A stretch of DNA of 64,000 nt from Bacteroidota bacterium (GTDB taxonomy: Bacteria; Bacteroidota; Bacteroidia; Chitinophagales; LD1): the NCBI GenBank assembly GCA_016722375.1, contig JADKJG010000008.1:33081-97080 (forward strand), given 5' to 3'. Below the pieces are notes generated by a model. The model was not told the origin of the DNA. It did no database searches and saw only the letters and a list, made by a program, of their open reading frames with translations. Of this stretch, positions 1 to 64,000 are shown one piece after another; positions within the stretch are counted from its first letter, which is position 1, and each line of letters opens with the position of its first letter. The position numbers and the translations under genes are program-made.

Positions 1-1488
1 CCACAAGATTTTCTGGAATTTGACGACTTCATCCAACAGTGTGAAAAGTCACTGAATGATATTGCACCTTATACTACAAAAGTTGCCGCACTGATAGGAT
101 GCCCGAGGAAGAACCCGGTGATCGAAGGAAAGGATTTATTTAACTCGGCTTTCTTTTTGTACGAAGGTGTGGTAAAGCAAATCGTGGACAAAACCTTACT
201 GCCCAATTACGATATCTTTGATGAGTACCGATACTTTGAACCGGGTAATGTATTCAATGTGATTCGCTTTAAAGGGAAGAAACTGGCTGTTACCATCTGT
301 GAAGATATCTGGAACATCGGTAATGATAATCCGCTCTATACTATTTGTCCGATGGACGAATTGATGAAACAGCAGCCCGATCTGATGATCAATCTTTCGG
401 CCTCACCATTTAGTTATGAGCAATATGAGGACCGGATACATGTGATTCGTACTAATGCTATACGCTACCATTTGCCGATGGTTTATGTCAATCAAATAGG
501 AGCGCAGACACAGTTGATTTTTGAAGGGGGCAGTGTGGTGATGAATGAAAAAGGAGAGGTGATGGAACAATTGGATTTCTTTAATGAAGAAGTTCATTTG
601 GTTGATTTTCCCTTTTCTCAGAAATCAGCTATCAACATTCAGCATTCTAAGATTGCTATGATTCATGATGCACTGGTGTTAGGGATTCGTGACTATTTTA
701 AAAAGCTTGGGTTCCAAAGGGCCATTCTGGGATTGAGCGGCGGTATTGATTCCGCGGTGGTTCTTTGCTTGGCTGCCGAAGCACTTGGCAAGGAAAATAT
801 GATGTCGCTCTTGCTGCCGTCTAGTTTTTCTACCGGACACTCGTTAGATGATGCAAAGCAGTTGTCGGAAAATCTACAAATTAAATTTGAAGTGCTGCCC
901 ATCGAGAATAATTACCAGTCTCTTCTCGGAACACTCCATCCATATTTTAAGGACCTGCCCTTTTCGGTGGCGGAAGAAAACTTGCAGGCTAGAGTTCGCG
1001 GAGTGCTGCTGATGGCCTTCAGCAACAAGTTCGGCTATATATTGCTCAATACCACCAACAAAAGCGAAGCGGCTGTGGGGTATGGCACCCTATACGGGGA
1101 CATGTGCGGAGGCATCGCGGTTCTTGGTGATGTGTATAAAACTCAAGTGTACGAACTGGCGGAGTATATCAATCGTGACCAAGAAATCATTCCGCGAAAT
1201 ATTATAACCAAAGCGCCTTCTGCCGAATTGCGTCCTGATCAAAAAGATTCTGATTCGCTACCGGAATATCCCGTCCTCGATAGAATACTTTTGCAGTATA
1301 TCGAGAAACGAAGGGGTCCCAAAGAACTTGTTGCCATGGGTTTTGATCAGGTATTGGTCAACCGTATTTTGAAACTGGTGAATAGCTCTGAATGGAAGAG
1401 AAACCAGGCGCCACCTGCCTTGCGAATTTCGCCTAAAGCATTTGGTAGCGGAAGAAGAATGCCCATGGAAGGAAAGTATCTGAGTTAA
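1..1488 (+). CDS. nadE: glutamine-dependent NAD+ synthetase; 5' end lies outside the window
   Basis: Frame 1 is open from base 1 (PQDFLEFDDF...) into the 118..1488 ORF. It has a CN-hydrolase catalytic motif (ICEDIW) followed by the NAD synthetase PP-loop (LSGGIDS). Confidence 0.9.
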   Translation, partial: PQDFLEFDDFIQQCEKSLNDIAPYTTKVAALIGCPRKNPVIEGKDLFNSAFFLYEGVVKQIVDKTLLPNYDIFDEYRYFEPGNVFNVIRFKGKKLAVTICEDIWNIGNDNPLYTICPMDELMKQQPDLMINLSASPFSYEQYEDRIHVIRTNAIRYHLPMVYVNQIGAQTQLIFEGGSVVMNEKGEVMEQLDFFNEEVHLVDFPFSQKSAINIQHSKIAMIHDALVLGIRDYFKKLGFQRAILGLSGGIDSAVVLCLAAEALGKENMMSLLLPSSFSTGHSLDDAKQLSENLQIKFEVLPIENNYQSLLGTLHPYFKDLPFSVAEENLQARVRGVLLMAFSNKFGYILLNTTNKSEAAVGYGTLYGDMCGGIAVLGDVYKTQVYELAEYINRDQEIIPRNIITKAPSAELRPDQKDSDSLPEYPVLDRILLQYIEKRRGPKELVAMGFDQVLVNRILKLVNSSEWKRNQAPPALRISPKAFGSGRRMPMEGKYLS

Positions 1489-1559
1489 AGTTCGGGACCG
1501 CCCCAGAAGGGCTTAAAATAATTACTTTTGCCCGCCGTTTTATTGGCTAATTACTCCGA

Positions 1560-2306
1560 ATGAAAAAAATATTTGCTGTTCTCGTATTTGCGCTCTCTGT
1601 TGTAGTAATCTTTGCACAGGATTCTACCAAAATCAAACGGGCGGCGAAAAAGGCTGAATTAGAGAAGAAGTTTCTTCGTATAGCTAAAGATCGCATTGCT
1701 GTTGATTTGCTGGGCACGAACTGGATTTATAACCCCAACTCAGCAGGCATGAACGGTTTGCGCACCAAGTGGTATTCACGGGGAATCAATTTGTATTTCT
1801 ATTGGGATTTTCGTTTCAAGCGCAGCCGCGTCAGTTTTGCACCTGGCTTTGGCTACAGTGTCACGAATATTTATAGCCGACATGAACTGGTGGAAGATGA
1901 TACTACGGCTGCTTTCTCCACCGTATTTAAGCCGCTGCCCGAGGCCACTTTATCAAATTATAAGGTGAATAAAGTGACCATTCAGTATATAGAGATTCCG
2001 CTCGAATTGCGTATCCGATCTAACCCGGACAAGTTCAACAACTTCTGGAAAGTAGCAATTGGGGTAAAGGGAGGTGTTCGAGTGGATGTACACACCCGAC
2101 AAACCATCAAAGACCAAACGGGTAAGAAAACTTATGTTGAGCGGCGCTTTCCTGATTTCAACCTTTTCCGCTTCGGTCCTACGATTCGGGTTGGCTACAG
2201 TGTCTTTAACGTGACGGCTTATTATGGAGTCTTGAACGTTTTCAAAGGAGGGAAAGGCCCTAAGGCAAACGAATTCTCCGTCGGGATTTCGTTTAACGGA
2301 TTGTAA
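1560..2306 (+). CDS. outer-membrane beta-barrel protein (PorT/porin-like family)
   Basis: 248 aa with a signal peptide (MKKIFAVLVFALSVVVIFAQ), alternating beta-strand pattern and an aromatic-rich C-terminus (FSVGISFNGL). Confidence 0.55.
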   Translation: MKKIFAVLVFALSVVVIFAQDSTKIKRAAKKAELEKKFLRIAKDRIAVDLLGTNWIYNPNSAGMNGLRTKWYSRGINLYFYWDFRFKRSRVSFAPGFGYSVTNIYSRHELVEDDTTAAFSTVFKPLPEATLSNYKVNKVTIQYIEIPLELRIRSNPDKFNNFWKVAIGVKGGVRVDVHTRQTIKDQTGKKTYVERRFPDFNLFRFGPTIRVGYSVFNVTAYYGVLNVFKGGKGPKANEFSVGISFNGL

Positions 2307-2385
2307 GGGATTAATCTCTCAATCCTGAAACTAACTCATAGCTGACAATCTACAAGGACTTCTCGGTGTATGCAGTGTCTTAGAC

Positions 2386-2415
2386 AAACAAAAAACCCTT
2401 GCCATCCGGCAAGGG
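2386..2415 (-). terminator. rho-independent terminator downstream of rplV
   Basis: Stem CCCTTGCC (2396-2403) pairs with GGCAAGGG (2408-2415) around a 4-nt loop. On the minus strand it is followed by TTTTTGTTTG. Confidence 0.8.
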
Positions 2416-2442
2416 TTCTGAGATAAAAAGCTTCTTAATTTA

Positions 2443-2832
2443 TTATTCTGCTGTTTCTTTGGCAGCTACTTCTTTAGTTGTCGGAGCAGCATTTTTGCTG
2501 TTCACTTTGATAGTAACGTGATTGCTGCGTTTGCGCAAACGATAAGCACGGCCCTGTGGTGCGGGAAGAAATCTCTTCAGCATAGTTCCGGCATTCACCT
2601 GAATTTCAGAAACAATCAAATCATTGTCCTCTGGTTTTTGTCCTTCGTTTTTCTGCTCCCAGTTATTGATAGCACTCTTCAAAAGCTTTTCGAGCTTTAC
2701 AGAGGCTTCCTGCTTGCTGAACTTCAAAATATTCAAAGCGTCATATACACTCTTGCCACGCACGAGGTCAGCCACGAGGCGCATCTTGCGGGTAGAGGTG
2801 GGGTTATTATTTAAATGTGCTACTGCTTCCAT
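2443..2832 (-). CDS. rplV: 50S ribosomal protein L22
   Basis: 129 aa with [15 protein letters not shown] and [15 protein letters not shown]; sits in canonical position after S19. Confidence 0.97.
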
Positions 2833-2853
2833 GTTTTCTTAATTTGAGATTGA

Positions 2854-3126
2854 TTAGGATACTACTTTCTTGGTGGAGTGGCCTCTGAATACGCGGGTAG
2901 GAGCAAATTCTCCTAGTTTGTGTCCCACCATATTCTCGGTAACATAAACCGGAATGAATTTATTTCCGTTGTGTACTGCAAATGTATGCCCTACCATATC
3001 GGGAGACACCATGGAGGAGCGGCTCCAGGTTTTGATTACTGTCTTCTTCCCGCCTTCATTCATTTTATTGACCTTCTTTCCGAGTTTGAAAGCGATGTAA
3101 GGACCTTTCTTTATTGAACGTGCCAT
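2854..3126 (-). CDS. rpsS: 30S ribosomal protein S19
   Basis: 90 aa: [11 protein letters not shown]...[27 protein letters not shown]. Confidence 0.98.
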
Positions 3127-3157
3127 TTTCTATTGGTTATTTTCTATTGATGATTGA

Positions 3158-3982
3158 TTACTTACCTCTTTTCTGCATGATGAACTGAGAAGAACTCTTC
3201 TTAGGCGCCCGAGTTTTATAACCCTTAGCCTTTATTCCTCTGCGAGAGCGAGGATGTCCTCCTGATGCACGACCTTCACCTCCTCCCATCGGGTGATCCA
3301 CAGGGTTCATTGCTACCGGTCTTGTTCTTGGTCTGCGACCTAACCAGCGTTTACGCCCTGCTTTGCCGAGGCTTTGAAGATTATGGTCAGCGTTGGAAAC
3401 ACTGCCGATAGTGGCCACACACTGTAATAATAATTTTCTTGATTCGCCGGAAGGCAATTTGATAACGGCATAGCGTTCTTCGCGAGCTAAAAGTTGTGCA
3501 GAGCCACCGGCGCTTCTCACAATGACTCCACCTCTTCCGGGATGCAATTCAATATTGTGTATGATAGCTCCTAAAGGAATTTCTGCCAGAGGCAATGTGT
3601 TTCCTACCTCAGGGGCAACCTTTGTTCCTGAAATCACTTTCTGTCCTACCTTCAAACCATTCGGAGCCAAGATGTATCTCTTTTCGCCATCAGCATAAGC
3701 AATCAGGGCGATAAACGAGGTGCGAATTGGATCATACTCAATAGAGGTGACTGTTCCAGGAACGTCAAATTTATTTCTCTTGAAGTCAATAATTCTGTAA
3801 CGCTTCTTATGGCCACCACCCATATAGCGCATGGTCATTTTACCTTCGCCGTTACGACCACCACTGCTCTTGTGCGGAGCTAAAAGGCTTTTTTCAGGTT
3901 TGTTAGTGGTGATTTCATCGAACGTTAGAAGTTCTGTGAACCTCATGCTCGGGGTGGTAGGGCGATATTTTTTAATTCCCAT
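3158..3982 (-). CDS. rplB: 50S ribosomal protein L2
   Basis: 274 aa with [21 protein letters not shown] and [16 protein letters not shown]. Confidence 0.98.
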
Positions 3983-4069
3983 TTTATTCTTCTTTTAATC
4001 CTTTTTGTCTTTTCAGTGGTAGGATGTCCACTATAGTTAAAGAATACTTTTTGTTCTGCTGTTTATCGT

Positions 4070-4366
4070 TTATACGCTTCCGTAGAAATCAATAGCTTCT
4101 CCCTTCTTCAAGGTCACTACTGCTTTCTTATAAGAAGGCTTCATGCCAGAGGCAACACCTTGCTTTGTGAAACGAACTTTCTTTTTACCCGGATTCACCA
4201 AGGTATTTACGGCTTCTACCTGTACATTATAGGTAGTTTCAACCGCCTTCTTGATTTCCAACTTGTTGGCATCCTTCGCTACGCGGAAAACATACTTGCC
4301 TGCTTTTTCGCCGCTTTTGGTTGACTTTTCGGTTATAACCGGTCTGATTAAAATATCTATTGCCAT
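4070..4366 (-). CDS. rplW: 50S ribosomal protein L23
   Basis: 98 aa with IRPVITEKS...YVFRVAKDANKLEIKKAVE. Confidence 0.95.
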   Translation of the reverse strand: MAIDILIRPVITEKSTKSGEKAGKYVFRVAKDANKLEIKKAVETTYNVQVEAVNTLVNPGKKKVRFTKQGVASGMKPSYKKAVVTLKKGEAIDFYGSV

Positions 4367-4387
4367 GATGGTTGTCTCCTTACTTGA

Positions 4388-5020
4388 TTAGTTTTTAGCG
4401 AAATTAGTTTCTATGGACTTTACTGCTCCTTCGCTCAACACCAGCTTTTTGCAGTTCATCACATCATATATGTTCAGGTTCGTTGCTTCGGTCACCTTAA
4501 GTGTAGGGATATTGCGGGCCGAAAGAATAGTATTCTTATCGGCACTATCCATTACAAACACGCTTTTCACGCCGTTCAGTTTTAATCCCTTTACTACCGC
4601 TGCAAAGTCCTTTGTTTTAGGAGCAGAAAAATTAAAATCTTCTACTATTATCAGATTGCTATCCTTCGCTTTGTAGGTCAGGGCGCTTTTTCTGGCAATG
4701 TCTTTCACCTTTTTATTCACCTTCAAAACATAGTCATGAGGTTTAGGGCCGAATGCGCGACCACCCCCTTTCAATCCGGGAGCTTTCATCGAACCGCGAC
4801 GGGCACCACCGGTGCCTTTCTGGCGAAATGCTTTCTTGGTGGTACGCGATACCTCCCATTTTTCCTTGGACTTGTGCGTTCCCTGACGTTGTGCAGCCAT
4901 GTAGGACTTCACACTCAGATATACCGCGTGGTCATTAGGTTCTATACCGAATATATCGTCCGAAAGATTGATTTCTCTTCCGGTTTCAGCACCGTCTTTG
5001 TTTAAAACTTTTACCTTCAT
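4388..5020 (-). CDS. rplD: 50S ribosomal protein L4
   Basis: 210 aa with QGTHKSKEKWEVSRTTKKAFRQKGTGGARRGS; first gene of the five-gene block. Confidence 0.96.
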   Translation of the reverse strand: MKVKVLNKDGAETGREINLSDDIFGIEPNDHAVYLSVKSYMAAQRQGTHKSKEKWEVSRTTKKAFRQKGTGGARRGSMKAPGLKGGGRAFGPKPHDYVLKVNKKVKDIARKSALTYKAKDSNLIIVEDFNFSAPKTKDFAAVVKGLKLNGVKSVFVMDSADKNTILSARNIPTLKVTEATNLNIYDVMNCKKLVLSEGAVKSIETNFAKN

Positions 5021-5068
5021 TATTCAAAATTTTTAGGGAGAATCGCATCCCTTCCGAAAAAGGGAACG

Positions 5069-5099
5069 CAAAAATATACTTTATCAACATAGTTCCAAA
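5069..5099 (-). promoter_or_regulatory. candidate Bacteroidota sigma-A promoter for the rplD block
   Basis: On the minus strand, TTTG (5099-5096) is followed by a 19-nt spacer and then TATTTTTG (5076-5069). This matches -33 TTTG and -7 TAnnTTTG and lies about 50 nt upstream of the rplD ATG. Confidence 0.45.
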
Positions 5100-5142
5100 T
5101 AGTTAAGGATAAAAAATCAGCAGCCCACTCAGGCTTAACATT

Positions 5143-6201
5143 ATGAAGACCCCGAAACATTACCAGCAACAGATTATCACCAAAAAGAAGAAGATATACC
5201 CTATCAATAGGGAATTGCGCCAATATTTATTGGATAATCAGCGAGAAATCAGTCTCTCAGTTAGCTATGGAGATCTCAAGCATTTTAACGGAGGAGTACC
5301 TATTCGTGACAAACGGGGTATTGATACTCTTTGGGAAGCCGCTATGTATCCGCCGCACGAGTTAAAACATATTCATGAGGGGCTGAAACAAATTTATTCT
5401 ATTCTCAAGACAGGGGGCGACACCTCCGTACACAAGCACCTGCAAATAGAGCGGATAGACTACTGCACCTTTGGCAACTCTAATCCATTTCGGATTAAGG
5501 TGGTCAACAATTTCAACGACAATTACGACTACTTCTACATCAAACAGGCTGATGCCTCGCGCATCTATGGCTTAGAGTTGGAGCATATTCTGACTCCTGC
5601 CCGCATCAATTTTTTTGTGGATCAGCATACCTTGGTTGAAGAACATATAGCGGGCATTCCGGGGGATCAGTTTATTGAAGTGCATTTGAAAAATCCCGGC
5701 TTCAACCAGGTGCGCATAGCCAAAGAATTTGTCAAGTTCAATGAGCGCTGTTTCATCCGCTTGTTGGGCGATATGCGCTCCTATAATTATGTGTTTGATA
5801 TCACGCCCGATTTTGAGGAAGTGCAATTCCGTATTCGCGCCATTGATTTTGACCAGCAAAGTTATGAGGGAAAGAAGAGTTTGTATCTACCCCAGTTCTT
5901 TAAAGAAAATGCCGTGTTGGTGCAGTTGACCTTAAAGTTGTTATCCCCCGAAACAATTCTTCAGTACCAAAAAGAGGAGAGAACCCTCGTTGCCCGCCGA
6001 AGTATTTCGGCTCACTACCGCCTCACAAATCTGATAGACGTGATGGACCGCGACACCATTGCCCCCATAGAAAAGGTGAAACAGTTAGCCAAAGAGCTTG
6101 CCATACATTACAAGGAGGAGTCGTTTTTGGATTGTCACTCAATGGGGGCAATAGTGCGTAACAGTTTGAGGCTGCTGACCGAAGATTTGAAGGAGAAGTA
6201 G
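5143..6201 (+). CDS. hypothetical protein with lipid/atypical-kinase-like motifs
   Basis: 352-aa intact ORF. Ordered motifs are YIKQADASR (K134), LLGDMRSYNYV (D210/R212/N215) and AIDFDQ (D235). No family recognised with certainty. Confidence 0.6.
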   Translation: MKTPKHYQQQIITKKKKIYPINRELRQYLLDNQREISLSVSYGDLKHFNGGVPIRDKRGIDTLWEAAMYPPHELKHIHEGLKQIYSILKTGGDTSVHKHLQIERIDYCTFGNSNPFRIKVVNNFNDNYDYFYIKQADASRIYGLELEHILTPARINFFVDQHTLVEEHIAGIPGDQFIEVHLKNPGFNQVRIAKEFVKFNERCFIRLLGDMRSYNYVFDITPDFEEVQFRIRAIDFDQQSYEGKKSLYLPQFFKENAVLVQLTLKLLSPETILQYQKEERTLVARRSISAHYRLTNLIDVMDRDTIAPIEKVKQLAKELAIHYKEESFLDCHSMGAIVRNSLRLLTEDLKEK

Positions 6202-6611
6202 GCTAAGACGCTACGGTAAGCCATCTCGTATGTGGCATACCATTAAGTTAAGAAACAGTAAGGTAATAGTGAGGGCTGCTTCTTTCCTTGTTTGAAGATG
6301 CTGGCTACAAAAATATATGCCGGCATTGTCTAAATGAGGGGAATCCATCTCTTCCCGGGATGATTGCAGACTCCTTTAATACCCTATTAGACGGCTTTTA
6401 CACCCAACTCAAGACGAAGCGATACAAACTCGAAGTGTTTCAATGCAAACGCGAAATGTTTTGCTTCAAACGGCTTCTTTTTGTATCGAAACTGACAGAA
6501 ATCGGTGTTTTTGGCCTACTTCTTGCCGAGACATTATTTGTAATGAATCCTCCATTTTGTCGTCATTTTGCTCCAAATAGTTGGATTTTGCATACAGACT
6601 CTCCTTCTTTT

Positions 6612-6760
6612 CCTTAAGGAAAAGAAGGAATTCCTTAAAGGAAAGTCTCTTTTCCTTAAAGGAAAATTACTTTCTCTTAATGATTGATACACGATTCCTT
6701 AAAGGAAAGCCTCCGTTCTTTAAGGAATTGCAGGAATCTCTTAAGCAAAAAGGAGATTTG
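6612..6760. repeat. 21-bp phased degenerate tandem array (CCTTAA word)
   Basis: CCTTAA-like anchors start at 6612, 6633, 6654, 6675, 6697, 6718 and 6739. The array contains the palindromes TTCCTTAAGGAA and AAGGAATTCCTT. Confidence 0.8.
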
Positions 6761-7107
6761 CAGAAAGAATATCACTAAAACATATAGGGATTGAGCTTAT
6801 CTCTTAAAGAAATGATTCAACCCCGTAAGACAATATCAATAGATTTAGGGAAAAGCAAGAGAATAGAGATGGATGGTTGGGGGGAACAGTTGAAAACGGA
6901 AAACCGCATGACTTAACTTAATGGCTTTGCCTTTATGTGTCAATCAATTCAGCGGCAGAGAAAAAACAATTTGATTTTCTAAAGGGTATTATTCTGATTG
7001 GATTTATATAGCAAACCCGGTCTCAAATTTGATCGGTATATATTTAGTTTTAAAAAATGTTATAATCTCAAATGCTGCAAATTGCTTTCTAACTTCGCAC
7101 CCTGATA

Positions 7108-7560
7108 ATGACAGCGAAACGCAATTATTTTACTGGAGATAGTCAACCGGAGTTAGGGTTTAAGCTATTTTTAAAGTACTGTTCCATTGGCCTTTTGGTG
7201 TTTTTATTTTCAGTAGGACAGCGCTCTGCGTTTGCTAATAGTAGCACTGAAGAGTCCAACATAAAGATGGATTTAGGAGTGCTTTTGTCGGGACACTCTA
7301 TTAGTATCCTGAGTTCACCACTTCATCTGCCGTTTGAATCAACCCCGAATCCCCAACCTCAGTATGATCCCACTGAGAAGGATAGTGAAGATGATTTGGG
7401 TAGTGATTGTACTCTAGCTATAGGATGCCAGACACTGGAGGGGGTGTTAATCCCTCCTTCTGGAAGAATTGTATTTTCATTAGTAGTAGATTCTTTACAA
7501 AACCGATCCACGGTTCCTCTTTTCATACTCTACCATTCTTGGAAGAGTTTCCTCTCCTAA
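7108..7560 (+). CDS. hypothetical protein upstream of the RND operon
   Basis: 150-aa ORF with one hydrophobic segment (CSIGLLVFLFSVG). No recognisable family, so coding status is uncertain. Confidence 0.3.
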   Translation: MTAKRNYFTGDSQPELGFKLFLKYCSIGLLVFLFSVGQRSAFANSSTEESNIKMDLGVLLSGHSISILSSPLHLPFESTPNPQPQYDPTEKDSEDDLGSDCTLAIGCQTLEGVLIPPSGRIVFSLVVDSLQNRSTVPLFILYHSWKSFLS

Positions 7561-7687
7561 TTTTCTAATTCTCCAGAGATTGTTTTACATGGTACGCTCC
7601 ATGTATTTAATGATCTGTATAGTACTCTGCTATGTAGCAGAGACTGATGTTCTAATAAGTCTTTCGTCAAAACAAATCAAAAGTAAA

Positions 7688-8773
7688 ATGAAGAGTGTCG
7701 TAATGCTCCTGAGCCTTTCAACTATGTTGGTGTTCACAAGCTGTAATAATGAAAAACATATAAAGGAAGCAGAAGCTAAATTTCTGGTTACCAGTCCGGT
7801 TCAAATGGACACGATGATTTATCAGGATTACGTGTGCCAGATTCATGCCATCAGCCACATTGAAATAAGGTCGCAGGAAAGGGGTTACCTGCAGAACGTT
7901 TACGTGGACGAAGGACAGAATGTAAAAAAGGGACAGAAGATGTTTCAAATTATGCCTTTGATATACGAGGCAGAAATGGAAAAGGCAAAGGCCAATGTAA
8001 GTTTTGCTGAGATTGAATATCAGAATACCAAGAATCTTGCTGACAGCAACATCGTGTCGAAGAATGAATTGGCATTGGGTAAAGCAACATTAGATAAAGA
8101 GAAAGCAGAGTTGGCTCTGGCTCAGGCACATTTGGCATTTACAGATATACGCGCTCCCTTCGATGGCATCATGGACCGCTTTTATCAGCGACTGGGCAGT
8201 TTAGTAGATGAAGGTGAATTGCTCACCACTCTTTCAGATAACAGCAAAATGTGGGTGTACTTCAATGTCCCCGAATCGGAATATCTGGATTACGCTTCCC
8301 GCACCGCAAAAACAGGCAAGCAGCAGGTAAAGCTGCGTATGGCCAACGGTGAAATATTTTCACGCGAGGGAACGGTAGAAACGATAGAGGCGGACTTTAA
8401 CAATGAAACCGGAAACATTGCTTTCCGTGCCACTTTCTCTAATCCCGATAAAATCTTGCGACATGGAGAGACGGGCACCATACTGATGCCGACGCACCTT
8501 AAAAACGCCATCATCATTCCTCAAAAGGCAACTTTTGATATCCTAGATAAGAAGTTCGTTTATGTGCTGGATAACAACAACGTGTTGAAGTCAAAGCAAA
8601 TTACGATAGCTCAGGAAATGCCCCATCTATATGTAGTTAGCTCAGGCCTCGACGTTAACGACAAAATCCTTCTAGAAGGATTAGGCAAGGTAAAAAACAA
8701 TGAAAAAATAGAAACTGAGTTTGTGTCTTTTGAAAAGGCGTTATCCGACCTAAATAATTTACACGCCGAATAA
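7688..8773 (+). CDS. RND efflux periplasmic adaptor (membrane fusion protein)
   Basis: The likely start is the internal ATG at 7688, which gives a lipoprotein signal (MKSVVMLLSLSTMLVFTSC). HlyD/AcrA-like coiled-coil hairpin and beta-barrel regions (IRAPFDGIMDRF). Confidence 0.88.
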   Translation: MKSVVMLLSLSTMLVFTSCNNEKHIKEAEAKFLVTSPVQMDTMIYQDYVCQIHAISHIEIRSQERGYLQNVYVDEGQNVKKGQKMFQIMPLIYEAEMEKAKANVSFAEIEYQNTKNLADSNIVSKNELALGKATLDKEKAELALAQAHLAFTDIRAPFDGIMDRFYQRLGSLVDEGELLTTLSDNSKMWVYFNVPESEYLDYASRTAKTGKQQVKLRMANGEIFSREGTVETIEADFNNETGNIAFRATFSNPDKILRHGETGTILMPTHLKNAIIIPQKATFDILDKKFVYVLDNNNVLKSKQITIAQEMPHLYVVSSGLDVNDKILLEGLGKVKNNEKIETEFVSFEKALSDLNNLHAE

Positions 8774-8799
8774 GGCAAGAACCAAAAAACAAAGAAAAG

Positions 8800-11700
8800 A
8801 TGTTTAATAAATTCATTCAAAGGCCGGTTCTTGCCATTGCCATATCTATTGGAATAGTCTTCATGGGGCTATTAGCCATCACGACACTACCGGTAGCCCA
8901 GTTCCCGCAAATCGCTCCTCCGCGAGTCACTATCTTCATTGAATTTCCGGGATCTAACGCCGATGTATTAGTTAAATCTACTTTAACTATTTTGGAAAGA
9001 GCCATCAATGGTGTTCAGGGAATGCAATACATCCTGTCGGATGCCACCAGTGCCAGCGAGGCGAGTATTGATATAGTATTTGAACCCGGAACGGACCCGA
9101 CCATTGCCGCAGCCAGAGTAAAATCGAGAGTGGATCAGGTGATGACCAACCTTCCTCCCTTGGTGCAACGGGAAGGTGTTATCATCAAACCGCTGCAGCC
9201 CAGCATGCTGATGTACCTGAATCTTTACAGCACAGAAAAAGGTACGGACGAAAAATTTCTATTCAACTATGCCAACACATATATCTTGCCTGAAATCCAG
9301 CGGATCAGTGGTATGGGTATGGCCGAGGCGATTGGTAGCCGTGCTTTTGCTATTCGTGTCTGGTTAAATCCCGACAGAATGAGGGCTTATAAAATTTCGG
9401 CTGACGAAGTTTTGAAAGCAATTGACGAGCAAAGTGTACTGGCACGACCGGGAAGAGTAGGATTGAGTTCCGGGAAAACCGCACAGTCTCAGGAGTATGT
9501 TTTTACTTATAAGGGATGGTATAACACTCCGGAACAGTACCAGGAAATCATCCTCCGGGCCAATGCACAGGGAGAAATACTGAAACTTAAAGATATTGCT
9601 CAAGTAGAGGTAGGAAGTGAATTCGTTGACATCTACTCCAACAAGGATGGTTATCCGTCTGCTTCGTTGGTGCTCAAACAAAACCCGGGCAGTAATGCTA
9701 ACAAGGTGATTGAGGATGTAAAAGCAAAATTGGTAGAGCTAAAGAAAGATTTTCCTGCCGGGATGAATTATGAAATCAACTACGACGTTTCAAAATTCGT
9801 GGATGCTTCCATTGAAAAAGTGCTTCATACACTATTGGAAGCTTTCATACTAGTAGCCTTGGTAGTCTTCATTTTTCTCGGCGATTGGCGATCTACCCTT
9901 ATTCCCATCTTGGCTGTACCGGTATCTCTTATCGGCACGTTTGCCTTCATGCAAATGTTTGGACTGAGCATCAACCTAATCACACTGTTTGCGCTGGTTT
10001 TGGCTATTGGTATCGTTGTGGACAATGCCATTGTGGTCGTGGAAGCGGTGCACGTTAAAATGGAGGAAGAGAATTTATCTCCGTACAAAGCATCGAAAAA
10101 AGCACTGGTAGAAATAGGCGGTGCGATTATCGCCATTACCTTGGTTATGACTGCAGTTTTTGTTCCGGTAGCATTTATGTCCGGACCGGTAGGGGTATTG
10201 TACCGTCAGTTTTCGATTGCCATGGCAACTGCCATTATCCTCTCTGGAGTTGTGGCCCTCACGTTGACACCTGTTCTATGCGCCATCCTATTAAAAAACA
10301 CGCATGGGCAGCCTAAAAGTAAAACACCAATCAGCATTTTTCTTGACTGGTTCAACAAAGGCTTTGGAAAAGTTACTGGAAAATATGCAGGCCTGCTCAA
10401 ACTGATAGTCAACCGGAAAGTAATCACCTACGGCATATTGGTGGCTTTTGCTTTCGGGATTGTAGGCATCAATAAAATTCTTCCCGCAGGCTTTATTCCT
10501 AACGAAGATCAGGGACAGATATATGCTATTATTCAAACGCCGCCGGGAACAACTCTTGAACGGACCAATGAAATAGCAAGAAGTCTTCAACTCATTGCCA
10601 AAAAGGTGGATGGCGTTCAATCCGTAACAGCGTTGGCAGGTTTCGAAATCCTCACGGAGGGAAGAGGTTCTAATGCCGGAACCTGTTTGATAAATTTGAA
10701 AGACTGGTCGGAACGAAAACATTCAGTAAAGCAAGTCATTAAAGAGCTGGAAGAAAAAACAAAAGACCTCGCGGCCAATATTGAATACTTTGAACCACCG
10801 GCTGTACCCGGCTATGGTACGTCTGATGGTTTCTCTCTTCGCTTATTAGATAAAAACGGAGATGTAGATTATCAGGCGTTTGATAAAGTGAATAGCGACT
10901 TTGTGGCTGCGTTGAGAAAAAGAAAAGAATTGAGCGGATTGTTTGCGTTTTATTCTGCCAAGTATCCGCAATACGAAATAACCATAGATAACGAGTTGGC
11001 CATGCAAAAGGGAGTTACTATAGGAAACGCCATGGAAAACCTGAATGTCATGATTGGCAGTACCTACGAACAGGGATTTATCCGGTTCAATAATTATTAT
11101 AAAGTTTACACCCAAGCCGGTCCCGAATTCAGAAAACAACCTTCAGACCTACTGAATATGTTCGTTAAAAACGACCAGGGAGAAATGGTTCCTTATTCAG
11201 CGTTTATGAAAATAACCAAGACGCAGGGCCCCAATGAAATATCTCGATACAATCTCTATATCTCTTCTCTAATTAACGGAACCCCCGCCGCTGGATACTC
11301 TTCGGGGGATGCCATTAAAGCGATACGCGAAGTGGCTAAAGAATCCTTGCCTCGCGGATATGACATTGCTTGGGAAGGCCTTTCGTATGATGAGGCACGC
11401 AGAGGAAATGAAGCGCTTTACATATTTCTGGTGGTACTGTTCTTCGTTTACTTAATTCTCGCGGCGCAGTATGAAAGTTTTCTTTTGCCGTTTGCGGTCA
11501 TTCTTTCTATTCCTCCCGGAATTTTTGGCTCGTTCGTTCTATTAAAAACTATGGGATTAGCCAATGATGTTTATGCGCAGGTGGGATTGATTATGCTCAC
11601 CGGATTGTTAGGTAAAAATGCGGTGCTGATCGTGGAGTTCGCTGTTCAAAAACACAGTCAGGGGGCAACGGTACTGGATGCCGCCATTGAAGGCGCACGG

Positions 11701-12027
11701 GTCCGATTCCGCCCTATTCTAATGACCTCATTCGCCTTTATTGCCGGCTTGATTCCATTGGTCGTTGCCACCGGTCCCGGTGCAGTCGGTAACCACACCA
11801 TTGGGGCCTCTGCATTAGGCGGTATGTTGTTCGGAACTGTTTTCGGAGTCATTCTGGTACCGGGGCTTTACTACATATTTGGAAAACTGCAAGAGGGCAA
11901 ACGGTTGATTAATGACGAAGACATAAATCCGCTAACCGAAGACTTTGTAGAAACACAACATCAACCAGCGGTTCCCAGAAACGTTAGAAAACTAATAGCT
12001 AAAATCTTAAGAAGAAATGAATTGTAA
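8800..12027 (+). CDS. RND efflux transporter permease (AcrB/HAE1-type)
   Basis: 1075 aa: MFNKFIQRPVLAIAISI..., two large periplasmic loops and a 12-TM pattern (VDNAIVVVE). Confidence 0.93.
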   Translation: MFNKFIQRPVLAIAISIGIVFMGLLAITTLPVAQFPQIAPPRVTIFIEFPGSNADVLVKSTLTILERAINGVQGMQYILSDATSASEASIDIVFEPGTDPTIAAARVKSRVDQVMTNLPPLVQREGVIIKPLQPSMLMYLNLYSTEKGTDEKFLFNYANTYILPEIQRISGMGMAEAIGSRAFAIRVWLNPDRMRAYKISADEVLKAIDEQSVLARPGRVGLSSGKTAQSQEYVFTYKGWYNTPEQYQEIILRANAQGEILKLKDIAQVEVGSEFVDIYSNKDGYPSASLVLKQNPGSNANKVIEDVKAKLVELKKDFPAGMNYEINYDVSKFVDASIEKVLHTLLEAFILVALVVFIFLGDWRSTLIPILAVPVSLIGTFAFMQMFGLSINLITLFALVLAIGIVVDNAIVVVEAVHVKMEEENLSPYKASKKALVEIGGAIIAITLVMTAVFVPVAFMSGPVGVLYRQFSIAMATAIILSGVVALTLTPVLCAILLKNTHGQPKSKTPISIFLDWFNKGFGKVTGKYAGLLKLIVNRKVITYGILVAFAFGIVGINKILPAGFIPNEDQGQIYAIIQTPPGTTLERTNEIARSLQLIAKKVDGVQSVTALAGFEILTEGRGSNAGTCLINLKDWSERKHSVKQVIKELEEKTKDLAANIEYFEPPAVPGYGTSDGFSLRLLDKNGDVDYQAFDKVNSDFVAALRKRKELSGLFAFYSAKYPQYEITIDNELAMQKGVTIGNAMENLNVMIGSTYEQGFIRFNNYYKVYTQAGPEFRKQPSDLLNMFVKNDQGEMVPYSAFMKITKTQGPNEISRYNLYISSLINGTPAAGYSSGDAIKAIREVAKESLPRGYDIAWEGLSYDEARRGNEALYIFLVVLFFVYLILAAQYESFLLPFAVILSIPPGIFGSFVLLKTMGLANDVYAQVGLIMLTGLLGKNAVLIVEFAVQKHSQGATVLDAAIEGARVRFRPILMTSFAFIAGLIPLVVATGPGAVGNHTIGASALGGMLFGTVFGVILVPGLYYIFGKLQEGKRLINDEDINPLTEDFVETQHQPAVPRNVRKLIAKILRRNEL

Positions 12028-13441
12028 ATTATTTATTAAACCCGCCGTGGTAGCTTTCATCCTGCTTTCAAGTGGGGGGTGTAAAATATTTAAAGCTCCG
12101 ATGAGGTCTGAGAACAAATCGGTGCCCGACAGCTACTATCAATCAAAGGATACGACCAACTCGGCCAATGTCAAATGGAGGGTGTACTTTACCGATAGCA
12201 ATTTAATTGCGCTGATTGATACCGCCCTGAAAAACAATCAGGAGTTGAATATTACGATGCAGGAAATTGCTATTGCCCGTAGTGAAGTCAGAGCTAAAAA
12301 AGGGGAGTACCTTCCCTATGGAAGCATCGGCCTCAATGGCGGCGTTGACCGATCAGGCAAGTACACATGGAACGGCCAGTCGGAAGAAGATTGGAAAGGA
12401 AACCATTCGAAACCAAAATACATAGGCGACTTTATGCTCGGTGTTGCTTTTTCGTGGGAGCTGGATGTTTGGAAGAAACTGCGCAACGCCAAAAATGCCG
12501 CATTGGCGCGCTACCTGGGCAGTATAGAAGGGAAGAACTTTATGGTGACCAACCTTATATCCGAAATTGCCAACTCCTATTACGAACTAGTGGCCTTAGA
12601 TAACCAGTTGGTTATTATCAGTAAGAACATTGAAATTCAGCAAAACGCGCTGCAAATCGTCAGGCAACAAAAAGATGCAGCCCGGGTTACACAGTTGGCC
12701 GTCAACCGTTTTGAAGCACAATTGCTCAACACGCAAAACTTGCAGTATGAGATTCAGCAGCAAGCGGTAGAGACCGAAAACAAAATCAACTTCTTGACGG
12801 GGCGTTTTCCGAAACCTGTTTTAAGAAATGATTTGTCGTTTAACAGTCGCGTATTCGATTCTATCTCGACCGGTATTCCCAGCCAGCTATTAGAAAACCG
12901 TCCCGACATTCGGCAGGCAGAGCAGGAACTGGCCGCCGCTAAACTGGACGTCAAGGTTGCCAAAGCCAACTTCTTTCCCTCCTTCCGCATTTCCGCAGCG
13001 GTAGGTCTTCAGGCATTTAATCCTGCCGTATGGTTCCGGCCGCAGTCTATTCTCTACAATTTCTTTGCAGATATGATGGCGCCCCTGCTTAACCGAAATG
13101 CTATTAGAGCAGGCTACCTGAGTTCGAGAGCAAAACAGGTGCAGGCGGTTTATAATTACGAGCAGACTATCCTGAAAGCATACATGGAGGTAGTCAATCA
13201 GTTTTCGGGTATTGACAAATACACGAAGAGCTTTGAAACCAAGTCGAGCGAGGTGGAAATTCTGACACAATCTGTGGCCGTTTCCGACAATCTTTTCCGT
13301 TCTGCCCGGGCAGATTATATGGAAGTATTATTGACCCAACGCGAAGCACTGGAATCGAAAATGCAACTCATCGAAATCAAGAAGAAACAGTTGAATGCCG
13401 AAGTCAATATTTATAAAGCACTGGGAGGCGGTTGGAATTAA
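12017..13441 (+). CDS. outer-membrane efflux factor (TolC/NodT family lipoprotein)
   Basis: 474 aa with a lipobox (LLSSGGC) and two OEP repeats. The start overlaps the permease stop, consistent with an operon. Confidence 0.88.
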   Translation: MNCKLFIKPAVVAFILLSSGGCKIFKAPMRSENKSVPDSYYQSKDTTNSANVKWRVYFTDSNLIALIDTALKNNQELNITMQEIAIARSEVRAKKGEYLPYGSIGLNGGVDRSGKYTWNGQSEEDWKGNHSKPKYIGDFMLGVAFSWELDVWKKLRNAKNAALARYLGSIEGKNFMVTNLISEIANSYYELVALDNQLVIISKNIEIQQNALQIVRQQKDAARVTQLAVNRFEAQLLNTQNLQYEIQQQAVETENKINFLTGRFPKPVLRNDLSFNSRVFDSISTGIPSQLLENRPDIRQAEQELAAAKLDVKVAKANFFPSFRISAAVGLQAFNPAVWFRPQSILYNFFADMMAPLLNRNAIRAGYLSSRAKQVQAVYNYEQTILKAYMEVVNQFSGIDKYTKSFETKSSEVEILTQSVAVSDNLFRSARADYMEVLLTQREALESKMQLIEIKKKQLNAEVNIYKALGGGWN

Positions 13442-13500
13442 ACCAACTTGCGTTCTCATTCTGCGACAATTTTTTGAACCTATTAAGCCACTAGCTACGA

Positions 13501-13592
13501 GCCTTGAGCCAATAGAAGCCTTGAGCTACTAGCCTTTAGCCTTGAGAGAATGCAGGCCTTGTTTTTTTCTCACGGCTAAAGGCTAGTAGCTC
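13501..13592. repeat. GCCTTGAG word cluster with a 19-bp perfect inverted repeat
   Basis: GCCTTGAG occurs at 13501, 13518 and 13539, with a truncated GCCTTG at 13556. GAGCTACTAGCCTTTAGCC (13523-13541) is the exact reverse complement of GGCTAAAGGCTAGTAGCTC (13574-13592). Confidence 0.75.
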
Positions 13593-13603
13593 ATAGCTCT
13601 CTC

Positions 13604-13666
13604 TCACTCCTTCACAAATTTCTTGTTATTGACAAAGTACATGCCGCCGGGCAGGTGGGAAACATC
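13604..13666 (-). pseudogene. orphan remnant of a T9SS C-terminal sorting domain
   Basis: The minus frame reads DVSHLPGGMYFVNNKKFVKE*, the typical end of a type A T9SS CTD. An in-frame stop lies immediately upstream and there is no parent ORF. Confidence 0.45.
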
Positions 13667-13984
13667 TCAATCACTATCACGGGCGAAGACTTTATAATGC
13701 CGTGTAGCACTGGTTTCTTGACCCATAGGGTCAAAGCCTTTGGTAGAAATATTCAGGTCATATATACAAAGCCCCATCGGGGCGACCCAAGTTTTCTATC
13801 GAACGTCCCTCTGGAACTTTAAAAGAGAGGCTGATTATTTACTACCAAACGCATAGCTCCGACGGAGCTAAAATGCACGTGCAGCAAAGGTATGGTCGTC
13901 TTCCGAACAAGGTGGTGAGACCCCTACCGGTAGGGTAAAAAAAGCCCCGCCCGATAGCTATCGGAACGGGACTTTGAGTTTAAT

Positions 13985-14017
13985 AAACTACAAAAGTCTT
14001 AGAGACTTTTGTAGTTT
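13985..14017. other. perfect 15-bp stem hairpin
   Basis: AAACTACAAAAGTCT, a TAG loop, then AGACTTTTGTAGTTT. It lies in the ORF-free gap downstream of the minus-strand gene ending at 14092. Confidence 0.7.
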
Positions 14018-14091
14018 GAAGTTTACGCGCAGTGGGGGCTTTCGTTGGCTTTAGCTTTGACAAATTTAGAATTTGTCAGAGTTGGATGTCG

Positions 14092-15546
14092 CTATTCCAT
14101 CAGATACTTAACATCCTTAACAATAATCCAAGCATCTTCATCTGTAATTTCTTTATAGAATAATTTTTCATTAAAGTATCCAAACACGTTTATCTGTTTA
14201 TCTGAAATCATTACTTTCCTTTGTAAAATGTAAGATTGGGGAATATATTCAAAATAATAAGTTGGACCTTTGGAAAGACCCCCAACCATTATAACTTTTT
14301 CAATATTGGAATAAACAATGTCAATCCAATTACTTGACGGACTATTATTAAAATGAGTACTGTCAAGGCCTGTCAAACGGACGCTATTATGTTTATTGAA
14401 GAAATAAAGAGTTGGGTCAACGTTAAAAACAAAAAAAGGCTGGTTTATCATATACCCGAAATATCCAGTATACGCAATTCGATATTTTGAGCTACTATTC
14501 TTAATGGGAAAATAATCTGGGTAGCTTAAATTAAATACGTTCTCAAGTTTTAGCCCATCTTTTGTAAAGTAATATTGAGCAATTAAAGAATCATTATTCT
14601 CTGAACTTGTCATCATCAATAATGTATCACCTCGGACAAAAATAGTATTGAGATAATTAAAAACATTGCCACTTCCAGGAATTGAATAATGTAATGAATA
14701 TACCTTTTCAACAGTAAGGTCTAAACTTAATTGGGCTATATACGGAGCGTGATACCATCCTACATCCCCATTTGGACTTGCCTTTTCAATTAAAAACGTT
14801 AGAGGCAAATAAATTTTTTGGTTTTTAAAAATTGGCGGCATGATATTAACCCTATTACCCATTTTTGAATCTATTCGATCTGTTGCAAGAACGTTGCTTG
14901 CTTGCTCATTTGAGTCTAGCATTACACATTCTTTAATAAAAAGTTGAATGGAATCTCTTAGGAAGTTAAAGTTATATGTCTTAACTAATTTTCGTTTCTC
15001 AACATCTATACAATATGTATTTGAATTCAGGTCGTTTGTAATGTAGATGTAGCCGTCGTCTGCAAGATTAAATTTTGTTCGTTTCGTGCCAACGTATTTA
15101 CTTACATCAATGGTGTCATCAATAAAAGATGAAATAATATCCACAATAGTATCACCTACTAATGAATTTTTAAAATCAGAACTCCAAAGAATTTTTTCAT
15201 TTTTCAGAATAAATACCTTAGAAACTATCTCTGGGTTTAAACAAGAAAATAAACTGTCATTAATTATTACTGTATCAATAGGCGATATTTTGCCAATTTT
15301 AGTAGAGACAAATTCGGTCTTTATTCTTTTAGGCACATTTCCTAATAGGAATACTACAGGATACTTTCCATATAATTGTTGATAAGCATTCGATGCGCCT
15401 ATATAACAATTAAAGCAATCGTTACCATAAATAGTAAAAACTACGGATACTGGCTTTTCTTTTCTCAGATTGAAATCTAAGCAATCTGACTGTCCATAAA
15501 TTGAAAGACCAGTAACCAAAAAAAAATAAAAAAATACACTCCTCAT
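14092..15546 (-). CDS. secreted hypothetical protein: CxxC-containing N-terminal module plus beta-propeller-like body
   Basis: 484 aa with a signal peptide (MRSVFFYFFLVTGLSIYGQ) and VVFTIYGNDCFNCY (beta-strand then CxxC, thioredoxin-like). The remainder is beta-rich. The coding sequence is visibly AT-rich. Confidence 0.6.
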   Translation of the reverse strand: MRSVFFYFFLVTGLSIYGQSDCLDFNLRKEKPVSVVFTIYGNDCFNCYIGASNAYQQLYGKYPVVFLLGNVPKRIKTEFVSTKIGKISPIDTVIINDSLFSCLNPEIVSKVFILKNEKILWSSDFKNSLVGDTIVDIISSFIDDTIDVSKYVGTKRTKFNLADDGYIYITNDLNSNTYCIDVEKRKLVKTYNFNFLRDSIQLFIKECVMLDSNEQASNVLATDRIDSKMGNRVNIMPPIFKNQKIYLPLTFLIEKASPNGDVGWYHAPYIAQLSLDLTVEKVYSLHYSIPGSGNVFNYLNTIFVRGDTLLMMTSSENNDSLIAQYYFTKDGLKLENVFNLSYPDYFPIKNSSSKYRIAYTGYFGYMINQPFFVFNVDPTLYFFNKHNSVRLTGLDSTHFNNSPSSNWIDIVYSNIEKVIMVGGLSKGPTYYFEYIPQSYILQRKVMISDKQINVFGYFNEKLFYKEITDEDAWIIVKDVKYLME

Positions 15547-15557
15547 CAGAATAGATT

Positions 15558-16263
15558 TTATTCAGGGTGAATAATACTTGAAATAGCTTCCAAACTTGTT
15601 AGCCCACCCATAGATCCCCTAGGAATTTTTGCATAACGAATGCACCAACTGGGACTGGGTGTACATTGGATATAATAAAACTCGCTTCCCGGTTCATGAA
15701 CATAGCTGCTAAGGGTTCCATAAACTTGAATTTCTTGAGCAGGGCCATACAAACTTTTGTAATGATTATATTCAGTTTCTGTCATTGCTTGGTGATATAT
15801 TGTGTTGCGGAGAGAAATATAGCTATTAGCTGATTCAGGTACAGGATTATCAGATGCTACACTAACAGAAATAGATACATACCCTGTGTCTCCAATTAAA
15901 GATAAAAAGTCAGATGGGAAATTTGCTATCTGATTAATCTTAAAACAAATTTCTTTAGAAGGTAAGCATTCAATAATAACTGTTGCATCGCCAGGTCCTG
16001 ATATATTATTTAATCTGCCAGGGATATCAACAGGGGGTTGAAGCAATTCCTGCTTGACCGTCATTTAAAAATACGCCTGTTGATATAAGTGAGGTTCGTG
16101 TTGGGCACTGCTGCATAATATTACAAGCAGAATAATATGTTGTATTAATACTTGGCACGTAAACTTGTTGGACTATTTGTGACGCTCCGTCTTCTTCAAG
16201 CCCTTGTGCCTTTAATATTACAATCCCTAATAAGAATACGGAAATCAATGCTCTTGTTTTCAT
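15558..16263 (-). CDS. secreted Cys-containing hypothetical protein, split across two overlapping frames
   Basis: ORF 16027..16263 carries the signal peptide (MKTRALISVFLLGIVILKAQG). ORF 15558..16064 continues in another frame with a 38-nt overlap. This is either one frameshifted gene or two genes. Confidence 0.4.
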
Positions 16264-16327
16264 GTTTAATTAATTTAATTGTAAATACTATTTTGCCTAC
16301 TCTATATCCCCTTTTCGGCTACCTGGG

Positions 16328-16370
16328 TTTTTTTTAAAAAAACCTTCCAAGTCTTTAAGACTTGGAAGGT
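16328..16370 (-). terminator. rho-independent terminator after the 16380..17072 gene
   Basis: A 12-bp perfect stem: ACCTTCCAAGTC (16342-16353) pairs with GACTTGGAAGGT (16359-16370). On the minus strand it is followed by T7. Confidence 0.85.
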
Positions 16371-16379
16371 TTCAATCCG

Positions 16380-17072
16380 TTACGCAATCACTGCCGAAAA
16401 AACCTGAGAGAAAGGGCCAAACTCTCCGCGAGTGTTTTTATAGCGCACGAGATAATAGGCCAGTTTGCCTACGTCTTCCATATTGTGTTCGATGGTAACG
16501 AGGTATCTGCCGGTGCTGGCTACGTGGTGAAAATCGTTCTCGGTCAAAGGTGGCAACGAAGGGGTGGTTTCGAGCACGGACGGTGGCACGGGCCGAATGG
16601 CTTTATACACCTCTACGCTCTGCACTCCTTTGGGTTTAGCATGCGAGTTAGGGTCATCGGGGTTTTGAAAACGCAGCGTGTGGCTGCGGTGAATAATCTT
16701 GGCAACAGAAACCACCGGCGCATTGGTGGGTTTGCCCGAAGGGGTTGGCTCGTGGTCAGCATCTTCGAGATGCAGAGTTGTTTTGTCGTTTTCATTCAGC
16801 AAACTTCTTGGAATGTTTGCATAAATATCTCTAAGAAGCACTTCCGCATCCACTCTCGTTTGATTTTTCTGGTTGGTGACGGTCGTGGTGTTCGTGTCCG
16901 GGTTCACGCTTCGCGGAAAAACGTCGTTCCAAGTCACAATAATACCCGACAGCGAACTTGTTTTAGAAGGGTCTATCATCAGTCGGGCTTCGTTAGAACT
17001 TAAATAAGGACTAGCGATGTTGAAATAAACGCTGAATTCAGCGTCTTTTGAAGGGAAAATACCTTGTTCCAT
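16380..17072 (-). CDS. hypothetical protein
   Basis: 230-aa intact ORF with its own terminator and no signal peptide. The C-terminal half is beta-rich (YYLVRYKNTRGEFGPFSQVFSAVIA). No family recognised. Confidence 0.6.
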   Translation of the reverse strand: MEQGIFPSKDAEFSVYFNIASPYLSSNEARLMIDPSKTSSLSGIIVTWNDVFPRSVNPDTNTTTVTNQKNQTRVDAEVLLRDIYANIPRSLLNENDKTTLHLEDADHEPTPSGKPTNAPVVSVAKIIHRSHTLRFQNPDDPNSHAKPKGVQSVEVYKAIRPVPPSVLETTPSLPPLTENDFHHVASTGRYLVTIEHNMEDVGKLAYYLVRYKNTRGEFGPFSQVFSAVIA

Positions 17073-17128
17073 GTTAAATTGTGGTTTTTTGGTTAAAAAA
17101 TAGAGAATCGAGATGTTCTGAAAAGAGA

Positions 17129-17422
17129 GAATGAAGCATTCATTTTGAAGAATGAGTGATTCATTTTGAGAAATGCCGCGCCAATTTCGAAAATGGAGGC
17201 CTCCATTCCTGCTCGCGAGTTTCTCGCGAGTACTCGCGCGTTGCTCGCGAGCAGGAATGAGTGACTCATTCCTTGAAATGAGCGGCTCATTCTTGGAAAT
17301 GAAGCCTCGCCAAGCAGAAATGAAAGACCCGCAAGCACTCGCGGGACTCTCGCGAGGCCTCGCGAGAGTCCCGCGACCACTCGCGAGCGACTCATTCTTT
17401 GAAATGCGAAAGCTATTTCGTG
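17129..17422. repeat. 21-bp phased palindromic array (GAATGAG and CTCGCGA words)
   Basis: Fourteen consecutive exact 21-nt units. There is a 34-bp perfect palindrome at 17341-17374, and a 12-bp inverted repeat CCTGCTCGCGAG (17208-17219) with CTCGCGAGCAGG (17244-17255). Confidence 0.9.
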
Positions 17423-17825
17423 GAATAATTCAGCCGCAACAAGCAGCGAGCTACTGCATATTATAAAAGGGTATTGGGGGAGGAGGGCAGTTAAATGACC
17501 TACCTTAGCACCACGAGTAACCGGTGTTTCAGAGGGGGAAAAAGAATTTTTGTTTGTAGAAAAAACCATTTTGTGCAAATGAATTCCTTATGTATTCTAC
17601 AACGAAAATAATAGATAGAGCCAAACCTCCTAATATTTGTTAAGGGGAATTCAAGGTGATTTTTGTCAGGCTTTATGTTTTAATTATTTACCCCTGCGAG
17701 ATTAGATAAATGGGCAAGTATAGTTTCTGCCAGAGGTATTGGCATGACGACGGGATTTAAAAACCGCGATAGAGTAACCTTCGTAAAAAGTAGAGACCCA
17801 GTTCCGCAGGAACTGTCTTTTATTA

Positions 17826-18824
17826 TTACCAGCGAATAATAGCGCTTGCCCACATAAAGCCGCTTCCAAAAGCTGCTAGAGCCACCAAGTCACCATCTTT
17901 GATTCTGCCTTCTTCCCAGGCTTCGCAAAGCGCGATACCTACCGAAGCGGCGGTGGTGTTTCCATATTTATGAATGTTGGAAACGATTTTATCGTCCGTC
18001 AGGTTCATTTCCTTTTTGATTGCCGCAGTGATGCGCGCATTGGCCTGATGCGGAACGACTAAGTTCAAATCAGACTCTTTCAAATTACATTCTCTCAGGC
18101 CCTCACGAATCACCTCCGGGAAAAAACGAATGGCATTCATGAACACCAATTTGCCATTCATATAGGGAAGAAATTCCCCTTTATCAATCATCTCTTTCGT
18201 GATTCTTACTTTTTTGCGCCCACCCGGATTTTCCAGATAGAGTTCTTCAGCAAACTTTCCATCACTGTGAATCTTAGTGGTGAGAATTCCTTTACCGGGT
18301 TCATCGGTTGCTTCCAAAACAGCGGCACCGGCACCATCACCAAAAATAACCGCCATGTTGCGACCTCGGTCGCTCATTTCAAATAAGTTAGACTGAACTT
18401 CGGATCCCACCACCAAAACGGTTTTATACATGCCGCTTTTGATAAACTGATCGGCCACAGATAAGCCATAAACAAAACCGCAGCACTGGGCGCGTAAATC
18501 CAAGGCTGCGATGTTTCTGAAAGGCAACTTGCGTTGCAACAACACACCGGAACCGGGAAAGTCATAATCAGGACTCAGGGTAGCCAGAATAATCAAATCA
18601 ACATCTTCCGGTTTTTTGCCAGCGCGGTCTATCGCAATCTGCGAAGCGCGAGCGGCCATCTTAGACACCGAATCATCGCCTTCTTTAAAAAACCTTCTCT
18701 GTTTGATGCCCGTCCGCTCCGTAATCCAATCATCATTGGTATCAAAAAGCTTCGCCAAGTCATGGTTGGTTACTATATTTTCGGGAACATACATTCCCAC
18801 TCCGGTAATTTTACTTGAGGGCAT
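17826..18824 (-). CDS. fabH: beta-ketoacyl-ACP synthase III
   Basis: 332 aa with the active-site context AQCCGFVYGL, HQAN and GNTTAAS. Confidence 0.93.
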   Translation of the reverse strand: MPSSKITGVGMYVPENIVTNHDLAKLFDTNDDWITERTGIKQRRFFKEGDDSVSKMAARASQIAIDRAGKKPEDVDLIILATLSPDYDFPGSGVLLQRKLPFRNIAALDLRAQCCGFVYGLSVADQFIKSGMYKTVLVVGSEVQSNLFEMSDRGRNMAVIFGDGAGAAVLEATDEPGKGILTTKIHSDGKFAEELYLENPGGRKKVRITKEMIDKGEFLPYMNGKLVFMNAIRFFPEVIREGLRECNLKESDLNLVVPHQANARITAAIKKEMNLTDDKIVSNIHKYGNTTAASVGIALCEAWEEGRIKDGDLVALAAFGSGFMWASAIIRW

Positions 18825-18833
18825 AATTAGGGC

Positions 18834-19136
18834 TTACTTCTGAGATAAATATGAATTCGGATCTTTAACAAACTCGTCCTTGCACTCTTTCGAGCAGAAG
18901 CCGTAAATCTTTCCTTCATAAGTGGCCGTATCAGCAATTTGACCTGCTTCTACTTTCATGCCGCAAACGAAGTCTTTGTTGGTCGCCAACGCAGTGACCG
19001 GAATATCTATCGTGGCTTCCATAGGCTTTGGAACCGTGTTGACTTGCTCATCACCAGCCTTGTTTTTCAGCGAATCGCAAGAACTCATGACCAAAAATAG
19101 GCCGGTCAGCATACAAAAAATAATTGCTTTATTCAT
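18834..19136 (-). CDS. YHS-domain lipoprotein
   Basis: The likely start is the ATG at 19136, giving MNKAIIFCMLTGLFLVMSSC. The YHS/TRASH motif is CGMKV...YEGKIYGFCSKECKDEF. Confidence 0.75.
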   Translation of the reverse strand: MNKAIIFCMLTGLFLVMSSCDSLKNKAGDEQVNTVPKPMEATIDIPVTALATNKDFVCGMKVEAGQIADTATYEGKIYGFCSKECKDEFVKDPNSYLSQK

Positions 19137-19293
19137 CCGTTGTAATTTATTGAGGCGTAAAGCTAAACTATAATTGTAAATACCGTAAGCGGTTGGCATT
19201 TTCAAAATCAGGATGGAGCATATCGGAATGAAATTTATCGAATCTTTTTTGGACGATAATTCTTAATGAATCAATTCATACTAATATAGCTCC

Positions 19294-20832
19294 GTGATAG
19301 AGCAAAAGATACTCTTAGTTTCATGCGTTTTATATCTGGCGAGCATTTTTCTTTTTCTGGCAGGGAAGAAGAAATTATCTCTGGCAATTTTGGTGATCGC
19401 TGCTTTCCTCACCCGGTATTGGGCCGCCACATTATTTCCCTATTTGAACGATTGGGATGAGCGCTTTCATGCTTTGGTGGGAAAGAATTTGATTGCTCAC
19501 CCCTGGAAACCAACGATGGTTGAGCGTCCGGTACTGCCCATTGATTTTAAAGATTGGACGGGGAATCATATTTGGGTACATAAGCAACCTTTATTTCTGT
19601 GGCAGATAGCCTTGTCTGTATTTGTTTTTGGAGTGAATGAAATGGCGGTAAGGATGCCGTCTATTGTTTTATCGTCCCTGCTTGTACTCATAACCTATCG
19701 AATTGGAAGCCTCGCATTTAATGAGCGAACCGGATATGTAGGCGGCTTACTGATAGCTACATCGTTTCCGTTAATGATGCTGGTGACGGGAGTTGAAGGA
19801 ATGGATCATAACGATATCAGTTTCATGTTTTATGTTACTGCGTCAATCTGGGCTTGGTTGGAATATGAACAAAGTAAAAACATTAAATGGGTCTGGTTGA
19901 TGGGTGCTTTGGCGGGGGCGGCGGTACTATGTAAATGGGTAACGGGGATGTTGGTTTTTGGAATGTTTGGCTTCGGCCACTTGTTTATTCAAAAAGATTT
20001 CTTCACTCGAAATGTATTCAAGGTCTTGTTGCAAGGGTTGCTGGTTTGCGTATTGGTGGCGCTGCCTTGGCAGATATATATTCTTCTGTCATTTCATCAG
20101 GAAGCTGTCTGGGAATATTCTTTTAGTGCGCGACATTTTTCTGAAGTCCTAGAAGATCACAAACATGCTATTTGGTATTATGTAGAACAAATTACCTCCA
20201 AGTATCAGATGCTGTTTCCCTTTATTATTGTTGGAATAGGTACTTTGGGTTTAAGGAAAGAGAAGTTCAAATTTTCATTCCCCCTATTCATTGGAGTATT
20301 AGCCGTATATATCTTTTTCTCTTTGGCCGCTACGAAATTGCCGGGATATGTGTTGATGGTGATGCCTTTAATGTATTTATTGATTGCCAGCGGATTTGTA
20401 TGGGTGGTTGAATGGCTCTTTGCTCGTCTGCCGGGAAAGGTTTTTCACGCGCTACTTTTTATTCTTCTGAGCCTTGGAGCATACCAAAACCTTCGTCTTT
20501 ATCATATTTTCTGGTCTTCATTGATGGATGAAAGCTACTATGGTCGCAACCGGTTAGCGAAGAAAATCAATACCGAATCGTTTAAGGCAGCAAGACTCAC
20601 TTTGCCCAAGGATTATGTAATAATCTGGTGCAACGGATTCGAGCGAGTGGAATGTATGTTTTATACGGGCAACACCGCGTATAGTCCTATTGAGGAATAT
20701 AAGGTTCAAGATTTACATAGTCGAGGGGTGAAACTGGCTGTCTTTAATCGAGAAGATTTGCCTGATTATATCCGCAACGATAGCTTGATTTTGAAATTGC
20801 CCTATGAAATGAAACTTCGGGTAGCTGATTAA
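19294..20832 (+). CDS. ArnT/PMT-like (GT39/GT83-type) membrane glycosyltransferase
   Basis: 512 aa with a GTG start and many TM helices. The N-terminal loop DWDERFHA is typical of dolichyl/undecaprenyl-phosphate-sugar transferases. Confidence 0.7.
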
Positions 20833-21842
20833 TTGTTCCGGTGCAACAATTTCATTATTTCATCCTTCATCTTCTCTATTCCGAGATTAGTAGCGGCAGA
20901 GATATACAGCACCGGAGGCAATTTAATTGACCTCTTCTTTTTCAAATCCTTCTCTATCATTTTCAATAATTCGGCATCCGCCAAATCGCATTTACTAATG
21001 GCCAGCATCCGGTCTTTCGTCAACAATTCAGGATTGAACTTTTCTAACTCTGAAAGCAGAATCTGATAATCCTTAATAATGTCCGGGCTATCTACCGGAA
21101 CTAAAAATAGCAAGAGCGCGTTTCGCTCAATATGACGCAGGAATCTCAATCCTAATCCTTTACCGTCTGATGCTCCTTCAATGATTCCGGGAATATCAGC
21201 CATTACAAAGCTTTTGCCGCCTCTATAATTCACCATTCCCAGATTAGGCACAAGCGTGGTGAAAGGATAATCCGCAATTTCAGGCCGGGCATTGGATACC
21301 GCTGATATTAATGTGGACTTACCGGCATTTGGAAAGCCTACCAAGCCCACGTCTGCCAACAGTTTCAATTCCAATACTTTCCAACCTTCCTTGCTGGGTA
21401 TTCCCGGCTGCGCATAGGTGGGTGCTTGACGAGTGGGAGAACGGAAATGGTGGTTGCCCCAGCCCCCTTTGCCTCCTTCCATGATGATGTATTCTTGCCC
21501 CTCTTCAGTAATTTCCACCTCTATCTGTCCAGTTTCCGCATCACGTGCTACGGTGCCAATTGGCACCTCAATAATTTTGTCTTCGCCACCTTTGCCCGAA
21601 CATAGGGTGCCTTGCCCTCTATCACCGTCCTCTGCTATTATATGCTTTTGATACTTCAAATGAAGCAGCGTCCACAGTTGCTTGTTTCCGCGCAGAATGA
21701 CATGTCCTCCACGGCCTCCATCACCTCCGTCCGGCCCGCCTTTGGTTATAAATTTCTCCCGGTGAAAATGCGAGGCTCCTGCACCACCTTTTCCGCTTTT
21801 GCAAAATATTTTTACGTAATCAATAAAGTTTTCGGAAGCCAT
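20829..21842 (-). CDS. obg: GTPase Obg/CgtA
   Basis: 337 aa with the Gly-rich Obg fold (GGDGGRGG) and G1 motif GFPNAGKST. Confidence 0.95.
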
Positions 21843-21915
21843 AGCATTATTTAGTTTAACGAGGTTTTAGTTTAAAGTCAGATCGGAGTACCATCTATGG
21901 ACTTTTAACTCGCAA

Positions 21916-22490
21916 CTATTTCACCTTATCTATTTCTTTGGAAAGCAACGCAAATATTTCTTCGATGGTTCCCTCACCGACAATTTGTTGTAATTTATGC
22001 TGGTTCCGATAAAAAGAGACCAACGGTTCTGTTTTGTTACGGTATTCAGCCACGCGATTTCGGACAATCTCCTCATTCTGATCATCTGCTCTGCCGGACG
22101 ATTGCCCTCTTTTCAGAATACGAGCAGTAAGCTCTTGCTCAGATACATATAAAGAGAGCACCAATTTAATCGGTGACTTATATTTTTTTAGCAGTTCATC
22201 CAGAGCTTCTGCCTGCTTGACCGTTCTGGGAAACCCATCGAATACAAAGCCTTTAGCCTGTTTGTTGCTACTAGTTTCGATTCAATCATTCCGATAACCA
22301 CTACATCAGGCACTAACGCGCCTTTGTCCATCAGGGTCTTTGCTTCTAATCCCAGATTGGTTTGTGCGGCGATTTCAGCCCGCAACATATCTCCCGTGGA
22401 AAGATGAATCAATCCATACTGTGAAATGATGTTCTCTGCTTGCGTTCCTTTGCCGCTCCCCGGGGGGCCGAATAAAATGATATTGAGCAT
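21916..22490 (-). pseudogene. adk: adenylate kinase interrupted by a frameshift near 22278 (possibly an assembly indel)
   Basis: The N-terminal ORF has the P-loop GPPGSGKGTQ. After MIES the sequence continues in another frame as ETSSNKQAKGFVFDGFPRTVKQAEALD, which joins the 21916..22164 ORF. Confidence 0.85.
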
Positions 22491-22835
22491 GTTTCAGGAT
22501 TATTGGCGGCGAATATAAATAAATAGAAAATTGAACGATATCCAAATTTGCAATGTGGACTATTAAACAAAGAGAATAGGTCGCCATATATTCCTTGAAT
22601 CAAAACTTCGGATGAAATTACCGGCTTGGTTGGCTAACTTTATGAACTGTAAATGATGATTAAACCAAATGCGGTATGGAACTAATTCTTTGAGAAGGAG
22701 AAGTTAATGCTTTTGTGGGTGCTAATGTCGCATTCTATGAATAGAACGATAGGTAGATAACATTATCGGTTATTAACCTAGGTATCAGATTAGTTCTCCC
22801 AAGTAATTCTAATTTCATATCGCATTTGAACACTT

Positions 22836-23300
22836 GTGACAGATAGAAAAATTAAAAATGAGCCAGAGACCGGTTACCGTCTGGTAGGGGTGGCTTCGGC
22901 ACTCAAGGAGTACAGATTCTGTTTTCAACTGAATCAGATATTATGCTGTGATTTCCAGAAACTTAAGGATATTTCATTTGAGACTTCCGATAGCAGCCGA
23001 AATAATCTGTTTGGAGTTTTTAGGGCAGAACGTGAAACAGACGAAATTTGTTTTACGGTATTTGCAAATAAAATCCCCGGAGCATTTCTTCTGCCGGAGG
23101 TTAATAATTTTGATTTTATTGTGCGGGTGGATGGCAGATTTTCTGATGAAAAGATGAAACAAACGACCGATGACCTTCAGGCACTTCCCGACATGTTAAT
23201 GGTTGCAGAAATACCACTGAAAAAAATAAAAAATCGCGAACGGCTCATCTATGAAGAAGAGAAGCCGTCACGCAAATCCTTCAAATCCCAAAAGAGTTAA
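22836..23300 (+). CDS. IPExxxVDY-family-like protein
   Basis: 154 aa with a GTG start: YRLVGVASALKEYRFCFQLNQ and LPEVNNFDFIV, resembling the Bacteroidota IPExxxVDY family. Assigned from memory of the motif only. Confidence 0.5.
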   Translation: MTDRKIKNEPETGYRLVGVASALKEYRFCFQLNQILCCDFQKLKDISFETSDSSRNNLFGVFRAERETDEICFTVFANKIPGAFLLPEVNNFDFIVRVDGRFSDEKMKQTTDDLQALPDMLMVAEIPLKKIKNRERLIYEEEKPSRKSFKSQKS

Positions 23301-23306
23301 GAATTT

Positions 23307-24737
23307 ATGAAAGTACATGTCAATAAAACAAAAATAATAGCCACTTATGGACCTGCTTGCAGCGACATCATTACCATGGAGAAGATGGTAGCTGCAGGTG
23401 TGAATGTTTTTCGCTTCAACATGAGCCACGGGGTGGAATCGGTGCATCTGGAGGGCTTCAATAAGGTGCGGGTCATTAATAAAATGCACAATCTGAATAT
23501 TGCTATCCTTGCCGATTTACAGGGTCCGAAGATTCGTATCGGGCAGGTACGCGACAATATGGAAGTGCTGGAAAAGGATCAACTGGTAGAAATCACTAAT
23601 AAAGAATGTGTTAGTACTTTTAAAAAGATTTTTATCAGCTATGAACGGCTACCTAAAGAAGTAGAGATTGGTGATTCAATATTGATTGATGATGGGAAAA
23701 TTGAATTGCGGGTGATGAAAACAAATCGTCGCAATTCCATTACTGCCAAAGTGATCAATGGTGGAAAAATTAGCAATAACAAGGGTGTTAATCTGCCTGA
23801 TACAAAAACCACGGTTCCGGCTCTGACTCCTAAAGACCAAAAGGATTTAAAGTTTGCTATCAAGAATGGGGCAAACTGGATTGCGCTTTCTTTTGTGCGC
23901 TCACCACAGGATGTGCTGGATCTGAAAAAAATCATCGGCAGAAAGAATTCCTACATGAAGGTGATGGCTAAAATTGAAAAGCCGGAAGCTTTAAAAGAGT
24001 TGGATGAGATAATAAAAGTAGCAGATGGTATTATGATAGCCCGGGGAGATCTGGCGGTCGAGGTGGCTCAGGAGAAAATGCCTATGATTCAAAAAAACAT
24101 CATTCTGCGCTGTATTAAATACGCCAAACCGGTAGTGGTAGCTACGCAAATGATGGATAGTATGATTGAAAACTCAAATCCTACTCGTGCAGAAATTACT
24201 GATGTAGCGAACGCAGTAATAGATGGTGCTGATGCGGTTATGTTGAGTGGTGAAACATCGGTAGGAAAACACCCGGTCAAGGTGATTCAGGTGATGGAAA
24301 AGATTCTAACCAACATCGAACACACCAATATTATCTATGATAAGGAGCAAAAAGCACATCGGTCTTCGGATTCATTTGTCAGTGATGCTATATGCTATAA
24401 TGGTGCCCGTTTAAGTTCAGAGTTGAGTGCCAAAGCGATTGTTGGCATGACTTTTAGCGGATACACCGGTTTCATGCTATCCAGTTTTCGGCCTAAGGCA
24501 GATATATACATCTTCACAGAAAATGCCGACTTGTTGAATTCGCTCAGTTTGTGTTGGGGAGTACGCGCCTTTTACTATGACAAATTTGTAGATACAGACA
24601 CCTCCATACGCGATGTTATCAGGGTTCTAAAAGAAAATAATCTGGTGAAAGTAGGTGAGATTGTTGTCAATATTGGCAGTATGCCATTAGGTGCCAAGGG
24701 AAGAGCCAATATGATTAAGGTTACTCGTGTGGGTTAA
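23307..24737 (+). CDS. pyk: pyruvate kinase
   Basis: 476 aa: KTKIIATYGPA, NMSHG, MIARGDLAVEV, MLSGETS. Confidence 0.96.
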   Translation: MKVHVNKTKIIATYGPACSDIITMEKMVAAGVNVFRFNMSHGVESVHLEGFNKVRVINKMHNLNIAILADLQGPKIRIGQVRDNMEVLEKDQLVEITNKECVSTFKKIFISYERLPKEVEIGDSILIDDGKIELRVMKTNRRNSITAKVINGGKISNNKGVNLPDTKTTVPALTPKDQKDLKFAIKNGANWIALSFVRSPQDVLDLKKIIGRKNSYMKVMAKIEKPEALKELDEIIKVADGIMIARGDLAVEVAQEKMPMIQKNIILRCIKYAKPVVVATQMMDSMIENSNPTRAEITDVANAVIDGADAVMLSGETSVGKHPVKVIQVMEKILTNIEHTNIIYDKEQKAHRSSDSFVSDAICYNGARLSSELSAKAIVGMTFSGYTGFMLSSFRPKADIYIFTENADLLNSLSLCWGVRAFYYDKFVDTDTSIRDVIRVLKENNLVKVGEIVVNIGSMPLGAKGRANMIKVTRVG

Positions 24738-24766
24738 ATCTCACTTTCTCCAATAAATTTAAGGTC

Positions 24767-25717
24767 ATGACTATCAGTGGTTTTACGATGGTGAAAAATG
24801 CGGCCAAACTTTATTATCCCATCAAAGCAGTCATTCAGTCAGTGTTACCTATTGTTGATGAGTTTGTTGTAGCTCTGGGAGATGGCGATCCCGACGATAC
24901 TACTTTGCAGGAAATCAACTCTATTGGCTCATCAAAAATCAAAATCATTCACACCAAATGGGACATCCAATCCTTCCCGAATGGAATGGAGAATGCGCAT
25001 CAGACAGACATTGCTATGAAATCCTGTACCGGTGATTGGCTTTTTTATTTGCAAGCCGACGAAGTGGTTCATGAAAAATATCTAGACACCATTTATAAGA
25101 GGTGTTCAGATTTAAAGGACGATGAGCGAGTTGAAGGACTTCTCTTTAACTATCTGCATTTCTGGGGTGATTACCAGCACTATGCCGTAGCTCATGGATG
25201 GTATCCGTATGAAATCAGAATTGTGAGAAATAAACCGGACATCCACTCTTTTGAATCTGCTCAATCTTTTCGTCGGATTCCGACATTTGATGGCAAAAGC
25301 TACCGTCAGAAAAATGGCGCCTATAAACTAAATGTCGCACCGGTAGATGCTTATATCTATCACTATGGATGGGTGCGGCCACCGCACCTGATGCAAGCAA
25401 AATCAAAGTCTTTGGAGACCATTCACAAAGGCAGTGAGTGGGTTGAGAATAAATATGGAAAGAAAAGCAAGGTGTTCGACTATGGTCCGCTTGGAAGACT
25501 GCCCGTATTTAAGGGAACACATCCCGAAGTGATGAAATCCTTTATTGAGCAATTCGACTGGGCAGGGCAACTCAATTACAAAGAGTTCCCATTGCCGAAA
25601 CGTAGTCTCTTCAAACATGAAAGACTTAAATACAGGTGTCTCAACATCTTTGAACAGAATCTAATGGGAGGGAAGCAAATATTCTCTTACCAAAACTGGA
25701 ACCTCATGAATGTTTAA
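24767..25717 (+). CDS. family 2 glycosyltransferase-like protein
   Basis: 316 aa: SGFTMVKNAAKLYYPIKAVIQSVLPIVDEFVV and a DxD-like QADE. Confidence 0.6.
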   Translation: MTISGFTMVKNAAKLYYPIKAVIQSVLPIVDEFVVALGDGDPDDTTLQEINSIGSSKIKIIHTKWDIQSFPNGMENAHQTDIAMKSCTGDWLFYLQADEVVHEKYLDTIYKRCSDLKDDERVEGLLFNYLHFWGDYQHYAVAHGWYPYEIRIVRNKPDIHSFESAQSFRRIPTFDGKSYRQKNGAYKLNVAPVDAYIYHYGWVRPPHLMQAKSKSLETIHKGSEWVENKYGKKSKVFDYGPLGRLPVFKGTHPEVMKSFIEQFDWAGQLNYKEFPLPKRSLFKHERLKYRCLNIFEQNLMGGKQIFSYQNWNLMNV

Positions 25718-25796
25718 AGCAATTGCCTATCCAGATAGGCTTAAATTTTATTTTTGCCGCTTTATAATTATTCACTAAAACAAATTCACATTCAAT

Positions 25797-26849
25797 ATGA
25801 TAAACGTTGCGTTACTAAAAGAAATATGCGAATTACCCGGCGTACCCGGACATGAACAAAAAGTCCGTGAACTAATTAAGCGCGAACTCAAAGGAATAGT
25901 AGATGACATCAGCGTGGACAATATGGGCAACCTGATTGCTTTAAAGAAAGGCAAGAGCAGCGCGAAGAAGGTAATGGCTGCGGCGCACATGGATGAGATT
26001 GGCTTTATCGTTCATCATATTAATGATCAGGGGTTCCTTCATTTTCATCCACTGGGAGGTTTTGACCCAAAAACACTAACTGCACAGCGAGTGGTAGTCC
26101 ATGGGAAGAAACCAATCATCGGTGTGATGGGCAGCAAGCCGGTTCACCTGATGAAGCCGGAAGAGAAAGGAAAGAACTTGCAACTCACGGATTATTTCAT
26201 TGACCTTGGCATGCCCAAAAAAGAGGTGGATAAAATCGTGTCAATCGGAGATGTAGTAACCCGCGACCGCGAACTGATTGAGATGGGCGATTGCGTGAAT
26301 TGTAAAAGCATTGACAACCGCGTAGCTGTTTTTATTCTAATTGAAACATTGAGAGAATTGAAAGGGAAAACGATTCCATACGATTTCTACGGGGCCTTTA
26401 CGGTTCAGGAAGAGGTTGGTATTCGCGGCGCACAAGTTGCGGCTCACCATATTGACCCACATTTCAGTTTCTGTATTGATACCACCATTGCATTTGACAC
26501 ACCGGGGGCAAAGCCGGAGGAGTGTGTTACCAAATTAGGTGACGGCGTGGCGATTAAGGTGATGGATTCATCTGCTATATGCGACTATCGCATGGTGCGC
26601 TATATGAAAGAGCAGGCTGACAAAGCCAAAATTAAATGGCAACCGGAACTACTGCCTGCCGGAGGAACCGATACTGCCGGTATGCAGCGTATGGCTACTT
26701 ACGGAACCATCGCCGGAGCCGTTTCTATTCCTACCCGCCACATTCACTCGGTGATTGAGATGGCACACAAAGGCGATATCAAAGGCAATGTGGACTTACT
26801 CAAAATTTGCATCAGCAATCTGGATAAATATAACTGGGACTTTAAATAA
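25797..26849 (+). CDS. M42 family metallopeptidase (FrvX/glutamyl aminopeptidase-like)
   Basis: 350 aa: PGVPGHE, AAHMDEIGF, SIDNRVA, VQEEVGIRGA. Confidence 0.88.
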   Translation: MINVALLKEICELPGVPGHEQKVRELIKRELKGIVDDISVDNMGNLIALKKGKSSAKKVMAAAHMDEIGFIVHHINDQGFLHFHPLGGFDPKTLTAQRVVVHGKKPIIGVMGSKPVHLMKPEEKGKNLQLTDYFIDLGMPKKEVDKIVSIGDVVTRDRELIEMGDCVNCKSIDNRVAVFILIETLRELKGKTIPYDFYGAFTVQEEVGIRGAQVAAHHIDPHFSFCIDTTIAFDTPGAKPEECVTKLGDGVAIKVMDSSAICDYRMVRYMKEQADKAKIKWQPELLPAGGTDTAGMQRMATYGTIAGAVSIPTRHIHSVIEMAHKGDIKGNVDLLKICISNLDKYNWDFK

Positions 26850-26852
26850 ATC

Positions 26853-27092
26853 GTGGTGAACTGGACGGAAGAAAATAACGCACTGGAGAAGTCCTTCACT
26901 TTCAAAGATTTCTCTGAGGCGTTTGCATTTATGACTCGCGTTGCTTTGATTGCCGAAAAGATGGACCACCATCCCTATTGGGTGAATGTCTATAACCGCG
27001 TTGAAATCACGTTGAATACACATAGCGCCGGGAATATTGTGACGGAGAAAGACCACAAACTGGCGGCAGCCATTGATAAGCTAGTTTCCTGA
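26853..27092 (+). CDS. 4a-hydroxytetrahydrobiopterin dehydratase (PCD/DCoH)
   Basis: 79 aa with a GTG start: [26 protein letters not shown]...V...L.THS. Confidence 0.8.
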
Positions 27093-27122
27093 ATATTTTC
27101 CCCTGAAAGATTTTAATTTGCG

Positions 27123-27154
27123 AGGACGTATCGAAAGATACGTCCTTTGTTTTT
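27123..27154 (+). terminator. rho-independent terminator
   Basis: AGGACGTATC, a GAAA loop, GATACGTCCT, then TTGTTTTT. Confidence 0.85.
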
Positions 27155-27166
27155 GAAACCATCACC

Positions 27167-29266
27167 ATGTATTCCAACGAAGAGCAAAAGCATCTTAACC
27201 AACTCACGGAGCAACTCATTAAATCCTCAGCGGATTTTTCTTTGAAGGAAATAATTGAGTCGCTGCGATATGTCATCAACTATCATGACTGGAGATATTA
27301 TGTCTTGAGCGAACCTCTCATTACCGATTACGATTACGATCAGCTTTTCAAAACTTTAAAAAAACTCGAAACAGAAAACCCGGAACTCACCACTCCCGAT
27401 TCTCCGACGCAGCGTGTCGCTCGGGCTTTGACCGATGAATTTCAATCAGTGAATCATCTCGTCTCGATGTTGTCGCTGGATAACTCTTACAATGTTGAAG
27501 ATCTGAATGAGTTCGATAACCGGGTGAAAGGTTTGACTGGAACAACACAAGTAGAATATTGCGTAGAGCCGAAGTTTGACGGGGCGAGTATTGCTTTGGT
27601 TTACGAAAACGATTTGCTGATACGTGCTGCCACGCGCGGTGATGGAGCGGTGGGCGAAGACATCACCAACAATGCAATGGCTCTAGCTTCTATTCCTTTG
27701 TCGGCTGCTTTTTCCAAGCACGGGATTTATAAAATTGAAATACGCGGTGAAGTGATCATTCAGCGCGATGTGTTTGTGAAGATGAACGAAGAGCGCGCCA
27801 AGAGAGGAGAAAAGACTTTTCAAAATCCACGCAACACCGCCGCCGGTTCGCTGCGCATCAAAGACCCCGCCGAGGTGCGCACTCGCAACCTCGAAGCCAT
27901 TTTATATCACATCAGTTTTGCGGAGGATAAGAACGGCAACAATCTCCTTGCCGGGAAATTAGAATCACATTATCACTGTATCGAGGTGCTGTATCAATGC
28001 GGATTCAAAACTCCGATACGCGAATTGAAAGTGTGCAAAGACATTTCCGAAGCGCAGGCATTTATTGAGACTTGGGATACCAAGCGCCTAGATTTTAAAA
28101 TTGATACCGATGGCATGGTCATCAAGGTGAATGATTTGAAGATGCAGCAGCAATGCGGCAACACTTCGCACCATCCACGCTGGGCTATGGCCTATAAGTT
28201 TCAGGCAAAGCAGGCACAATCGAAATTGCTCCATGTAGAGTTTCAGGTGGGAAGAACCGGTGCCATCACACCGGTGGCGAAGATAGAACCGGTGCCGTTG
28301 GCGGGGGTTACCATTGCCTCTGTTTCGTTGCACAACGAAGATTTTATTCTGGAGAAAGACATACGCATCAACGACACGGTGATTGTAGAGCGCGCCGGTG
28401 AAGTGATTCCTTATATCGTGGGCGTTGTGGCTGACTTACGCGATGGAAATGAAAAGAAGATTGACTTTCCGCGTCAATGCCCTTCCTGCAATGAAGATTT
28501 AATCAAGCCGGAAGAGGAAGCTATATGGCGTTGCGACAATGCCGAGTGCCCCGCACAAGTAGAAGAGCGAATGATTCATTTTGTTTCCAAGGATGCGATG
28601 GATATTGAAGAGATAGGAGCGAAGAGCGTCATCGAGTTTATCCAAAAGGGAATCGTGAAAAAAATTGAAGACCTCTATCGCCTGCCTTATGAGGCGATTC
28701 AGACTTATGATGGCTGGGGAGAAAAATCGGTGGAGAAACTGAAGAAGGGAATTGAAGATTCTAAAGACCGTCCGCTTTGGCGATTGCTCAATGCGCTTGG
28801 TGTGCGCCATGTGGGGGTGACCACTTCCAAAGATTTGACTTCACACATCAAAAGTATTTTCGACCTCGCCAAATTGAGCCTCGAGGATTTGACGAACATA
28901 GAAGGTATTGGCCCGAAAGTAGCGCAGAGTATTCAGGACTTCTTTCATACCGATGCCAATGTAGAATTGCTTCGCTCGCTGAAAGAACTGGGCGTGAACA
29001 CCGACAACCGTCCGCAAGATGCCACTGCCAAAAACAATAAACTGGAAGGCAAAACATTTCTCTTCACCGGCTCGCTGCAACAATTCAATCGCGACCGCGC
29101 CAAACAAATGGTAGAAGAAAACGGAGGCAAACTATTAAGCGGGGTGAGCGCCAACCTCAACTACCTCGTGACCGGTGCCGATGCCGGAAGCAAACTATCT
29201 AAGGCGAAGAAGATTCCTTCTATTCAGATTTTGACTGAGGAGGAGTTTTTGAAGTTGATTGAATAA
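27167..29266 (+). CDS. ligA: NAD-dependent DNA ligase
   Basis: 699 aa with adenylation motif KFDGASI, a Zn-finger (CPSCNEDL...CDNAECPAQ), HhH motifs and a C-terminal BRCT. Confidence 0.97.
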   Translation: MYSNEEQKHLNQLTEQLIKSSADFSLKEIIESLRYVINYHDWRYYVLSEPLITDYDYDQLFKTLKKLETENPELTTPDSPTQRVARALTDEFQSVNHLVSMLSLDNSYNVEDLNEFDNRVKGLTGTTQVEYCVEPKFDGASIALVYENDLLIRAATRGDGAVGEDITNNAMALASIPLSAAFSKHGIYKIEIRGEVIIQRDVFVKMNEERAKRGEKTFQNPRNTAAGSLRIKDPAEVRTRNLEAILYHISFAEDKNGNNLLAGKLESHYHCIEVLYQCGFKTPIRELKVCKDISEAQAFIETWDTKRLDFKIDTDGMVIKVNDLKMQQQCGNTSHHPRWAMAYKFQAKQAQSKLLHVEFQVGRTGAITPVAKIEPVPLAGVTIASVSLHNEDFILEKDIRINDTVIVERAGEVIPYIVGVVADLRDGNEKKIDFPRQCPSCNEDLIKPEEEAIWRCDNAECPAQVEERMIHFVSKDAMDIEEIGAKSVIEFIQKGIVKKIEDLYRLPYEAIQTYDGWGEKSVEKLKKGIEDSKDRPLWRLLNALGVRHVGVTTSKDLTSHIKSIFDLAKLSLEDLTNIEGIGPKVAQSIQDFFHTDANVELLRSLKELGVNTDNRPQDATAKNNKLEGKTFLFTGSLQQFNRDRAKQMVEENGGKLLSGVSANLNYLVTGADAGSKLSKAKKIPSIQILTEEEFLKLIE

Positions 29267-29321
29267 TTAGCTGTGAGCTATTAGATTTTAGAAATTAGAT
29301 TGGGACGATACATATCCTGCC

Positions 29322-29765
29322 TTACTCAAATGATTGAATAAGATTGGAAGCCATTTTCATATTTGAGTTATAGCTGTCTAAATTGTCAATTTGAAAATTT
29401 TCACCATCCCAATTTTGTAAAATATTTCGGAGTTGTCCCAAGAAGGCGATCGATGAAACCGCAACGTAATGCCCTTTCACAACCTGACCAGCGCCAATCA
29501 ATTCCAGCTTGCTGATAATTTTTCTAATATCATCAAACGTTCTTCCATATTCGGCGAGCAAATGATTTGTGGGCCTGTCGTTAGCTAATAATGTCAGCAA
29601 TTGTTCAATATACACCTCTCGCTTATTTAAAGTCTTTCCTTGAGTCATACTTTTAATTGTTTGACTCAAAATTTCACTTTCGTCGAAATGCTTTCGATTG
29701 GATTCAGCAGCAATCTTGGATAAAAGTCTCGATTTTTTAAAGAAAAACATTAACGATCTTATCAT
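29322..29765 (-). CDS. hypothetical protein (island gene, downstream of the cyclase-like gene)
   Basis: 147-aa AT-rich ORF, predicted mostly helical. No TM segment, no signal peptide and no recognisable cNMP-binding motif. Confidence 0.5.
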   Translation of the reverse strand: MIRSLMFFFKKSRLLSKIAAESNRKHFDESEILSQTIKSMTQGKTLNKREVYIEQLLTLLANDRPTNHLLAEYGRTFDDIRKIISKLELIGAGQVVKGHYVAVSSIAFLGQLRNILQNWDGENFQIDNLDSYNSNMKMASNLIQSFE

Positions 29766-29913
29766 CTAATTAAGCATGTCCTATTAAATAGTATCTAATA
29801 CATCGAGGTTACACAAAATAAGAAAAATTGCAGGCCATTGTCGGTGACGTTTGCACTGCTATTGTTTTTTTAAACCTAAACGATACGCATGTATAAACTT
29901 CATTTTTCTATGA

Positions 29914-30750
29914 TTAAATTTTTTGAAAAGCGATTGTTCCAATTGTTTCTTTTGGTTTCGTTTTTTGATCGTTGAGATACCAAGTCAGAACATCCAAAAG
30001 CCATTCATATTTTTCTTTGGCGTGGGAGTCATTTTTAGCCTCCATTAACTTAATCTGAATTTTACAAAAGTTTATACCACGACTTACGAAACCTTTATAA
30101 ACCTGATCGGCATCAAGATTTTCGTAACCTATATTTAACTCCTTTTCAAAACCGGTTGGATTTAGAAAATACACCCCCTTTGTATCCATTAACAAGCTTT
30201 TGCTGATCGCCTTATTGACGAGATCACCTCGCAGCTGTAGATTATTTTTTACTTTTTCAATTAATGCTTCAGCAATTACTATCCTTGGGTAGATTGCTTT
30301 CTTAGTTTCTAACTCATAGGCATCTGCTAAGGCTGGAGAAAAAATCATTTTCTCATCAGAATAATCATCCCCAAAAGATATCCCGCCTCGGATTGGAAAT
30401 TCATTATCAAGCATTATAGAAAAATAGGCGCGAGCAAACAGAATGCAGTTTGTAAAGGCATCGCCAAAGGATAATTCTGAACCCTCCTGATATGAAAATG
30501 ATGCATAAAGATTGTCGGAAAATAATTTGTATGATGTATTTACTTCGAGTTTAGCCTGGTCCAGTGTATCCTTAAATAAATTAAGGGTATTTATTCCTTG
30601 ATCAAGAGCCTCTATTAATTTTTTTAAGGAGTAGTCACCTTCATGGACGGAGTTATCTAAAATGCTTTTGAAACCTAAAATGTCAGCGTGAAGAACTATA
30701 GCTTTCCGTAAAGCTCCCTTTGAGCCCATATATTTCCTTTTGATTATCAA
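29914..30750 (-). CDS. class III nucleotidyl cyclase-like (CHD fold) protein with an unknown C-terminal extension
   Basis: 278 aa. Ordered motifs are AIVLHADILGFKS (metal Asp, cf. F.DI.GFT), YKLFSDNLYASF (second Asp, cf. K.IGD..MA.F), FPIRGGISFGD (cf. RIGIH.G) and SPALADAYELE (cf. G..VN.A.R.E). Confidence 0.5.
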   Translation of the reverse strand: MIIKRKYMGSKGALRKAIVLHADILGFKSILDNSVHEGDYSLKKLIEALDQGINTLNLFKDTLDQAKLEVNTSYKLFSDNLYASFSYQEGSELSFGDAFTNCILFARAYFSIMLDNEFPIRGGISFGDDYSDEKMIFSPALADAYELETKKAIYPRIVIAEALIEKVKNNLQLRGDLVNKAISKSLLMDTKGVYFLNPTGFEKELNIGYENLDADQVYKGFVSRGINFCKIQIKLMEAKNDSHAKEKYEWLLDVLTWYLNDQKTKPKETIGTIAFQKI

Positions 30751-30803
30751 TCATTCCAAAGAAACCAAAATTAAGTTCTTCACTGGATTAAACTTATAAT
30801 CCT

Positions 30804-31350
30804 CCCCATTCGCCCCCAAATCAACGCGCTTCCACCAGCGCCAAACGCGTTTATGGCTCAGCTCAATGCGGTAATAGTAGAGATTTCGCCTTGGTTGGTG
30901 ATTACCTTTCCAATATTAATATAAGAACCAGCGCCTGTTTGCCGCAGGCAGGTCAACAACCATCTGTTTATTCCTGTTGGTGAAACCAACACCAACGGGG
31001 CGAAGAAAAATTACTTCCCATCCTGATTGATTGAGCCGCTGGTTTGATTAAAACAGCGGAGGTTTTGATTAGAAAAGCGGATGGTGTGATTGATAAAGCA
31101 AATGCTGTGATTAAGATAGCGGAAGATATGATTATGAATGCCGCTCTTATGATTAAGAAAGCGGCATTCTTGATTAATATAGCGAATGCTTTAATCACTA
31201 TAGCGGCTACTATGATCAAGATAGCGAAAGATGTAACCGATATAACGGCTGATTTGATTGATATAGCGGGGAAATTGATTAAGAATCGGGGGATTATTAT
31301 TGATATTCGGGGGAAAATGATTGATATTCCGGGGATTATTGTTGATAATC
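30804..31350. repeat. composite 21-bp phased array: ACGCG-word head, then the GATT word
   Basis: The head has ACGCG-like anchors at 30824, 30845 and 30866. GATT anchors then fall at 31025, 31046, 31067, 31088, 31109, 31130, 31151, 31172, 31193, 31214, 31235, 31256 and 31277, and after a 25+17 nt slip at 31319. Confidence 0.85.
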
Positions 31351-31526
31351 GTTTGTGGCAAAGGTGTTTATGAGCATAGTGCCCAAATTAGATAAAATAG
31401 AAAGTAGAGAGGAGATTTGACAACTTTCAAAAAGTTCTGCATCATTTCTTCCTTGATTTTAAGAAAGGCTCTTTCGGTTTTTTCATTTGCCTTTTCGCTG
31501 ATTCCGGATAAGTCAAAAATTATAAT

Positions 31527-31955
31527 TTAGGATTTAATGGTTTTAAGAGGGTTTTGACCCTTATCATGCAATTCCCCTATTTCATCTACTGTCAAATTTG
31601 AGATTCTTTCTACTTCCATTTTCTCATTCTCATCACAATCTATATGCCCAGCAAATACCTTGTTTTGTTTTATCCAATCGAGATGCCATGAATCTTCCCA
31701 ATACCTTGTGCAAATAGTGAAGTCAGTTGAATAATTTCTTTTTTCATCATAGAACAATCCATTCTCAACAAGTTCGTCAATATCAAATTCATCTGGATTC
31801 CATCTTGAAATGGAGAATATTTGATTATCCTCTTGATTGAAAGGCTCATTTTGGGTGATGTACTTTTCCCGGAACGCCTCAATTCCTCCAATATACTTGC
31901 TTGCTATCGCCTTCTTATCAACAACAAGATTTGAGGGGTGTAGGTAGATTGGCAT
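31527..31955 (-). CDS. hypothetical protein (island gene between the two arrays)
   Basis: 142-aa intact AT-rich ORF, acidic and Trp-rich (RYWEDSWHLDWIKQ). No family recognised. Confidence 0.5.
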   Translation of the reverse strand: MPIYLHPSNLVVDKKAIASKYIGGIEAFREKYITQNEPFNQEDNQIFSISRWNPDEFDIDELVENGLFYDEKRNYSTDFTICTRYWEDSWHLDWIKQNKVFAGHIDCDENEKMEVERISNLTVDEIGELHDKGQNPLKTIKS

Positions 31956-32056
31956 TTAGGGAATTTATTTTTTCTACTTCTGCGCTATTCTCAGCCGTGG
32001 TTGGCGTTTAGCATTCCATAAAAATAAAATTATTGCATACTTCACCAACCATCACA

Positions 32057-32410
32057 CCCCATTTCCCCCCCCAAATCAACGCACTTCCACCACCGCTAAG
32101 CGCGTTGATGGCTCAGCGCAATGCGTTATTGGCGGAAAGTAGCGTGCTACTGGCTAAATGTAACGCGTTAAAAATGCGGTGACAACGCGCTAACGGCTCC
32201 GCGCAACGCGCTATCGGCTGAGCTAAACGTGTTACCACAGGAGTTAAACGCACTACTGGCGGAAATCAACGCACTTGCACCAGCCGTAAGTGCGCTTAAA
32301 TTGAAAATCAACGCGCTTGCCTCGGCCATAAGTGCGCTTAAATTCAAAATAAGCGCTCTTAAATCAAAAATAAGCGCGCTGAAAGGGAAAATTAGCCGAT
32401 TTATCCCCGC
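32057..32410. repeat. 21-bp phased array (ACGCG/GCGCT word)
   Basis: Sixteen anchors: 32079, 32100, 32121, 32142, 32163, 32185, 32206, 32227, 32248, 32269, 32290, 32311, 32332, 32353, 32374 and 32395. The head (32057-32137) is about 85 percent identical by eye to 30804-30884. Confidence 0.9.
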
Positions 32411-32594
32411 GGGGCTTCCTTTTTCAAAACAATTAAAAGAAGAAAAGAACCTCTAAAGGAATCCTATGGACTTGCGGCAGTAAATCAAAGGCCGGCAGGT
32501 TGGGAAATTTCTCCCAATCCTCAAAAATTTTCCCTTTAGTTTCCTCCCGTAAAACAAAAACCCCTCTTTCATAGGAGAAAGAAGGGTTTATTTG

Positions 32595-32667
32595 TGGTGT
32601 GGGAGGGAATTGAACCCCCGACACATAGATTTTCAGTCTATTGCTCTACCAACTGAGCTACCGCACC
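32595..32667 (-). tRNA. tRNA-Phe (GAA)
   Basis: The 73-nt cloverleaf was read by hand: acceptor GGTGCGG/CCACACC (one C-A mismatch), D arm GCTC-AGTTGGTA-GAGC, anticodon stem ATAGA/TCTAT with loop CTGAAAA, T arm GGGGG-TTCAATT-CCCTC and discriminator A. CCA is not encoded. Confidence 0.9.
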
Positions 32668-32718
32668 AATTTGAGGTCGGCAAAAGTAAATATTTCCGGT
32701 TCTTTGCCAAGCTCCTAC

Positions 32719-33689
32719 TCAGTTTGATTCGAGAATTTTTATCTGATATTTTTTATGATCCCGATTGGTCAATCGAGCTTCACGCAACCAAGGGTTCAAC
32801 ATTTTGATATGCTTGTACTTTAATCCATAGTTAGCGGCAAAATCAGCAATATTCAGAATGGGGGTATCCACGTCAACCACTTTGAATCTATAAGGTTGGT
32901 ACAAATCCTCTGGCCTTATATAGAAACCAGCCTTCTCTGGATTAGAGAAAATAATTTTCAAGGCCAACATCCGAAATATATATCTTGAGGTTTCCTGATT
33001 AAAATACATATCGTAATAATGGTTGGTCCTTTGGTCCTTCACTCGTTCCAGCATACCCGGAATCCCAAGATTATAAGAGGCGGCGGCAAGAGTCCAATTT
33101 CCTAATTTTTCATTGGCGCTTTTCAAGTAGTTGCAAGCGGCTATAGTAGATTTCTCTATGTGATATCGTTCATCTACTTCGGAGTTCAACTCTAGATCGT
33201 AAGATTTAGCGGTGGGTTTCATAAACTGCCAATATCCGGAGGCACCCGCAGGGGACACATCTTGACGAAAGCCACTTTCTATCAAAGCGAGGTATTTGAA
33301 ATCGGTGGGCACATCCTGCTCAATCAATATTTTTTCTATTTCATCAAAATGACGATTGGCCATTCGCATATTTAGCAAGGTATTGGAATGCCAATAAACA
33401 TTTACGTTCAACTCCCTGTCCAGCCGCTCCTTGACCTCTGGGTCTTCCAGCGGTACTCGTTCGCCCGCAACTGCAACTCCCCTTCTATGTGTATTGGATA
33501 CACCTTGTTGGATGAATCAATAACATCTGTCCATTGGATATAAGGACACTCACCTTTTGTGCGCTCAAAAATATTGACCGGTTTATTTAAACCGGCCAGA
33601 TTGTTCCATAGAATTGCGGAAGAGGTGATGCCCAGTACCAAAAACAAACCGATAAATACCGGAGCACGATATTTTTTAGGGAATTCCAC
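32719..33689 (-). pseudogene. membrane-anchored lytic transglycosylase (SLT/MltD-like) split by a frameshift near 33465-33510
   Basis: ORF 33408..33689 gives the N-terminal TM anchor. The frame of ORF 32719..33411 is open upstream and reads AGERVPLEDPEVKERLDRELNVNVYWHSNT. The SLT catalytic region is LIESGFRQDVSPAGASGYWQFM. Confidence 0.8.
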
Positions 33690-33692
33690 GTT

Positions 33693-34217
33693 CTATTGGT
33701 TTGCTTTTTTAAAGATGGGAACATTGGAACAGGCTTCGCCATACATCAGCGACCGGACTACCGGTGTCAGAAGGTCGGCAATTTGAACAAAAGCCGCTTC
33801 AGATATTTTTCTATCTCCACAACCTTTCACCAGGACTCTCTTATCTTGAAATAGGTTAGCATCTAATCGGATCAAATTTCGCAACAAAAAAGTTTCTGGT
33901 GCTTGAAGGGGAGCAGTTGCTGCTACATCTTTGGCAATAGAAGAAAGCGATACGCTCAAGATCATATAGGCCCACATGGGGATGATAGCATCTGAAGAAC
34001 AATAAATCGCTACACACTTATCCCGGTACTCCTCCCAGTCTTTATTCTTCACCGCATTTCTGAATTCTTCTTCTCTCAATATCAAACCTCGAAACAAGAA
34101 GTCTTTCAGGTCAATACAGGCAATCTCTTCCTCCTTCGGGAAAAAGGTTTCGAGGGCTAAAGTTATCAGTGCGCTTTGGGCCACCTTATTCACTATGGGT
34201 TTCACTGCGTCCATCAT
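33693..34217 (-). CDS. DUF2480-like protein
   Basis: 174 aa: IDLKDFLFRGLILREEEFR...AIYCSSDAIIPMWAYM. Family assigned from memory. Confidence 0.5.
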   Translation of the reverse strand: MMDAVKPIVNKVAQSALITLALETFFPKEEEIACIDLKDFLFRGLILREEEFRNAVKNKDWEEYRDKCVAIYCSSDAIIPMWAYMILSVSLSSIAKDVAATAPLQAPETFLLRNLIRLDANLFQDKRVLVKGCGDRKISEAAFVQIADLLTPVVRSLMYGEACSNVPIFKKANQ

Positions 34218-34341
34218 GCAAAGCTAATCAATTCGTACCTGTACGAACCGTTCGGGTTGTTATAATTATTAAAGGAAATAAAAAAGCGTACCACGATATT
34301 AAAACGCGGTACGCTCCGAATAATTGTGATCTAAATAATCT

Positions 34342-36483
34342 TTAGAAGAAATTGAACCGATTGTCGGTCACGTTGGCTAATTTCTTTTGTACCTCTTGTG
34401 CAAACCTTGTTTTGCTCTGCAACTGTTGTTTCAATTGGAAAGCATACATACTATAGTCTTCAATTTTAGCAGGCTCTTCTACCGAAACCGGTTGAACTAC
34501 AAATACACCGGAAGAACCTTCCACCGCAGAAGACATTTTGCCAACCGCTGTGTTGATCGCTACTCCAGTCACTTTAGGCTCAAACATTCCATTAATACTT
34601 GGATTGCTGAAGGAAACGTGTGAAGCGTCTGTTGCTGCTTTACCCAACTTGGCCGCCAGGTCATCTATGTTAGCCGCTTTTGCATCGGTCACTTTTTTAG
34701 AAAGCAATTCAAACTTTTTCTGTTTAATCACCTCTGCTTTAACTTGGTCGCGTACGACTTCCAAGTCTTGCAAGCCCATCGGGCGAATTTGTTCAACTAA
34801 AGCCACCACGTGCTTTCTTTCTACTGTGAAAACAGAAGACACGCTGCCTTTGGTTGTTTTGTCACCAAAAATCCACTTCACTATATCGCGCGCCGCGCCA
34901 AGCCCTTGAATGGTGAAGTCATCCTTTTTCAGGCTTTCTACGCTTTTTATATTTAGCTGTTGTCCGGCTTCTTTAAATTTCGCTTCGTTCTGATGTTCGC
35001 TGGCAAAAGTGGTGGCGTTACCATATATCGTTCTTTCCGTTTCAGGGCTAGGTATGATTTCCTTGCTCAGATAAGTCACCAATACGCCGGCCTTGGTGGG
35101 TCTATCTTCCACTACCTGAACGATATAAATCGCATTTTCTGTAGCAGCAGGAACTTTATAAGCGCGTCCTTTTGTAGCGTGATAAAAAATCAAATCGTTA
35201 TACATTTTATCTTTCGCACCCTTTTTCACCCAACCGATATCGCCCCCTCTCATTTTGGAGAGCGCATCGTCCGAGTACGTCACTGCAAACAATCCTAAAT
35301 CTTGCTTTAAAGAATCAATTTGTGCCAAAACGCTATCAATGAATTTGAATTTAGCAGCGGCAGCTTCCTGCGAATTGATGCCTTCAAAAGAAATTTTGAT
35401 TTCGCGAACGTGCACCGAATCAGAAATCATCTTTCGATCGCTGATTTTTGCCAGCTTCAAATATTTGCCATCTACATAAGGGCCCACCAACGATTTGACC
35501 GGTAAGGTAAAGAAGGAATCCTTAACCGGTGAATTCATTTCCTCCTTATCATAATAGGCTTCATCAAAAGGTGTTTCTGAATATATTTTTGCAAATACAG
35601 AATCATCGGCAACCTTTGCCCCGTTTGCAAATTCATCCCGTTTTTCTTGCAACTCTTCTACGATTTTAGCCGTGTCGGATGAAGAGGCGACAATGTCAAA
35701 CGTAACATACTGAACCTTACGAGTTTCTTCATCCACCTTAAACTTTGCAGCATGACTTTCGATATACTTCTTCATTTCGTCATCGCTCACTTTTAAATCA
35801 GCATCATTCACCTCGCTGTATGGTAACTGTACATAACGGAAATTGACGAAGCGATTCTGCTCGTTGTACATCATTTCTCCCATCCATTTAGCAACATAAA
35901 AACCTTTATTAATCAGGTTGTCATACTTGGCCTGATACTGATTCTTCTTCAACTGCTTTTCAAAATTCAGCCATTGCTCACGCACTACTCCCGGCTCTAT
36001 CCCTTCACGCGGAGCATCCAACTGACTGATATACAAACGCACTCTAGCGGGATCGAATTGCCCGGTATTAGGGTCTTTGAACTGTTGGTCGTTCTTGATA
36101 TACTGTGATACATTTTCTCCTGTAGCCAATTCGCCCATTTCATCTGCGGTCACGCCGATGCCCAATTTCTCATAGATTTTGTCGAAGATGGAACTGTTCA
36201 CCATCTCGTTCCAAGTTTGGGTACGCAAATAATTACGCTGATCTTCGCTGATAGCCATTCCTTTCATCTGGCTCTCGAAGTTCTTTACGTTTTCATCATA
36301 CTTTCTGTTGAAGTCGGTGATAGAAATCTTTTCGCCGTTCACTTTGCCCACCGTATCACTCCTGCCTTTCAACACTCCCGACTGCGAATTGGTGGCATCC
36401 ATAACCAGAAACCCCACAATTGCCGCACCAATTATAAAAATCAGCAAACCCGAGTGCTGACGAATCTTACCTATAGCTGCCAT
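34342..36483 (-). CDS. periplasmic chaperone / peptidyl-prolyl isomerase PpiD-SurA-like
   Basis: 713 aa with an N-terminal TM anchor (MAAIGKIRQHSGLLIFIIGAAIVGFLV), SurA_N-like regions and a parvulin-like region (GGDIGWV). Confidence 0.8.
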   Translation of the reverse strand: MAAIGKIRQHSGLLIFIIGAAIVGFLVMDATNSQSGVLKGRSDTVGKVNGEKISITDFNRKYDENVKNFESQMKGMAISEDQRNYLRTQTWNEMVNSSIFDKIYEKLGIGVTADEMGELATGENVSQYIKNDQQFKDPNTGQFDPARVRLYISQLDAPREGIEPGVVREQWLNFEKQLKKNQYQAKYDNLINKGFYVAKWMGEMMYNEQNRFVNFRYVQLPYSEVNDADLKVSDDEMKKYIESHAAKFKVDEETRKVQYVTFDIVASSSDTAKIVEELQEKRDEFANGAKVADDSVFAKIYSETPFDEAYYDKEEMNSPVKDSFFTLPVKSLVGPYVDGKYLKLAKISDRKMISDSVHVREIKISFEGINSQEAAAAKFKFIDSVLAQIDSLKQDLGLFAVTYSDDALSKMRGGDIGWVKKGAKDKMYNDLIFYHATKGRAYKVPAATENAIYIVQVVEDRPTKAGVLVTYLSKEIIPSPETERTIYGNATTFASEHQNEAKFKEAGQQLNIKSVESLKKDDFTIQGLGAARDIVKWIFGDKTTKGSVSSVFTVERKHVVALVEQIRPMGLQDLEVVRDQVKAEVIKQKKFELLSKKVTDAKAANIDDLAAKLGKAATDASHVSFSNPSINGMFEPKVTGVAINTAVGKMSSAVEGSSGVFVVQPVSVEEPAKIEDYSMYAFQLKQQLQSKTRFAQEVQKKLANVTDNRFNFF

Positions 36484-37416
36484 GTATCTATTTTAAATTT
36501 TAATTTTCGTTTTGGTATAGTCTTTAAACTATACTGTTTTTTAAAAGGCGGGCAAATTAAATGGAAAATATCGAAAAATAGAAAGGAAAATCGGTACGGA
36601 TGGATTGATGCACTTAGGAGGATGCCAAATCTAGCTCGGTTGATTGAAGGTAAAAACCGGATATCAAGATTTACGGTATAGTAATCGGCCTCATTTTTTA
36701 TAGTTGCAGCCGCAGCCTTTTGGTTGAACAGATAATAGAGCGTGTCAATTGTTTGTAGCGCCCATCAAAGGACGGCGCCTATAACCAAATATGCTTCCTT
36801 CAAGATTACAGATACAGGAGGACGAAACTTTTGTTGCCAATCACTCACGCCTTCAATGTGCTTTTGGATGTGAAGGAAGAGAGAAGCTAGATTGGTCTTA
36901 TTAAAGTGTTCCATAGCTCATTTCTATTCTTTAATAAGATGTACGCTGCAATAAACTATGTAAGCATTCCCCAAACAAAATGGGTAATCCATCTCATCTG
37001 AGGGTGGGGCTTGGCAGATTTAATCGTTTATATCCAGGTTTTGTACCCCTCTATAGAGGAACTGACACAAACTCAAATCATTTTGATGCAAATGGCTTCT
37101 TTTTACACCAAAACTGGCAAAAACAAGTGCTTTTAGCCTGTTTTCTAAGATGTAACGATCTATTATAAAGTTCTTGTTTTGTCGTCATTTCCCTTTGAAT
37201 AGCTGGTTTTTGCGGGTATAATATCGCTCAGGCACCAATAAATTTCTATCCTGAATAGTGTTAGAAGTACTCTGAAACATAAGGACTGATTTATTGGATG
37301 GAGCGCGGGTCAGCGCCAACATATTGGTGGCGATGAATGTGTGACAACTAAATTCAGCACCGCTTTCTTTTGAGGTTTGCCCCGGCTCGCTAATATTGTA
37401 GGTCTAAAAACAAACA

Positions 37417-38424
37417 ATGCTTATAGATTTAAGAAGCGATACAGTTACCCGTCCTACTCCGGGGATGAAAGAAGCGATGTTCACTGCCGAAGTGGGCGAT
37501 GATGTTTTCGGCGAAGACCCGACAGTCAGCGCGTTGGAGCAAAAGGTAGCTATAATGTTTGGTATGGAAGCGGGTTTGTTTTGCCCTTCGGGAACTATGA
37601 CCAACCAAATCGCCATCAAGGTACACACGCAACCCTTGGATGAAATCATTTGCGATCAACTCTGTCATATATACAACTATGAAACAGGCGGATGGGCTTT
37701 TCACTCCGGCGTTTCTGTTCGTTTGACGGAAGGAGAGCGGGGTATTATGACGGCAGAACAGATTGAAAAATGTATTCAAGCTGATTTCGACTGGTTACCT
37801 AACAGCCGTTTGGTAGCCATAGAAAACACGGTAAACAAAGGAGGAGGAAGCGTTTATTCAATGAAGAAAATGAAATCGGTGTCTGATTTCTGTCGCAAAA
37901 AAAATCTAGCACTTCATCTGGACGGAGCTCGTATTTTTAATGCCCTGACTGCATTAAGGCAGAAGCCAATAGCGTTGGAAGGAATGTTTGACAGCATCTC
38001 AGTATGTATGAGTAAGGGACTTGGCGCTCCGGTAGGAAGTGTTTTGTTGGGGAGCAAAGAGTTCATCCGTCGAGCAAGAAAAATCAGAAAGGTGATGGGG
38101 GGAGGTATGAGGCAGTCGGGAATTTTGGCAGCAGCTTGTGTGTATGCTTTAGATAAGCATGTTTCAGGATTAAAAGAAGACCACCGGCGTGCGAAAGAGC
38201 TTGAAAAAATATTGGGAAAATGCTCTTGGGTAAAAAGTATCCTACCGGTTGAAACAAACATTGTAATTTTTGAAGTAGCCGATTCAAAGAAAATTGCGAT
38301 AGCACTTCAAAAGAAGAAGGTGCTGATACAACCGTTTTCTTCCACCCAATTGCGTATGGTGACTCATCTGGATTTTACCGATGAAATGTTATCCAATACA
38401 TTGAGCATACTGAGAAAGATTTGA
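37417..38424 (+). CDS. ltaE: low-specificity L-threonine aldolase
   Basis: 335 aa: DLRSDTVTRPT, GDDVFGEDPT, GTMTNQIAI, and PLP-lysine context SVCMSKGLGAP. Confidence 0.9.
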   Translation: MLIDLRSDTVTRPTPGMKEAMFTAEVGDDVFGEDPTVSALEQKVAIMFGMEAGLFCPSGTMTNQIAIKVHTQPLDEIICDQLCHIYNYETGGWAFHSGVSVRLTEGERGIMTAEQIEKCIQADFDWLPNSRLVAIENTVNKGGGSVYSMKKMKSVSDFCRKKNLALHLDGARIFNALTALRQKPIALEGMFDSISVCMSKGLGAPVGSVLLGSKEFIRRARKIRKVMGGGMRQSGILAAACVYALDKHVSGLKEDHRRAKELEKILGKCSWVKSILPVETNIVIFEVADSKKIAIALQKKKVLIQPFSSTQLRMVTHLDFTDEMLSNTLSILRKI

Positions 38425-38668
38425 GGCGACCCCGAAAAGTGTTGTGGAAAAGCCCCTCAAAAAATGACAGTTAAATGACAATTCTAATTAGGTTTTTAGG
38501 ATAAATCGTCCGTATATTTGTGGTCAGTCTTGAAAACGAGAAAAACAAATTGGGAATAATTATGAACAAGCTAATATCAGGAGCGCCCGGCTTTAACAAC
38601 TCTTTAACATGTTTCATGAAAAAAGATATTTTTGACCGCTTTTGTCAGAGAGCAAATATCAATAGCTT

Positions 38669-41600
38669 ATGAAAAGAATACTTACGCTGCTTGGATTTTT
38701 GGCTGGTTTTTTTGTTGCCCATGCCCAGAATGGTGAAATATCCGGAAAGATTTTAGATGAAAACGGCGAAGGGATGATTTCTGCGAAGGTGGAAATTATT
38801 GATTCGAAAGGAGAGTTTACCGGTCGGGGAGCTATTACCGATTTTGATGGTAACTATGCTTTAAAGCCACTGACTCCCGGAAGGTATAACGTTCGTGTTT
38901 CGTTTATGGGATACAAAACCTATATTCAGTCAGGAATCATCGTGAACGCGGACAAGGCTACCTTCATTGATGTTAAACTGAGCTTGGTAGGAGTAGATAA
39001 AGATGCCGTAGAAATTATCGCTTATAAAAAGCCCCTGATTGATCCGGGTAATACTTCTGGAGGTGAGGTGGTCAGTTCAGAACAGATTAAGCAGAATGCC
39101 TCTAGAAATGTTTCAGACTTAGTGGCCTCAGGTGCCGGTATTGTGCAGTCCGACCAAGGAGGAGGCATCAACATTGGTGGACAAAGAGGTGAAGGAACGC
39201 AATATTATGTGGATGGAGTAAAGGTCATCGGTTCTCCCTCCCTCCCTGCCTCTTCTATTGAGCAGATTCAAGTGATCACCGGTGGTGTGCCGGCCAAGTA
39301 TGGTGATTTGACAGGAGGTATCATTAATATCACGACCAAAGGCCCATCGGGCACTTGGAATGGTGGCGCAGAATATCTCACCTCGCAGGGTTTGGATGCC
39401 GGAGGGTATAACTTGGTTAATGCCAACGTGACCGGCCCTATTTGGAAGGAAAAGAAAACCAAAAAGACGATTCTCGGTATTTTTCTTGCTGCCGAATATC
39501 TGGGACAGAAAGACGGAGACCCATCTGCTGTCGGAGTTTGGAAAATAAGACCTGATGTATTGGACTCGTTGCGGAGGTCACCACTTCAAAAGAAGTTGAC
39601 GGAAACAGGTTTCAATCTGAGTTCAGACAATATCACCTATAAGGATATGTATAAGGTGAAAACAAAGGATAATGTTTACTCGCATAATTTTAAAGGAAAT
39701 GCCCGTATTGATTTAAGGCCGGCGGACAATTTCACACTTTCCTTTGGCGGAACGGTTGCTCATAACCGATACCATTCTTGGGTAGAAGAATACCAACTGT
39801 TTAACACAGAAAACAATCCTTACTTCAAGGATATGAATTACCGAGTTTATGGAAGGTTCACACATACCATTCAATCCAAAACCTCCGACGATGATAAAAA
39901 GAAGGCATCGGCTTTTCAAAATGCCTATTACATGGTTCAGGTGGACTATGAAAAGTACTACCAAACTAATGGAGACGATTCGCATGGATTTAATGCCTTT
40001 GATTACGGTCATATTGGGAAATTTGAAACAAGGCGTTCACCCACTTTTGAGTTTAACACATTTGTAGATACGATTACCAATCAGAATTTTCGCGGGTTTA
40101 TACAGAATGGAAACGGCGACACTGCCGTATTATTTACGCCGGGCACATTGAATCCTTTCGGAACCAGATACACTCAGCAGTATTATGAGTTGTTGGGTGC
40201 CCAGCCAGACCAAAATGGTCGTTACGAGGTGTATGGAGACAACAATGCCAACTTTACCTCCAACTTAGACCAGATTCAGGCCAATCAGGCTTTAATCAAT
40301 GGAACTCGTTCCAATGTGGTCAACAATATTTGGTTCAATACCGGCAGACAATACAATGGTTTTGGCGTTGGAGCAGATAATGACCAGTACCGGGTTCGTT
40401 TAGAAGGTTCCTTTGATATTTTGAAGCCAGGATCGGCTTCCAGAAACAAACACAATTTTGAATTTGGTGTGGAGTATGAGCAACGTATTAACAGGTATTA
40501 CTCCGTTTCTCCGTTGGCTTTATGGCAGAGAGCAAGAGCCTTAGCCAATAAACACCTGACAGAATTGGATAGAGCTAACCCTGTTTTAAGAATCAATGGA
40601 GTTAATTACACCTATGATGACTTAAATCGCCCTAATTTTTATGTAACTGATACTATCTTATTTAATCGCCTTTATAAGGCTTCGGATCAGGCTTTCTTTG
40701 ATAAATCATTAAGAAAATCACTCCAGCTAGCTGAAAATGGAACAGATTGGATTGATGTGGATGCTTTGGATCCAAGCCAGTTGAATATCAAAATGTTCTC
40801 TCCCGAAGAGTTGTTGCAGGATGGAGCCTCTTTGGTCGGCTATCGCGGTTATGACCAATATGGAAACAAGTATAGCAAGCAGCCTTCTTGGAATGATTTC
40901 TTTACAAAGAGAAGAGCAGACGGCGAACTCGAAAGAGCAATTCCCGCCTTCCGTCCGGTATATGCCGCTGCCTATCTTTCTGACCGTTTCTATTTTAAAG
41001 ATCTGACCTTTAACGTTGGTGTGCGTGTTGACCGCTTTGATGCAAACGAAAAGGTGTTGAAAGATCCATACTCTTTATATCCAATTTACACGGCTTCGGA
41101 AGTAACCCGTATCGGGAACAACGACGTTTCGCACCCGGCCAATATCGGAAGCGACTATTATGTTTATGTAGATAATACAAAAGCTCAGGAACCTGGTTAT
41201 ATCACCGGTTACCGGAATGGAAATACTTGGTATGATCGTTTTGGTAATGAATTGGCCAGTGGCAACTCTTTGGCTTTAGCATCGGCTACAGGAAGTATTC
41301 AGCCCTACCTCAAAGGTCAGAGTCGGGATATAAAGGACCCGAACACGTTTGATCCCAACGGGACCTTTAAGGACTATACCCCTCAGATTGTGGTGATGCC
41401 TCGCTTGCAGTTCTCATTTAACTTGACAGACAAGGCTTTATTCTTTGCACACTATGATGTTCTTTCACAAAGACCTACCGGACAGGTAATCACGGATCCT
41501 ACCCAATGGCTTTACTTCGAAAACTCTGTAGGAGGAGTTTTCAATAACGCAGGACTAAAACCTGTCAAAACCATTGATTTTGAGTTAGGGTTTAAACAGG

Positions 41601-42463
41601 TGGTGAGCAAAACCTCAGCGGTTACTATCTCGGCAGTTTATCGTGAATTTAGAGATTTGATTCAGGTGCGCAAGATTATAAATGCCTATCCTAAAGATTA
41701 TATAACTTTTGACAATATTGATTTTGGAACCTATAAGGCCATAAAACTGGATTTCGATATGCGCCGTACCGGCAACTTCACCTTGAAAGCAAATTACACG
41801 CTATCTTTTGCTGAGGGTACAGGTTCAGATGCCGGAACTCAGTTTAATATTATCAACGGAGGCCAACCAAATTTCCGCTCCATCAACTATTTAAACTTCG
41901 ACGCTCGTCATGTAATCAATGCCACCGCCGCTTATAGCTACGGTTCCGGGAAAGATTATAATGGCCCTGTGATTAAAAACTCTCAGATTCTTTCTAATTC
42001 CGGAATAAGTTTACAGGTAGCCGGTCGTTCAGGAACTCCTTACACCGCCCAACAAAATGCCACCCCTAATGCACTGCAAGGTCAGCCGGGCAGACCAATT
42101 TCTGAAGGAACCATTAACGGCTCTCGATTACCTTGGTACTTCCGTTTGAATCTCAAGGTCTGGAAGGATTTCTCTTTCCGCGTGGGTAATAAGGAGACTA
42201 AGAAGAGCGACAAACGCGAACTGTCTTTTCAAGTGTATGTGCAAATTCAGAACCTTTTGGATAGTAGAAATGTGGTAGGACTATATCGTTATACGGGCAC
42301 CCCAAATGATGATGGTTATCTGAGCGATCCAGCAAGTTCGCCTACCATTCAGGCTGCCTTAAATCCTCAGGCATTTAAAGATCAGTATGCAGCCTATATC
42401 AACAGACCAAGCAATTACAGCGTTCCGAGAAGAATTTTCCTCGGAGGATTATTTAGTTTTTAA
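38669..42463 (+). CDS. giant TonB-dependent-receptor-like outer-membrane barrel with an N-terminal CarboxypepD_reg domain
   Basis: 1264 aa with a signal peptide, a CarboxypepD_reg domain (GKILDENGEGMISAKVEI...GRYNVRVSFMGYKT), a plug motif (ITGGVPAKYGDLTGGIINITTKG) and a terminal aromatic (LFSF). Confidence 0.8.
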   Translation: MKRILTLLGFLAGFFVAHAQNGEISGKILDENGEGMISAKVEIIDSKGEFTGRGAITDFDGNYALKPLTPGRYNVRVSFMGYKTYIQSGIIVNADKATFIDVKLSLVGVDKDAVEIIAYKKPLIDPGNTSGGEVVSSEQIKQNASRNVSDLVASGAGIVQSDQGGGINIGGQRGEGTQYYVDGVKVIGSPSLPASSIEQIQVITGGVPAKYGDLTGGIINITTKGPSGTWNGGAEYLTSQGLDAGGYNLVNANVTGPIWKEKKTKKTILGIFLAAEYLGQKDGDPSAVGVWKIRPDVLDSLRRSPLQKKLTETGFNLSSDNITYKDMYKVKTKDNVYSHNFKGNARIDLRPADNFTLSFGGTVAHNRYHSWVEEYQLFNTENNPYFKDMNYRVYGRFTHTIQSKTSDDDKKKASAFQNAYYMVQVDYEKYYQTNGDDSHGFNAFDYGHIGKFETRRSPTFEFNTFVDTITNQNFRGFIQNGNGDTAVLFTPGTLNPFGTRYTQQYYELLGAQPDQNGRYEVYGDNNANFTSNLDQIQANQALINGTRSNVVNNIWFNTGRQYNGFGVGADNDQYRVRLEGSFDILKPGSASRNKHNFEFGVEYEQRINRYYSVSPLALWQRARALANKHLTELDRANPVLRINGVNYTYDDLNRPNFYVTDTILFNRLYKASDQAFFDKSLRKSLQLAENGTDWIDVDALDPSQLNIKMFSPEELLQDGASLVGYRGYDQYGNKYSKQPSWNDFFTKRRADGELERAIPAFRPVYAAAYLSDRFYFKDLTFNVGVRVDRFDANEKVLKDPYSLYPIYTASEVTRIGNNDVSHPANIGSDYYVYVDNTKAQEPGYITGYRNGNTWYDRFGNELASGNSLALASATGSIQPYLKGQSRDIKDPNTFDPNGTFKDYTPQIVVMPRLQFSFNLTDKALFFAHYDVLSQRPTGQVITDPTQWLYFENSVGGVFNNAGLKPVKTIDFELGFKQVVSKTSAVTISAVYREFRDLIQVRKIINAYPKDYITFDNIDFGTYKAIKLDFDMRRTGNFTLKANYTLSFAEGTGSDAGTQFNIINGGQPNFRSINYLNFDARHVINATAAYSYGSGKDYNGPVIKNSQILSNSGISLQVAGRSGTPYTAQQNATPNALQGQPGRPISEGTINGSRLPWYFRLNLKVWKDFSFRVGNKETKKSDKRELSFQVYVQIQNLLDSRNVVGLYRYTGTPNDDGYLSDPASSPTIQAALNPQAFKDQYAAYINRPSNYSVPRRIFLGGLFSF

Positions 42464-42511
42464 ATAGAGCACAACCAAAGAACCATAAATTAGTTATCAA
42501 AAATCAAGAGT

Positions 42512-45500
42512 ATGAAAAAGGAATTTTTTAAAACGGCACTTTGGGCTGTTCTCATTTTGGTGAGTGTTGCCTCTCAGGCAAGAGAGGAGTTTAATAAGCC
42601 TAAAAAAACAAACTCCAGATCAACTTTTAAAACAGAAGCCGGAGATTGTACCGCTTCTATTGCTCAGTTTGATATGGACATTAATAACGTTCGGACGAGA
42701 CTTTTAACCGGAGGAGATGCTTGGTGGGACGTCAGTAGTTTGCCTAAGTATGAGGTTCCCAAAGGCTCTGATTTACATGCAATTTTTGCCGGTTCGATAT
42801 GGATTACCGGATTGGATGATGGTAACAATTTAAAATGTGCCGCCGTTCGCTATCGCCAAAATGGAAATGATTTCTGGCCTGGCCCTTTAGATAATTCGGC
42901 CTCTACAGATCGTGCTACATGCAGCCGCTTTGACCGCCATTTCAATGTGTATGGAAGAGATATTGCTGCGGCACAAACCGCCTTCCTTCAAAAGGGTTCG
43001 GCTACTACTTTAGCAGATATACCTCGCGGGCTTTTAGGTTGGCCGGCAAAAGGGAATCAATATCTGGCAACAGATCCTACGCTTGTGGGACAAACTTTTA
43101 ACATTAACGAGAATCTGGCCCCGTTTAAAGATGCGGACGGAGACGGTATCTATGATCCGGTAAAAGGAGACTATCCTGTCATTCCTTGCCCATCCGGCGA
43201 CCCGATAGCTTATGGAGACCAGATGGTTTTCTGGGTTTTCAATGATGCAGGGAACATCCATACCGAGTCTAATGGACAGGCTATTGGGGTTCAAGTCAAT
43301 GCACTGGCCTTTGGATTCCAAACAACGGATGAGATTGACAACATGACGTTTTACAAGTATGAAATCACTAATAAGTCCACCAACAAACTGAATCAGACTT
43401 ACATATCGCAGTGGGTGGATCCTGATTTGGGATGTTTTAATAATGACAAAATTGGTTGTGATACGGTGCGGTCTTTAGGCATTTGCTATAACGGAACAAC
43501 CCCTGACCCTGACTGCCAACAGGAGAACGGATATGGCACACAGCTTCCTATTGTTGGTTTTGACTTTTTTGAAGGGCCAATAAGCGACAGCGGACAACAA
43601 TTGGGCTTGAGTTCTTTTGTTTATTTCACCAACGGAGCCGTTTTCTCTCAGCAAGATCCGGGGTCTGCTGCGCAATACCGAAACTATCAAACAGGTTTTT
43701 GGAACGATGGAACGCCATTTACAACGGGCGGAACCGGATATAATTCAGGGGGGGCACCAACTAAATTTCTCTTCCCCGGCAATCCAAGCGATCCTGACTC
43801 ATGGAGCGAATGTCAAAAAGCTGTTTCAGAAATTCTTCAGCCCGCTGACCGCCGATTTGTTCAAACATCCGGTCCATTTACTTTGTTGCCGGGAGTGCCG
43901 CAATCGGTGACCGTTGGCTGTGTGTTCGTTCGTCCATCCGGGCAGGGTGTTGGATTATGCCCTAACTTTTCTACCACCATTGCTCCTGCCGATGATAAGG
44001 CACAGCAGCTATTTAATACTTGCTTCAAACTCTTGGACGGCCCAGAAGCACCTTCTTTAAAAATCCGAGAACTAAGCAACGAGGTTATTATCAATCTGGT
44101 AAACTTTCCGGGTTCCAATAACTTTGGGGAGAAATACGACGAAGTGGACGGTGCAACTGCACAGTCTGTGTCGCAATTACCCGGTGGTAAGGGGGATTCG
44201 ACCTTCACCTTTGAAGGCTATAAAGTCTATCAATTGAGCAGAAGAGATGTCTCTGCCACCGATTTGAACGATCCCGATAAAGCAAAGCTATATGCTCAGG
44301 TGGATGTCAAGAATGGCATATCGAAAATTATTAACTTTAAAAAGGACGCTACCTTGGGTCTGTTTATTCCTGTATTGGAAGTAGATGGAACCGATGCAGG
44401 CGTTGAGAATTCTTTCCGGGTTACTCAGGATCTTTTTGCCACCGGAAACAACAAACAGTTAGTGAATCATAAAACCTATTATTACACGGCAGTAGCCTAC
44501 GCCTATAATAATTACAAGCAATTCGAGCAGGGTAATCCTTCAGACGGAGGGCAATTATTGCCGTATTTGCAAGGTCGCGGAAACTTTAAAGTATATACCG
44601 CAATACCTCATATTCCAGATCCAAGGAATGAAGGAACCATATTGAATTCAGTTTGGGGAGATGGGGTAGAAGTAAAAAGAATTGAGGGGCAAGGAAACGG
44701 CGGAAGTAATCTAATGCTGACTCCTGAGTCCATTGCGAAAATTCTGGCTTCCGGCACTTATGGAATTGCAGATACCTTAGTTTATCAAAAAGGCTTAGAT
44801 CCTATTGGGCTTCGCGTTACGGATCCGGTTAGCTTGCTGGAAGCTGATTTCGAGTTGAACTTTAAGGACACCGTTACAAACAATATCGGTATTACCACCA
44901 GTTGGTTTTTACACGACCTAACCAACGGAGACACTATTTTTTCAGAACGCACGCTGGATCGTCCTTATGAACAGCAAATTATCCTGACCAAAAATGGTAA
45001 TAGATTAGACTATGGTTTCTCTATTAAATTAGGAACACCGGCAAAGCGCTATACGATACTCGCCAACTATCCCGTTCAAGGATTGCCGCAGCGAGCTGTT
45101 TATGACCCGCTTCCCGAACAATCGTCTATCACCTACCAGATTCCGACGCAGCAATGGCTTAGCTTTCTGGAAGATGAAGGGGTTAACTCTCCAAGCAATT
45201 GGATTCGCTCGGGTTCCAATGCAGCCGGCCAACAACAACCAGGTGGTGGCGGCGCTAATCCTTTAGCAGGAGTCTATGACGCTAATTGGTATTTTACGGG
45301 TCCGGTTCCCCCTTCCGATCCGGCAGAAGGAGACAATATTTATACCGACACCAACAATATTTTTAGTAAAATCCTGAATGGAACCTGGGCACCCTATTGT
45401 CTGGCTGCCAACTATGCCAATAAATCCACTACGGCATCAATACCCTATGCGTATGGGCCGGGATTCAAATGGAGAAACTATGGTGGCTACCCGATTCCAC

Positions 45501-46681
45501 CGCCACATAACACCCTTGACAAATTGGCCAGTGTGGATATTGTGATTACGCCAGACAGAAGCAAATGGTCGAGGTGTGTCGTGTTTGAAACCGGAGAAGA
45601 TGAAAGTATCAATCAGGGAAACGAAATATACAACCGAACAATTAGTAATTCGCAGGTGCAAAACCGGGGAGCACTAAAGGGACAGATAAGGATGGCCTAT
45701 TCCAAGGTTCTGGATGCCAACGGCAATTTGGTTGGCGTGGATCCTTACGGCCCGGATGCAGATACCGGACGTTCCTATTTCCCTGGCTATGCGATCAATG
45801 TAGAAACCGGAGAGCGCCTGAATATGGCTTTTGGAGAAAGTTCCGATCAGGGTGACCAGAATGGTCGTGACATGTTTTGGAATCCAAGTCCGAATCTATA
45901 CAGCCCCCTTTTCCAACCTTATTTTGGTGGGAAGCACTTTATCTACGTCATGGATACCAGATATGATGAAGGCTATGCAGCGCAACAATTACTGCTCAGA
46001 ACGTATGATAGTATTATTACTCAACAGTTAGTAATTCCGCGAACGCTCTATCCTTTATATCAAAGCCTGATGTGGACATCCATTCCTTATCTTTCAGCGG
46101 GTTACAACTTCCTGCCTGATGGAAATGGACAAAAATATATTCCGCCAACAGAGATTGCTGTTCGATTGAGGGTAGAAAAGCCGTATGACCGGTTTGCAAC
46201 AAGTGCTTCTTCGGGAATGGATTCAACCTTGCCCCGCTATCAGTTCAGCACCAAAGGCATCGGTGCAACAGAAAAAAATCCTGAAATGGCTAAAAGTGCT
46301 CTAGATATTATTCGGGTAGTTCCCAACCCATACCTGGCCTATTCTGACTATGAAACAGACCAGAATACCAATGCGGTTAAAATCACCAACCTGCCCAATG
46401 TTTGTAACATTACGATCTTCTCGATTGACGGGGTGATTATTCGAAAACTTAGCCGCGCTATAGGTGTTGATCCTATAACGAATCGCAAAGTGGAAATCAG
46501 CGACGGTGGCACCGTCAGCGGAGGGAACATAGACAATACCATTACCTGGGATTTAAAGAACGACAAGGGTGTTCCAATTGCCAGTGGTATTTATTTAGTT
46601 CATGTGGAAGCACCGGGAATTGGACAAAGAACACTTAAATGGTTTGGTGCTGTCCGTCCGGCAGATACTACTAATTTCTAA
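42512..46681 (+). CDS. 1389-aa secreted protein of unknown function with a T9SS/FlgD-Ig-like C-terminal domain
   Basis: Signal peptide MKKEFFKTALWAVLILVSVASQA. The tail at 46298-46678 reads VVPNPY...ITIFSIDGVIIRKL...WDLKNDKGVPIASGIYLVHV. The body has no family I recognise. Confidence 0.8.
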   Translation: MKKEFFKTALWAVLILVSVASQAREEFNKPKKTNSRSTFKTEAGDCTASIAQFDMDINNVRTRLLTGGDAWWDVSSLPKYEVPKGSDLHAIFAGSIWITGLDDGNNLKCAAVRYRQNGNDFWPGPLDNSASTDRATCSRFDRHFNVYGRDIAAAQTAFLQKGSATTLADIPRGLLGWPAKGNQYLATDPTLVGQTFNINENLAPFKDADGDGIYDPVKGDYPVIPCPSGDPIAYGDQMVFWVFNDAGNIHTESNGQAIGVQVNALAFGFQTTDEIDNMTFYKYEITNKSTNKLNQTYISQWVDPDLGCFNNDKIGCDTVRSLGICYNGTTPDPDCQQENGYGTQLPIVGFDFFEGPISDSGQQLGLSSFVYFTNGAVFSQQDPGSAAQYRNYQTGFWNDGTPFTTGGTGYNSGGAPTKFLFPGNPSDPDSWSECQKAVSEILQPADRRFVQTSGPFTLLPGVPQSVTVGCVFVRPSGQGVGLCPNFSTTIAPADDKAQQLFNTCFKLLDGPEAPSLKIRELSNEVIINLVNFPGSNNFGEKYDEVDGATAQSVSQLPGGKGDSTFTFEGYKVYQLSRRDVSATDLNDPDKAKLYAQVDVKNGISKIINFKKDATLGLFIPVLEVDGTDAGVENSFRVTQDLFATGNNKQLVNHKTYYYTAVAYAYNNYKQFEQGNPSDGGQLLPYLQGRGNFKVYTAIPHIPDPRNEGTILNSVWGDGVEVKRIEGQGNGGSNLMLTPESIAKILASGTYGIADTLVYQKGLDPIGLRVTDPVSLLEADFELNFKDTVTNNIGITTSWFLHDLTNGDTIFSERTLDRPYEQQIILTKNGNRLDYGFSIKLGTPAKRYTILANYPVQGLPQRAVYDPLPEQSSITYQIPTQQWLSFLEDEGVNSPSNWIRSGSNAAGQQQPGGGGANPLAGVYDANWYFTGPVPPSDPAEGDNIYTDTNNIFSKILNGTWAPYCLAANYANKSTTASIPYAYGPGFKWRNYGGYPIPPPHNTLDKLASVDIVITPDRSKWSRCVVFETGEDESINQGNEIYNRTISNSQVQNRGALKGQIRMAYSKVLDANGNLVGVDPYGPDADTGRSYFPGYAINVETGERLNMAFGESSDQGDQNGRDMFWNPSPNLYSPLFQPYFGGKHFIYVMDTRYDEGYAAQQLLLRTYDSIITQQLVIPRTLYPLYQSLMWTSIPYLSAGYNFLPDGNGQKYIPPTEIAVRLRVEKPYDRFATSASSGMDSTLPRYQFSTKGIGATEKNPEMAKSALDIIRVVPNPYLAYSDYETDQNTNAVKITNLPNVCNITIFSIDGVIIRKLSRAIGVDPITNRKVEISDGGTVSGGNIDNTITWDLKNDKGVPIASGIYLVHVEAPGIGQRTLKWFGAVRPADTTNF

Positions 46682-46709
46682 AACGATAGGATAAATAATA
46701 AGTGATTAT

Positions 46710-47789
46710 ATGAGGAGAATTTTAACCGTACTTGCGTTAGTGCTTCTGGTTTCCGGGAATCTTTTTGCTGGAAATCCTGACCGGAGAGGTGAAGCCGGAG
46801 CTTATGAACTGGTAATGAATGGATGGGGGCGTTCTTCCGGTTTTTTCAGTATGAATTCAGCCAATGTAGCTGGCATCGAGTCTGAAAGAATCAATCCGGC
46901 AGGGTTGGCTTTCACCCAGAAAACGGAAATGGCCGCTGCTTATACTTTGTGGCTACAGGGTTCGGGTGTAGGATTGATACACGGTGGTATTGCTCAGAAC
47001 ATTAAAAACGCACATTATATTGGCATCAGTGTACAGGCACTGAGCCTCGGCATCATAGAGCGGACTACCGCTCAAAACCCGGAAGGAGGCATTGGTACTT
47101 TCCGCCCGGCTTTTGTAAACATCGGTATTTCTTATGCCCATAGGTTCTCCAACAGTATATCTGGCGGAGTTACCTTTCGTTTAGTCAACGAGGGGCTTGG
47201 GAATATCAATGCATTCGGGCTTTCTGTTGATGCCGGATTGCAGTATGTAACCGGTAAGAAGGATAACATTCACTTCGGCGTATCTCTTCGTAATGTAGGT
47301 ACGGCCATGACCTTTAGAGGCGATGCCCTGGCAACTTCTGTCACTATTGTTTCCAGTTCTACCTATCAACTGACGGCTTCGAAGCGGGCCAATAAATTTG
47401 AGCTGCCTACACAACTCAACATCGGTGCAGCTTATGACATCTGGATGGGAAAGAAAAGAGAAGTTAAAGCTAAAGTCTTCAAACAAGATTATCGCCTGAC
47501 GATCCTTGCAAACTTCACCTCCAATGCTTTTGGATATGACTATTATGGAGTAGGAGCAGAGTTTGGATGGAAAGAAATTCTGATGTTGCGTGCTGCTTAC
47601 CGCTTCGAAAACGGCATGTTCAAGGAATCAACCAGCCTGAGCGCCTATACCGGATTAGCCGCGGGCCTCACCGTGCAGGCTCCTTTCAAAAAGGACGGAG
47701 GCGGCCCCATCCTTTCTATTGATTATTCTTTTAGAGCTACCCGGACATTTATGGGTACGCACAGCATCGGTTTGCGGTTTAATTTATAA
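46710..47789 (+). CDS. PorV/PorQ-family-like outer-membrane protein
   Basis: 359 aa with a signal peptide and GEAGAYELVMNGWGRSSGFFSMNSANVAGIESERINPAGLA, which matches the PorV-family N-terminal pattern. C-terminal beta-barrel. Confidence 0.65.
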   Translation: MRRILTVLALVLLVSGNLFAGNPDRRGEAGAYELVMNGWGRSSGFFSMNSANVAGIESERINPAGLAFTQKTEMAAAYTLWLQGSGVGLIHGGIAQNIKNAHYIGISVQALSLGIIERTTAQNPEGGIGTFRPAFVNIGISYAHRFSNSISGGVTFRLVNEGLGNINAFGLSVDAGLQYVTGKKDNIHFGVSLRNVGTAMTFRGDALATSVTIVSSSTYQLTASKRANKFELPTQLNIGAAYDIWMGKKREVKAKVFKQDYRLTILANFTSNAFGYDYYGVGAEFGWKEILMLRAAYRFENGMFKESTSLSAYTGLAAGLTVQAPFKKDGGGPILSIDYSFRATRTFMGTHSIGLRFNL

Positions 47790-47816
47790 TTCCTAAATTT
47801 GTATCTTTAAATTACG

Positions 47817-47850
47817 GAGACGCCTCTTCGAGGGGCGTCTTTTCATTTTA
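47817..47850 (+). terminator. rho-independent terminator ending the three-gene OM operon
   Basis: GAGACGCCTC, a TTCG loop, AGGGGCGTCT, then TTTCATTTT. Confidence 0.8.
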
Positions 47851-47948
47851 GCTAAACGTACGAACTTAAAGAAGATAAAAAGAGGGAGAGTTAGTTCTAA
47901 CTTTCCATCCTGATAGCTTTAGATACTTCACACTTTAATTCCATTAAA

Positions 47949-48422
47949 ATGTCAGACATATTCTACATGACCAGAGAGGGTCTCGAGAAACTTCGAGATG
48001 AAGTGAAATACTTGCGAACAGTAAAACGTCCTGAAATTGCTAAAGCCATAGCCGAAGCCCGCGAAAAAGGCGATTTGAGTGAAAACGCCGAATACCATGC
48101 TGCCAAAGAAGAGCAGGGACATCTGGAAGCCAAATTATCTGAGATGGAAACTTCTTTGGCCAATGCGCGCGTTATAGATGAGAGCAGACTTGATGCTTCT
48201 AAAGCCAGTATCCTTTCTTACGTCGAAGTGCTGAACAAGAAGCTAAATAAGAAAATGAAGTTTCTGTTAGTAAGCGAAGCCGAGGCCAACCTGAAGGAAA
48301 ACAAACTCTCGATTACTTCTCCTATCGGCAAAGCTTTATTGGGTCGCGCCGAAGGCGACGTAGTAAAGGCCCAAACGCCGGCCGGAGTGATGGAACTTGA
48401 AATACTCAAAATAAGTTTGTAG
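47949..48422 (+). CDS. greA: transcription elongation factor GreA
   Basis: 157 aa: LSENAEYHAAKEEQ, C-terminal SPIGKALLG. Confidence 0.95.
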   Translation: MSDIFYMTREGLEKLRDEVKYLRTVKRPEIAKAIAEAREKGDLSENAEYHAAKEEQGHLEAKLSEMETSLANARVIDESRLDASKASILSYVEVLNKKLNKKMKFLLVSEAEANLKENKLSITSPIGKALLGRAEGDVVKAQTPAGVMELEILKISL

Positions 48423-48457
48423 GCTGAACCATTCGTATCCAATAACCACCAGCCACT

Positions 48458-48850
48458 ATGACCATTTTCTCTAAAATAATATCGGGCGAGATACCCTGCT
48501 ACAAAATTGCAGAAGACGAACACTGCTTTGCCTTTTTGGATATTGCCCCTCTGGCAAAAGGCCACGTATTGGTTGTGCCAAAGCAGGAGACGGATTATCT
48601 GTTCGATCTGGATGACGCTGCCTTATCGCGCCTGTTCCTGTTCGCAAAAAGAGTGGCGCTGGCTCTTGATAAAGCAATCCCCTCCAAGAGGGTAGGAGTA
48701 GCGGTGGTGGGCTTGGAAGTGCCTCACGCACATATTCATCTCGTTCCGCTCTATTCCGTTCATGACATTGATTTCAGCCGACCTAAACTGAAAATCGAAA
48801 AGGAAGAAATGGAACAAATCGCGGAGAGCATCCGTTGGGAAATTAGGTAA
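48458..48850 (+). CDS. HIT family hydrolase
   Basis: 130 aa: FSKIISGEIP and histidine triad HAHIHLVP. Confidence 0.92.
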   Translation: MTIFSKIISGEIPCYKIAEDEHCFAFLDIAPLAKGHVLVVPKQETDYLFDLDDAALSRLFLFAKRVALALDKAIPSKRVGVAVVGLEVPHAHIHLVPLYSVHDIDFSRPKLKIEKEEMEQIAESIRWEIR

Positions 48851-49031
48851 GAAATCCCCCCTTACAAAGCACTTCTCGCCCGTCCTGAAATAAATAGTAA
48901 CCGTTTGGGTCAAAACGCTCGGTATTAAATAGGCTTGAACATCATCCATACTTAACCGTATTTAAGTCCTTCTGATTACATCTCTTTCTCCATACCAGGC
49001 CAATCTGCACAAGACGAATGTGCCAGATTTT

Positions 49032-49344
49032 TAATCCGTTTTTGCGGCAGGCTTGGTTATTTCATCAACAGGCTTGACTATTCCTGCGGCTGACTTCCCT
49101 ATTTTCGTGGTGAATTGTCCTATTTCTCTAACAGACTTCCCTATTTTCATGGCAGAATGTCCTATTCCCATCGTCAAATTACCTATTTCCGTGACGGACT
49201 TAGGTGTTTCTGCAACGGACTTAGGTATTTCTGCGGTGGACTTCCCTATTTTCGTGGCGACTTGTCCTATTTCTGTCACGGACTTGCCTAATTCCGTCGC
49301 GGTTTTGCCTCATTCTGCGACAGAATGAGTCTGTGTATTTGCGG
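49032..49344. repeat. 313-bp element: 21-bp phased array (CCTATTTC word) with conserved ends
   Basis: Anchors fall every 21 bp from 49056 to 49308 (CCTATT at 49098, 49119, 49140, 49161, 49182 and so on). It is collinear with 63683-63995 at a constant offset of 14651. Confidence 0.92.
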
Positions 49345-49574
49345 AAAATCAACTAATTAACAGAGAAATGCGAAAAAACGGCATGTTATTGCCATTTGTC
49401 TTCATATTTAATGGGGAATTAGAAGACGGCAAAACTATATACGTAATGCAGTCTATCCATCATGGATATTTGGTATAGGATAGAGGGAATTCTATTATTG
49501 ATAAATGTCAGAGTTCTTTGTAAGGGATATGCGTTGTGCCACTGACCCAAAAACAAGGGTGCATTAAAGTATGA

Positions 49575-49706
49575 AAATCACATTAAAATGTGATTTAGGC
49601 AGTTTTAACCTTTTAATCCAAATGATTTTACATTAAAATCACATCATACTGTGATTTTGTTTGCATAATTGAAAAATTAAAGCTACTTTTGACACATAAA
49701 TCACAG
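49575..49706. promoter_or_regulatory. operator-like inverted repeats upstream of the HTH gene
   Basis: AAATCACA-N6-TGTGATTT (49575-49596), TGATTTT-N5-AAAATCA (49623-49641), AAAATCACA-N6-TGTGATTTT (49635-49658), and a half-site AAATCACAG at 49698. Confidence 0.6.
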
Positions 49707-49710
49707 TATA

Positions 49711-49920
49711 ATGTTAGTCAAGAATTTTGGAGAAACCATAAAAATCAGGCGAAAGGAGTTGGGCATTACTCAGCCCCACTTAGCTGAGTTGGCAAAAGTG
49801 AGCACCAACACTTTGTATAAATTAGAGCGGGGACAAGGCAATCCTTCATTAGATGTATTGAACAAATTAGCAGAAGTATTGGGGATGGAGCTGGTTATGG
49901 AAGTGAAAAGGGTAAAGTGA
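49711..49920 (+). CDS. hipB: XRE-family HTH regulator (HipB-like)
   Basis: 69 aa: IKIRRKELGITQPHLAELAKVSTNTLYKLERGQGNPSLDVL. Confidence 0.85.
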   Translation: MLVKNFGETIKIRRKELGITQPHLAELAKVSTNTLYKLERGQGNPSLDVLNKLAEVLGMELVMEVKRVK

Positions 49921-50047
49921 AAAATCAAAGGTGATGGCGAAATTAATTCTAAAGAGTTAATTGCCATGCTAGTGTATTCTATTAAATCAACCAAACAAAA
50001 TCTAAAATGAATTTCACTTTTCACTTTTCACTTTTCGTTTTTCATTT

Positions 50048-50377
50048 ATGAGAATAGTGGAGATATACCGCAACGGAACTTTGGCTGGAACACTGACAGA
50101 AGAAAATCGTCAGCATTTTGTGTTCAGGTATGATGACAATTATTTTAATGATTCAGACAAACCGGCTATCAGTTTAACGCTTCCAAAAACACAAAAAGAA
50201 TATAGCAGCAAATTTCTTTTTCCATTTTTCTTTAATATGCTTAGTGAAGGGGTAAACAGGAAATTACAAAGCACACAACTGAGGATTGATGAAGAGGATA
50301 ATTTTGGTTTGCTGGCTGCAACCGCCCAATATGATACGATAGGAGCCGTAACTGTAAAACCAATAGAGGCAAAATGA
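50048..50377 (+). CDS. hipS: HipA N-terminal-subdomain protein (HipS-like)
   Basis: 109 aa: GTLAGTLTEE..FVFRYDDNY, PFFFNMLSEG, IGAVTV. The stop overlaps the next start (ATGA). Confidence 0.8.
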   Translation: MRIVEIYRNGTLAGTLTEENRQHFVFRYDDNYFNDSDKPAISLTLPKTQKEYSSKFLFPFFFNMLSEGVNRKLQSTQLRIDEEDNFGLLAATAQYDTIGAVTVKPIEAK

Positions 50378-51381
50378 ATTTGGATGAATTGAAATATTGT
50401 CCCGGAACTTTGGCTGAAGGTTTTACTACTTACAGCCCGGGTTGCTTACGGAATATGTTTAATGGTAAAAAGGTAAATCATGTTTTGCCATATGAACAAC
50501 CACAGCAAAGCGAAGAGGTTGCGGAGCAGTTCATGGAAAATCGCAAACGCATATCCATATCGGGTGTGCAAGAAAAATTGAGTTTGCTTCTTGAAAAAAA
50601 TCTATTGCGTTTGACAAAAGAAGGAGAACAGGGAACCTACATACTCAAACCAATACCAAAAGATTTAAAGAAGGTTGATAAGGTTCCGGCTAACGAACAC
50701 CTAACCATGCAAATAGCAAAACAGGTTTATGGATTGAATACTGCAGAAAGTGCTATGGTTTTTTTCAAAAATGGTTCGCCTGCCTACATCACCAAAAGAT
50801 TTGATGTAAAGGGAGATGGCAGCAAATGGGGCAAGGAAGATTTTGCAACACTTGCCGGTAAAACAAAAGACAATGCCGGAGCAAACTTCAAATATGAATA
50901 CAGTTACGAAGAGCTTGGGCAACTGATACAAAAATTTGTTCCGGCATGGCGGGTAGAAATTGAGAAGTATTTTTCATTGGTAGTTTTCAATTTTTTGTTT
51001 TCAAATAGCGATGCTCACTTAAAAAATTTCTCTTTGCTTGAATCATCCAAAGGCGATTACTTGCTTAGTCCTGCGTATGATTTAGTAAATACTAAACTGC
51101 ATGTGGACGATTCAGACTTTGCTTTGGATAAAGGATTATTTTTGGATAGCTTTAAAAGTGAGCGATATAAAAAAAACGGGCACCCTGCTAAAACTGATTT
51201 CAAGAAATTTGCCAAACGAATAGGAGTTGCCGAAACCAGGGTAGAAAAATTGCTGAATCCGTTTTTAGAAAAGCAATCTTTAATGGAAACCTTAGTTAGC
51301 CGTTCATTTTTAAGCGATGCCAACAAGAGAGGATACTTACTGATGTATATCACAAAAAGGAACTACCTGACCGCAGATTAA
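50374..51381 (+). CDS. hipT: HipA-family Ser/Thr kinase lacking N-subdomain 1 (HipT-like toxin)
   Basis: 335 aa: ISISGVQEKLSL (Gly-rich loop region), catalytic SDAHLKNFSLL, LSPAYDLVNT. Confidence 0.85.
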   Translation: MNLDELKYCPGTLAEGFTTYSPGCLRNMFNGKKVNHVLPYEQPQQSEEVAEQFMENRKRISISGVQEKLSLLLEKNLLRLTKEGEQGTYILKPIPKDLKKVDKVPANEHLTMQIAKQVYGLNTAESAMVFFKNGSPAYITKRFDVKGDGSKWGKEDFATLAGKTKDNAGANFKYEYSYEELGQLIQKFVPAWRVEIEKYFSLVVFNFLFSNSDAHLKNFSLLESSKGDYLLSPAYDLVNTKLHVDDSDFALDKGLFLDSFKSERYKKNGHPAKTDFKKFAKRIGVAETRVEKLLNPFLEKQSLMETLVSRSFLSDANKRGYLLMYITKRNYLTAD

Positions 51382-51463
51382 AAGATTTTATTGATACCCA
51401 TGATTAATGAAGAATACATACCTGATTATGAATAAGTGATTTGAAACAAAAAACCAAAAAGTA

Positions 51464-52156
51464 ATGGCATTTGATTTTTACTCTTTTGTTCATTTTATAT
51501 TTGCCGGATTTATTGCACTTTTTCCAGTTGTCAATCCTCTTGGAAGTGCTTTTATCGTAAATCCCTATTTTTCTGGACTAGATAGACAAGACAGGGTAAA
51601 TGCTATAAAACGAATTGCATTATATGCCTTTGCTATATGCTTATTTACTTTGCTAACTGGGCATTGGATATTAGAATTGTTTGGAGTAACTGTTCCAATT
51701 ATTCAATTGGCAGGTGGAACGATGATTTGCAAAACAGGATGGGATTTCCTTGCGCCGTCAAAACAAAGTAATACAGAGAAGCCAATAAACGAGAGTGAAA
51801 ATTTAAGTCAACAAATAGAAAGCAAACTATTTTACCCAATTACTTTTCCGCTTACCACCGGAGCTGGTACCATATCCGTTCTCTTCACATTAAGCGCACA
51901 TGGTGCAAATAAAAACATAGCACAGTATTTAATAAATACCAGTGCCATACTGATTGCTGTAGCAGCCATGTGCTTCTTGGTGTTCATTTGTTATGTCAAT
52001 GCAGATAGACTAATTAAGTATTTAGGCTCGCAACGGGAGAGAATAGTCAATAATATTATGGCCTTTTTAATCTTTTGTGTTGGACTGCAAATAGCTGCTG
52101 AAGGCATTACTCAACTAATCGTACAGTTATCACGGGTTTTGCGTCAGGAGGGTTGA
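51464..52156 (+). CDS. MarC-family (UPF0056) integral membrane protein
   Basis: 230 aa with six hydrophobic segments: ALFPVVNPLGSAFIV. Confidence 0.8.
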   Translation: MAFDFYSFVHFIFAGFIALFPVVNPLGSAFIVNPYFSGLDRQDRVNAIKRIALYAFAICLFTLLTGHWILELFGVTVPIIQLAGGTMICKTGWDFLAPSKQSNTEKPINESENLSQQIESKLFYPITFPLTTGAGTISVLFTLSAHGANKNIAQYLINTSAILIAVAAMCFLVFICYVNADRLIKYLGSQRERIVNNIMAFLIFCVGLQIAAEGITQLIVQLSRVLRQEG

Positions 52157-52319
52157 AGGGCAAGATTGAAAACTTATGTCTGCCTCCGGTGGATTCAGTG
52201 TTGTCAGACAGTTAAGTGTTTCTAACTCTCCGCGAACGAAAAGCTCGAACTGTTATAGACATCTTTTGGAAACACGGCTAACTTGAAACATTCTACCTTT
52301 GAACAAACAATATACGACT

Positions 52320-52757
52320 ATGACTCTTAAAAATATACTACTGACCTTTTCTATCTGCCTGACAACAATCCTAACAGCTTATGCCCAAACAAGCAGTACT
52401 TGTGGCGACGCTAAAGCAGTTACACAAATAGGGAGATCAAATTTGGCAATCGTCATTCACTCCAACGACACGGAAACAGTTTGGAACGCTTTCCGACTTG
52501 CAAACTTTGCCGCATCACAAAAGGACACCGTTAAAATCTTTCTTTTAGGTAAAGGCGTTGAAGCGCAGAACCTGACATCGGAAAACTTTGATGTAAGAAG
52601 ACAAATGGAAAGTTTTGTAGCCGCAGGTGGACAAATTCTTGCTTGCGGAACTTGTCTAAAACTGCGCCACACAGAGGGCAATGCGCTTTGCCCTGTTTCA
52701 ACGATGGCAGAACTTTATGCGCTTATAAAACAATCACAAAAAGTAATTACCTTCTAA
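52320..52757 (+). CDS. DsrE/DsrF-like family protein, secreted
   Basis: The ATG at 52320 gives a signal peptide (MTLKNILLTFSICLTTILTAYAQ). Also IVIHSND...VKIFLLGKGV...ILACGTCL. Confidence 0.65.
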   Translation: MTLKNILLTFSICLTTILTAYAQTSSTCGDAKAVTQIGRSNLAIVIHSNDTETVWNAFRLANFAASQKDTVKIFLLGKGVEAQNLTSENFDVRRQMESFVAAGGQILACGTCLKLRHTEGNALCPVSTMAELYALIKQSQKVITF

Positions 52758-52758
52758 A

Positions 52759-53379
52759 ATGGCAACAAGAAAAGAACATTGGGAAAAGGTTTACGCATCT
52801 AAACAACCGCACGAAGTGAGCTGGACACAGGAGCTCCCAAAAACATCTTTGGATTTTGTTCACAGTTTTAATTTGTCAAAAGCGGCAAGCATCATTGACA
52901 TTGGTGGTGGCGATAGCAAATTGGTTGACTACTTGCTCGACGAAGGTTTTGAAAATGTTTCAGTGCTGGACATTTCCGAAAATGCAATTGAAAGAGCAAA
53001 GCGACGACTTGGCGACAGATCAAAAAAGGTAAATTGGATAGTTAGTGATGTAACAGAATTTCATCCAGCCACTTCTTACGACTGTTGGCATGACAGAGCC
53101 ACATTCCATTTCTTGACAAGTGCAGACGATGTAAATACTTATCTCACCACAGCAAGACAAGCAGTAAAAGGTTTTATGGCCATCGGAACATTCTCTGATA
53201 AGGGACCAAAGAAATGTAGTATGCTGGATGTTCACCAATACACCGAAGACGAATTACAGCAACAACTCAAAGACGGTTTTGAAAAATTAAAGTGCGTAAC
53301 AGAAGACCACGCTACTCCATTCAACACCACACAGAATTTTTTGTTTTGTAGCTTCAAACGGACTGACCTGCATAATTGA
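52759..53379 (+). CDS. class I SAM-dependent methyltransferase
   Basis: 206 aa: motif I IIDIGGGDSKL, then VLDISENAI. Confidence 0.85.
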   Translation: MATRKEHWEKVYASKQPHEVSWTQELPKTSLDFVHSFNLSKAASIIDIGGGDSKLVDYLLDEGFENVSVLDISENAIERAKRRLGDRSKKVNWIVSDVTEFHPATSYDCWHDRATFHFLTSADDVNTYLTTARQAVKGFMAIGTFSDKGPKKCSMLDVHQYTEDELQQQLKDGFEKLKCVTEDHATPFNTTQNFLFCSFKRTDLHN

Positions 53380-53534
53380 AAGGAAACGACTTCGGATGAA
53401 AAATAGTACTACACAAGACAGCACCTGTCCAAAAATATGTTGTGATATATGGAGGCACGATTTATGTCGAATTGATTGCAAAACTCCGAATTCAGAATTA
53501 ATTCTATTTTGGTTCCGATAATATCCTTGGTACT

Positions 53535-54497
53535 ATGACTCCTCCTTTCAGAAATTTTCCTCTGGCCTTTCGGTTTGCATTCATGTTTTTACTTTTTCTC
53601 GTCAACCTTGGCGTCATGTCCTTTGTTGGTGTATGGTGTATCGGCCCTCTTTTTGGGGTGGAGAATGCCATGCAGGTGGCATCAGGGGTATTCACTTCAC
53701 GTGCAGATATAAATGCCTTCCTGTTTATTCAGGCATTGAGCTCTATCGGTGGGTTTATTCTCACCCCCATGATGTTTTCAGTGTTGGAGACCGGAGAATT
53801 CAAAAGGCATCTTCGGTTGAATATTCCGGTTTCTCTTCGAATGATTTTCTTAGGGATTGCCGCTATTCTCCTAGTACAGTTTTTTATTGAGATGCTGGTA
53901 AAACTGAACGGAATGATTCCCCTGCCTCAATCTCTTGCATTTCTAAAGGAACAGGAAGAAAAGATGAGTTCTGTCATCAAAGCCCTGTTAGATTTTAAGA
54001 GTATCGGTGAATTTATTGCGGTGTCTTTTGTGGTTGCGGTGATTCCTGCGGTGGGTGAAGAAATGTTTTTTAGAGGATTGATTTTAGGTAACCTATTAAA
54101 GAACCGGGTGAATGTGGTAGTGTCTATTTTGATTTCAGCATTGTTATTTGCCGTTGTTCACATGGAATATGAAAACACCTTAGCCATCTGGGCCTTGGGT
54201 GGTTTATTGGGTTACTTATATTATGTATCGGGAAGTTTATGGTTGCCCATCGTGGTACATTTTGTCAACAATTTTCTTCAGGTATTATTGAAGTATCTGC
54301 ATAATATAGGTGCTGTCAGCACCGACTTGACTGAAACATCCGCACCTCTTTATGTCACTCTTATCACTTCCTTATTATTTGTCGGATGCCTGTATATTTT
54401 CCATCAATGGAGAAACACTCCCGATTTTGCTTTAGAAGAATCTGAGTTAGATGATTCGGATGAAATGGAATCTTCGGACGAAGAAGAACAATCATGA
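53535..54497 (+). CDS. CPBP-family intramembrane glutamic endopeptidase
   Basis: 320 aa: EEMFFRG, FAVVHMEY, VHFVNN. Acidic C-terminal tail. Confidence 0.85.
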   Translation: MTPPFRNFPLAFRFAFMFLLFLVNLGVMSFVGVWCIGPLFGVENAMQVASGVFTSRADINAFLFIQALSSIGGFILTPMMFSVLETGEFKRHLRLNIPVSLRMIFLGIAAILLVQFFIEMLVKLNGMIPLPQSLAFLKEQEEKMSSVIKALLDFKSIGEFIAVSFVVAVIPAVGEEMFFRGLILGNLLKNRVNVVVSILISALLFAVVHMEYENTLAIWALGGLLGYLYYVSGSLWLPIVVHFVNNFLQVLLKYLHNIGAVSTDLTETSAPLYVTLITSLLFVGCLYIFHQWRNTPDFALEESELDDSDEMESSDEEEQS

Positions 54498-55318
54498 TGA
54501 AAACATTTTGGATTCGCACCGCGACGGCGCTCCTTTTCGCCGCGTTGATGGTAGTCGGTATTTTTTGGAATCAATATTCTTTTTTTCTGTTGATGTCCGT
54601 CATTCTGATGGGAAGTTTGTATGAATATTTCATCATCATCCATTCGGAAGAGAAAGATAAACGGAGCACTAGATTGGTGCTGTTCATATTCTGGTTCTTT
54701 TATGCGGCATCCTTTTTTCTTCCTCAAATACCGGTAGCCGTTTTGATTGGCGTATTAGCATTCAAGCTATTGGCTAGGCCTCTGTTTTTTAAATCGGAGC
54801 AGCCTTTTTCAAAGACGCAACATGATTTGCTACCGGTATTGTGGATTTCACTTCCAATAATGCTGACCAATCAAATCTTTTTTGAAAAGGGGCCCTATTT
54901 TCTATTCGCGATCTTTTCACTCATTTGGATTTATGATTCGGGCTGCTATATCGTTGGCTCTTTAGTTGGTAAGAATAAACTGATGGAACATGTGTCTCCT
55001 AAAAAGACCATTGAAGGGGCACAGGGAGGAATCGTTATTACATTCATCATCGCTTATTTTTTTAACCGGATTCCTCAACTAGCGGAGTTATCCAGTCTTG
55101 AATGGCTATTGATTGCTTTGGTCGTTGTTATATGTGCCACCATTGGTGATTTGGTGGAATCTGCATTTAAACGAAGCTATCAAGTGAAAGATTCGGGAAG
55201 TATTATGCCCGGACACGGAGGGTTTTTAGATCGTTTTGATGCTTACTTCTTTACGGTTCCCTTTGTCATGCTGGCGCTTTGGCTCTTTGATTTTGTCAGG
55301 CGAAGCGATTTCTTTTAG
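54494..55318 (+). CDS. cdsA: phosphatidate cytidylyltransferase
   Basis: 274 aa: SPKKTIEG and GHGGFLDRFD. The start overlaps the upstream stop. Confidence 0.92.
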   Translation: MMKTFWIRTATALLFAALMVVGIFWNQYSFFLLMSVILMGSLYEYFIIIHSEEKDKRSTRLVLFIFWFFYAASFFLPQIPVAVLIGVLAFKLLARPLFFKSEQPFSKTQHDLLPVLWISLPIMLTNQIFFEKGPYFLFAIFSLIWIYDSGCYIVGSLVGKNKLMEHVSPKKTIEGAQGGIVITFIIAYFFNRIPQLAELSSLEWLLIALVVVICATIGDLVESAFKRSYQVKDSGSIMPGHGGFLDRFDAYFFTVPFVMLALWLFDFVRRSDFF

Positions 55319-55423
55319 GAACAACCCACAATGGATGGTTCATAAAGAGAACTTCAAAAGTCGCGGTCTTTGTCTGTATGATAGATTTTACCTTACATTT
55401 GCAAACCCAATGTATTATCAGGC

Positions 55424-56134
55424 ATGAAAAAGAAAATCAGGATTCATAAAGAAGGATATAAAATCCTCCTCGTTTCCGGTATTGTTCTTCTACTCATCAA
55501 TCTTAGTGCATCTATTGTTTTCGATAATATAGTGGTGCATTACATCACCGGAGGTTCTTCATTAGTCATCCTGATATTTTTCGCCTACTTTTTTCGCAAC
55601 CCCAGTCGTATATTTTTAAGCAGTGATAGCCATATTATCGCCCCGGCAGATGGTAGGATTGTGGTAATAGAAGAAGTACAGGAGCAGGAGTATTTTAAAG
55701 ATAAGCGTATTCAGGTTTCCATTTTTATGAGCCCGACCAATGTACATATCAACCGCAATCCCATCAGCGGCTTGGTGAAGTATCAGAAATACCATCCGGG
55801 GAAATATCTGGTGGCTTGGCATCCTAAGTCTTCTGAAAAGAATGAACGGAATACTTTGGTCATCGAACATGATGAAACAGGTATGGAAGTTCTTGTCCGT
55901 CAGATTGCCGGGAAATTGGCCAGAAAAATCCGCTGGTATCTGCGTGAAGGAGATGAGGTGGAGCAAAATGCAGAGTTGGGCTTTATTAAGTTTGGTTCAC
56001 GGGTTGATTTGTTTCTTCCGGTTGGAACCAAGATTGATGTTGGTTTAAAACAAAAAGTAAAGGGAGGCGTTACTATTATAGGAACCTTGCCGGAAAAAGA
56101 GGAAAAGTCAGGTTTTTTTGATTCCATTTTATAA
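55424..56134 (+). CDS. psd: phosphatidylserine decarboxylase proenzyme
   Basis: 236 aa with the self-cleavage motif context FGSRVDLFLP. Confidence 0.9.
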   Translation: MKKKIRIHKEGYKILLVSGIVLLLINLSASIVFDNIVVHYITGGSSLVILIFFAYFFRNPSRIFLSSDSHIIAPADGRIVVIEEVQEQEYFKDKRIQVSIFMSPTNVHINRNPISGLVKYQKYHPGKYLVAWHPKSSEKNERNTLVIEHDETGMEVLVRQIAGKLARKIRWYLREGDEVEQNAELGFIKFGSRVDLFLPVGTKIDVGLKQKVKGGVTIIGTLPEKEEKSGFFDSIL

Positions 56135-56153
56135 AATTTAAAAAGTAAAGAAA

Positions 56154-56543
56154 ATGAAGAAGGGAATAATGTTGTTTGCTCTGATGTGTGTTGGTTTAAT
56201 GTTTGTCAACGCTCAAGGGAATAGTAATCCAACTCCTGCGAACAAGATGAACTCTGCGGTGAATAGCACTGATGCTGCTCGTCCATCTGGGACGATGGCC
56301 AATTGTCCCGGTGGCATTTCAAAGGGTGCTGCTGCTTGCTGCAAAGACAAGAAGGGGGCCTACGACTCTAAGCAGTGCACTAAAGACATGCGCAAAAAGG
56401 GCGGTAAAGATTGTTGTCAAAAGGCAACTGGAGAATCTTGTAAAAAGGAGGGTGCTGCTAGTTGTAAAGCAGATGCAGATAAAAATAAATCTTGTCAGCG
56501 CGCCTCCACAGGCAAGTGCTGTTCCGGTGCTAAACTGGATTAG
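56154..56543 (+). CDS. secreted Cys/Lys-rich small protein
   Basis: 129 aa with a signal peptide (MKKGIMLFALMCVGLMFVNAQ). The mature half has three CC doublets (ACCKDKK, DCCQK, KCCSG). Confidence 0.6.
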   Translation: MKKGIMLFALMCVGLMFVNAQGNSNPTPANKMNSAVNSTDAARPSGTMANCPGGISKGAAACCKDKKGAYDSKQCTKDMRKKGGKDCCQKATGESCKKEGAASCKADADKNKSCQRASTGKCCSGAKLD

Positions 56544-56703
56544 GACGCTCGTTTGCAGAATTCATAAGGGCGATGAAAATATTCGCAAGGTATCAGCGAC
56601 TTTTGATGCCCACAGATAGTCCATAGTTTTAGGACTTCGTCTTTGGAATATTTTCTACATTGCGTTCAATTATCATTTTATTGTTCATAAAAAACGTACC
56701 ATT

Positions 56704-58362
56704 ATGATTAAGCTATTTACCCCGGTTTTACTTTTGATGTTGCTAATGGTTGGAGGCTGTAAAAAAAACCCAAATAAAACAGATTTGCCATACGGCTTTG
56801 GCTGGAATGGAACCGATGACCCCACTAAGGTCCCTCAATCTATTAACTCGATCAACTTCGCTGCCGGCGCTACTTATCCCGCATCGGCGAGCATTGTTTC
56901 AAAATTTCCGCCTATCGGTAATCAAGGACAATACGGCACCTGCGTGGCTTGGGCAGTGGGCTATGGCGTAAAGACCGCTATCCATGGAATGGATAAAGGG
57001 TTTAATGCTACTCAGCTTGCCAGTTCCGCAAACCAGTTCTCCCCCAAAGATTTATTTACTGCTTTGCCTGATAGCAAAAAAGGAGCGGATTGCAACGGAG
57101 CTGACTTTACAGATGCCTTGGACATTATCTTGAACCGTGGTATTGCAACTATGCAAACGGTTCCTTATACGGGTTTAGGAAGTTGTACCCAATCTACACT
57201 TCAGTCTTCATGGACTACTGAAGCCAACAATTACAAAATAAAAAACTATCGGCGGATCAATTTAACCGTTAATGAAATAAAGTCGTACATCTCTACTAAT
57301 GTACCCATCGTCTGCGGCGCTAAATTGGCCGATAACTTTATGCAATGGAATAGTGATGATGTTCTATCTTCTAATACCAGTTTTGATCAGGTAGGGCAAC
57401 ATGCTTATCACGCATTGGCCATAGCCGGATATGATGATGCTAAAGGCCCCAACGGTGCTTTTGAAATTATCAACTCATGGGGCGAAAACTGGGGCAACGC
57501 AGGAAGAATATGGGTGGACTATAATTTTTTCATCAATACTTTTTGTTTCGGAGGTAATGTATTTATCGCGACGAATAGTGATGGCGGACCCACTCCCCCT
57601 GCACCCGATCCGGTTTCAAACGGCTATGTAGATTTAGCCCCTTGGGCATTTACTGATGTCAACACTTATAATCTTAGCTATCCTACGGAGAGGTATATTG
57701 AGTTCAACGTTTATAATATCGGCGACCAAACTGCCTCTTCTTCTACCGGATGGGCATTGTACTATCTCTATTATAACGCCTACAATTCCGATGATTACGG
57801 CTTTTTGATTGTGGACGCAGCAGATAATTCCATTTCACCTGGAACTCAGTACACAGATGGGAATGGCGTAGTTCACTTCAATGCTAATATTGGGGCAGGT
57901 GATGATTTGGCAAACACCATGTTCAGTTCTTCCTTCATTTCCCAATACTATTATGTGCCCAATAATGTTTCCGGCTATTATTATCTGGTACTAATAGCGG
58001 ATCCGCTGAATGTAATTACAGAGAATGATGAAACCAATAACCTTTTCTATACGACGAACCAATACCCTATTACGTTTATGAATGGAGTAGGTAAAAGAGA
58101 AATGCCAGCTAAGCCGATTTCCGAATTTCGTTTAAAGAACTCGATGCAACCGGTAGCAGCTAACCTGCGCATTCATCCATTTGTAACCGCGGTAAATCAG
58201 ACAAATCCCAATGCTTATTCCCCTGATGAGATCAAGGACATGATTAAGATAGAAAAGAAGACCGGAAGATGGCAGTCCAAGTTAAACAGCTTTATCAGTA
58301 TGCACCCTCAAAATGCTTTAACAAGCAAGATGAAATCAAAGCCCATTTCTGATAATAAGTAG
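56704..58362 (+). CDS. papain-like (C1) cysteine peptidase lipoprotein with a C-terminal beta-sandwich extension
   Basis: Lipobox LMVGGC. Catalytic Cys context QGQYGTCVAWA, His context HALAIAGYDD and NSWGENWG. The later ETNNLFY resembles CARDB. Confidence 0.8.
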   Translation: MIKLFTPVLLLMLLMVGGCKKNPNKTDLPYGFGWNGTDDPTKVPQSINSINFAAGATYPASASIVSKFPPIGNQGQYGTCVAWAVGYGVKTAIHGMDKGFNATQLASSANQFSPKDLFTALPDSKKGADCNGADFTDALDIILNRGIATMQTVPYTGLGSCTQSTLQSSWTTEANNYKIKNYRRINLTVNEIKSYISTNVPIVCGAKLADNFMQWNSDDVLSSNTSFDQVGQHAYHALAIAGYDDAKGPNGAFEIINSWGENWGNAGRIWVDYNFFINTFCFGGNVFIATNSDGGPTPPAPDPVSNGYVDLAPWAFTDVNTYNLSYPTERYIEFNVYNIGDQTASSSTGWALYYLYYNAYNSDDYGFLIVDAADNSISPGTQYTDGNGVVHFNANIGAGDDLANTMFSSSFISQYYYVPNNVSGYYYLVLIADPLNVITENDETNNLFYTTNQYPITFMNGVGKREMPAKPISEFRLKNSMQPVAANLRIHPFVTAVNQTNPNAYSPDEIKDMIKIEKKTGRWQSKLNSFISMHPQNALTSKMKSKPISDNK

Positions 58363-58436
58363 TTCATTTTTTGCATGTGGTCGCCGATTATTCCCAACGG
58401 AGTAATCGGTGACTTTTTTATAAAAGAAATAACGTC

Positions 58437-59396
58437 ATGAAATACCATTTATTATTTGTCCTCTTTGCGATGCCTGTTACCTTTATGTCCTGTATGCCTC
58501 AAAACAGTATTGGTAGTGGCCCGGTGATTCAAGCCGGTGAGATTATTCAGGCGATTCAAAATGGCAAACCGGTTTTTATTGAAAATAAAACGGTGGAAGG
58601 CGATTTGGATTTTTCAAAACTGGATGGATATACCGAAAGTAGCAGCATGGTTCGCTCGTACGTGGCGGTCAGTGTTACTTTTATCTCCTGCCATTTTAAA
58701 GGGAAGATTAATGCCTACCAATCAAACGACCAAGAAACAAAGGTTTGTTCCTTTGAAAAAAACTTGGCGTTTTCAAATTGTGAAATGGACAAGGAAGTTT
58801 CTTTTCAGGAAAGTGTGATTTCGGGGAAAGCCAATTTTTCATCCAGCGTATTCAAAGGCAAGACCTCTTTTGAGGGGACACGCTTTCTGGGTGAGGCCTA
58901 TTTTACCAAGTCTAAATTTGAAGAAGAAGCCCGTTTTCAAAATGGCTTTTATTCGTACAAAGCAAATTGGATGGAAGCTGTTTTTAGTAAAGTTGTAAGT
59001 TTCCAAAACTCGATATTTAATTACGATGCGCAATGGAGCGTGGCGAAATTCTTGGGCTATGCCGATTTTAGTGTTTGTACGTTTCGAGGCCACGTGTTTT
59101 TTAACTACGCAAAGTTCAAGGCACAAGCCGTTTTGAATACTTCAATATTCTATGCCCGATTTGAGATGATGAGTACAGAGTTTGAGAAAAATCTGGAATT
59201 AAAGCGTTGTTTGTTTTACGGAATTCCCAAGTTCAATAAAGCACAAATGAATGAAGGTCTGCTTCTTGACAATAGCACCTTCTTGGCCGGTGCTCCAGAA
59301 ACTTCCGATTGGATAAAGGGAAGTAACTTTACGCTCAGTTTAAAAGAAAGTCGTTACACAACTTTAAACGAATTGAAGCCTTTAGATATCAAATAG
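58437..59396 (+). CDS. pentapeptide-repeat lipoprotein
   Basis: 319 aa with lipobox FMSC and Phe at five-residue spacing over about 150 aa (SVFKGKTSFEGTRFLGEAYFTKSKFEEEARF). Confidence 0.6.
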   Translation: MKYHLLFVLFAMPVTFMSCMPQNSIGSGPVIQAGEIIQAIQNGKPVFIENKTVEGDLDFSKLDGYTESSSMVRSYVAVSVTFISCHFKGKINAYQSNDQETKVCSFEKNLAFSNCEMDKEVSFQESVISGKANFSSSVFKGKTSFEGTRFLGEAYFTKSKFEEEARFQNGFYSYKANWMEAVFSKVVSFQNSIFNYDAQWSVAKFLGYADFSVCTFRGHVFFNYAKFKAQAVLNTSIFYARFEMMSTEFEKNLELKRCLFYGIPKFNKAQMNEGLLLDNSTFLAGAPETSDWIKGSNFTLSLKESRYTTLNELKPLDIK

Positions 59397-59432
59397 ATTG
59401 ACCTAAACCAACGAAGTTAGGAGACCACAGCC

Positions 59433-61977
59433 TTAGCTATCAGAACCCGGTTGCGACTCTGCCTTCTTCTTTGGTACTTTGTGTGTAATCTTAAGTTCGT
59501 TGCCTTCCTTATTCAGATCCACCATGAAAATATCACCCTGCTTGGCGTTAGAGCGAAGAATTTCTTCTGCCAATGGATCTTCCACATATTTCTGAATAGC
59601 GCGATGAAGCGGACGAGCCCCAAACTGGGGATCGTAACCTTTGTCAGAAAGAAAGTCTTTGGCTTCGTTCGTCAATTTAATATCAAAGCCAAGTTCCTTA
59701 ATTCTTTTCGTTACGTCTGATAGAGCGATGTCAATAATCTTGTGTAAGGAATCCTTCTCTAACGAATTAAATATGATGATATCATCAATCCGGTTCAGAA
59801 ACTCGGGAGAAAAAGTTCTTTTCAAAGCCTTTGTAATTACGTTCTTGGCGAAGTCGTCTGTTTGATCTGTTTTGGACTTTGTGGCAAAACCCACTCCCTG
59901 ACCAAAATCCTTCAAATCACGAGCCCCGATATTTGACGTCATGATGATGAGTGTGTTTTTGAAATCTACCTTTCTTCCCAAACTATCCGTCAAGATTCCA
60001 TCGTCGAATACCTGCAACAGAATATTAAATACATCCGGGTGTGCTTTTTCAATTTCATCCAATAACACCACGCTATATGGTTTGCGACGAACTTTTTCTG
60101 TCAGTTGTCCACCTTCCTCATAGCCCACGTATCCCGGAGGAGCGCCTACTAAACGCGAAATGGAAAACTTCTCCATGTACTCACTCATATCAATCCGCAC
60201 CAGCGAATCTTCAGAATCGAATAAGAAGCGGGCAATGGCTTTAGCTAACTCTGTTTTTCCAACGCCTGTAGGGCCTAAGAAAATAAAAGTACCAATAGGC
60301 TTTCTAGGGTCTTTCAGACCTACGCGGTTTCTTTGAATGGCTTTGGTCACCTTCATCACTGCTTCGTTCTGACCTACCACCGCACCGGTGATTTCCGCGC
60401 TCATATTTATTAGCTTGTTGCTTTCGCTCTGCGCTATTTTACTTACCGGAATACCGGTCATCATGCCTACCACCTCTGCAATATCTTCTTCGTTGACCGG
60501 AAAGCGTTTCACCTTGGCTTCTTCATCCCATTCCGATTTTGCTTTTTCCAAATCTTCTAACAACCGCTTTTCACTATCACGCAAGCGGGCAGCCTCTTCA
60601 TACTTCTGGCTTTTCACCACCTGGTTTTTGGTTCTTAATATCCTCTACCTGCTTTTCCAGGTCAATAATATTTTTGGGAACGTGAATGTTTTTCAGGTGT
60701 ACTCTGGCACCCACTTCATCCATCACATCAATAGCTTTGTCGGGCAGAAACCGGTCCGTTATATACCGCGTAGAAAGTTTCACGCAGGCCTCGATAGCTG
60801 TTTTTGAATAGTCAACATTATGATACTCTTCGTACTTGGATTTAATATTTGTCAGAATCTGAATTGTCTCTTCCGGTGAAGGCGGGTCTACCATTACCTG
60901 CTGAAAACGACGAGCCAAGGCTCCATCCTTTTCTATATACTGACGATATTCGTCCAACGTAGAAGCACCAATACATTGTAGTTCACCTCTTGCCAGCGCC
61001 GGTTTAAAAATATTAGACGCATCTAAAGAACCGGTGGCACCACCCGCTCCGACGATGGTATGGATTTCATCAATAAATAAAATGACATCGCGATTCTTTT
61101 CCAATTCGTTCATGATGGCTTTCATGCGCTCTTCGAACTGACCGCGATATTTCGTTCCGGCCACCAAAGCAGCCAGATCAAGCATCACAATTCTTTTATT
61201 GAATAGAACCCTCGAAACTTTTTTCTGCATAATGCGCAAGGCAAGACCTTCTACAATCGCAGTTTTACCAACGCCCGGTTCACCAATCAAAATAGGGTTA
61301 TTCTTTTTTCTGCGCGATAGAATTTGTGATACGCGCTCAATTTCATTTTCACGTCCTACAATCGGATCCAGTGCGCCTTCTTCTGCTAGATGGGTTACAT
61401 CTCTGCCGAAATTATCAAGCACCGGTGTTTTGGATTTAGTGCCTCCCGATTTTTTTGCTTGCTGCGCATAACTCTTCCCCTTTTCTTCTTCAAATGGTTC
61501 GTCCTCACCGGGATCGCTTGGTAGCTCTGCCCTTATATCGCCTTGAACGGTATCCAGTTCTGACTTAAATACTTCATAATCTATATCAAACTGAGCGAGC
61601 AGTTGAGTCACCAGATTATCCTTGCTTTTCAAAATAGAGAGCATCAGATGTTCCGTGCCTATCACATCACTCTTCATCACTTTCGCTTCCAGCACGGTAA
61701 TCTTCAATACCTTCTCCGCCTGTTTCGTCAACGGCAGATTATTTGGATTGAAGTTCCCCTTGGCCACTTTCTCCTTGATCCTATCTTCAATTTTCTTCCG
61801 CAACATCACCGGATCAATATCTAACGTTCTCAATGTTTTGATGGCTAACCCTTCTCCTTCGCGGATTAGGCCGAGCACCAAATGCTCAATGCCAATGTAG
61901 TCGTGATTCAAGCGCAGTGCCTCTTCGCGGCTATACGAAATAACCTCTTTTACCTTCGGTGAAAATTTTGCTTCCAT
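59433..61977 (-). pseudogene. clpC: ClpC-type AAA+ chaperone split by a frameshift at an A5 run (60625-60629); possibly an assembly indel
   Basis: The N-terminal ORF has Clp_N repeats and AAA1 (GEPGVGKT). The C-terminal ORF has a UVR-like segment (KYEEAARLRDSEKRL) and AAA2 (GPTGVGKT). The frames overlap at 60598-60620. The likely true start is the ATG at 61977. Confidence 0.9.
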
Positions 61978-62304
61978 AGTTTCCTTTTGTTCAATAATCA
62001 AGCCAATTGCTGATTCTCTTTATAATCAGACGTTTTGTCGTTTTTTTAATTTTCTATTCCTCGTCAAACCTAAGTGAATTCTATGTAATAGACAAAGAAT
62101 TTGTTTTGCAGTGATGGACGGTACAAGAACAATCTGTATAAAAATACATAATCTCAACAGACTAGGTTTTGAATAGATATTCTTATTTTAACCAAATATT
62201 TTGAAAAGAGCAATTTATAATACACCTTCGCGTGCCGATAGGGCAAAAACAAATCTTCATTATTAACGTATATTTGGGGGCATCTTTAAAGAAACAAATC
62301 AAGT

Positions 62305-62673
62305 ATGAAATTTCAAGTTGACAAAAGAGATCGTTTGGTAATCGTGAAACTCAATGAAGAAAAGCTATTGAGTAATTTGGCGCCACAACTGAAATCCGAA
62401 TTGGTGATTCTCAATAATGAAGGGTTCAGAAATATTGTGCTTGATTTATCCGATGTACAGTATGTGGACTCCTCCGGCTTGAGTGCCTTGTTGGTAGGCA
62501 ACCGTCTTTGCAAAGAAGCCTCCGGCACTTTTGTATTGACTGGTCTAAATCCCCATATACAAAAGCTGATAAAAATATCTCAACTTGAGCCGATATTAAA
62601 CATCGTTCCCTCCTTGACCGAGTCGGTTGATTATGTGATGATGGAAGAACTGGATCGCGACCTGCGCACCTAA
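62305..62673 (+). CDS. STAS-domain anti-sigma-factor antagonist
   Basis: 122 aa: LDLSDVQYVDSSGLSALL. Confidence 0.85.
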   Translation: MKFQVDKRDRLVIVKLNEEKLLSNLAPQLKSELVILNNEGFRNIVLDLSDVQYVDSSGLSALLVGNRLCKEASGTFVLTGLNPHIQKLIKISQLEPILNIVPSLTESVDYVMMEELDRDLRT

Positions 62674-62688
62674 TACGTCTTATTCCTG

Positions 62689-63606
62689 ATGATTTTTGAA
62701 GTGACAATCTTGGGCAGCAACGGTGCTGTTCCGGCTTATGATCGTCATCCCTCTGCACAGATTGTAAACCATAATGGAAACATCTTCCTCGTGGATTGCG
62801 GCGAAACGACGCAGTTCCAGATGAACCGGTATGGCATAAAAAGAGGAAAGTTAGACCACATCTTTATTTCACATCTCCATGGCGACCATTACTTCGGACT
62901 AATTGGCTTAATCACTAGCTTCAGCCTTCACTGGAGAGAAAACCCGCTGCATATATACGCACCGGCAGGCCTGGAAGACATTATTAATGTCCAACTGAAA
63001 TATTCAAATACCGAGCTGCGTTTTGATATTTACTTCCATGCCTTGAACGCCGATGCCCCACGGATTATTTACGAGGATGAACAACTGACCGTTGAAACTA
63101 TTATTCTGAAACACCGGCTGCCCACCACCGGTTTTCTTTTTAAGGAAAAAAAGCATTTGCGCCATATTATCCCCGAGAAAATAGCTCAACACGATGTACC
63201 GCACCACCAGATTTCGGATATTAAAAAAGGGGCCGACTACCAACATCCCGATGGGAGAACTATTCCTAATGTCGAACTCACCCGCGAACCTTCTCCGGCC
63301 AGGAGCTATGCGTATTGCAGCGATACGGCCTACACAACAACTATCGCTGAGCAGCTTCAGGGAGTGAACCTACTTTATCATGAAGCTACTTTTATGGAAG
63401 GAGATGCCACTCGCGCCGAAGAAACCTTTCACTCCACGTGCAAACAAGCCGCACAAATGGCTCGGCTGGCTAATGCTGGCCGCCTACTCATCGGTCACTT
63501 CTCTGCCCGCTATAGCGACCTCAGCGTTTTGCTGGAAGAAAGTCGCAGCGTTTTCCCCAACACTTTTCTGGCAGAAGAAGGAAAGATTTTCAACGTGGGT
63601 AGCTAA
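62689..63606 (+). CDS. rnz: ribonuclease Z
   Basis: 305 aa with the metallo-beta-lactamase motif SHLHGDHYFGL. Confidence 0.92.
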   Translation: MIFEVTILGSNGAVPAYDRHPSAQIVNHNGNIFLVDCGETTQFQMNRYGIKRGKLDHIFISHLHGDHYFGLIGLITSFSLHWRENPLHIYAPAGLEDIINVQLKYSNTELRFDIYFHALNADAPRIIYEDEQLTVETIILKHRLPTTGFLFKEKKHLRHIIPEKIAQHDVPHHQISDIKKGADYQHPDGRTIPNVELTREPSPARSYAYCSDTAYTTTIAEQLQGVNLLYHEATFMEGDATRAEETFHSTCKQAAQMARLANAGRLLIGHFSARYSDLSVLLEESRSVFPNTFLAEEGKIFNVGS

Positions 63607-63682
63607 ATAGATACGGGCTACAACCGTCCTCATTTCCGGCTCCATTATATATAAGACATTCTCTGCTATTGAATCAAAACTT

Positions 63683-64000
63683 TAACCTGTTTTTCCGGCA
63701 GGTTTGTCTCTACCCGCAATAAACCAGACTATTTTTACGGCAGACTTGCCTATTTCTGATACAGATTTCCCTATTTCCACGGCGAGTTTGCCTATTTCCA
63801 TCTCAGAAATAGCTATTTCCGTCGCAGACTTCCCTATTTCCGGGACAGACTTACCTATTTCTGCGCCGGACTTAGGTATTTCTGAGATGGACTTCCCTAA
63901 TTCTATGATGGACTTCCATATTTTCGTCACGGACTTGCCTATTTCTGCCGCGGTTTTGCCTATTTCTGTGACAAAAACAGTCTGGATATTTGCGAAAAAA
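63683..64000. repeat. second copy of the 313-bp CCTATTTC-word element, reaching the window edge
   Basis: Anchors fall every 21 bp from 63728 to 63959. Both ends match the 49032-49344 copy. Confidence 0.92.

Follow-up and report, generated by a model that had tools for sequence, protein, structure and literature searches.

Iterons are direct repeats spaced at about two helical turns (22 bp in R6K, 19 bp in P1 and F), and the sopC locus of F carries centromere-like repeats of 43 bp; usually located on plasmids, such repeats are present in 3-12 copies beside the gene of the Rep or partition protein that binds them. LytTR response regulators recognize paired 9-bp direct repeats with a 12-13-bp spacer, which corresponds to a period of 21-22 bp; their known sites consist of 2-3 repeats, and LytTR paralogues differ in the core that they read. 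The MIRU elements of Mycobacterium and the BOX elements of Streptococcus pneumoniae (boxA-(boxB)n-boxC) are each built from one unit family genome-wide, with periods of about 45-77 bp that follow no common rule. The REP elements of enterobacteria form one or a few conserved families of 35-40 nt in alternating orientation and are linked to RAYT transposases. CRISPR loci combine conserved direct repeats of 23-55 bp with unique spacers of similar length, and cas genes are commonly, but not obligatorily, found nearby. TAACTGA heptamer repeats have been described in Beggiatoaceae, cyanobacteria and five Bacteroidetes (PMC4679880).

The 64-kb window studied here, i.e. the whole stretch of Bacteroidota DNA that was analysed, contains six tandem arrays whose degenerate units recur every 21 bp exactly, plus one decayed remnant. 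They resemble plasmid iterons and centromere-like repeats as apparently non-coding, tandem direct repeats in helical phase (about 17-22 or about 43 bp), in which a short dyad is frequent and of which each replicon has its own repeat sequence; the period of exactly 21 bp lies within the iteron range, and array 2 has a half-period of 10/11 nt. Unlike iterons, they comprise 7-18 units, at least six arrays occur within 64 kb of chromosome among housekeeping genes, and no Rep or partition gene was found in the window. With LytTR sites they share a conserved core of about 9-13 bp that adds up with a variable spacer to 21 bp, but they have 7-18 repeats rather than 2-3, and no LytTR domain was found in the window ORFs or beside the arrays checked in relatives. 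Like MIRU and BOX, they are dispersed intergenic tandem units of tens of bp with a leader-units-tail build and whole-unit changes in copy number, yet most arrays have their own unit and the period is almost always a multiple of 21 bp (21n).

The original prediction had seen no unique spacers, cas genes or transposase in these tracts and had recognized neither CRISPR nor REP/BIME nor STRR heptamers, and all of this stands, with no cas or transposase gene detected among the ORFs scanned. CRISPR was rejected since the arrays are contiguous 21-mers without unique spacers, the variable part being a semi-conserved stretch of 6-12 nt, and since no Cas family was detected in the window ORFs with Pfam, NCBIfam and PADLOC. 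With REP/BIME the arrays have in common that palindromic units lie clustered outside genes, in intergenic and intercistronic gaps; their units, however, are arranged head to tail, array-specific, strictly periodic and palindromic in only about half of the arrays, and REP/BIME was rejected because vocabularies differ between arrays, with only pairwise paralogies in the window. Like the STRR/TAACTGA heptamers, which have a 7-nt unit and one dominant sequence, the arrays are intergenic, tandem and patchy, and Bacteroidetes are among the hosts of both; these heptamers were likewise rejected, as the arrays have neither a shared word nor a 7-nt unit, no lag-7 or lag-14 tracts occurring in the window and no 7-nt harmonic inside the units. 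When Rfam covariance models were run on the window, tRNA-Phe alone reached the gathering score, and permissive Rfam scans of four array regions gave weak matches far below it, mostly to miRNA, small-RNA and cis-regulatory families. No described repeat family compared (Rfam, CRISPR, REP, STRR) matches the pattern.

Tandem arrays in the window

TRF detected arrays of period 21 or 42 at all positions at which the original prediction had placed them. In a sliding lag-match scan over the full 64 kb (stretches of 105 nt, at least 50% matches), 1091 positions were positive at lag 21, 805 at lag 42 and 628 at lag 63, none at lags 20 and 22, and a few strays at lags 1, 24, 43 and 64. The resulting tracts (6356-6760, 17112-17438, 30978-31402, 32045-32434, 49019-49353 and 63675-64000) form at lags 21, 42 and 63 only, which bears out the strict common period that had been claimed. 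The tandem arrays are genuine and lie far above chance expectation. The anchor words named in the prediction come into register upon 21-nt stacking (CCTATT at 49098, 49119 onward; GATT at 31046 onward), and most long intergenic gaps do hold arrays: six of the eight gaps longer than 600 bp, with the remnant in a seventh. Two of its claims need amendment. The single tract proposed at 30804-31350 does contain periodic DNA, but it consists of two separate items, a fragment and array 3 (Table 1), with about 150 non-periodic bases in between. A private vocabulary for each array is overstated because, although most arrays have their own unit, paralogue pairs and unit families common to different species were found.

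Table 1. Periodic elements of the window and the evidence for each
Element	Position	Strand	Evidence
Weakly periodic array, CAAAC...TTT units, five of them at 6403-6507, within an element of about 260 nt	6336-6600		Lag-21 signal; paralogue of 36978-37240
Array 1, about 7 units, one +1 slip near 6697	6612-6760		TRF, 21-nt stacking
Array 2, 14 units in register, two interleaved vocabularies with the same architecture	17112-17438		TRF, stacking
Fragment of three units, homologous to the leader with which array 4 starts	30813-30873	+	61 nt align with 32068-32128 at 88.5% identity
Array 3, 15 units in register, xTGATTxAxAxAGCGGxxxx	31032-31352		TRF, stacking
Array 4: a leader and 4 units, separated from 10 further units by a +1 slip with TGA; AACGCGCTT core	32057-32434	+	21-nt stacking
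Decayed array remnant, paralogue of 6336-6600	36978-37240		blastn, MAFFT
Array 5, 15 units, GACTTnCCTATTTCnnnnnnn, 181 nt downstream of the HIT gene	49030-49350		TRF, stacking
Array 6, unit-by-unit paralogue of array 5, runs off the window end	63681-64000		Ungapped alignment

The unit of array 1 is the palindrome CTTTCCT-TAA-AGGAAAG followed by a 4-nt linker. The first vocabulary of array 2 has the form GGAATGAG-TGA-CTCATTCC plus linker, and the second is an 8-mer palindrome, CTCGCGAG, that recurs every 10 or 11 nt; its steps alternate between 11 and 10 nt and thus give a mean of 10.5 bp. In array 3 the core is inverted in one unit, where GCCGCT replaces AGCGGC. Array 4 ends with AGCCGATT...CCCCGCGGGGCTTCCTTTTT, a motif that was also found after a 42-nt array in a relative (L002). 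Composite arrays with more than one vocabulary were seen in several gaps.

Divergence of the arrays and conservation of their spacing

Arrays 5 and 6 align without gaps over 318 nt at 71% identity, with 91 substitutions and 0 indels. In their variable columns, orthologous units are identical at a level of 0.67 and non-orthologous units at 0.37, while the motif columns reach 0.76. The motif columns are therefore barely better kept than the variable ones, from which it follows that selection on the sites themselves is weak. The elements at 6336-6600 and 36978-37240 match in blastn at 66% identity over 146 nt (E = 2.5e-14), and their lengths in a MAFFT alignment differ by exactly one 21-nt unit. 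Three paralogue pairs are present within the 64 kb, and most arrays are unique in the window. Exact register is maintained over 10-18 units despite a mean pairwise unit identity of 0.40-0.68 (0.90 in the youngest array). What is conserved is the spacing and not the sequence, and the working property of the arrays is hence probably a geometric one.

We tentatively propose that the arrays are non-coding minisatellites that act at the DNA level and are locked to two turns of B-DNA, probably as an iteron-like scaffold for protein binding; reading by helical phase and binding are both properties that we infer. Each array would arise by local tandem amplification of a short seed, often one with dyad symmetry, and some arrays would later be copied entire into other intergenic gaps. 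The units would diverge by point mutation while selection purges changes in spacing, so that equivalent short sites would look out from the same side of the helix at two-turn intervals. Their most likely use would be the cooperative binding of one or more DNA-binding proteins, as with plasmid iterons. The earlier remark that any bound factor would lie on a single face of the DNA is the best available explanation. Against a scaffold it must be held that the differing units call for many specific readers or for one tolerant reader, and that an exact 21n period is equally expected from heptads of 7 codons; neither a binding protein nor another reader was identified.

Arrays in related genomes

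This genome and 23 loci of Chitinophagales-like relatives, 544 kb in total, were compared. They contain 17 tandem-repeat clusters that measure 80 bp or more; in 16 of these the period is 21, 42, 63 or 84 bp, and most have a unit sequence of their own. The 21n rule holds across the relatives sampled. Viral control loci had been chosen by a 21-nt-spaced pattern, and their excess at 21 nt is therefore meaningless; the other tandem repeats in these controls show about 35 further periods, from 7 to 147 bp. Short heptamer runs are present in three of the relatives' loci (L003, L010, L012).

A conserved block of genes (rpoB-rpoC-PorV-like-GreA-HIT) is adjoined by arrays with differing units in the window and in L002, L012, L021 and L032, and arrays are absent beside this block in most relatives. 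No arrays were found in L028, the closest relative sampled, or in loci of one Bacteroidales species and of one further Chitinophagales-like species, and the arrays are consequently dispensable. Arrays turn over; they are gained and lost among relatives.

Such sporadic occurrence is also what one would expect if the arrays served no host function and were selfish or neutral minisatellites, generated by a lineage-specific mutational or mobile process with a step of about 21 bp, for instance by a recombinase or transposase that recognizes sites spaced by two helical turns, and then left to decay. The dispersed paralogue pairs and composite multi-vocabulary arrays in several gaps are in keeping with this, as are unit families common to different species at different loci (L016 with L002b; L004 with L022). 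Moreover, arrays tend to be neighbours of poorly conserved genes and adjoin genes lacking a Pfam or NCBIfam family more often than expected (5/9 vs 6/42, Fisher p = 0.015), gene order is broken at the site downstream of HIT, the motif columns decay almost neutrally, and the range of mean pairwise unit identity from 90% to 40% fits a cycle of birth and decay. However, neutral decay should bring indels and loss of register, and the old arrays are still in phase. In addition, no transposase, recombinase or reverse transcriptase was detected among the window ORFs scanned, terminal inverted repeats and target duplications were not identified, and we know of no process with a 21-bp step. In our view, an origin of this kind without host function is rather unlikely.

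Dyad symmetry and RNA structure

Self-complementarity was judged against 40 column-permuted controls per array, which keep the tandem structure. Among 19 arrays, eight exceed all 40 controls on both strands and two others on a single strand; the rest show no excess. This symmetry speaks in favour of the scaffold. All five window arrays that were folded beat dinucleotide shuffles (z between -2.5 and -8.2), with values of -5.5 for array 1 and -8.2 for array 2, and of -6.3 and -7.4, respectively, against column permutation. The units of arrays 1 and 2 can form a stem of 7-8 bp with a 3-nt loop and a short linker. Against the scaffold, predicted intrinsic curvature, estimated from wedge parameters, is high in only three of six arrays, and a consistent 10.5-nt sub-period inside the units was not found.

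These data bear on the idea that the arrays act as RNA, either as transcribed strings of hairpins in 3' UTRs and intercistronic regions or as small RNAs, and that they stabilize or terminate transcripts, or serve as a sponge for an RNA-binding factor, in the manner of REP/BIME or BOX. The folding scores, the structure-preserving controls that about half of the arrays also surpass, and the regular stems of arrays 1 and 2 speak for it; so do the terminator-like hairpin that the last unit of array 5 constitutes downstream of HIT, and the array of L012, which lies between GreA and HIT, two genes that in most other relatives are separated by only about 10-40 nt. Yet excess structure is lacking in roughly half of the arrays, the two strands are about equally self-complementary, a hand tally of the small stem in arrays 5 and 6 revealed no Y/R covariation, and arrays have no consistent orientation to the flanking genes. 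A string of hairpins would not need a spacing of exactly 21 nt, and no Rfam family was matched. We consider an RNA function of the arrays unlikely.

Coding capacity

Since 21 nt equal 7 codons, some or all arrays might encode small heptad-repeat, coiled-coil-like peptides, a reading that the original prediction had offered and that would itself predict exact periods of 21, 42, 63 or 84. One frame is fully open in several arrays (e.g., 17093-17578 on the minus strand, 31044-31373 on the plus strand, L008 and L016), in codon usage array 3 (+0.35) and array 6 (+0.18) score within the range of real genes, the translation of array 4 has sub-threshold matches to the ZapB and LPP coiled coils, and divergence without indels is also compatible with a kept reading frame. 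Nevertheless, any 21-nt repeat is a 7-residue repeat in all six frames, and hydrophobic residues at 3/4 spacing in one of them are expected by chance. The stop-free ORFs on both strands are, as had been foreseen, a by-product of repetition; both strands are often open with similar codon scores.

Constraint at the protein level is absent. Between arrays 5 and 6, pN/pS ranges from 0.58 to 1.03 (0.83 in the SVTEIGK frame), within arrays from 0.44 to 2.0 over all frames, and the open frames (0.52-1.31) are no better than the others. In only about half of the cases does an ORF extend across the array, and a start codon is missing from many arrays. Array 5 has acquired in-frame stops by substitution where its paralogue, array 6, stays open; in L004, L015 and L020 stops close every one of the array's six frames; and the +1 slip and TGA of array 4 recur in an independent assembly, the Logan contig L001, in which the array is identical. 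The mean 10.5-bp step of CTCGCGAG in array 2 places this palindrome in two different reading frames. The peptide of array 6 has no match among 5.8 billion proteins, the ORF spanning array 3 (31044-31373, +) matches only unrelated xDxxGxx low-complexity repeats, and Pfam gives only sub-threshold matches. Furthermore, none of nine array ORFs is recorded as a protein, whereas the neighbouring HIT protein is. With no frame under purifying selection, no consistent intact ORF with a start and no true homologues, a gene for a heptad-repeat (coiled-coil) protein was rejected, and heptad peptides in general are quite improbable.

Implications

The reading of the arrays as helix-phased, non-coding minisatellites would have consequences beyond this locus. 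It is possible, if on the doubtful side, that such phase-locked minisatellites constitute an undescribed class of chromosomal element in which selection acts on the 21-bp spacing and not on the sequence. In practical terms, arrays of this type yield spurious coiled-coil ORFs on both strands, which may pass for proteins in gene calling and structure prediction, and they are likely trouble spots in assembly and strain typing.

The hosts belong to a widespread environmental group, the Chitinophagales-like lineages of activated sludge and freshwater. Should the 21n rule hold genome-wide, a considerable part of their intergenic DNA would be built on one geometric template, an organization without a described counterpart in bacterial chromosomes. 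If true, the proposal would point to an undiscovered DNA-reading or DNA-writing activity and would imply that Chitinophagales-like Bacteroidota possess a clade-specific protein or machine able to read or write arrays of short, arbitrary sites spaced by two turns; these bacteria would then provide a natural system for understanding how helical phasing alone can be selected.

Periodicity of the intergenic arrays

The original prediction that degenerate tandem arrays with a 21-bp period occupy most of the long intergenic gaps has been borne out. TRF reports a period of 21 or 42 bp at each of the places proposed, the recurring anchor words are found where they had been noted, and the tracts keep their register when stacked at 21 nt. 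In a sliding lag-match scan of the whole window (lags 1-69; 105-nt window; threshold of 50% matches), tracts appear at lags of 21 (1091 positions), 42 (805) and 63 (628), with only stray positions at other lags (a few at 1, 24, 43 and 64) and a score of zero at lags 20 and 22. Arrays are present in six of the eight gene gaps larger than 600 bp in the window, and a seventh carries a decayed remnant. The six arrays are numbered here in their order along the window; L-numbers other than L001 denote loci from relatives, mostly Chitinophagales-like. The array finding is genuine and statistically overwhelming, and it reaches well past the source genome.

Coordinates of arrays and associated features
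Feature	Sequence	Positions	Strand
Array 1, lag-scan tract	Window	6356-6760	
Array 2, lag-scan tract	Window	17112-17438	
Array 3, lag-scan tract	Window	30978-31402	
Array 4, lag-scan tract	Window	32045-32434	
Array 5, lag-scan tract	Window	49019-49353	
Array 6, lag-scan tract	Window	63675-64000	
Paralogue pair	Window	6336-6600; 36978-37240	
Seventh gap, with decayed array remnant	Window	36483-37417	
Low-GC segment	Window	14001-16100	
ORFs in low-GC segment	Window	14092-15546; 15558-16064	
adk, in two ORFs	Window	21916-22490	-
Two ORFs after ligA	Window	29322-30750	-
Direct repeats	Window	30813-30873; 32068-32128	
Array 3 ORF	Window	31044-31373	
Family-less 142-aa gene	Window	31527-31955	
tRNA-Phe	Window	32594-32667	
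Threonine-aldolase-like gene	Window	37417-38669	
CC-to-GG change	Window	49181-49205	
hipB-hipA(N)-hipA(C)	Window	49711-51381	
clpB, in two ORFs	Window	59433-62001	-
GGAAGT/ACTTCC arrays	Window	49032-49344; 63683-64000	
GGAAGT/ACTTCC array	L002	20339-20470	
GGAAGT/ACTTCC array	L015	5463-5700	
GGAAGT/ACTTCC array	L016	6991-7465	
GGAAGT/ACTTCC array	L008	9182-9475	
End motif AGCCGATT-N-CCnGCGGGGCTTYCTTTTT	Window	32396-32430	
End motif AGCCGATT-N-CCnGCGGGGCTTYCTTTTT	L002	6876-6925	
Heptamer runs	L003	3205-3240; 3360-3395	
Heptamer run	L010	3748-3772	
Heptamer run	L012	303-380	

Conservation of spacing and drift of sequence

Spacing is kept in these arrays while their sequence drifts almost freely. 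Exact register is held over 10 to 18 units, and the mean pairwise identity of the units is highest in L016 (0.90) and lowest in array 2 and L004 (about 0.40). Judged by their variable columns, in which matching units are 67% identical versus 37% for non-matching units, arrays 5 and 6 are copies of one whole, already diversified array; the identity left since this duplication is 67% in the variable columns and 76% in the motif columns. Over 318 nt, the two copies differ by 91 substitutions and not a single indel. If bacterial non-coding DNA acquires roughly one indel per 10 to 40 substitutions, 2 to 9 indels would be expected in arrays 5 and 6, and the probability of finding none is about 0.0001 to 0.1. 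The two members of a further paralogue pair, one of them a decayed array remnant, differ by exactly one 21-nt unit; hence, changes by whole units are tolerated and out-of-register changes are rare.

Coding potential of the arrays

The arrays are non-coding tandem repeats, and the heptad reading that had been proposed for them has to be given up, since synonymous and non-synonymous changes, stop codons, a frame break and homologue searches all speak against coding. A heptad reading in some frame is unavoidable because any 21-nt repeat gives a 7-residue repeat, and open frames on both strands are expected since a unit of seven codons is often free of stop codons. The ungapped comparison of arrays 5 and 6 yields pN/pS values of 0.58-1.03 over the six frames; in the frame read as 'SVTEIGK' the value is 0.83, and array 5 has in-frame stops there. 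Unit-versus-unit comparisons inside 14 arrays give 0.44-2.0 over all frames and 0.52-1.31 in open frames. Roughly half of the arrays, that of L004 among them, lack an ORF that spans them; in L015 and L020 every one of the six frames is closed by stops, and array 4 is interrupted by a 22-nt unit and a TGA.

The source assembly seems to contain indel errors, and any frame-based argument on the window must be made with care: both adk and clpB fall into two ORFs, clpB at the A-run CAAAAACC, a pattern suggesting either homopolymer indels introduced by assembly or pseudogenes. The break in array 4 is nevertheless taken as real, since the array, slip included, matches at every base in L001, a Logan contig assembled independently (SRR30574938) and the one further copy found.

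The peptide of array 6 has no homologue among 5.8 billion proteins, and HMMER, run exhaustively with the ORF in array 3 as the most gene-like frame, returned only unrelated low-complexity xDxxGxx repeat proteins. Pfam searches gave coiled-coil matches below threshold only. The neighbouring HIT protein has a database record (NCBI MBL0310468.1); for the nine array ORFs looked up there is none. A codon-usage score is gene-like in arrays 3, 5 and 6, sometimes on both strands; it is ambiguous because both strands can score in this way and the units are not independent. The period-3 composition test is not counted against coding, since a positive control revealed almost no power on 21-nt units.

Distribution and turnover among relatives

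The window is ordinary chromosome, with ribosomal protein genes, an AcrAB-TolC-type efflux operon, fabH, obg, pyk, ligA, rpoB, rpoC, greA, a HIT gene, hipBA, psd and clpB. Its RpoB is at most 68% identical to that of any GTDB species representative, the nearest being Chitinophagales metagenome-assembled genomes, and degenerate arrays with different unit sequences are also found in the rpoB loci of these nearest relatives.

Periods of 21, 42, 63 or 84 bp account for 16 of the 17 tandem-repeat clusters, each 80 bp or longer, detected by TRF in 544 kb (the window and 23 loci); the sole exception is 36 bp. Viral loci served as a rough control; their excess at 21 nt is meaningless because they had been chosen by a 21-nt-spaced pattern, and their remaining tandem repeats are spread over about 35 other periods in the range of 7 to 147 bp. 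This contrast makes the rule a lineage property rather than a trait of a single genome: across the sampled relatives, the array period is 21 bp or a multiple thereof. The pattern is not universal in the lineage. In L028, the closest relative found (HIT 80% identical), 20 kb contain no arrays, and none occur in the sampled loci of one Bacteroidales species and of another species that is Chitinophagales-like.

The rpoB-rpoC-PorV-like-GreA-HIT block is kept in nearly all sampled relatives, and the arrays around it differ in unit and in place. Directly past HIT lie array 5 of the window, an array of 42-nt units in L002 and a short array in L032; in L021 the array lies 1.1 kb further downstream, and in L012 it separates GreA and HIT, which in most of the other relatives have only some 10-40 nt between them. 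Most relatives have a short gap and no array at this place. Arrays thus come and go sporadically, and certain arrays have been copied to further sites. Some unit families are shared between species at unrelated loci (L016 and L002b at 17 of 21 positions; L004 and L022 at 16 of 21), and ACTTCnnTnATCGG is common to the units of L021 and L032.

Within the window, genes without a Pfam or NCBIfam family adjoin arrays above expectation (5/9 versus 6/42; Fisher p = 0.015), and PADLOC and NCBIfam searches with the family-less ORFs flanking arrays gave no match. No rule of array orientation relative to flanking genes was found; tandem, convergent and divergent gene pairs all host arrays.

Several features of the neighborhood deserve mention. 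A hip toxin-antitoxin module lies directly downstream of array 5, and relatives carry quite different genes at this place, which marks a break in gene order. A second break lies just upstream of rpoB, which is preceded by a threonine-aldolase-like gene, since in no relative do the 10 kb ahead of rpoB hold a homologue of a window gene from that side. Two direct repeats (61 nt, 88% identical) near tRNA-Phe flank array 3 and a family-less gene, and this arrangement looks like a duplicated or inserted cassette. A low-GC segment (0.325 versus about 0.43) with two ORFs lacking a family match may be acquired DNA. Two ORFs after ligA gave nothing in Pfam, NCBIfam and PADLOC searches; the N-terminal 'HADILGFKS' motif of one of them (278 aa) is reminiscent of class III nucleotidyl cyclases.

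Anatomy of the repeat units

The unit of array 1 consists of CTTTCCT-TAA-AGGAAAG and four further bases. In array 2, two vocabularies follow the same architecture: one consists of GGAATGAG-TGA-CTCATTCC and a linker, and in the other, the palindrome CTCGCGAG recurs at alternating steps of 11 and 10 nt, an average of 10.5 bp or one helical turn; this 8-mer falls in two reading frames, which would be senseless for a protein. When unit columns were permuted with the tandem structure kept (40 permutations per array), self-complementarity exceeded all permutations on both strands in 8 of 19 arrays, on one strand in two more, and in none of the rest. Dyad symmetry is hence common and not defining. 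Small local inversions (TACCTA to TAGGTA; AGCGGC to GCCGCT) generate inverted repeats between adjacent units and look like templated mutation in quasi-palindromes, which may be their origin. The CC-to-GG change in TACCTA, carried by certain units of both array 5 and array 6 and older than their duplication, creates a longer interrupted hairpin with the adjacent unit.

Sub-periods of 3, 3.5, 4.2, 5.25, 7 and 10.5 nt are not enriched inside the units, the test at 3 nt being nearly powerless. Predicted intrinsic curvature (a wedge model) is not a general explanation, since arrays 6, 5 and 2 rank in the top ~1% and arrays 1, 3 and 4 are unremarkable. Of 18 arrays, 5 carry the most widely shared hexamer, GGAAGT/ACTTCC, three times or more, and the related word ACTTC occurs in L021 and L032; as a common core the hexamer is suggestive, yet not significant by our own estimate, given paralogy and the 2080 hexamers tested. 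A search of viral sequences for ACTTCC recurring every 21 nt yielded unrelated matches, at least 120 of them, and is uninformative about the arrays.

Array 4 and the 42-nt L002 array share an end motif, AGCCGATT...GCGGGGCTTYCTTTTT (also given as AGCCGATT...GCGGGGCTTYCTTTT), which trails two arrays with unrelated units in species whose RpoB proteins are 68% identical. A metagenome search with it returned three unrelated GC-rich matches and no family.

Comparison with known repeats and possible function

The arrays had been held apart from known repeat classes, and this distinction stands. They are not CRISPR, as they have no spacers and the scanned ORFs include no cas gene; they are not REP/BIME elements, because a genome-wide consensus is absent and the units run head to tail; and they are neither STRR heptamers nor the TAACTGA heptamer repeats that form the nearest literature (PMC4679880), because their units are not 7 nt long. 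Short tandem heptamer runs in relatives (GACGATA, TAATGAG, GTTAGCG) are a separate, STRR-like phenomenon; in L012, the first set is followed by an inverted one (CTAATnn), which could pair with it via G-U pairs. No Rfam family matches the arrays, and BLAST against plasmid and phage collections gave no match. A LytTR lead was dropped: no LytTR gene was found near the arrays, and the searched literature gave no support. Iterons are alike in geometry, but here no Rep-type gene is nearby; MIRU and BOX minisatellites are alike in lifestyle, but the arrays lack a shared unit. The full-text literature searched does not describe arrays or a rule of this kind, which, for a single collection, is no proof of novelty. 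We rate the arrays as belonging with bacterial intergenic minisatellites or iteron-like repeats.

The helical repeat of DNA is 10.5 bp, and 21 bp is the shortest length in whole base pairs that fits it. From this fit we infer that the property kept would be a set of equivalent short sites, often dyads, all facing the same side of the DNA, which is the arrangement used by cooperative DNA-binding proteins on plasmid iterons. We favor this reading tentatively and at somewhat less than even chances, because the sites are weakly conserved and heptads of seven codons predict the same period. It is rather unlikely that the arrays arose, as selfish or neutral DNA, from a process that has a 21-bp step built in. 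Strings of RNA hairpins are an unlikely explanation as well; the small TCYG-N3-CRGA stem of arrays 5 and 6 displays no covariation in our own tally. Heptad micro-proteins would account for the period, and in view of the evidence against coding they are improbable. There is a real chance that the arrays mark a new class of element defined by its spacing.

Follow-up and report, generated by a model that had tools for sequence, protein, structure and literature searches.

Non-coding tandem repeats that keep a constant unit length of 20-21 nt (and also of 52 nt) and are variable in sequence have been described in bacteria by Subirana and Messeguer (PMC8161180, PMC6749651). As to their role, polymerisation of a protein on the DNA, stabilisation of the nucleoid, or the supply of small RNAs has been proposed, without tests (PMC8161180), and since their appearance in print in 2019-2021, neither a function nor a partner has been assigned to the repeats with a 20-21-nt period. 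In this study, we are discussing an array of this kind, which is located at positions 17129-17422 of a 64,000-nt stretch of a Bacteroidota genome (in the following, “the window”) and lies upstream of a minus-strand gene (16380-17072) encoding a 230-aa protein. Like the published repeats, the arrays of this genome are numerous, intergenic and non-coding, have one period in common while differing in sequence, include periods of 40-42 nt, and are patchily distributed between related species. In most of the published arrays, however, a short motif is conserved in all units, and array 17129-17422 lacks such a motif. Neither dyad-symmetric units nor a partner gene family, an upstream position or an even spacing along the chromosome is described in the two papers on constant-length repeats (PMC8161180, PMC6749651), in which the string “palindrom” occurs only within the expansion of the term CRISPR. 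The array, hence, matches the published constant-length class, to which it adds features that have not been described for the class.

Within the phylum, the closest counterpart in the literature is BrickBuilt of Porphyromonas gingivalis, a minisatellite within a MITE with a 23-nt unit and 19 copies belonging to one sequence family (Klein et al. 2015, PMC4596501). It is composed of leader and tail subunits with inverted-repeat ends, and promoter activity has been reported for it (PMC4596501). BrickBuilt and the arrays discussed here are both found in Bacteroidota, are intergenic, spacer-less and a few hundred bp in length, and are situated close to gene starts. Array 17129-17422 differs from BrickBuilt in its period of 21 nt, its singleton status, its private words and the lack of a common leader or tail; for the first three of these reasons, an assignment to the BrickBuilt MITE was rejected.

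Phased operator, centromere and iteron arrays, such as ParR-parC of R1 and pSK41, the omega heptads of pSM19035 and the plasmid iterons, are a further group of related systems. These typically comprise 4-10 units of one sequence, with sites of ~10-22 bp that share a helix face and immediately precede the controlled operon, and a known RHH or HTH binder is encoded adjacent to them. With these, array 17129-17422 shares the private sequence, the upstream position and a unit size that would fit a dimer, whereas it differs from them in its 14 units, in its two co-varying words, in the lack of a recognisable DNA-binding gene nearby, and in being one of ~170 arrays. In type III toxin-antitoxin systems (ToxIN, CptIN, TenpIN), 34-45-nt units in 2-6 copies are combined with a toxin of the endoribonuclease fold. 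Here, the likeness concerns the location of the array directly upstream of a ~200-aa gene and the individual repeat sequence of each pair; the present gene product is, however, a helical bundle plus FN3 protein, and most arrays are without such a gene. Since the 230-aa fold is not that of a ToxN/AbiQ endoribonuclease and PADLOC returned no match, an assignment to the type III systems was rejected.

As one of many, array 17129-17422 is ordinary; the interest lies in the class being unexplained and in the unusually clear and testable view of it that this genome provides. The locus adds three testable handles, namely a gene family that accompanies such arrays in several families of the phylum, an even and non-random distribution of the arrays on the chromosome, and dyads with co-varying half-sites, which restrict the readers that come into question to a dimer, a binder specific for structure, or base-pairing. 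The data establish array 17129-17422 as a real, non-coding array under phase constraint, as a member of a genome-wide class, and as the cis partner of gene 16380-17072, with a position that is conserved relative to the gene family. The reading that we prefer, with slightly less than even confidence, is that the array is a phase-locked, spacing-dependent DNA lattice, which would act as double-stranded DNA and lie upstream of the promoter from which the gene is transcribed. Since 21 bp equal two, and, thus, a whole number of, helical turns, all units would face the same side of the helix. Along the ~300 bp, a protein reader or the intrinsic shape of the DNA would assemble cooperatively, and this assembly may set the expression or the local topology of the downstream gene.

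Repeat anatomy and dyad symmetry of array 17129-17422

The tandem array at 17129-17422 (294 bp) consists of 14 units with a period of 21 bp, which is also the period returned by TRF; each unit is made up of an imperfect 17-nt dyad (8+1+8) and a 4-nt linker. In an earlier note on the sequence, fourteen exact 21-nt units had been described. This register was confirmed, with “exact” applying to the period: there are zero indels between the units despite a mean column identity of 56%, and only column 5 (G) is invariant across all 14 of them. The contiguous 21-mers do not show the repeat/spacer partition of a CRISPR layout, and at the gathering score, Rfam 15 matches nothing in the window, the array included, except for a tRNA at 32595-32667.

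Two half-site words can be distinguished, word A (AATGAG/CTCATT) and word B (TCGCGAG/CTCGCGA). Units 1, 2, 7 and 8 are of the A-A′ type and units 5, 6, 11 and 12 of the B-B′ type, while units 9 and 10 (A-B′) and unit 13 (B-A′) are hybrids of the two words, and units 3, 4 and 14 are variants. The claim that most units are self-complementary is valid for ~9-10 of the 14, which form good dyads, and does not extend to the three hybrids. The individual palindromes that had been pointed out are present, namely GAATGAGT-G-ACTCATTC at 17255-17271, AATGAGC-G-GCTCATT at 17277-17291 and AATGGAGGCCTCCATT at 17192-17207, and CCTGCTCGCGAG (17208-17219) recurs in reverse-complementary form as CTCGCGAGCAGG (17244-17255).

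On a larger scale, a 34-bp palindrome had been reported at 17341-17374. It is perfect, but its full extent is 38 bp (17339-17376). The 17-mers of units 11 and 12 are exact reverse complements of each other, and the GGCC linker that joins them is itself self-complementary. With its centre at 17357.5, this palindrome is the core of an imperfect palindrome of ~78 bp, in which hybrid unit 10 pairs with hybrid unit 13. A second imperfect palindrome of array scale spans 17129-17334; it is centred at 17231.5, on the GTAC linker between units 5 and 6, and 42 of 60 positions are complementary. The two dyad centres are separated by 126 bp, corresponding to six units, and this distance matches a 126-bp higher-order repeat that is evident from the direct-repeat families D1 and D2 (spacings 21 and 105). 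Given that hybrid units 10 and 13 are mirrored across the 38-bp palindrome, the long-range symmetry exceeds what would be a by-product of self-complementary units. Under negative supercoiling, the two long palindromes may extrude cruciforms.

The array is identical in contigs of four wastewater or activated-sludge metagenomes from two studies. Variants in unit number were not found among these contigs, all of which end within 17276-17370, around the long palindrome; hence, assemblies of such arrays may be systematically fragmented.

For an assessment of the symmetry, the 14 units were treated as an alignment, with the dyad as its structure. Standard pairs account for 72.3% of the unit cells, in comparison to 58.6 ± 3.1 in shuffles (reached in 0 of 500), and for 30-45% of the cells if the partner is slid. 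Changes on both sides of the dyad are present in 26 cells versus 12.5 ± 2.7 in shuffles (again 0 of 500), and from this excess of double-change cells it follows that the left and right halves of the units co-vary. Measured against column-permuted arrays, the dyad has a z of 6.4, which is the top value among the 171 arrays with this period in the genome. The predicted folding is, inevitably, extreme as well, with -155.7 kcal/mol (z = -10.0) for the RNA fold of the sense strand and z = -7.6 for the single-stranded DNA fold, so that the hairpin potential behind the earlier suggestion of cruciforms or a multi-hairpin RNA leader is real. In its length of 17 bp and in its symmetry, each dyad resembles an operator for a dimer; as two half-site words co-vary within units, hairpin or cruciform pairing fits better than a single sequence-specific dimer.

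The fold and the covariation of the half-sites are also what would be expected of a structured RNA, transcribed either together with the gene or ahead of it. Folded into several hairpins in a row or into two long ones, such an RNA would serve as a leader, as a decoy, or, perhaps comparable to type III antitoxins, as a repeat RNA that is processed. Compensatory unit variants in the arrays of two relatives (L010 and L006) point in the same direction, as do the G-U-compatible mismatches, which in 15 dyad-type arrays preceding family genes number 128 on the sense strand versus 82. This sense-strand excess, however, stems from a few arrays (10 versus 5 at the level of arrays) and is absent from array 17129-17422, where G-U-type mismatches (9 versus 11) show no strand bias. 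Moreover, about half of the sister arrays are without a significant dyad, and 37 arrays are located between convergent genes. The RNA leader is, thus, not favoured, while the folding potential itself stands; further evidence on this point comes from the region preceding the gene.

Open reading frames run through the array on both strands (17093-17578, minus; 17173-17466, plus), and the peptide SRGLARVPR is, as had been noticed, present in both translations. A heptad-repeat protein encoded by either of these ORFs would be consistent with the minus-strand ORF ending 20 nt before the gene and with a metagenome contig on which a 140-aa gene has been called 18 nt upstream of the closest homologue (46% identity). 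Any stop-free 21-nt unit yields open frames, though, and the near-identity of the peptides from the two strands is solely due to the palindromes. No Pfam match was obtained for the array ORFs, all six frames are closed in 80 of the 171 arrays, and among the 28 arrays upstream of family genes, 17 are without an open sense frame. A coding function for the array was, therefore, rejected and is considered extremely improbable, and the 21-bp arrays of the genome are mostly not coding.

The downstream gene and the region preceding its start codon

As had been stated, the array is 57 bp away from the start of the gene at 16380-17072 (minus strand), the ATG of which is at 17072. According to a confident AlphaFold (AF2) model with a pLDDT of 95.3, the 230-aa protein consists of a helical bundle (residues 10-99) and an FN3-like beta-sandwich (residues 120-228). 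Foldseek searches with this model returned known-structure matches to the FN3 half only, a nucleic-acid-binding fold was not found by structure comparison of the model, and the N-terminal domain, with a pI of 4.6, is acidic. No match for the protein was returned by Pfam, NCBIfam, PHROGs or PADLOC; its relatives in metagenomes amount to 975 representative clusters of ~215-245 aa. A search of genome contigs with the single protein did not find a relative. Comparison by hhalign of the profile of the metagenome relatives against a paralogue family in the genome (51 ORF hits, corresponding to ~45 genes after fragments had been set aside) resulted in a probability of 96.6% and an E-value of 4.7e-10. 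The protein is, thus, a remote relative of this ~45-gene family and a divergent member of a helical+FN3 superfamily.

Directly after the stop codon, a hairpin is present at 16328-16369 (minus strand; CCTTCCAAGTCTT / AAGACTTGGAAGG, followed by a T run), which, as read from the sequence, resembles an intrinsic terminator; it is not among the calls of a consensus terminator scanner. Array, gene and putative terminator would make a self-contained unit of ~1.1 kb. Downstream of this hairpin, at window 14092-16064 (minus strand), are two genes encoding proteins of 484 aa and 168 aa, for which there is no convincing Pfam and no PADLOC match, the 168-aa protein having only a sub-threshold Pfam match (E 0.007). 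In ten congeners possessing fabH, gene 16380-17072, its neighbours and the array are all absent within 6-7 kb downstream of fabH; one of the ten has an unrelated array at 5.9 kb. As the genes for the 484-aa, 168-aa and 230-aa proteins are all missing at this site, ~14.0-17.4 kb of the window is regarded as a variable region.

Between the array and the ATG, at 17091-17102 (minus strand), lies the motif TATTTTTTAACC, 19-30 nt before the ATG and followed by an A-rich leader, which is a candidate promoter or initiation element. It occupies the same position in the homologues L005, L008 and L010 and in several paralogues, and TTTTAA[CT]C is found within 45 nt of the start in 9 of 56 superfamily genes as compared to 22 of 2970 others, amounting to a 22-fold enrichment. 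A sigma-54 -24/-12 promoter (TGGCAC-N5-TTGC) was not detected upstream of gene 16380-17072, nor was the strict sigma-54 pattern in any of 57 superfamily genes. With the motif and the A-rich leader intervening between array and ATG, the promoter probably lies downstream of the array, and transcription of the gene would start there. None of the RNA runs that were searched covers the locus, and a metatranscriptome selected via the ribosomal genes yielded no reads for it.

The conserved location of this motif downstream of the array, in several homologues, is a further argument against the structured RNA, as are the missing Rfam match, the dissimilarity of the protein to ToxN and its lack of a match in PADLOC. 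In view of both the folding and covariation data and these objections, an RNA function is considered unlikely. A role as leader or as cruciform, as it had been put forward for array 17129-17422, has candidate status only by inference.

Comparison with relatives supports the tie to gene 16380-17072 that had been proposed from the proximity of the two features. All 13 homologues fetched from other genomes, i.e., nine from congeners (23-34% identity), three loci in the genome of another family and one from a further family, have an array with a period of 21 or 42 bp at their 5′ side. The unit sequences of these arrays are mutually unrelated, and several of the arrays have dyad units along with the compensatory variants already mentioned. 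Within the genome, an array is present at a distance of up to 700 bp upstream of 26 of the 51 paralogue ORFs and downstream of one, the background being 7.6%. Gene 16380-17072, hence, belongs to an uncharacterised family, the members of which are nearly always accompanied by an upstream 21-bp array of their own; such a module of array and helical/FN3 gene was not found in print.

Viewed from the side of the arrays, 32 of 171 are located within 1.3 kb of a superfamily gene, with 29 of these 32 upstream of the gene. For the other 139, there is no superfamily gene within 1.3 kb, and arrays also occur in sampled regions that are devoid of superfamily genes. Given these 139 arrays and those between convergent genes, control of family promoters cannot be the general role of the class. 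The prevalence of arrays without a family gene is, furthermore, an argument against a simple operator model, as are the acidic N-terminal domain and the absence of a recognisable DNA-binding gene nearby.

The class of 21-bp arrays in the genome

In a lag self-match scan of the whole genome (3.55 Mb on 17 contigs, 42.7% GC), 171-179 arrays were obtained at lag 21. The numbers for lags 42 and 63 are similar, with 193 and 185, whereas lags 20 and 22 gave three and two arrays, respectively. The median length of the 21-bp-period arrays is 275 bp. Comparison of the 171 arrays by blastn resulted in 73 sequence families (with 18, 18, 14, 8, 7 and fewer members), 43 of which are singletons, so that 128 arrays fall in families of 2 to 18 copies. 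In this comparison, array 17129-17422 is a singleton, without a leader or tail in common with other copies, and its words occur essentially nowhere else in the genome when set against the vocabulary of the other arrays. Dyad symmetry, on the other hand, is a class property of the 21-bp arrays of this genome, with 80 of 171 being symmetric at p<=0.05 versus 8.6 expected from the column-permuted null.

The distribution among relatives is uneven. Lag-21 arrays are absent from 400 kb each of three congeners (G012:C2, G024:C11, G021:C1), for which ~19 would be expected at the array density of this genome; in three members of the order that belong to other families (G039:C2, G046:C1, G058:C1), 6, 10 and 1 were counted, respectively. 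The array class is expanded in particular lineages and, considering the three congeners without any array in the sampled 400 kb, is dispensable.

These data bear on the possibility that the arrays are selfish or neutral minisatellites of the BrickBuilt kind, which would have arisen by slippage, inverted duplication and dispersal and would themselves be functionless. Such a reading is kept alive by the multi-copy families with a conserved tail, among them an 18-member family with a tail of ~170 nt like that of BrickBuilt (PMC4596501), and by the lineage-specific burst, with 48 arrays per Mb in this genome versus none in the three congeners; in array 17129-17422 itself, the 126-bp higher-order repeat and the reverse-complement neighbour unit point to duplication events. 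It is, however, at odds with the singleton status and the private words of this array, with a period that has remained free of indels despite heavy divergence of the units, and with a position before one gene family that, unlike the sequence, is kept in different families of the phylum; neutral minisatellites would, in addition, not be confined to 21 bp. A purely selfish or neutral origin is, on balance, rated as distinctly improbable.

The 18-member family has a unit of ~GACTTCCCTATTTCTGCGACG and ends in the conserved non-repeat tail, which is composed of a terminal hairpin, CTCATTCTGTGACAGAATGAG, followed by TAATTAACAGAAAAAC and by more inverted repeats. Its sites are window 49039-49480 and 63713-64000 (C8:82119-82560 and C8:96793-97080) as well as 16 other loci in the genome. 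From the leader/tail anatomy, similar to that of BrickBuilt, it seems that array and tail were dispersed together, as one unit, in some of the families. Other arrays with a 21/42-bp period in the window are located at 31040-31347, 32184-32396 and 6631-6680; their units are unrelated, and palindromic cores, e.g., TAAGCGCGCTTA and TTCCTTAAAGGAA, are found in some of the other arrays of the window.

Chromosomal placement and array geometry

For an analysis of spacing, back-to-back array doublets were merged, resulting in 165 sites with a median spacing of 16 kb. The smallest gap between any two of these sites is 5,095 bp, while random intergenic placement leads to 19-21% of spacings below 5 kb and, in 1000 simulations, never to less than 10%. 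The coefficient of variation (CV) of the spacings is 0.57 versus 0.93-0.96 in the null, the minimum of which is 0.75. With respect to gene orientation, 43 arrays are at divergent, 37 at convergent and 85 at co-directional junctions, compared to 469, 469 and 2071 such junctions genome-wide; divergent and convergent junctions together, thus, account for 48% of the arrays versus 31% genome-wide (chi-square p = 7e-6). Signal peptides are not in excess among the genes neighbouring arrays (26% versus 28%).

The over-dispersion of the 165 sites, none of which are less than 5 kb apart, keeps alive the reading of the arrays as elements of chromosome architecture, i.e., curved or cruciform-prone DNA by which supercoils are absorbed or domains delimited. 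Promoters of the helical+FN3 family would then exploit the array structure, and the association with this family would be secondary. This reading is also in line with the enrichment at divergent and convergent junctions, with a period of two helical turns, and with the 38-bp perfect palindrome of array 17129-17422. A core architectural role is, nevertheless, made unlikely by the three genomes of the same genus without arrays in 400 kb each, and the predominance of arrays in families of 2-18 copies looks like recent spread and not like ancient placement. Taken together, we regard this explanation as quite unlikely.

The DNA-lattice reading of array 17129-17422, which we prefer, is supported by the specificity of the period (179 arrays at lag 21 versus 3 and 2 at the adjacent lags), by the indel-free period, by the non-coding status and by the link to the helical+FN3 genes. 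Further support is provided by the dyad excess in 80 of 171 arrays, the balance of G-T mismatches between the two strands of array 17129-17422, the position of the motif between array and ATG, and the identity of the array in metagenomes. Extended to the whole genome, the ~165 sites might be evenly spaced, phase-locked and privately sequenced elements that are read by a geometry- or structure-sensing factor, with the helical+FN3 proteins as outputs or partners; we give this broader proposal a slim chance only. If true, an array set that is read by its geometry would be an undescribed way to organise or insulate a bacterial chromosome, recently expanded in this lineage.

Besides the 21-bp period, a weaker second periodicity at multiples of 9 nt was observed in the genome, with 26-35 regions at lags of 9, 18, 27, 36, 45 and 54. 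In one of the congeners without 21-bp arrays (G012:C2), 10 regions were found at lag 18 within 400 kb. The regions with a 9-nt-multiple periodicity are probably coding repeats.

Follow-up and report, generated by a model that had tools for sequence, protein, structure and literature searches.

We analysed a 64,000-nucleotide window, the whole stretch of DNA considered here, from the genome of a member of an uncultured Chitinophagales genus of activated sludge. In this window an interval of 3.3 kb separates the gene for the NAD-dependent DNA ligase (ligA; positions 27167-29266, plus strand, an open reading frame (ORF) of 699 amino acids), its left boundary, from a tRNA gene. LigA orthologues that are 69-77% identical were found in 30 of 30 congeners searched. 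The right boundary is tRNA-Phe(GAA) (32594-32667, minus strand; detected by ARAGORN, Rfam tRNA score 71.5 bits), which, as an earlier sequence-only reading had it, lies on the minus strand and turns its 3' end toward the interval; this end is at 32594. A terminator hairpin of 13 pairs and a T run follow the tRNA gene (32558-32589, minus strand), and the variable DNA starts past this terminator, near 32557. The ORF listing contains three minus-strand ORFs in the interval, 29322-29765 (p147), 29914-30750 (p278) and 31527-31955 (p142). Besides these and the frames born of two repeat arrays, the interval contains no ORF of at least 50 amino acids, and an Rfam scan of 29000-33000 returns the tRNA as its sole match. 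Both junctions are matched without differences by contigs from independent sludge metagenomes, and the sequence of the interval is identical across four independent metagenome studies. A strain with an empty site was not seen in the sludge-metagenome contigs.

The three genes have a GC content of 34.9% (p147), 35.4% (p278) and 35.9% (p142), compared to a genome mean of 42.7%, and among 2649 crude gene calls each falls in the bottom 2.5-3.9%. The GC profile therefore agrees with the impression, gained by eye in the sequence-only reading, that they are richer in AT than the flanking ligA (46.7% GC) and transglycosylase (39.5% GC) genes. Moreover, the block 29322-30750 is in the lowest 1% of all 1.5-kb windows by GC. 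The GC content of the interval as a whole falls no further than to 37.8%, within the lowest 4% of 3.3-kb windows, because the arrays it contains have a GC content of 42-50%. The coding share of the interval is 51%, and the arrays, which had been estimated at about half of it, account for 23-27%.

Both arrays were delimited by TRF on the plus strand and consist of about 16 phased 21-bp units. The body of array 1 (31030-31373; unit TGATTAAGATAGCGGnnnnnn) has a conserved 3' tail, and array 2 (32057-32400; units nnTnAACGCGCTnnn...) starts with a 72-bp head. A truncated copy of this head (30804-30875, plus strand) lies upstream of p278, 55-75 bp from its start, and is 86-89% identical, in direct orientation, to 32057-32128. 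Upstream of p142, blastn finds a short dispersed motif (31985-32050, minus strand) with about 5 copies in the genome (C3, C6, C7, C8 and C9). Array 1 has 13 matches in its own genome at 73-85% identity, all of which keep a register of exactly 21 nt, and none in 39 congeners; in run X11 it is short of one unit. Relatives of array 2 are found at C10:5230-5389 and around C7:120190. In total the genome contains 187 arrays with a period of 21, 42, 63 or 84, which cover about 1% of it. The arrays, which are not AT-rich, are thus a resident, genome-wide class of repeats that fills intergenic DNA, and not island content as first supposed. They come closest to dispersed minisatellite or MITE-like repeats such as BrickBuilt of Porphyromonas gingivalis and the cyanobacterial STRR heptamers: short units form intergenic arrays in many copies, whose head and tail are conserved and whose unit number varies. 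They differ from these in the strict 21-bp phase kept by diverged copies and in the many unrelated unit sequences within one genome. A link to a transposase is not among the features seen here. Of 49 low-GC segments, 18 have an array no more than 1 kb away, compared to about 11 expected, a weak excess; the idea that the arrays mark AT-rich DNA in general was rejected, since the GC content of their flanks is normal.

The arrays might instead be a working part of the locus, either as a regulatory scaffold or protein-docking platform for p278 and p142, or as genes for small heptad-repeat peptides. The 72-bp head precedes p278 as well as p142 at a distance of 55-100 bp and also stands upstream of a divergent gene at C10, which is in line with this, and so are the register, which is exact in all copies, and a mild excess of changes at the third codon position of array 1 (119:109:158), with 68 synonymous and 112 non-synonymous changes. 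The outcome of this coding test is ambiguous, however, and four of the nine array 1 copies have an in-frame stop. In addition, the 187 sites show no preferred gene orientation as well as normal flank GC. Searches of Pfam, NCBIfam and PADLOC with the two array-born ORFs returned nothing beyond coiled-coil noise, and a search for RNA sequencing runs yielded none. A hint at three of five congener loci that arrays travel with p278 was not sustained either, since no long 21-bp arrays lie beside the p278 relatives on viral contigs. We consider a working role of the arrays improbable; they merit study as a genome-wide trait of the organism, not as the content of one island.

The gene p278 (29914-30750, minus strand) codes for 278 amino acids. 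Its homologues begin at the position of M8, and translation probably sets in at the ATG at 30729, giving a protein of 271 amino acids. Upstream lies a putative -7 promoter box of the Bacteroidetes type, TAATTTTG (30766-30773, minus strand), of the form TAnnTTTG. Only three matches to TAnnTTTG occur on the minus strand between 29200 and 32700, another of which is found 14 nt before tRNA-Phe, and judged by the published consensus the box at p278 would act as a promoter. The AF2 model of p278 has a pLDDT of 89.4. When it is compared to the PDB by Foldseek, each of the best 50 matches is an adenylyl or guanylyl cyclase domain of class III (E 1.6e-5 to 9e-3), with target-normalised TM scores of 0.5-0.68 against isolated catalytic domains. 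As modelled, p278 is a minimal protein with the fold of a cyclase homology domain, common to class III cyclases such as Ma1120, Rv1900c and CyaB and to PycC, and a C-terminal helical extension. At the level of the fold, the earlier description of the protein as cyclase-like therefore holds.

An alignment of homologues shows that D16, S71-D72, R114-G115, E141, P148-R149 and K240 are invariant in the p278 family. In a weak profile alignment with CyaB (E 1.6), D16, D72 and R114 fall on catalytic motifs, so that FxDIxGF, FSD and the RGGIxxG hairpin of p278 would correspond to the pair of metal-binding aspartates and the hairpin arginine of class III cyclases. Since it appears to keep these three residues, p278 is most likely a dimeric two-metal enzyme, which would carry out nucleotidyl transfer or cyclisation on an NTP. 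In contrast to class III cyclases, the Asn...Arg transition-state pair, whose positions we assigned by eye from the order of the motifs, appears to be replaced by L134 and Y138. Moreover, p278 ends in an additional helical hairpin that is conserved (K240, Y241 and W243), and Pfam Guanylate_cyc (PF00211) does not match it even at E<=1. Because of the apparent replacement of the Asn...Arg pair and the lack of a Guanylate_cyc match, the enzymatic activity that we infer for p278 is putative.

PHROG phrog_23933, a family of phage proteins of unknown function, is a full-length significant match to p278 (E 1.1e-23, with residues 16-255 aligned to positions 5-217 of a profile of 240), and relatives are found on 25 IMG/VR contigs. 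A tblastn search of GenBank phages with p278 gave no match, although PHROG and IMG/VR contain relatives, and a search of BFVD returned just weak palm-domain or cyclase matches. The family occurs mainly in phages and prophages and also in a few Bacteroidota; among the congeners it was found in 6 of 24, at an identity of 46% or less. In the literature we found no description of this cyclase-fold family or of the 21-bp arrays.

The two other genes encode small solitary orphans. p147 (29322-29765, minus strand), convergent with ligA, encodes 147 amino acids and has 36 homologues that are up to 77% identical, all about 147 amino acids in length and with a conserved N-terminus, none of them in the 39 congeners. 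Searches of Pfam, NCBIfam, PADLOC and PHROG returned no family for it. Its AF2 model (pLDDT 88) is all-alpha, and Foldseek finds nothing below E 3 in the PDB, so the structure comparison proposed for the two small proteins gave, for p147, a model but no match to a known fold. Profile searches of PDB sequences with p147 and p142 likewise found nothing. The homologues of p147 are surrounded by IS110, PLDc_2 and NucS_C genes, by a PIN pair or by an AAA_15/21 ATPase gene; a conserved small upstream partner was considered and rejected, since the two candidates are unrelated to each other. p142 (31527-31955, minus strand), which lies between the two copies of the array head, encodes 142 amino acids. 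It has 8 close homologues, a profile search extends these to 205 clusters, and two Peptidase_M50 proteins carry this domain at their N-terminus. It was found in 1 of the 39 congeners, and the neighbours of its homologues are an integrase gene or HipBA, Cas1-Cas2, WYL and PDDEXK genes. None of p147, p278 and p142 is matched by Pfam, NCBIfam or PADLOC, in agreement with the view that none has a housekeeping identity.

The fold of p278, the occurrence of its family on phages and prophages and the defence-rich neighbourhoods of p147 and p142 homologues could be combined into a coherent signalling defence of the Pycsar type, in which infection would prompt p278 to produce a cyclic nucleotide and p147, p142 or both would act as effectors. 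With PycC and its kin p278 shares its small, stand-alone form and a family link to mobile elements. However, PADLOC, which had been proposed as a check for defence genes, matches none of the three proteins. In neither p142 nor the all-alpha p147 can an effector domain of the cyclic-nucleotide-binding, TIR or transmembrane kind be recognised, so that the locus, unlike Pycsar, lacks a neighbouring effector in which a cyclic-nucleotide-binding domain is fused to a TM or TIR module. Genes like p147 or p142 were also rejected as partners of p278 homologues, the neighbours of which differ everywhere and include no relative of either in the fetched contexts. Finally, p278 and p147 are 148 bp apart, and p142 lies past a repeat array. 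We therefore regard a signalling system made of these three genes as very unlikely. With no known system present, a role in defence is plausible only by association, and it is the neighbourhoods of the homologues that suggest a role of the genes in conflict.

We then compared the two flanks of the interval between congeners. The block consisting of tRNA-Phe, the transglycosylase gene, p174 and ppiD is kept in 13 of 15 congeners, and the DNA beyond the 3' end of tRNA-Phe is different in every congener compared. In none of the 15 relatives with the tRNA-Phe-transglycosylase-ppiD block are p147, p278 and p142 found 3' of the tRNA, and all three are missing at homologous places in each of the 15-20 congeners examined. 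The sequence-only reading would have given way to core genome had the same genes been found between ligA and tRNA-Phe in all relatives with normal composition. That the interval is ordinary core genome with a merely odd-looking composition has next to nothing to recommend it: the lack of mobility genes, the identical sequence in four independent metagenome studies and the lack of an empty site fit it, but the corresponding places in the congeners examined lack the genes, and the 39 congener genomes are nearly devoid of them.

Two congeners, G018 and G015, have tyrosine integrases at the 3' flank of tRNA-Phe. In G015 a 4.7-kb integrase element lies between perfect 38-bp direct repeats of the tRNA-Phe 3' end, and this sequence arrangement proves that, in a congener, the tRNA end serves tyrosine-integrase elements as a place of attachment. 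The gene content 3' of ligA varies between congeners as well and consists of a ThsB-type TIR gene, a DUF6036/AbiEii-like nucleotidyltransferase gene, orphans or, in G043, a p278 paralogue of 30% identity that adjoins ligA. Because the ligA flank is itself variable and carries this paralogue, the p147-p278 half of the interval may belong to the ligA side. Alternatively, the G043 paralogue could be an old, fast-evolving resident gene.

Could the interval be a single decayed integrative island, which entered at the tRNA-Phe 3' end with all three genes, lost its integrase and the distal att repeat, and had ligA moved alongside later? Its position at a tRNA 3' end, the congener elements with integrases at exactly this site, one of them with intact att repeats, and the low GC common to the three genes agree with such a history. 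The interval also shares atypical composition, patchy occurrence and accessory cargo with tRNA-linked islands, of which the G015 element at the same tRNA-Phe is a textbook example. Unlike these islands, it has no integrase and no att repeat: the ORF listing and Pfam reveal no tyrosine or serine recombinase and no integrase fragment in the interval, and the longest match to the tRNA-Phe 3' end anywhere in the window spans 11 nt of ligA (E 0.7), which confirms what the sequence-only reading had reported; in G015, the positive control, the perfect repeat is 38 nt long. Moreover, p147, p278 and p142 are never neighbours of one another in other genomes, across all fetched contexts, and do not travel together. 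Their mosaic appearance, as separately distributed single genes of which half may belong to the hot spot at ligA, and the variability of the ligA flank leave a decayed island with a modest chance. Of the proposed small defence or accessory island, the accessory part stands, the genes being rare or absent in 39 congeners. The single island finds no support, as the genes never adjoin elsewhere and integrase and att repeat are lacking. For the defence part, given the blank PADLOC result and the lack of a conserved partner gene, the only evidence is the defence, toxin-antitoxin or phage surroundings of the homologues.

We think it probable, instead, that the interval is a patch of accessory DNA, immobile and peculiar to its species, where two recurrent hot spots of gene gain abut. 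The 3' flanks of tRNA-Phe and ligA, which vary separately, would have been brought together in this genome, and the patch would hold three unrelated, separately distributed, solitary low-GC genes. Since there is neither a mobility gene nor an att scar, it is composition and patchy distribution that point to a horizontal origin of these genes. Even the nearest available genomes are distant (LigA identity of 77% or less), which leaves the gains without a date and makes their being separate events putative. As an island the locus is ordinary, a case of plasticity of the genome rather than a novel means of defence, and it documents the tRNA-Phe and ligA 3' flanks as gene-gain hot spots in this genus.

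In the favoured reading of abutting hot spots, the three genes would most plausibly be leftovers of mobile elements or single-gene cargo ("morons"), with roles in conflict between phage and host or between elements. As in phage morons and defence-island orphans, they are solitary and AT-rich, p278 has a promoter-like box and a family present on the 25 viral contigs, and the families of p147 and p142 are found among integrase, toxin-antitoxin and nuclease genes; in contrast to phage morons, no prophage is present here. The main value of the locus is that it points to three uncharacterised protein families of mobile or defence-rich DNA, the clearest of which is the p278 cyclase-fold family, missed by Pfam and PADLOC and shared with phages. 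Tentatively, and with no great likelihood, PHROG 23933 together with its relatives in Bacteroidota may form a stand-alone enzyme of phage-host conflict, so far unrecognised, that signals with or modifies nucleotides and resides on phages, prophages and hot-spot patches. Built on a class III scaffold minus the Asn/Arg pair plus the C-terminal helical hairpin, it could serve as a one-gene module for exclusion or counter-defence, which in some lineages would be paired with, for example, a ParA-like ATPase or Ser/Thr kinase.

The interval lies between ligA, which ends at position 29266 on the plus strand, and tRNA-Phe(GAA), at 32594-32667 on the minus strand, in the 3.55 Mb assembly (17 contigs, GC 42.7%) of an uncultured activated-sludge bacterium of the Chitinophagales; the window corresponds to positions 33081-97080 of contig C8. 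It contains three minus-strand orphan genes, designated by the length of their products as p147 (29322-29765), p278 (29914-30750, the true start being probably the ATG at 30729) and p142 (31527-31955). Moreover, it contains two tandem arrays with a period of 21 bp, array 1 (31030-31373) and array 2 (32057-32400), a copy of the 72 bp head of array 2 (30804-30875) and, after tRNA-Phe, a terminator hairpin of 13 pairs (32589-32558, minus strand). Logan contigs from four independent studies match both junctions of the interval without differences, and none of them contains a joint that skips it. The neighbouring lytic transglycosylase gene is split into ORFs of 93 and 230 aa in the window; in two independent sludge runs, X1 and X5, the contigs have one additional A after position 33468, and the frameshift probably reflects an error of the assembly or variation between strains.

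The interval is an accessory patch, real but unremarkable, in which single genes that were probably acquired horizontally form a mosaic where two hot spots join. As the sequence-only reading had noticed, the three genes are AT-rich. Their GC content is 34.9-35.9%, and among 2649 crude gene calls each of them ranks in the bottom 2.5-3.9% by GC and in the bottom 4-10% by GC3, compared with the 86th percentile for ligA. The block 29322-30750 belongs to the lowest 1% of 1.5-kb windows, and the low-GC segment here is one of the smallest among the 49 segments of the genome with less than 36% GC. The arrays have a GC content of 42-50% and account for 23-27% of the interval, where the sequence-only reading had put them at about half. 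Within the GTDB genus, where the best LigA identity to our genome is only 77%, p147 is found in none of 39 genomes, p142 in one of 39 (45% identity) and p278 in six of 24 (21-46% identity). Nowhere were two of the three families seen as neighbours. Of the small defence or accessory island proposed earlier, the accessory part holds, since the genes are rare or absent among congeners. Searches of the three proteins with Pfam, NCBIfam and PADLOC gave no match and no known defence system was found in the patch, for which a defence role is plausible by association only. The patch is also without mobility functions: the reported absence of an integrase is borne out, and so is that of a direct repeat of the tRNA 3' end, the longest match being 11 nt.

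Both borders of the patch are variable in the genus. The block consisting of tRNA-Phe, the lytic transglycosylase gene, p174 (the gene that follows it) and ppiD is kept in 13 of 15 congeners. The sequence beyond the tRNA-Phe 3' end, in contrast, differs in each of the 15, and in none of them does it contain p147, p278 or p142. Within the genus the tRNA-Phe 3' end functions as an attachment site. In G018 a tyrosine integrase with Phage_integrase, SAM_5 and Arm-DNA-bind_5 domains directly adjoins tRNA-Phe. G015 is a second congener with an integrase at this site, and its 4.7-kb element is flanked by a perfect 38-bp direct repeat that comprises the tRNA 3' end and a further 15 nt. This integrative element (L079 2261-6964) is intact; besides the gene for a tyrosine integrase of 418 aa it carries five small orphans. 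In a further congener (G046) a Fic-domain protein occupies the flank. The ligA border is variable in the same way, as synteny with our genome downstream of ligA is kept in none of 20 congeners. The first gene past ligA encodes a ThsB-type TIR protein (G019), a DUF6036/AbiEii-like nucleotidyltransferase (G021), orphans (G004 and G012) or a p278 paralog of 30% identity (G043). In the genome studied here the two variable flanks abut.

The p278 family is the most useful lead: a putative enzyme family with a cyclase fold that is also present in phages and is missed by current family libraries. An AlphaFold2 model of p278 from a 23-sequence alignment reaches a pLDDT of 89.4, and its best 50 PDB matches in Foldseek are all catalytic domains of class III adenylyl/guanylyl cyclases (E from 1.6e-5). 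Invariant in the family are D16 (hADILGF), S71-D72 (FSDN), R114-G115 (RGGISxG), E141, P148-R149 and K240. In a weak profile alignment with P. aeruginosa CyaB, D16 and D72 fall on the two metal-binding aspartates and R114 on the hairpin arginine. The Asn...Arg pair seems to be replaced by L134 and Y138, as read from motif order rather than from structural superposition. The close family is small and restricted to Bacteroidota, with 47 proteins among 5.8 billion and six loci in 185,579 species genomes. Phages carry the wider family: p278 matches phrog_23933 (E 1.1e-23), and relatives of 25-33% identity occur as solitary genes on 25 IMG/VR contigs, some of them near integrases. On two unrelated IMG/VR contigs a p278-like gene lies directly behind a ParA-like ATPase gene, and the two may form a two-gene module; the ATPase gene overlaps the p278-like start in both (L088 4924-6642, L103 4961-6720). 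In G009 (L008 6075-7659) two paralogous relatives lie in tandem, the stop of one overlapping the start of the next, an arrangement that suggests a heterodimer. In G002 (L010 4252-7001) and G014 (L011 5295-7745) the relative directly follows a 540-645-aa Ser/Thr kinase in an apparent operon, with an FHA protein next to or near the kinase. A putative Bacteroidetes -7 box matching the consensus (TAATTTTG, 30773-30766) lies in front of p278, and the same scan also picks out the -7 box in front of tRNA-Phe. The sequence around the p278 start (30742-30758, GATTATCAATCATT) matches, as its inverted complement, the core of the array-1 unit (AATGATTGATA, 31082-31096 and 31316-31329), which may be due to chance.

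p147 has 36 homologs of at most 77% identity, all of about 147 aa, and its confident all-alpha model (pLDDT 88) matches no PDB fold. The homologs are solitary and their neighbours change from case to case, among them IS110 with a PLD-like nuclease and NucS_C, a PIN toxin pair, an AAA_15/21 ATPase and housekeeping genes. p142 has eight close homologs, and a profile search retrieves 205 clusters; its domain forms the N-terminal part of two Peptidase_M50 proteins. p142 homologs adjoin an integrase, or sit between HipBA/Cas1-Cas2 and WYL/PDDEXK genes. On another Bacteroidota metagenome contig, a HipBA toxin-antitoxin locus contains long arrays with 11-22 copies of a 14-bp unit (AATTATCCATTATC; L081 3885-4186, L082 1186-1624).

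Array 1 is matched 13 times in its own genome, at 73-85% identity, but not once in 39 congeners. All copies keep the exact 21-nt register and have a conserved 3' tail in common. As regards a possible peptide encoded by array 1, an in-frame stop is present in four of nine copies, but third-position and synonymous changes are mildly in excess. In sludge run X11 exactly one 21-nt unit is missing at 31296, showing that the unit number is polymorphic in the population. Genome-wide, TRF detects 187 arrays with periods of 21, 42, 63 or 84 bp (37 kb in total, about one per 19 kb), which have many unrelated unit sequences and are nearly all intergenic or overlapped only by array-born ORFs. The DNA flanking them has normal GC, heads of the array-2 type are also present on contigs C10 and C7, and arrays are far fewer in congener loci. 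The arrays thus belong to the resident genome rather than to the cargo of an island. Finally, a motif of about 60 bp at 31985-32050 (…TTTATGGAATGCTAAACGCCAACCACGGC… on the minus strand) occurs in about five copies in the genome, further ones lying at C3:103533, C6:306900, C7:120138 and C9:~55200, with several copies upstream of a gene start and/or beside an array.

Follow-up and report, generated by a model that had tools for sequence, protein, structure and literature searches.

An antitoxin-less Bacteroidota gene with a predicted class III cyclase fold is homologous to the prophage toxin PanT

We analysed a 64,000-nucleotide stretch of DNA from a Bacteroidota bacterium (GCA_016722375.1, JADKJG010000008.1:33081-97080; hereafter the window) and find that one of its genes (29914..30750, minus strand) is, judging from its sequence, a new and antitoxin-less member of a known family of cyclase-fold toxins. 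The reading that we favour, with a probability of about one half, is that the gene encodes a solitary protein of the PanT(Bur. phage) type, a small, soluble, growth-arresting palm enzyme built on the class III cyclase fold. An anonymous Bacteroidota gene thereby joins a family of very large size, with at least 12,800 clusters at 50% identity and one studied member, a potent toxin. The window copy is an ordinary member of this family and not a new kind of system; its significance comes from the size and the obscurity of the family.

The open reading frame is genuine and runs for 278 codons from a TTG at 30750 to the stop codon at 29914-29916 (ORF list). The same gene is annotated in the source MAG (a Bacteroidetes MAG) as a protein of 271 amino acids that begins at M8 (ATG at 30729) and is otherwise 100% identical (P0001), and most homologues start just before the 'KAIV' strand in the alignment. 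The likely true start suggested by these comparisons is the ATG at 30729. At 35%, the GC content of the gene is below that of the window (42%) and of the neighbouring ligA (47%). It lies in a 3.3-kb interval that extends from ligA to the 3' end of a tRNA-Phe gene (32594-32667, minus strand) and that also contains a 142-amino-acid ORF and degenerate 21-nt tandem arrays. The 142-amino-acid ORF (31527..31955) is upstream, 776 nt away and behind a repeat array, and a 147-amino-acid ORF of low GC (29322..29765) is found downstream on the same strand, at a distance of 148 nt.

Neither flanking ORF matches a Pfam, NCBIfam or PADLOC family, and thus no recognisable sensor, phosphodiesterase, cNMP-binding or TIR domain is detected in them. 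Hydropathy profiles (Kyte-Doolittle, 19-residue window, maximum 1.1) reveal no transmembrane-like segment in the cyclase-fold protein or in either neighbour. The initial annotation had described a minimal, stand-alone protein with neither a sensor domain nor a transmembrane segment and without a neighbouring phosphodiesterase, and this description holds for the protein and for the flanking ORFs that were scanned. No integrase or recognised defence gene adjoins the gene in the window. A direct repeat of the tRNA-Phe 3' end, the mark of a classical integrated island, was not found, and the tRNA is the sole feature returned by an Rfam scan of 28.5-33.5 kb.

The protein is predicted to adopt the class III cyclase-homology (palm) fold, an assignment that is well supported by modelling. 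An AlphaFold2 model built on an alignment of 25 homologues (mean pLDDT 87.4, pTM 0.88) was compared with the PDB using Foldseek, giving 51 matches at E<=0.001, the best of them at E 9.8e-6. Each of the best 50 among these 51 is a class III adenylyl/guanylyl cyclase or a cyclase-like entry, matched with a probability of 1.00, and the target-normalised TM-scores of the matches are about 0.5-0.64. The matches include Spirulina CyaC (1wc3), human sGC (2wz1), Mycobacterium avium Ma1120 (4wp9), mammalian AC (1azs) and Rv1900c (1ybt). There are no GGDEF or Cas10 palm entries among the best 50, and the protein lacks the GGDEF/GGDD hairpin motif, the hairpin being F-S-D instead. The viral fold library BFVD yielded weak matches to giant-virus cyclases or response regulators and nothing else.

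In the model, the palm core (residues ~14-160, 30271..30711, minus strand), delimited by AlphaFold2, Foldseek and hhalign, has the order beta-alpha-alpha-beta-beta-alpha-beta-alpha: beta1 is followed by two helices, the beta2-beta3 hairpin, a helix, beta4 and a last helix. The four cyclase motifs named in the initial annotation are all where it had placed them, ADILGFK at residue 22, KLFSDNLYASF at 75, IRGGISFGD at 120 and SPALADAYELE at 138, and ~130 residues lie C-terminal to the last one. The fold matches, the colinear profile alignment and the conservation of D23 and D79 show that their occurrence goes well beyond coincidence. A helical region of ~120 residues then forms a C-terminal extension (residues 161-278, 29917..30270, minus strand) with predicted helices at 161-170, 176-183, 214-238 and 242-259; no known fold was recognised in it, and the near-invariant K247-Y248-x-W250-L251 motif lies within it. 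The protein has no match to the cyclase family PF00211 in Pfam at E<=1, and scans with Pfam, NCBIfam and PADLOC returned nothing useful. PDB sequences were searched with the protein alone and with two profiles, and all that aligned was the first cyclase motif, below threshold (E>0.5).

The active site was compared with that of class III cyclases by aligning profiles, with seven plasmid-encoded segments, all genuine 'adenylate/guanylate cyclase domain' sequences, as the reference set. In hhalign the two profiles align colinearly over 151 columns (residues 11-174), with an E value of 0.0012 and a probability of 19%, a figure calculated without secondary-structure scoring. The codon of D23 (30682..30684, minus strand), in the motif DILGF, corresponds to the first metal-binding Asp ('F-x-D-x-x-G'), and that of D79 (30514..30516, minus strand), in the FSD of the beta2-beta3 hairpin, to the second ('GD'). 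Both metal-binding Asp residues that the initial annotation had proposed are conserved among homologues, D23 in 141 of 141 and D79 in 142 of 142 family members, and F77-S78-D79 is kept as a whole in all 142. R121 (30388..30390, minus strand; motif RGGIS.G), which corresponds to the Arg in the 'R-x-G-x-H-x-G' strand, is also present in 142 of 142 members. K75 aligns with a Lys located four residues before the 'GD' Asp of the compared cyclases and is invariant in the close subfamily.

Helix alpha4 and the loop that follows it span residues 138-156 (SPALADAYELETKKAIYPR; 30283..30337, minus strand). P155 aligns with the 'PG' after helix alpha4 of class III cyclases, but the class III 'V-N-x-A-x-R' segment maps to L141-A142-D143-A144-Y145-E146, so that the position of the transition-state Asn is occupied by A142 and that of the Arg by E146. 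Neither of these columns reaches 60% conservation in the family. The same stretch contains the family-specific invariant residues E148, P155 and R156, and the C-terminal extension contributes K247 (138 of 139 members) and W250 (132 of 138). In a set of 142 diverse members, the positions that vary rarely or never are D23, L25-G26-F27, F77-S78-D79, R121-G122, G127, F137, E148, A152, P155-R156, K247 and W250; the window copy is intact at D23, F77-S78-D79, R121, G122, E148, P155, R156, K247 and W250. By these alignments, the family possesses the class III metal site and lacks the canonical transition-state Asn/Arg pair. Because this pair is missing, the enzyme is not bound to carry out classical 3',5'-cNMP synthesis, and the family's own invariant Glu, Arg and Lys in its place leave room for reactions beyond it.

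The similarity to class III cyclases is thus one of fold (probability 1.0, TM-score about 0.6 for 1wc3, 4wp9 and 2wz1), of motif order, of the two metal-binding Asp residues and of the beta4 Arg equivalent. The differences are the variable A142/E146 positions, the absence of a PF00211 match and of sensor domains, and the extra C-terminal helical domain with its invariant Lys.

The one characterised relative was reached through a member of the family, P0041, which in a tblastn search matches P2-like prophages of Burkholderia. In the prophage phi52237 the match is gp8 (YP_293707.1), which lies directly downstream of gp9 (DUF4065), between integrase and portal genes and adjoining a second toxin-antitoxin pair. 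The family profile of the window protein matches YP_293707.1 with 82.6 bits and E 1.5e-27 in a single-sequence search space, which corresponds to roughly 1e-18 when scaled to a library of 1.8 billion proteins. A direct BLASTP comparison gives 26% identity and a pairwise E value of 7e-10. The conserved residues are equivalent in the two proteins: D23 to D57, D79 to D115, R121 to R150, E148 to E186, P155-R156 to P193-R194 and K247 to K280. These comparisons make homology of the window protein to the PanT toxin of phi52237 well supported.

The gp9-gp8 genes have been described as the PanA-PanT(Bur. phage) type II toxin-antitoxin pair (Kurata et al. 2022, PMC8832971). In that study, PanT(Bur. phage) has no CDD domain, matches adenylate/guanylate cyclases in HHpred with 97% probability and is named a 'putative nucleotide cyclase'. 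Its expression abolishes growth of Escherichia coli and inhibits mainly transcription, then translation, while ATP is unchanged and GTP slightly lower. It provokes RelA-dependent ppGpp, with toxicity that is independent of RelA, and it is neutralised in a complex with PanA, a DUF4065 (Panacea) protein (PMC8832971). Literature searches brought to light no study of the cyclase-like PanT after 2022. PanT(Bur. phage) and the window protein belong to the same size class and share a cyclase-like core, the absence of a Pfam or CDD domain, and the motifs DILGF, FSD, RGG..G, F.PA..AY..E, A..PR and the C-terminal Lys. They differ in that PanT has an upstream DUF4065/PanA gene and a prophage setting, both of which the window gene lacks, as well as a 45-residue N-terminal extension, and in that PanT lacks the W of the KY.WL motif. 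A tblastn search of the whole window with PanA found nothing below E 0.5, and the 147- and 142-amino-acid neighbours do not match DUF4065 in Pfam. The 142-amino-acid ORF was considered as an antitoxin candidate and rejected, given its distance, the intervening repeat array and its absence from all other loci.

The family itself is much larger than a simple search would suggest. A word-indexed search with the window protein recovered 47 relatives, the closest from another genome being 50% identical, whereas an exhaustive profile search recovered 12,823 clusters (50% identity) at E<=1e-3, of which 8,141 are found at E<=1e-10 and 599 at E<=1e-30. No Pfam, NCBIfam or PADLOC model exists for the family. 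Its members are named 'hypothetical protein' in nearly all source records (one UniRef homologue is a 'Guanylate cyclase domain-containing protein'), and the window protein matches phrog_23933, whose annotated function is unknown (E 1.1e-23). PF00211 is touched weakly by two of 91 members (best E 0.0086).

Members occur in Bacteroidota, Bacillota and Proteobacteria, in prophages and on plasmids (89 plasmids carry a homologue), and the distribution is patchy and linked to such mobile elements. An alignment of the close subfamily located six related loci in genomes, six in metagenomes and none in viral contigs. In the close Bacteroidota subfamily the neighbours vary from locus to locus, most of them being anonymous or having housekeeping functions; an integrase adjoins the gene at L019, and two paralogues stand in tandem at L015. 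Several of the more distant relatives have surroundings typical of defence loci or mobile elements. One lies between IS elements and adjoins a methyltransferase and an MjaI-type endonuclease (L020), one follows an MmeI/Eco57I-type restriction-modification gene and a 177-amino-acid unknown gene (L021), and one follows Eco57I-type, SMC/AAA and HATPase genes, with a 155-amino-acid unknown gene 12 nt upstream and an overlapping 'Beta protein' gene downstream (L022). Others are located immediately after AbiEi/AbiEii (L034), adjoining BglII endonuclease and HNH genes (L035), adjoining DUF4238 and IS66 (L036), or after repABC on an Agrobacterium plasmid (L029). An all-against-all BLASTP comparison of 14 immediate neighbours from eight loci detected no family in common. 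No annotated or Pfam-recognised PanA is present beside any of the other solo homologues inspected; most members of the family, like the window copy, lack a recognisable Panacea antitoxin.

The initial annotation had suggested that the gene and its 147-amino-acid downstream neighbour form a Pycsar-like pair, in which the cyclase-fold protein would make a cyclic nucleotide upon infection and the neighbour would be a sensing effector of a new kind. Both genes are low in GC and share a strand, with 148 nt between them, and the fold is that of Pycsar cyclases. As had been stated, the neighbour has no cNMP-binding, TIR or transmembrane features (family scans, Kyte-Doolittle). However, the pair is not conserved: a homologue of the 147- or the 142-amino-acid neighbour is found in none of 14 distinct loci that have a cyclase-like homologue (L001-L008 and L013-L022), and in reverse none of four loci with a homologue of the 147-amino-acid protein has a cyclase-like gene. 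This lack of co-occurrence, which the annotation had itself named as grounds for giving up the idea, largely refutes the module and indicates that the pairing is an accident of adjacency. The 147-amino-acid protein has 36 homologues, many of them 70-77% identical over the full length, and in four contexts these have hisIE, glyoxalase genes or anonymous genes as neighbours; compared with the 50% of the nearest cyclase-like relative, such identities point to different histories for the two genes. Its model is all-helical (mean pLDDT 86.7) and has no fold match in the PDB (best E 3.2).

Pycsar combines a PycC cyclase with a TIR or transmembrane effector activated by cNMP, and the Pucsar systems are its relatives (bioRxiv 10.64898/2026.08.12.744502). 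The window gene resembles these systems in encoding a small stand-alone cyclase-fold protein with relatives in defence islands. It differs from them in that the locus has no PycC match, no cNMP-binding, TIR or 3TM effector nearby, no conserved partner and no catalytic Asn/Arg; with PADLOC, whose models include PycC and other Pycsar components, neither the window protein nor ten fused family members gave a match at E<=1. Furthermore, in PanT the cyclase-fold protein is itself toxic and not an upstream signal generator. Taken with the non-co-occurrence, these differences leave the two-gene module with almost no credence. The fallback offered in the same annotation, that the fold has been recruited for another activity, fits the PanT homology and the absent class III Asn/Arg pair better.

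If the solitary PanT-type reading is correct, the protein would probably dimerise and bind an NTP with two Mg2+ or Mn2+ ions, as class III cyclases do, and its reaction would probably be a nucleotidyl transfer or a cyclisation. If it behaves like PanT of phi52237, the resulting product or modification would halt growth by switching off first transcription and then translation, and the protein may act as an effector of the abortive-infection or addiction type. Since no PanA or other cognate antitoxin is present, the window copy must be held in check in some other way. We speculate that its own C-terminal helical domain could provide auto-inhibition or sense a trigger, which is the option that we favour, or that expression is low; low expression or a non-toxic role in the subfamily of the window gene may take the place of regulation in cis.

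An extended form of this idea is that solo members are one-protein immune sensors. The C-terminal domain with its KY.WL motif would restrain a non-canonical palm site (D23, D79, R121, E148, R156 and K247) until a phage or plasmid cue is received, after which a nucleotide product or nucleotidylation new to the cyclase fold would stop transcription. In this specific form the proposal appears unlikely. CapRel(SJ46) is reportedly a single-protein defence system in which a toxin with a RelA/SpoT-like domain is fused to its antitoxin. The analogy is functional only: a toxin family otherwise neutralised by Panacea-type antitoxins could include a solo gene that inhibits itself via a phage-sensing C-terminal domain. 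The RelA/SpoT-like domain and the cyclase palm differ in fold and chemistry, and auto-inhibition of the window protein is purely our inference.

Several observations count against a toxin. No antitoxin is detectable, and none of the neighbours recurs from locus to locus; a toxin without restraint would be expected to be lost, which would make the subfamily either non-toxic or differently controlled. The close Bacteroidota homologues are mostly outside obvious defence islands, among housekeeping or anonymous genes, and neither an integrase nor a defence gene is beside the window gene. Identity to PanT is just 26% in a very large family, in which functions may have diverged, and the expression of PanT itself left ATP unchanged and GTP only slightly lower. 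One alternative is a signalling enzyme with a physiological, non-toxic role: a minimal cyclase that would make cAMP, cGMP or another messenger for receivers encoded elsewhere in the genome. The solo gene, the housekeeping surroundings of its close homologues, the invariant K75 that aligns with the class III Lys, and the location of a homologue inside copper/heavy-metal resistance clusters on two unrelated plasmids are all consistent with this role. Nonetheless, we consider it distinctly unlikely, as sensor and regulatory domains are absent from the protein, true cyclases have a catalytic Asn/Arg pair that it lacks, PF00211 is unmatched apart from the two weak cases, the sole characterised relative is a toxin, the gene is low in GC, and the family is patchily distributed with mobile elements, plasmids and prophages.

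A toxic or defensive role could also be served by a palm that is not a cyclase and instead works as a nucleotidyltransferase or in the manner of a polymerase, with RNA, tRNA or protein as the target of modification or a linear nucleotide as the product. The variable Asn/Arg positions and the invariance of E148, R156 and K247 instead are in line with such chemistry. RelA responds to deacylated tRNA, and the RelA-dependent ppGpp seen upon PanT expression, with ATP unchanged and GTP slightly down, would fit damage to tRNA or translation, although this is speculation. On the other hand, no substrate has direct support, PanT affected transcription before translation, and the top fold matches are all cyclases and not polymerases, GGDEF or Cas10 proteins; on balance this alternative is somewhat unlikely. 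The gene could, finally, be an inactive remnant, a toxin orphaned by the loss of its antitoxin and tolerated as dead or silent, in keeping with the missing partner and with the small low-GC stretch and degenerate repeats around it. This seems very improbable given that the ORF is full length, that all family-invariant residues are intact, and that solo homologues elsewhere in the subfamily, at least 13 of them, are just as intact. The conserved residues and domains provide concrete mutants and constructs with which both the enzyme product and the control of solo copies can be addressed.

Besides proteins like that of the window, the family includes longer forms. Scans of ten family members of 400-660 amino acids with Pfam, NCBIfam and PADLOC gave nothing useful. 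Among the best 150 profile matches, 89 have 200-400 amino acids, as does the window protein, and 47, about a third of these best-scoring relatives, have at least 550. A profile search for a split version of the additional domain of these fusions found it in none of the loci examined, and the domain itself has no match in Pfam, PADLOC, NCBIfam or PDB sequences. It comprises ~300 residues at the N-terminus, with the cyclase-like domain C-terminal to it.

The cyclase-like gene (29914-30750, minus strand) lies in a stretch of low GC content (29300-32600) that lies between ligA and the 3' end of the tRNA-Phe gene (32594-32667, minus strand). In its lowest 400-nt windows the GC content is 0.31-0.37, versus approximately 0.42-0.49 in the flanks, and the stretch resembles a small acquired segment, with neither an integrase nor an att-like repeat detected in it. 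Two further segments of the window, 14001-16000 and 50001-52000, are also low in GC (0.325 and 0.363, respectively, versus approximately 0.42-0.45 elsewhere).

Upstream of the cyclase-like gene, between it and tRNA-Phe, is an open reading frame of 142 amino acids (31527-31955, minus strand) that is flanked by two tandem arrays with a 21-nt period. This ORF has no match in Pfam, NCBIfam, PADLOC or PHROG, and no relative among the retrieved loci. Together with the first of the two arrays, it lies in the segment enclosed by the copies of a 61-nt direct repeat (30813-30873 and 32068-32128, 89% identical), which may delimit a short insertion or duplication. Across the window, at least six sites (6631-6680, 17128-17387, 31014-31347, 32184-32396, 49078-49315 and 63729-63973) hold degenerate tandem arrays whose period is strictly 21 nt (or 42 nt). 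Spurious ORFs with heptad repeats arise from the arrays on both strands, among them 31044-31373 and 32229-32456 (both plus strand), and those between 28.5 and 33.5 kb of the window have no Rfam match. A far cleaner array with a 21-nt period (9.6 copies, 94% matches) is found in L005, a locus from elsewhere that encodes a cyclase-like homologue; it is located at 3951-4152, approximately 850 nt upstream of that homologue.

For the gene downstream of the cyclase-like gene (29322-29765, minus strand), the annotation of the source MAG gives a protein of only 108 amino acids (P0204). Given that its homologues conserve the full 147 amino acids, starting at M1, the 147-aa ORF is probably the right gene model rather than the annotated one. 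The protein defines a well-conserved, all-helical family with the motif GAGQ.VKGHYVAVSSIAF, for which there is neither a Pfam model nor a fold match in the PDB.

In about one-third of the best-scoring representatives of the cyclase-like family, the cyclase-like domain is fused to a conserved N-terminal domain of approximately 300 residues. These fusion proteins are approximately 570-660 amino acids long (P0068, P0069, P0072, P0074 and 43 others), and their N-terminal domain carries the motifs FKRKLK..LY.YNSD and KNPK.YF. This domain has no relative in Pfam, PADLOC, NCBIfam or the PDB sequences, and no stand-alone version of it is encoded in the loci examined. A different arrangement is found in a Chitinophagales MAG (L015), where two cyclase-like paralogues are encoded in tandem (7208-7984 and 7989-8801), with the second beginning 2 nt past the first one's stop codon. 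They match the family profile with E-values of 9.5e-14 and 9.2e-95, and the arrangement is suggestive of a heterodimer like the pseudo-heterodimeric class III cyclases.

Several homologues are plasmid-borne. Two unrelated plasmids, Acinetobacter pittii pAP43-OXA58-NDM1 and a Hymenobacter plasmid, carry one within a copper/heavy-metal resistance cluster. Both clusters encode a P-type ATPase, DUF305 and heavy-metal-binding proteins, and that of the A. pittii plasmid also CueR. Such a setting could reflect chance in the make-up of plasmid cargo regions, or it could point to a function other than defence. In Agrobacterium pAtLMG292b, a 329-aa family member (3806-4795) has repABC directly upstream and two integrases downstream, a position that would be in keeping with a role in plasmid stabilisation. 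Further rhizobial matches lie at record coordinates 886-1611 or 3968-4693 in similar Rhizobium/Sinorhizobium plasmids.
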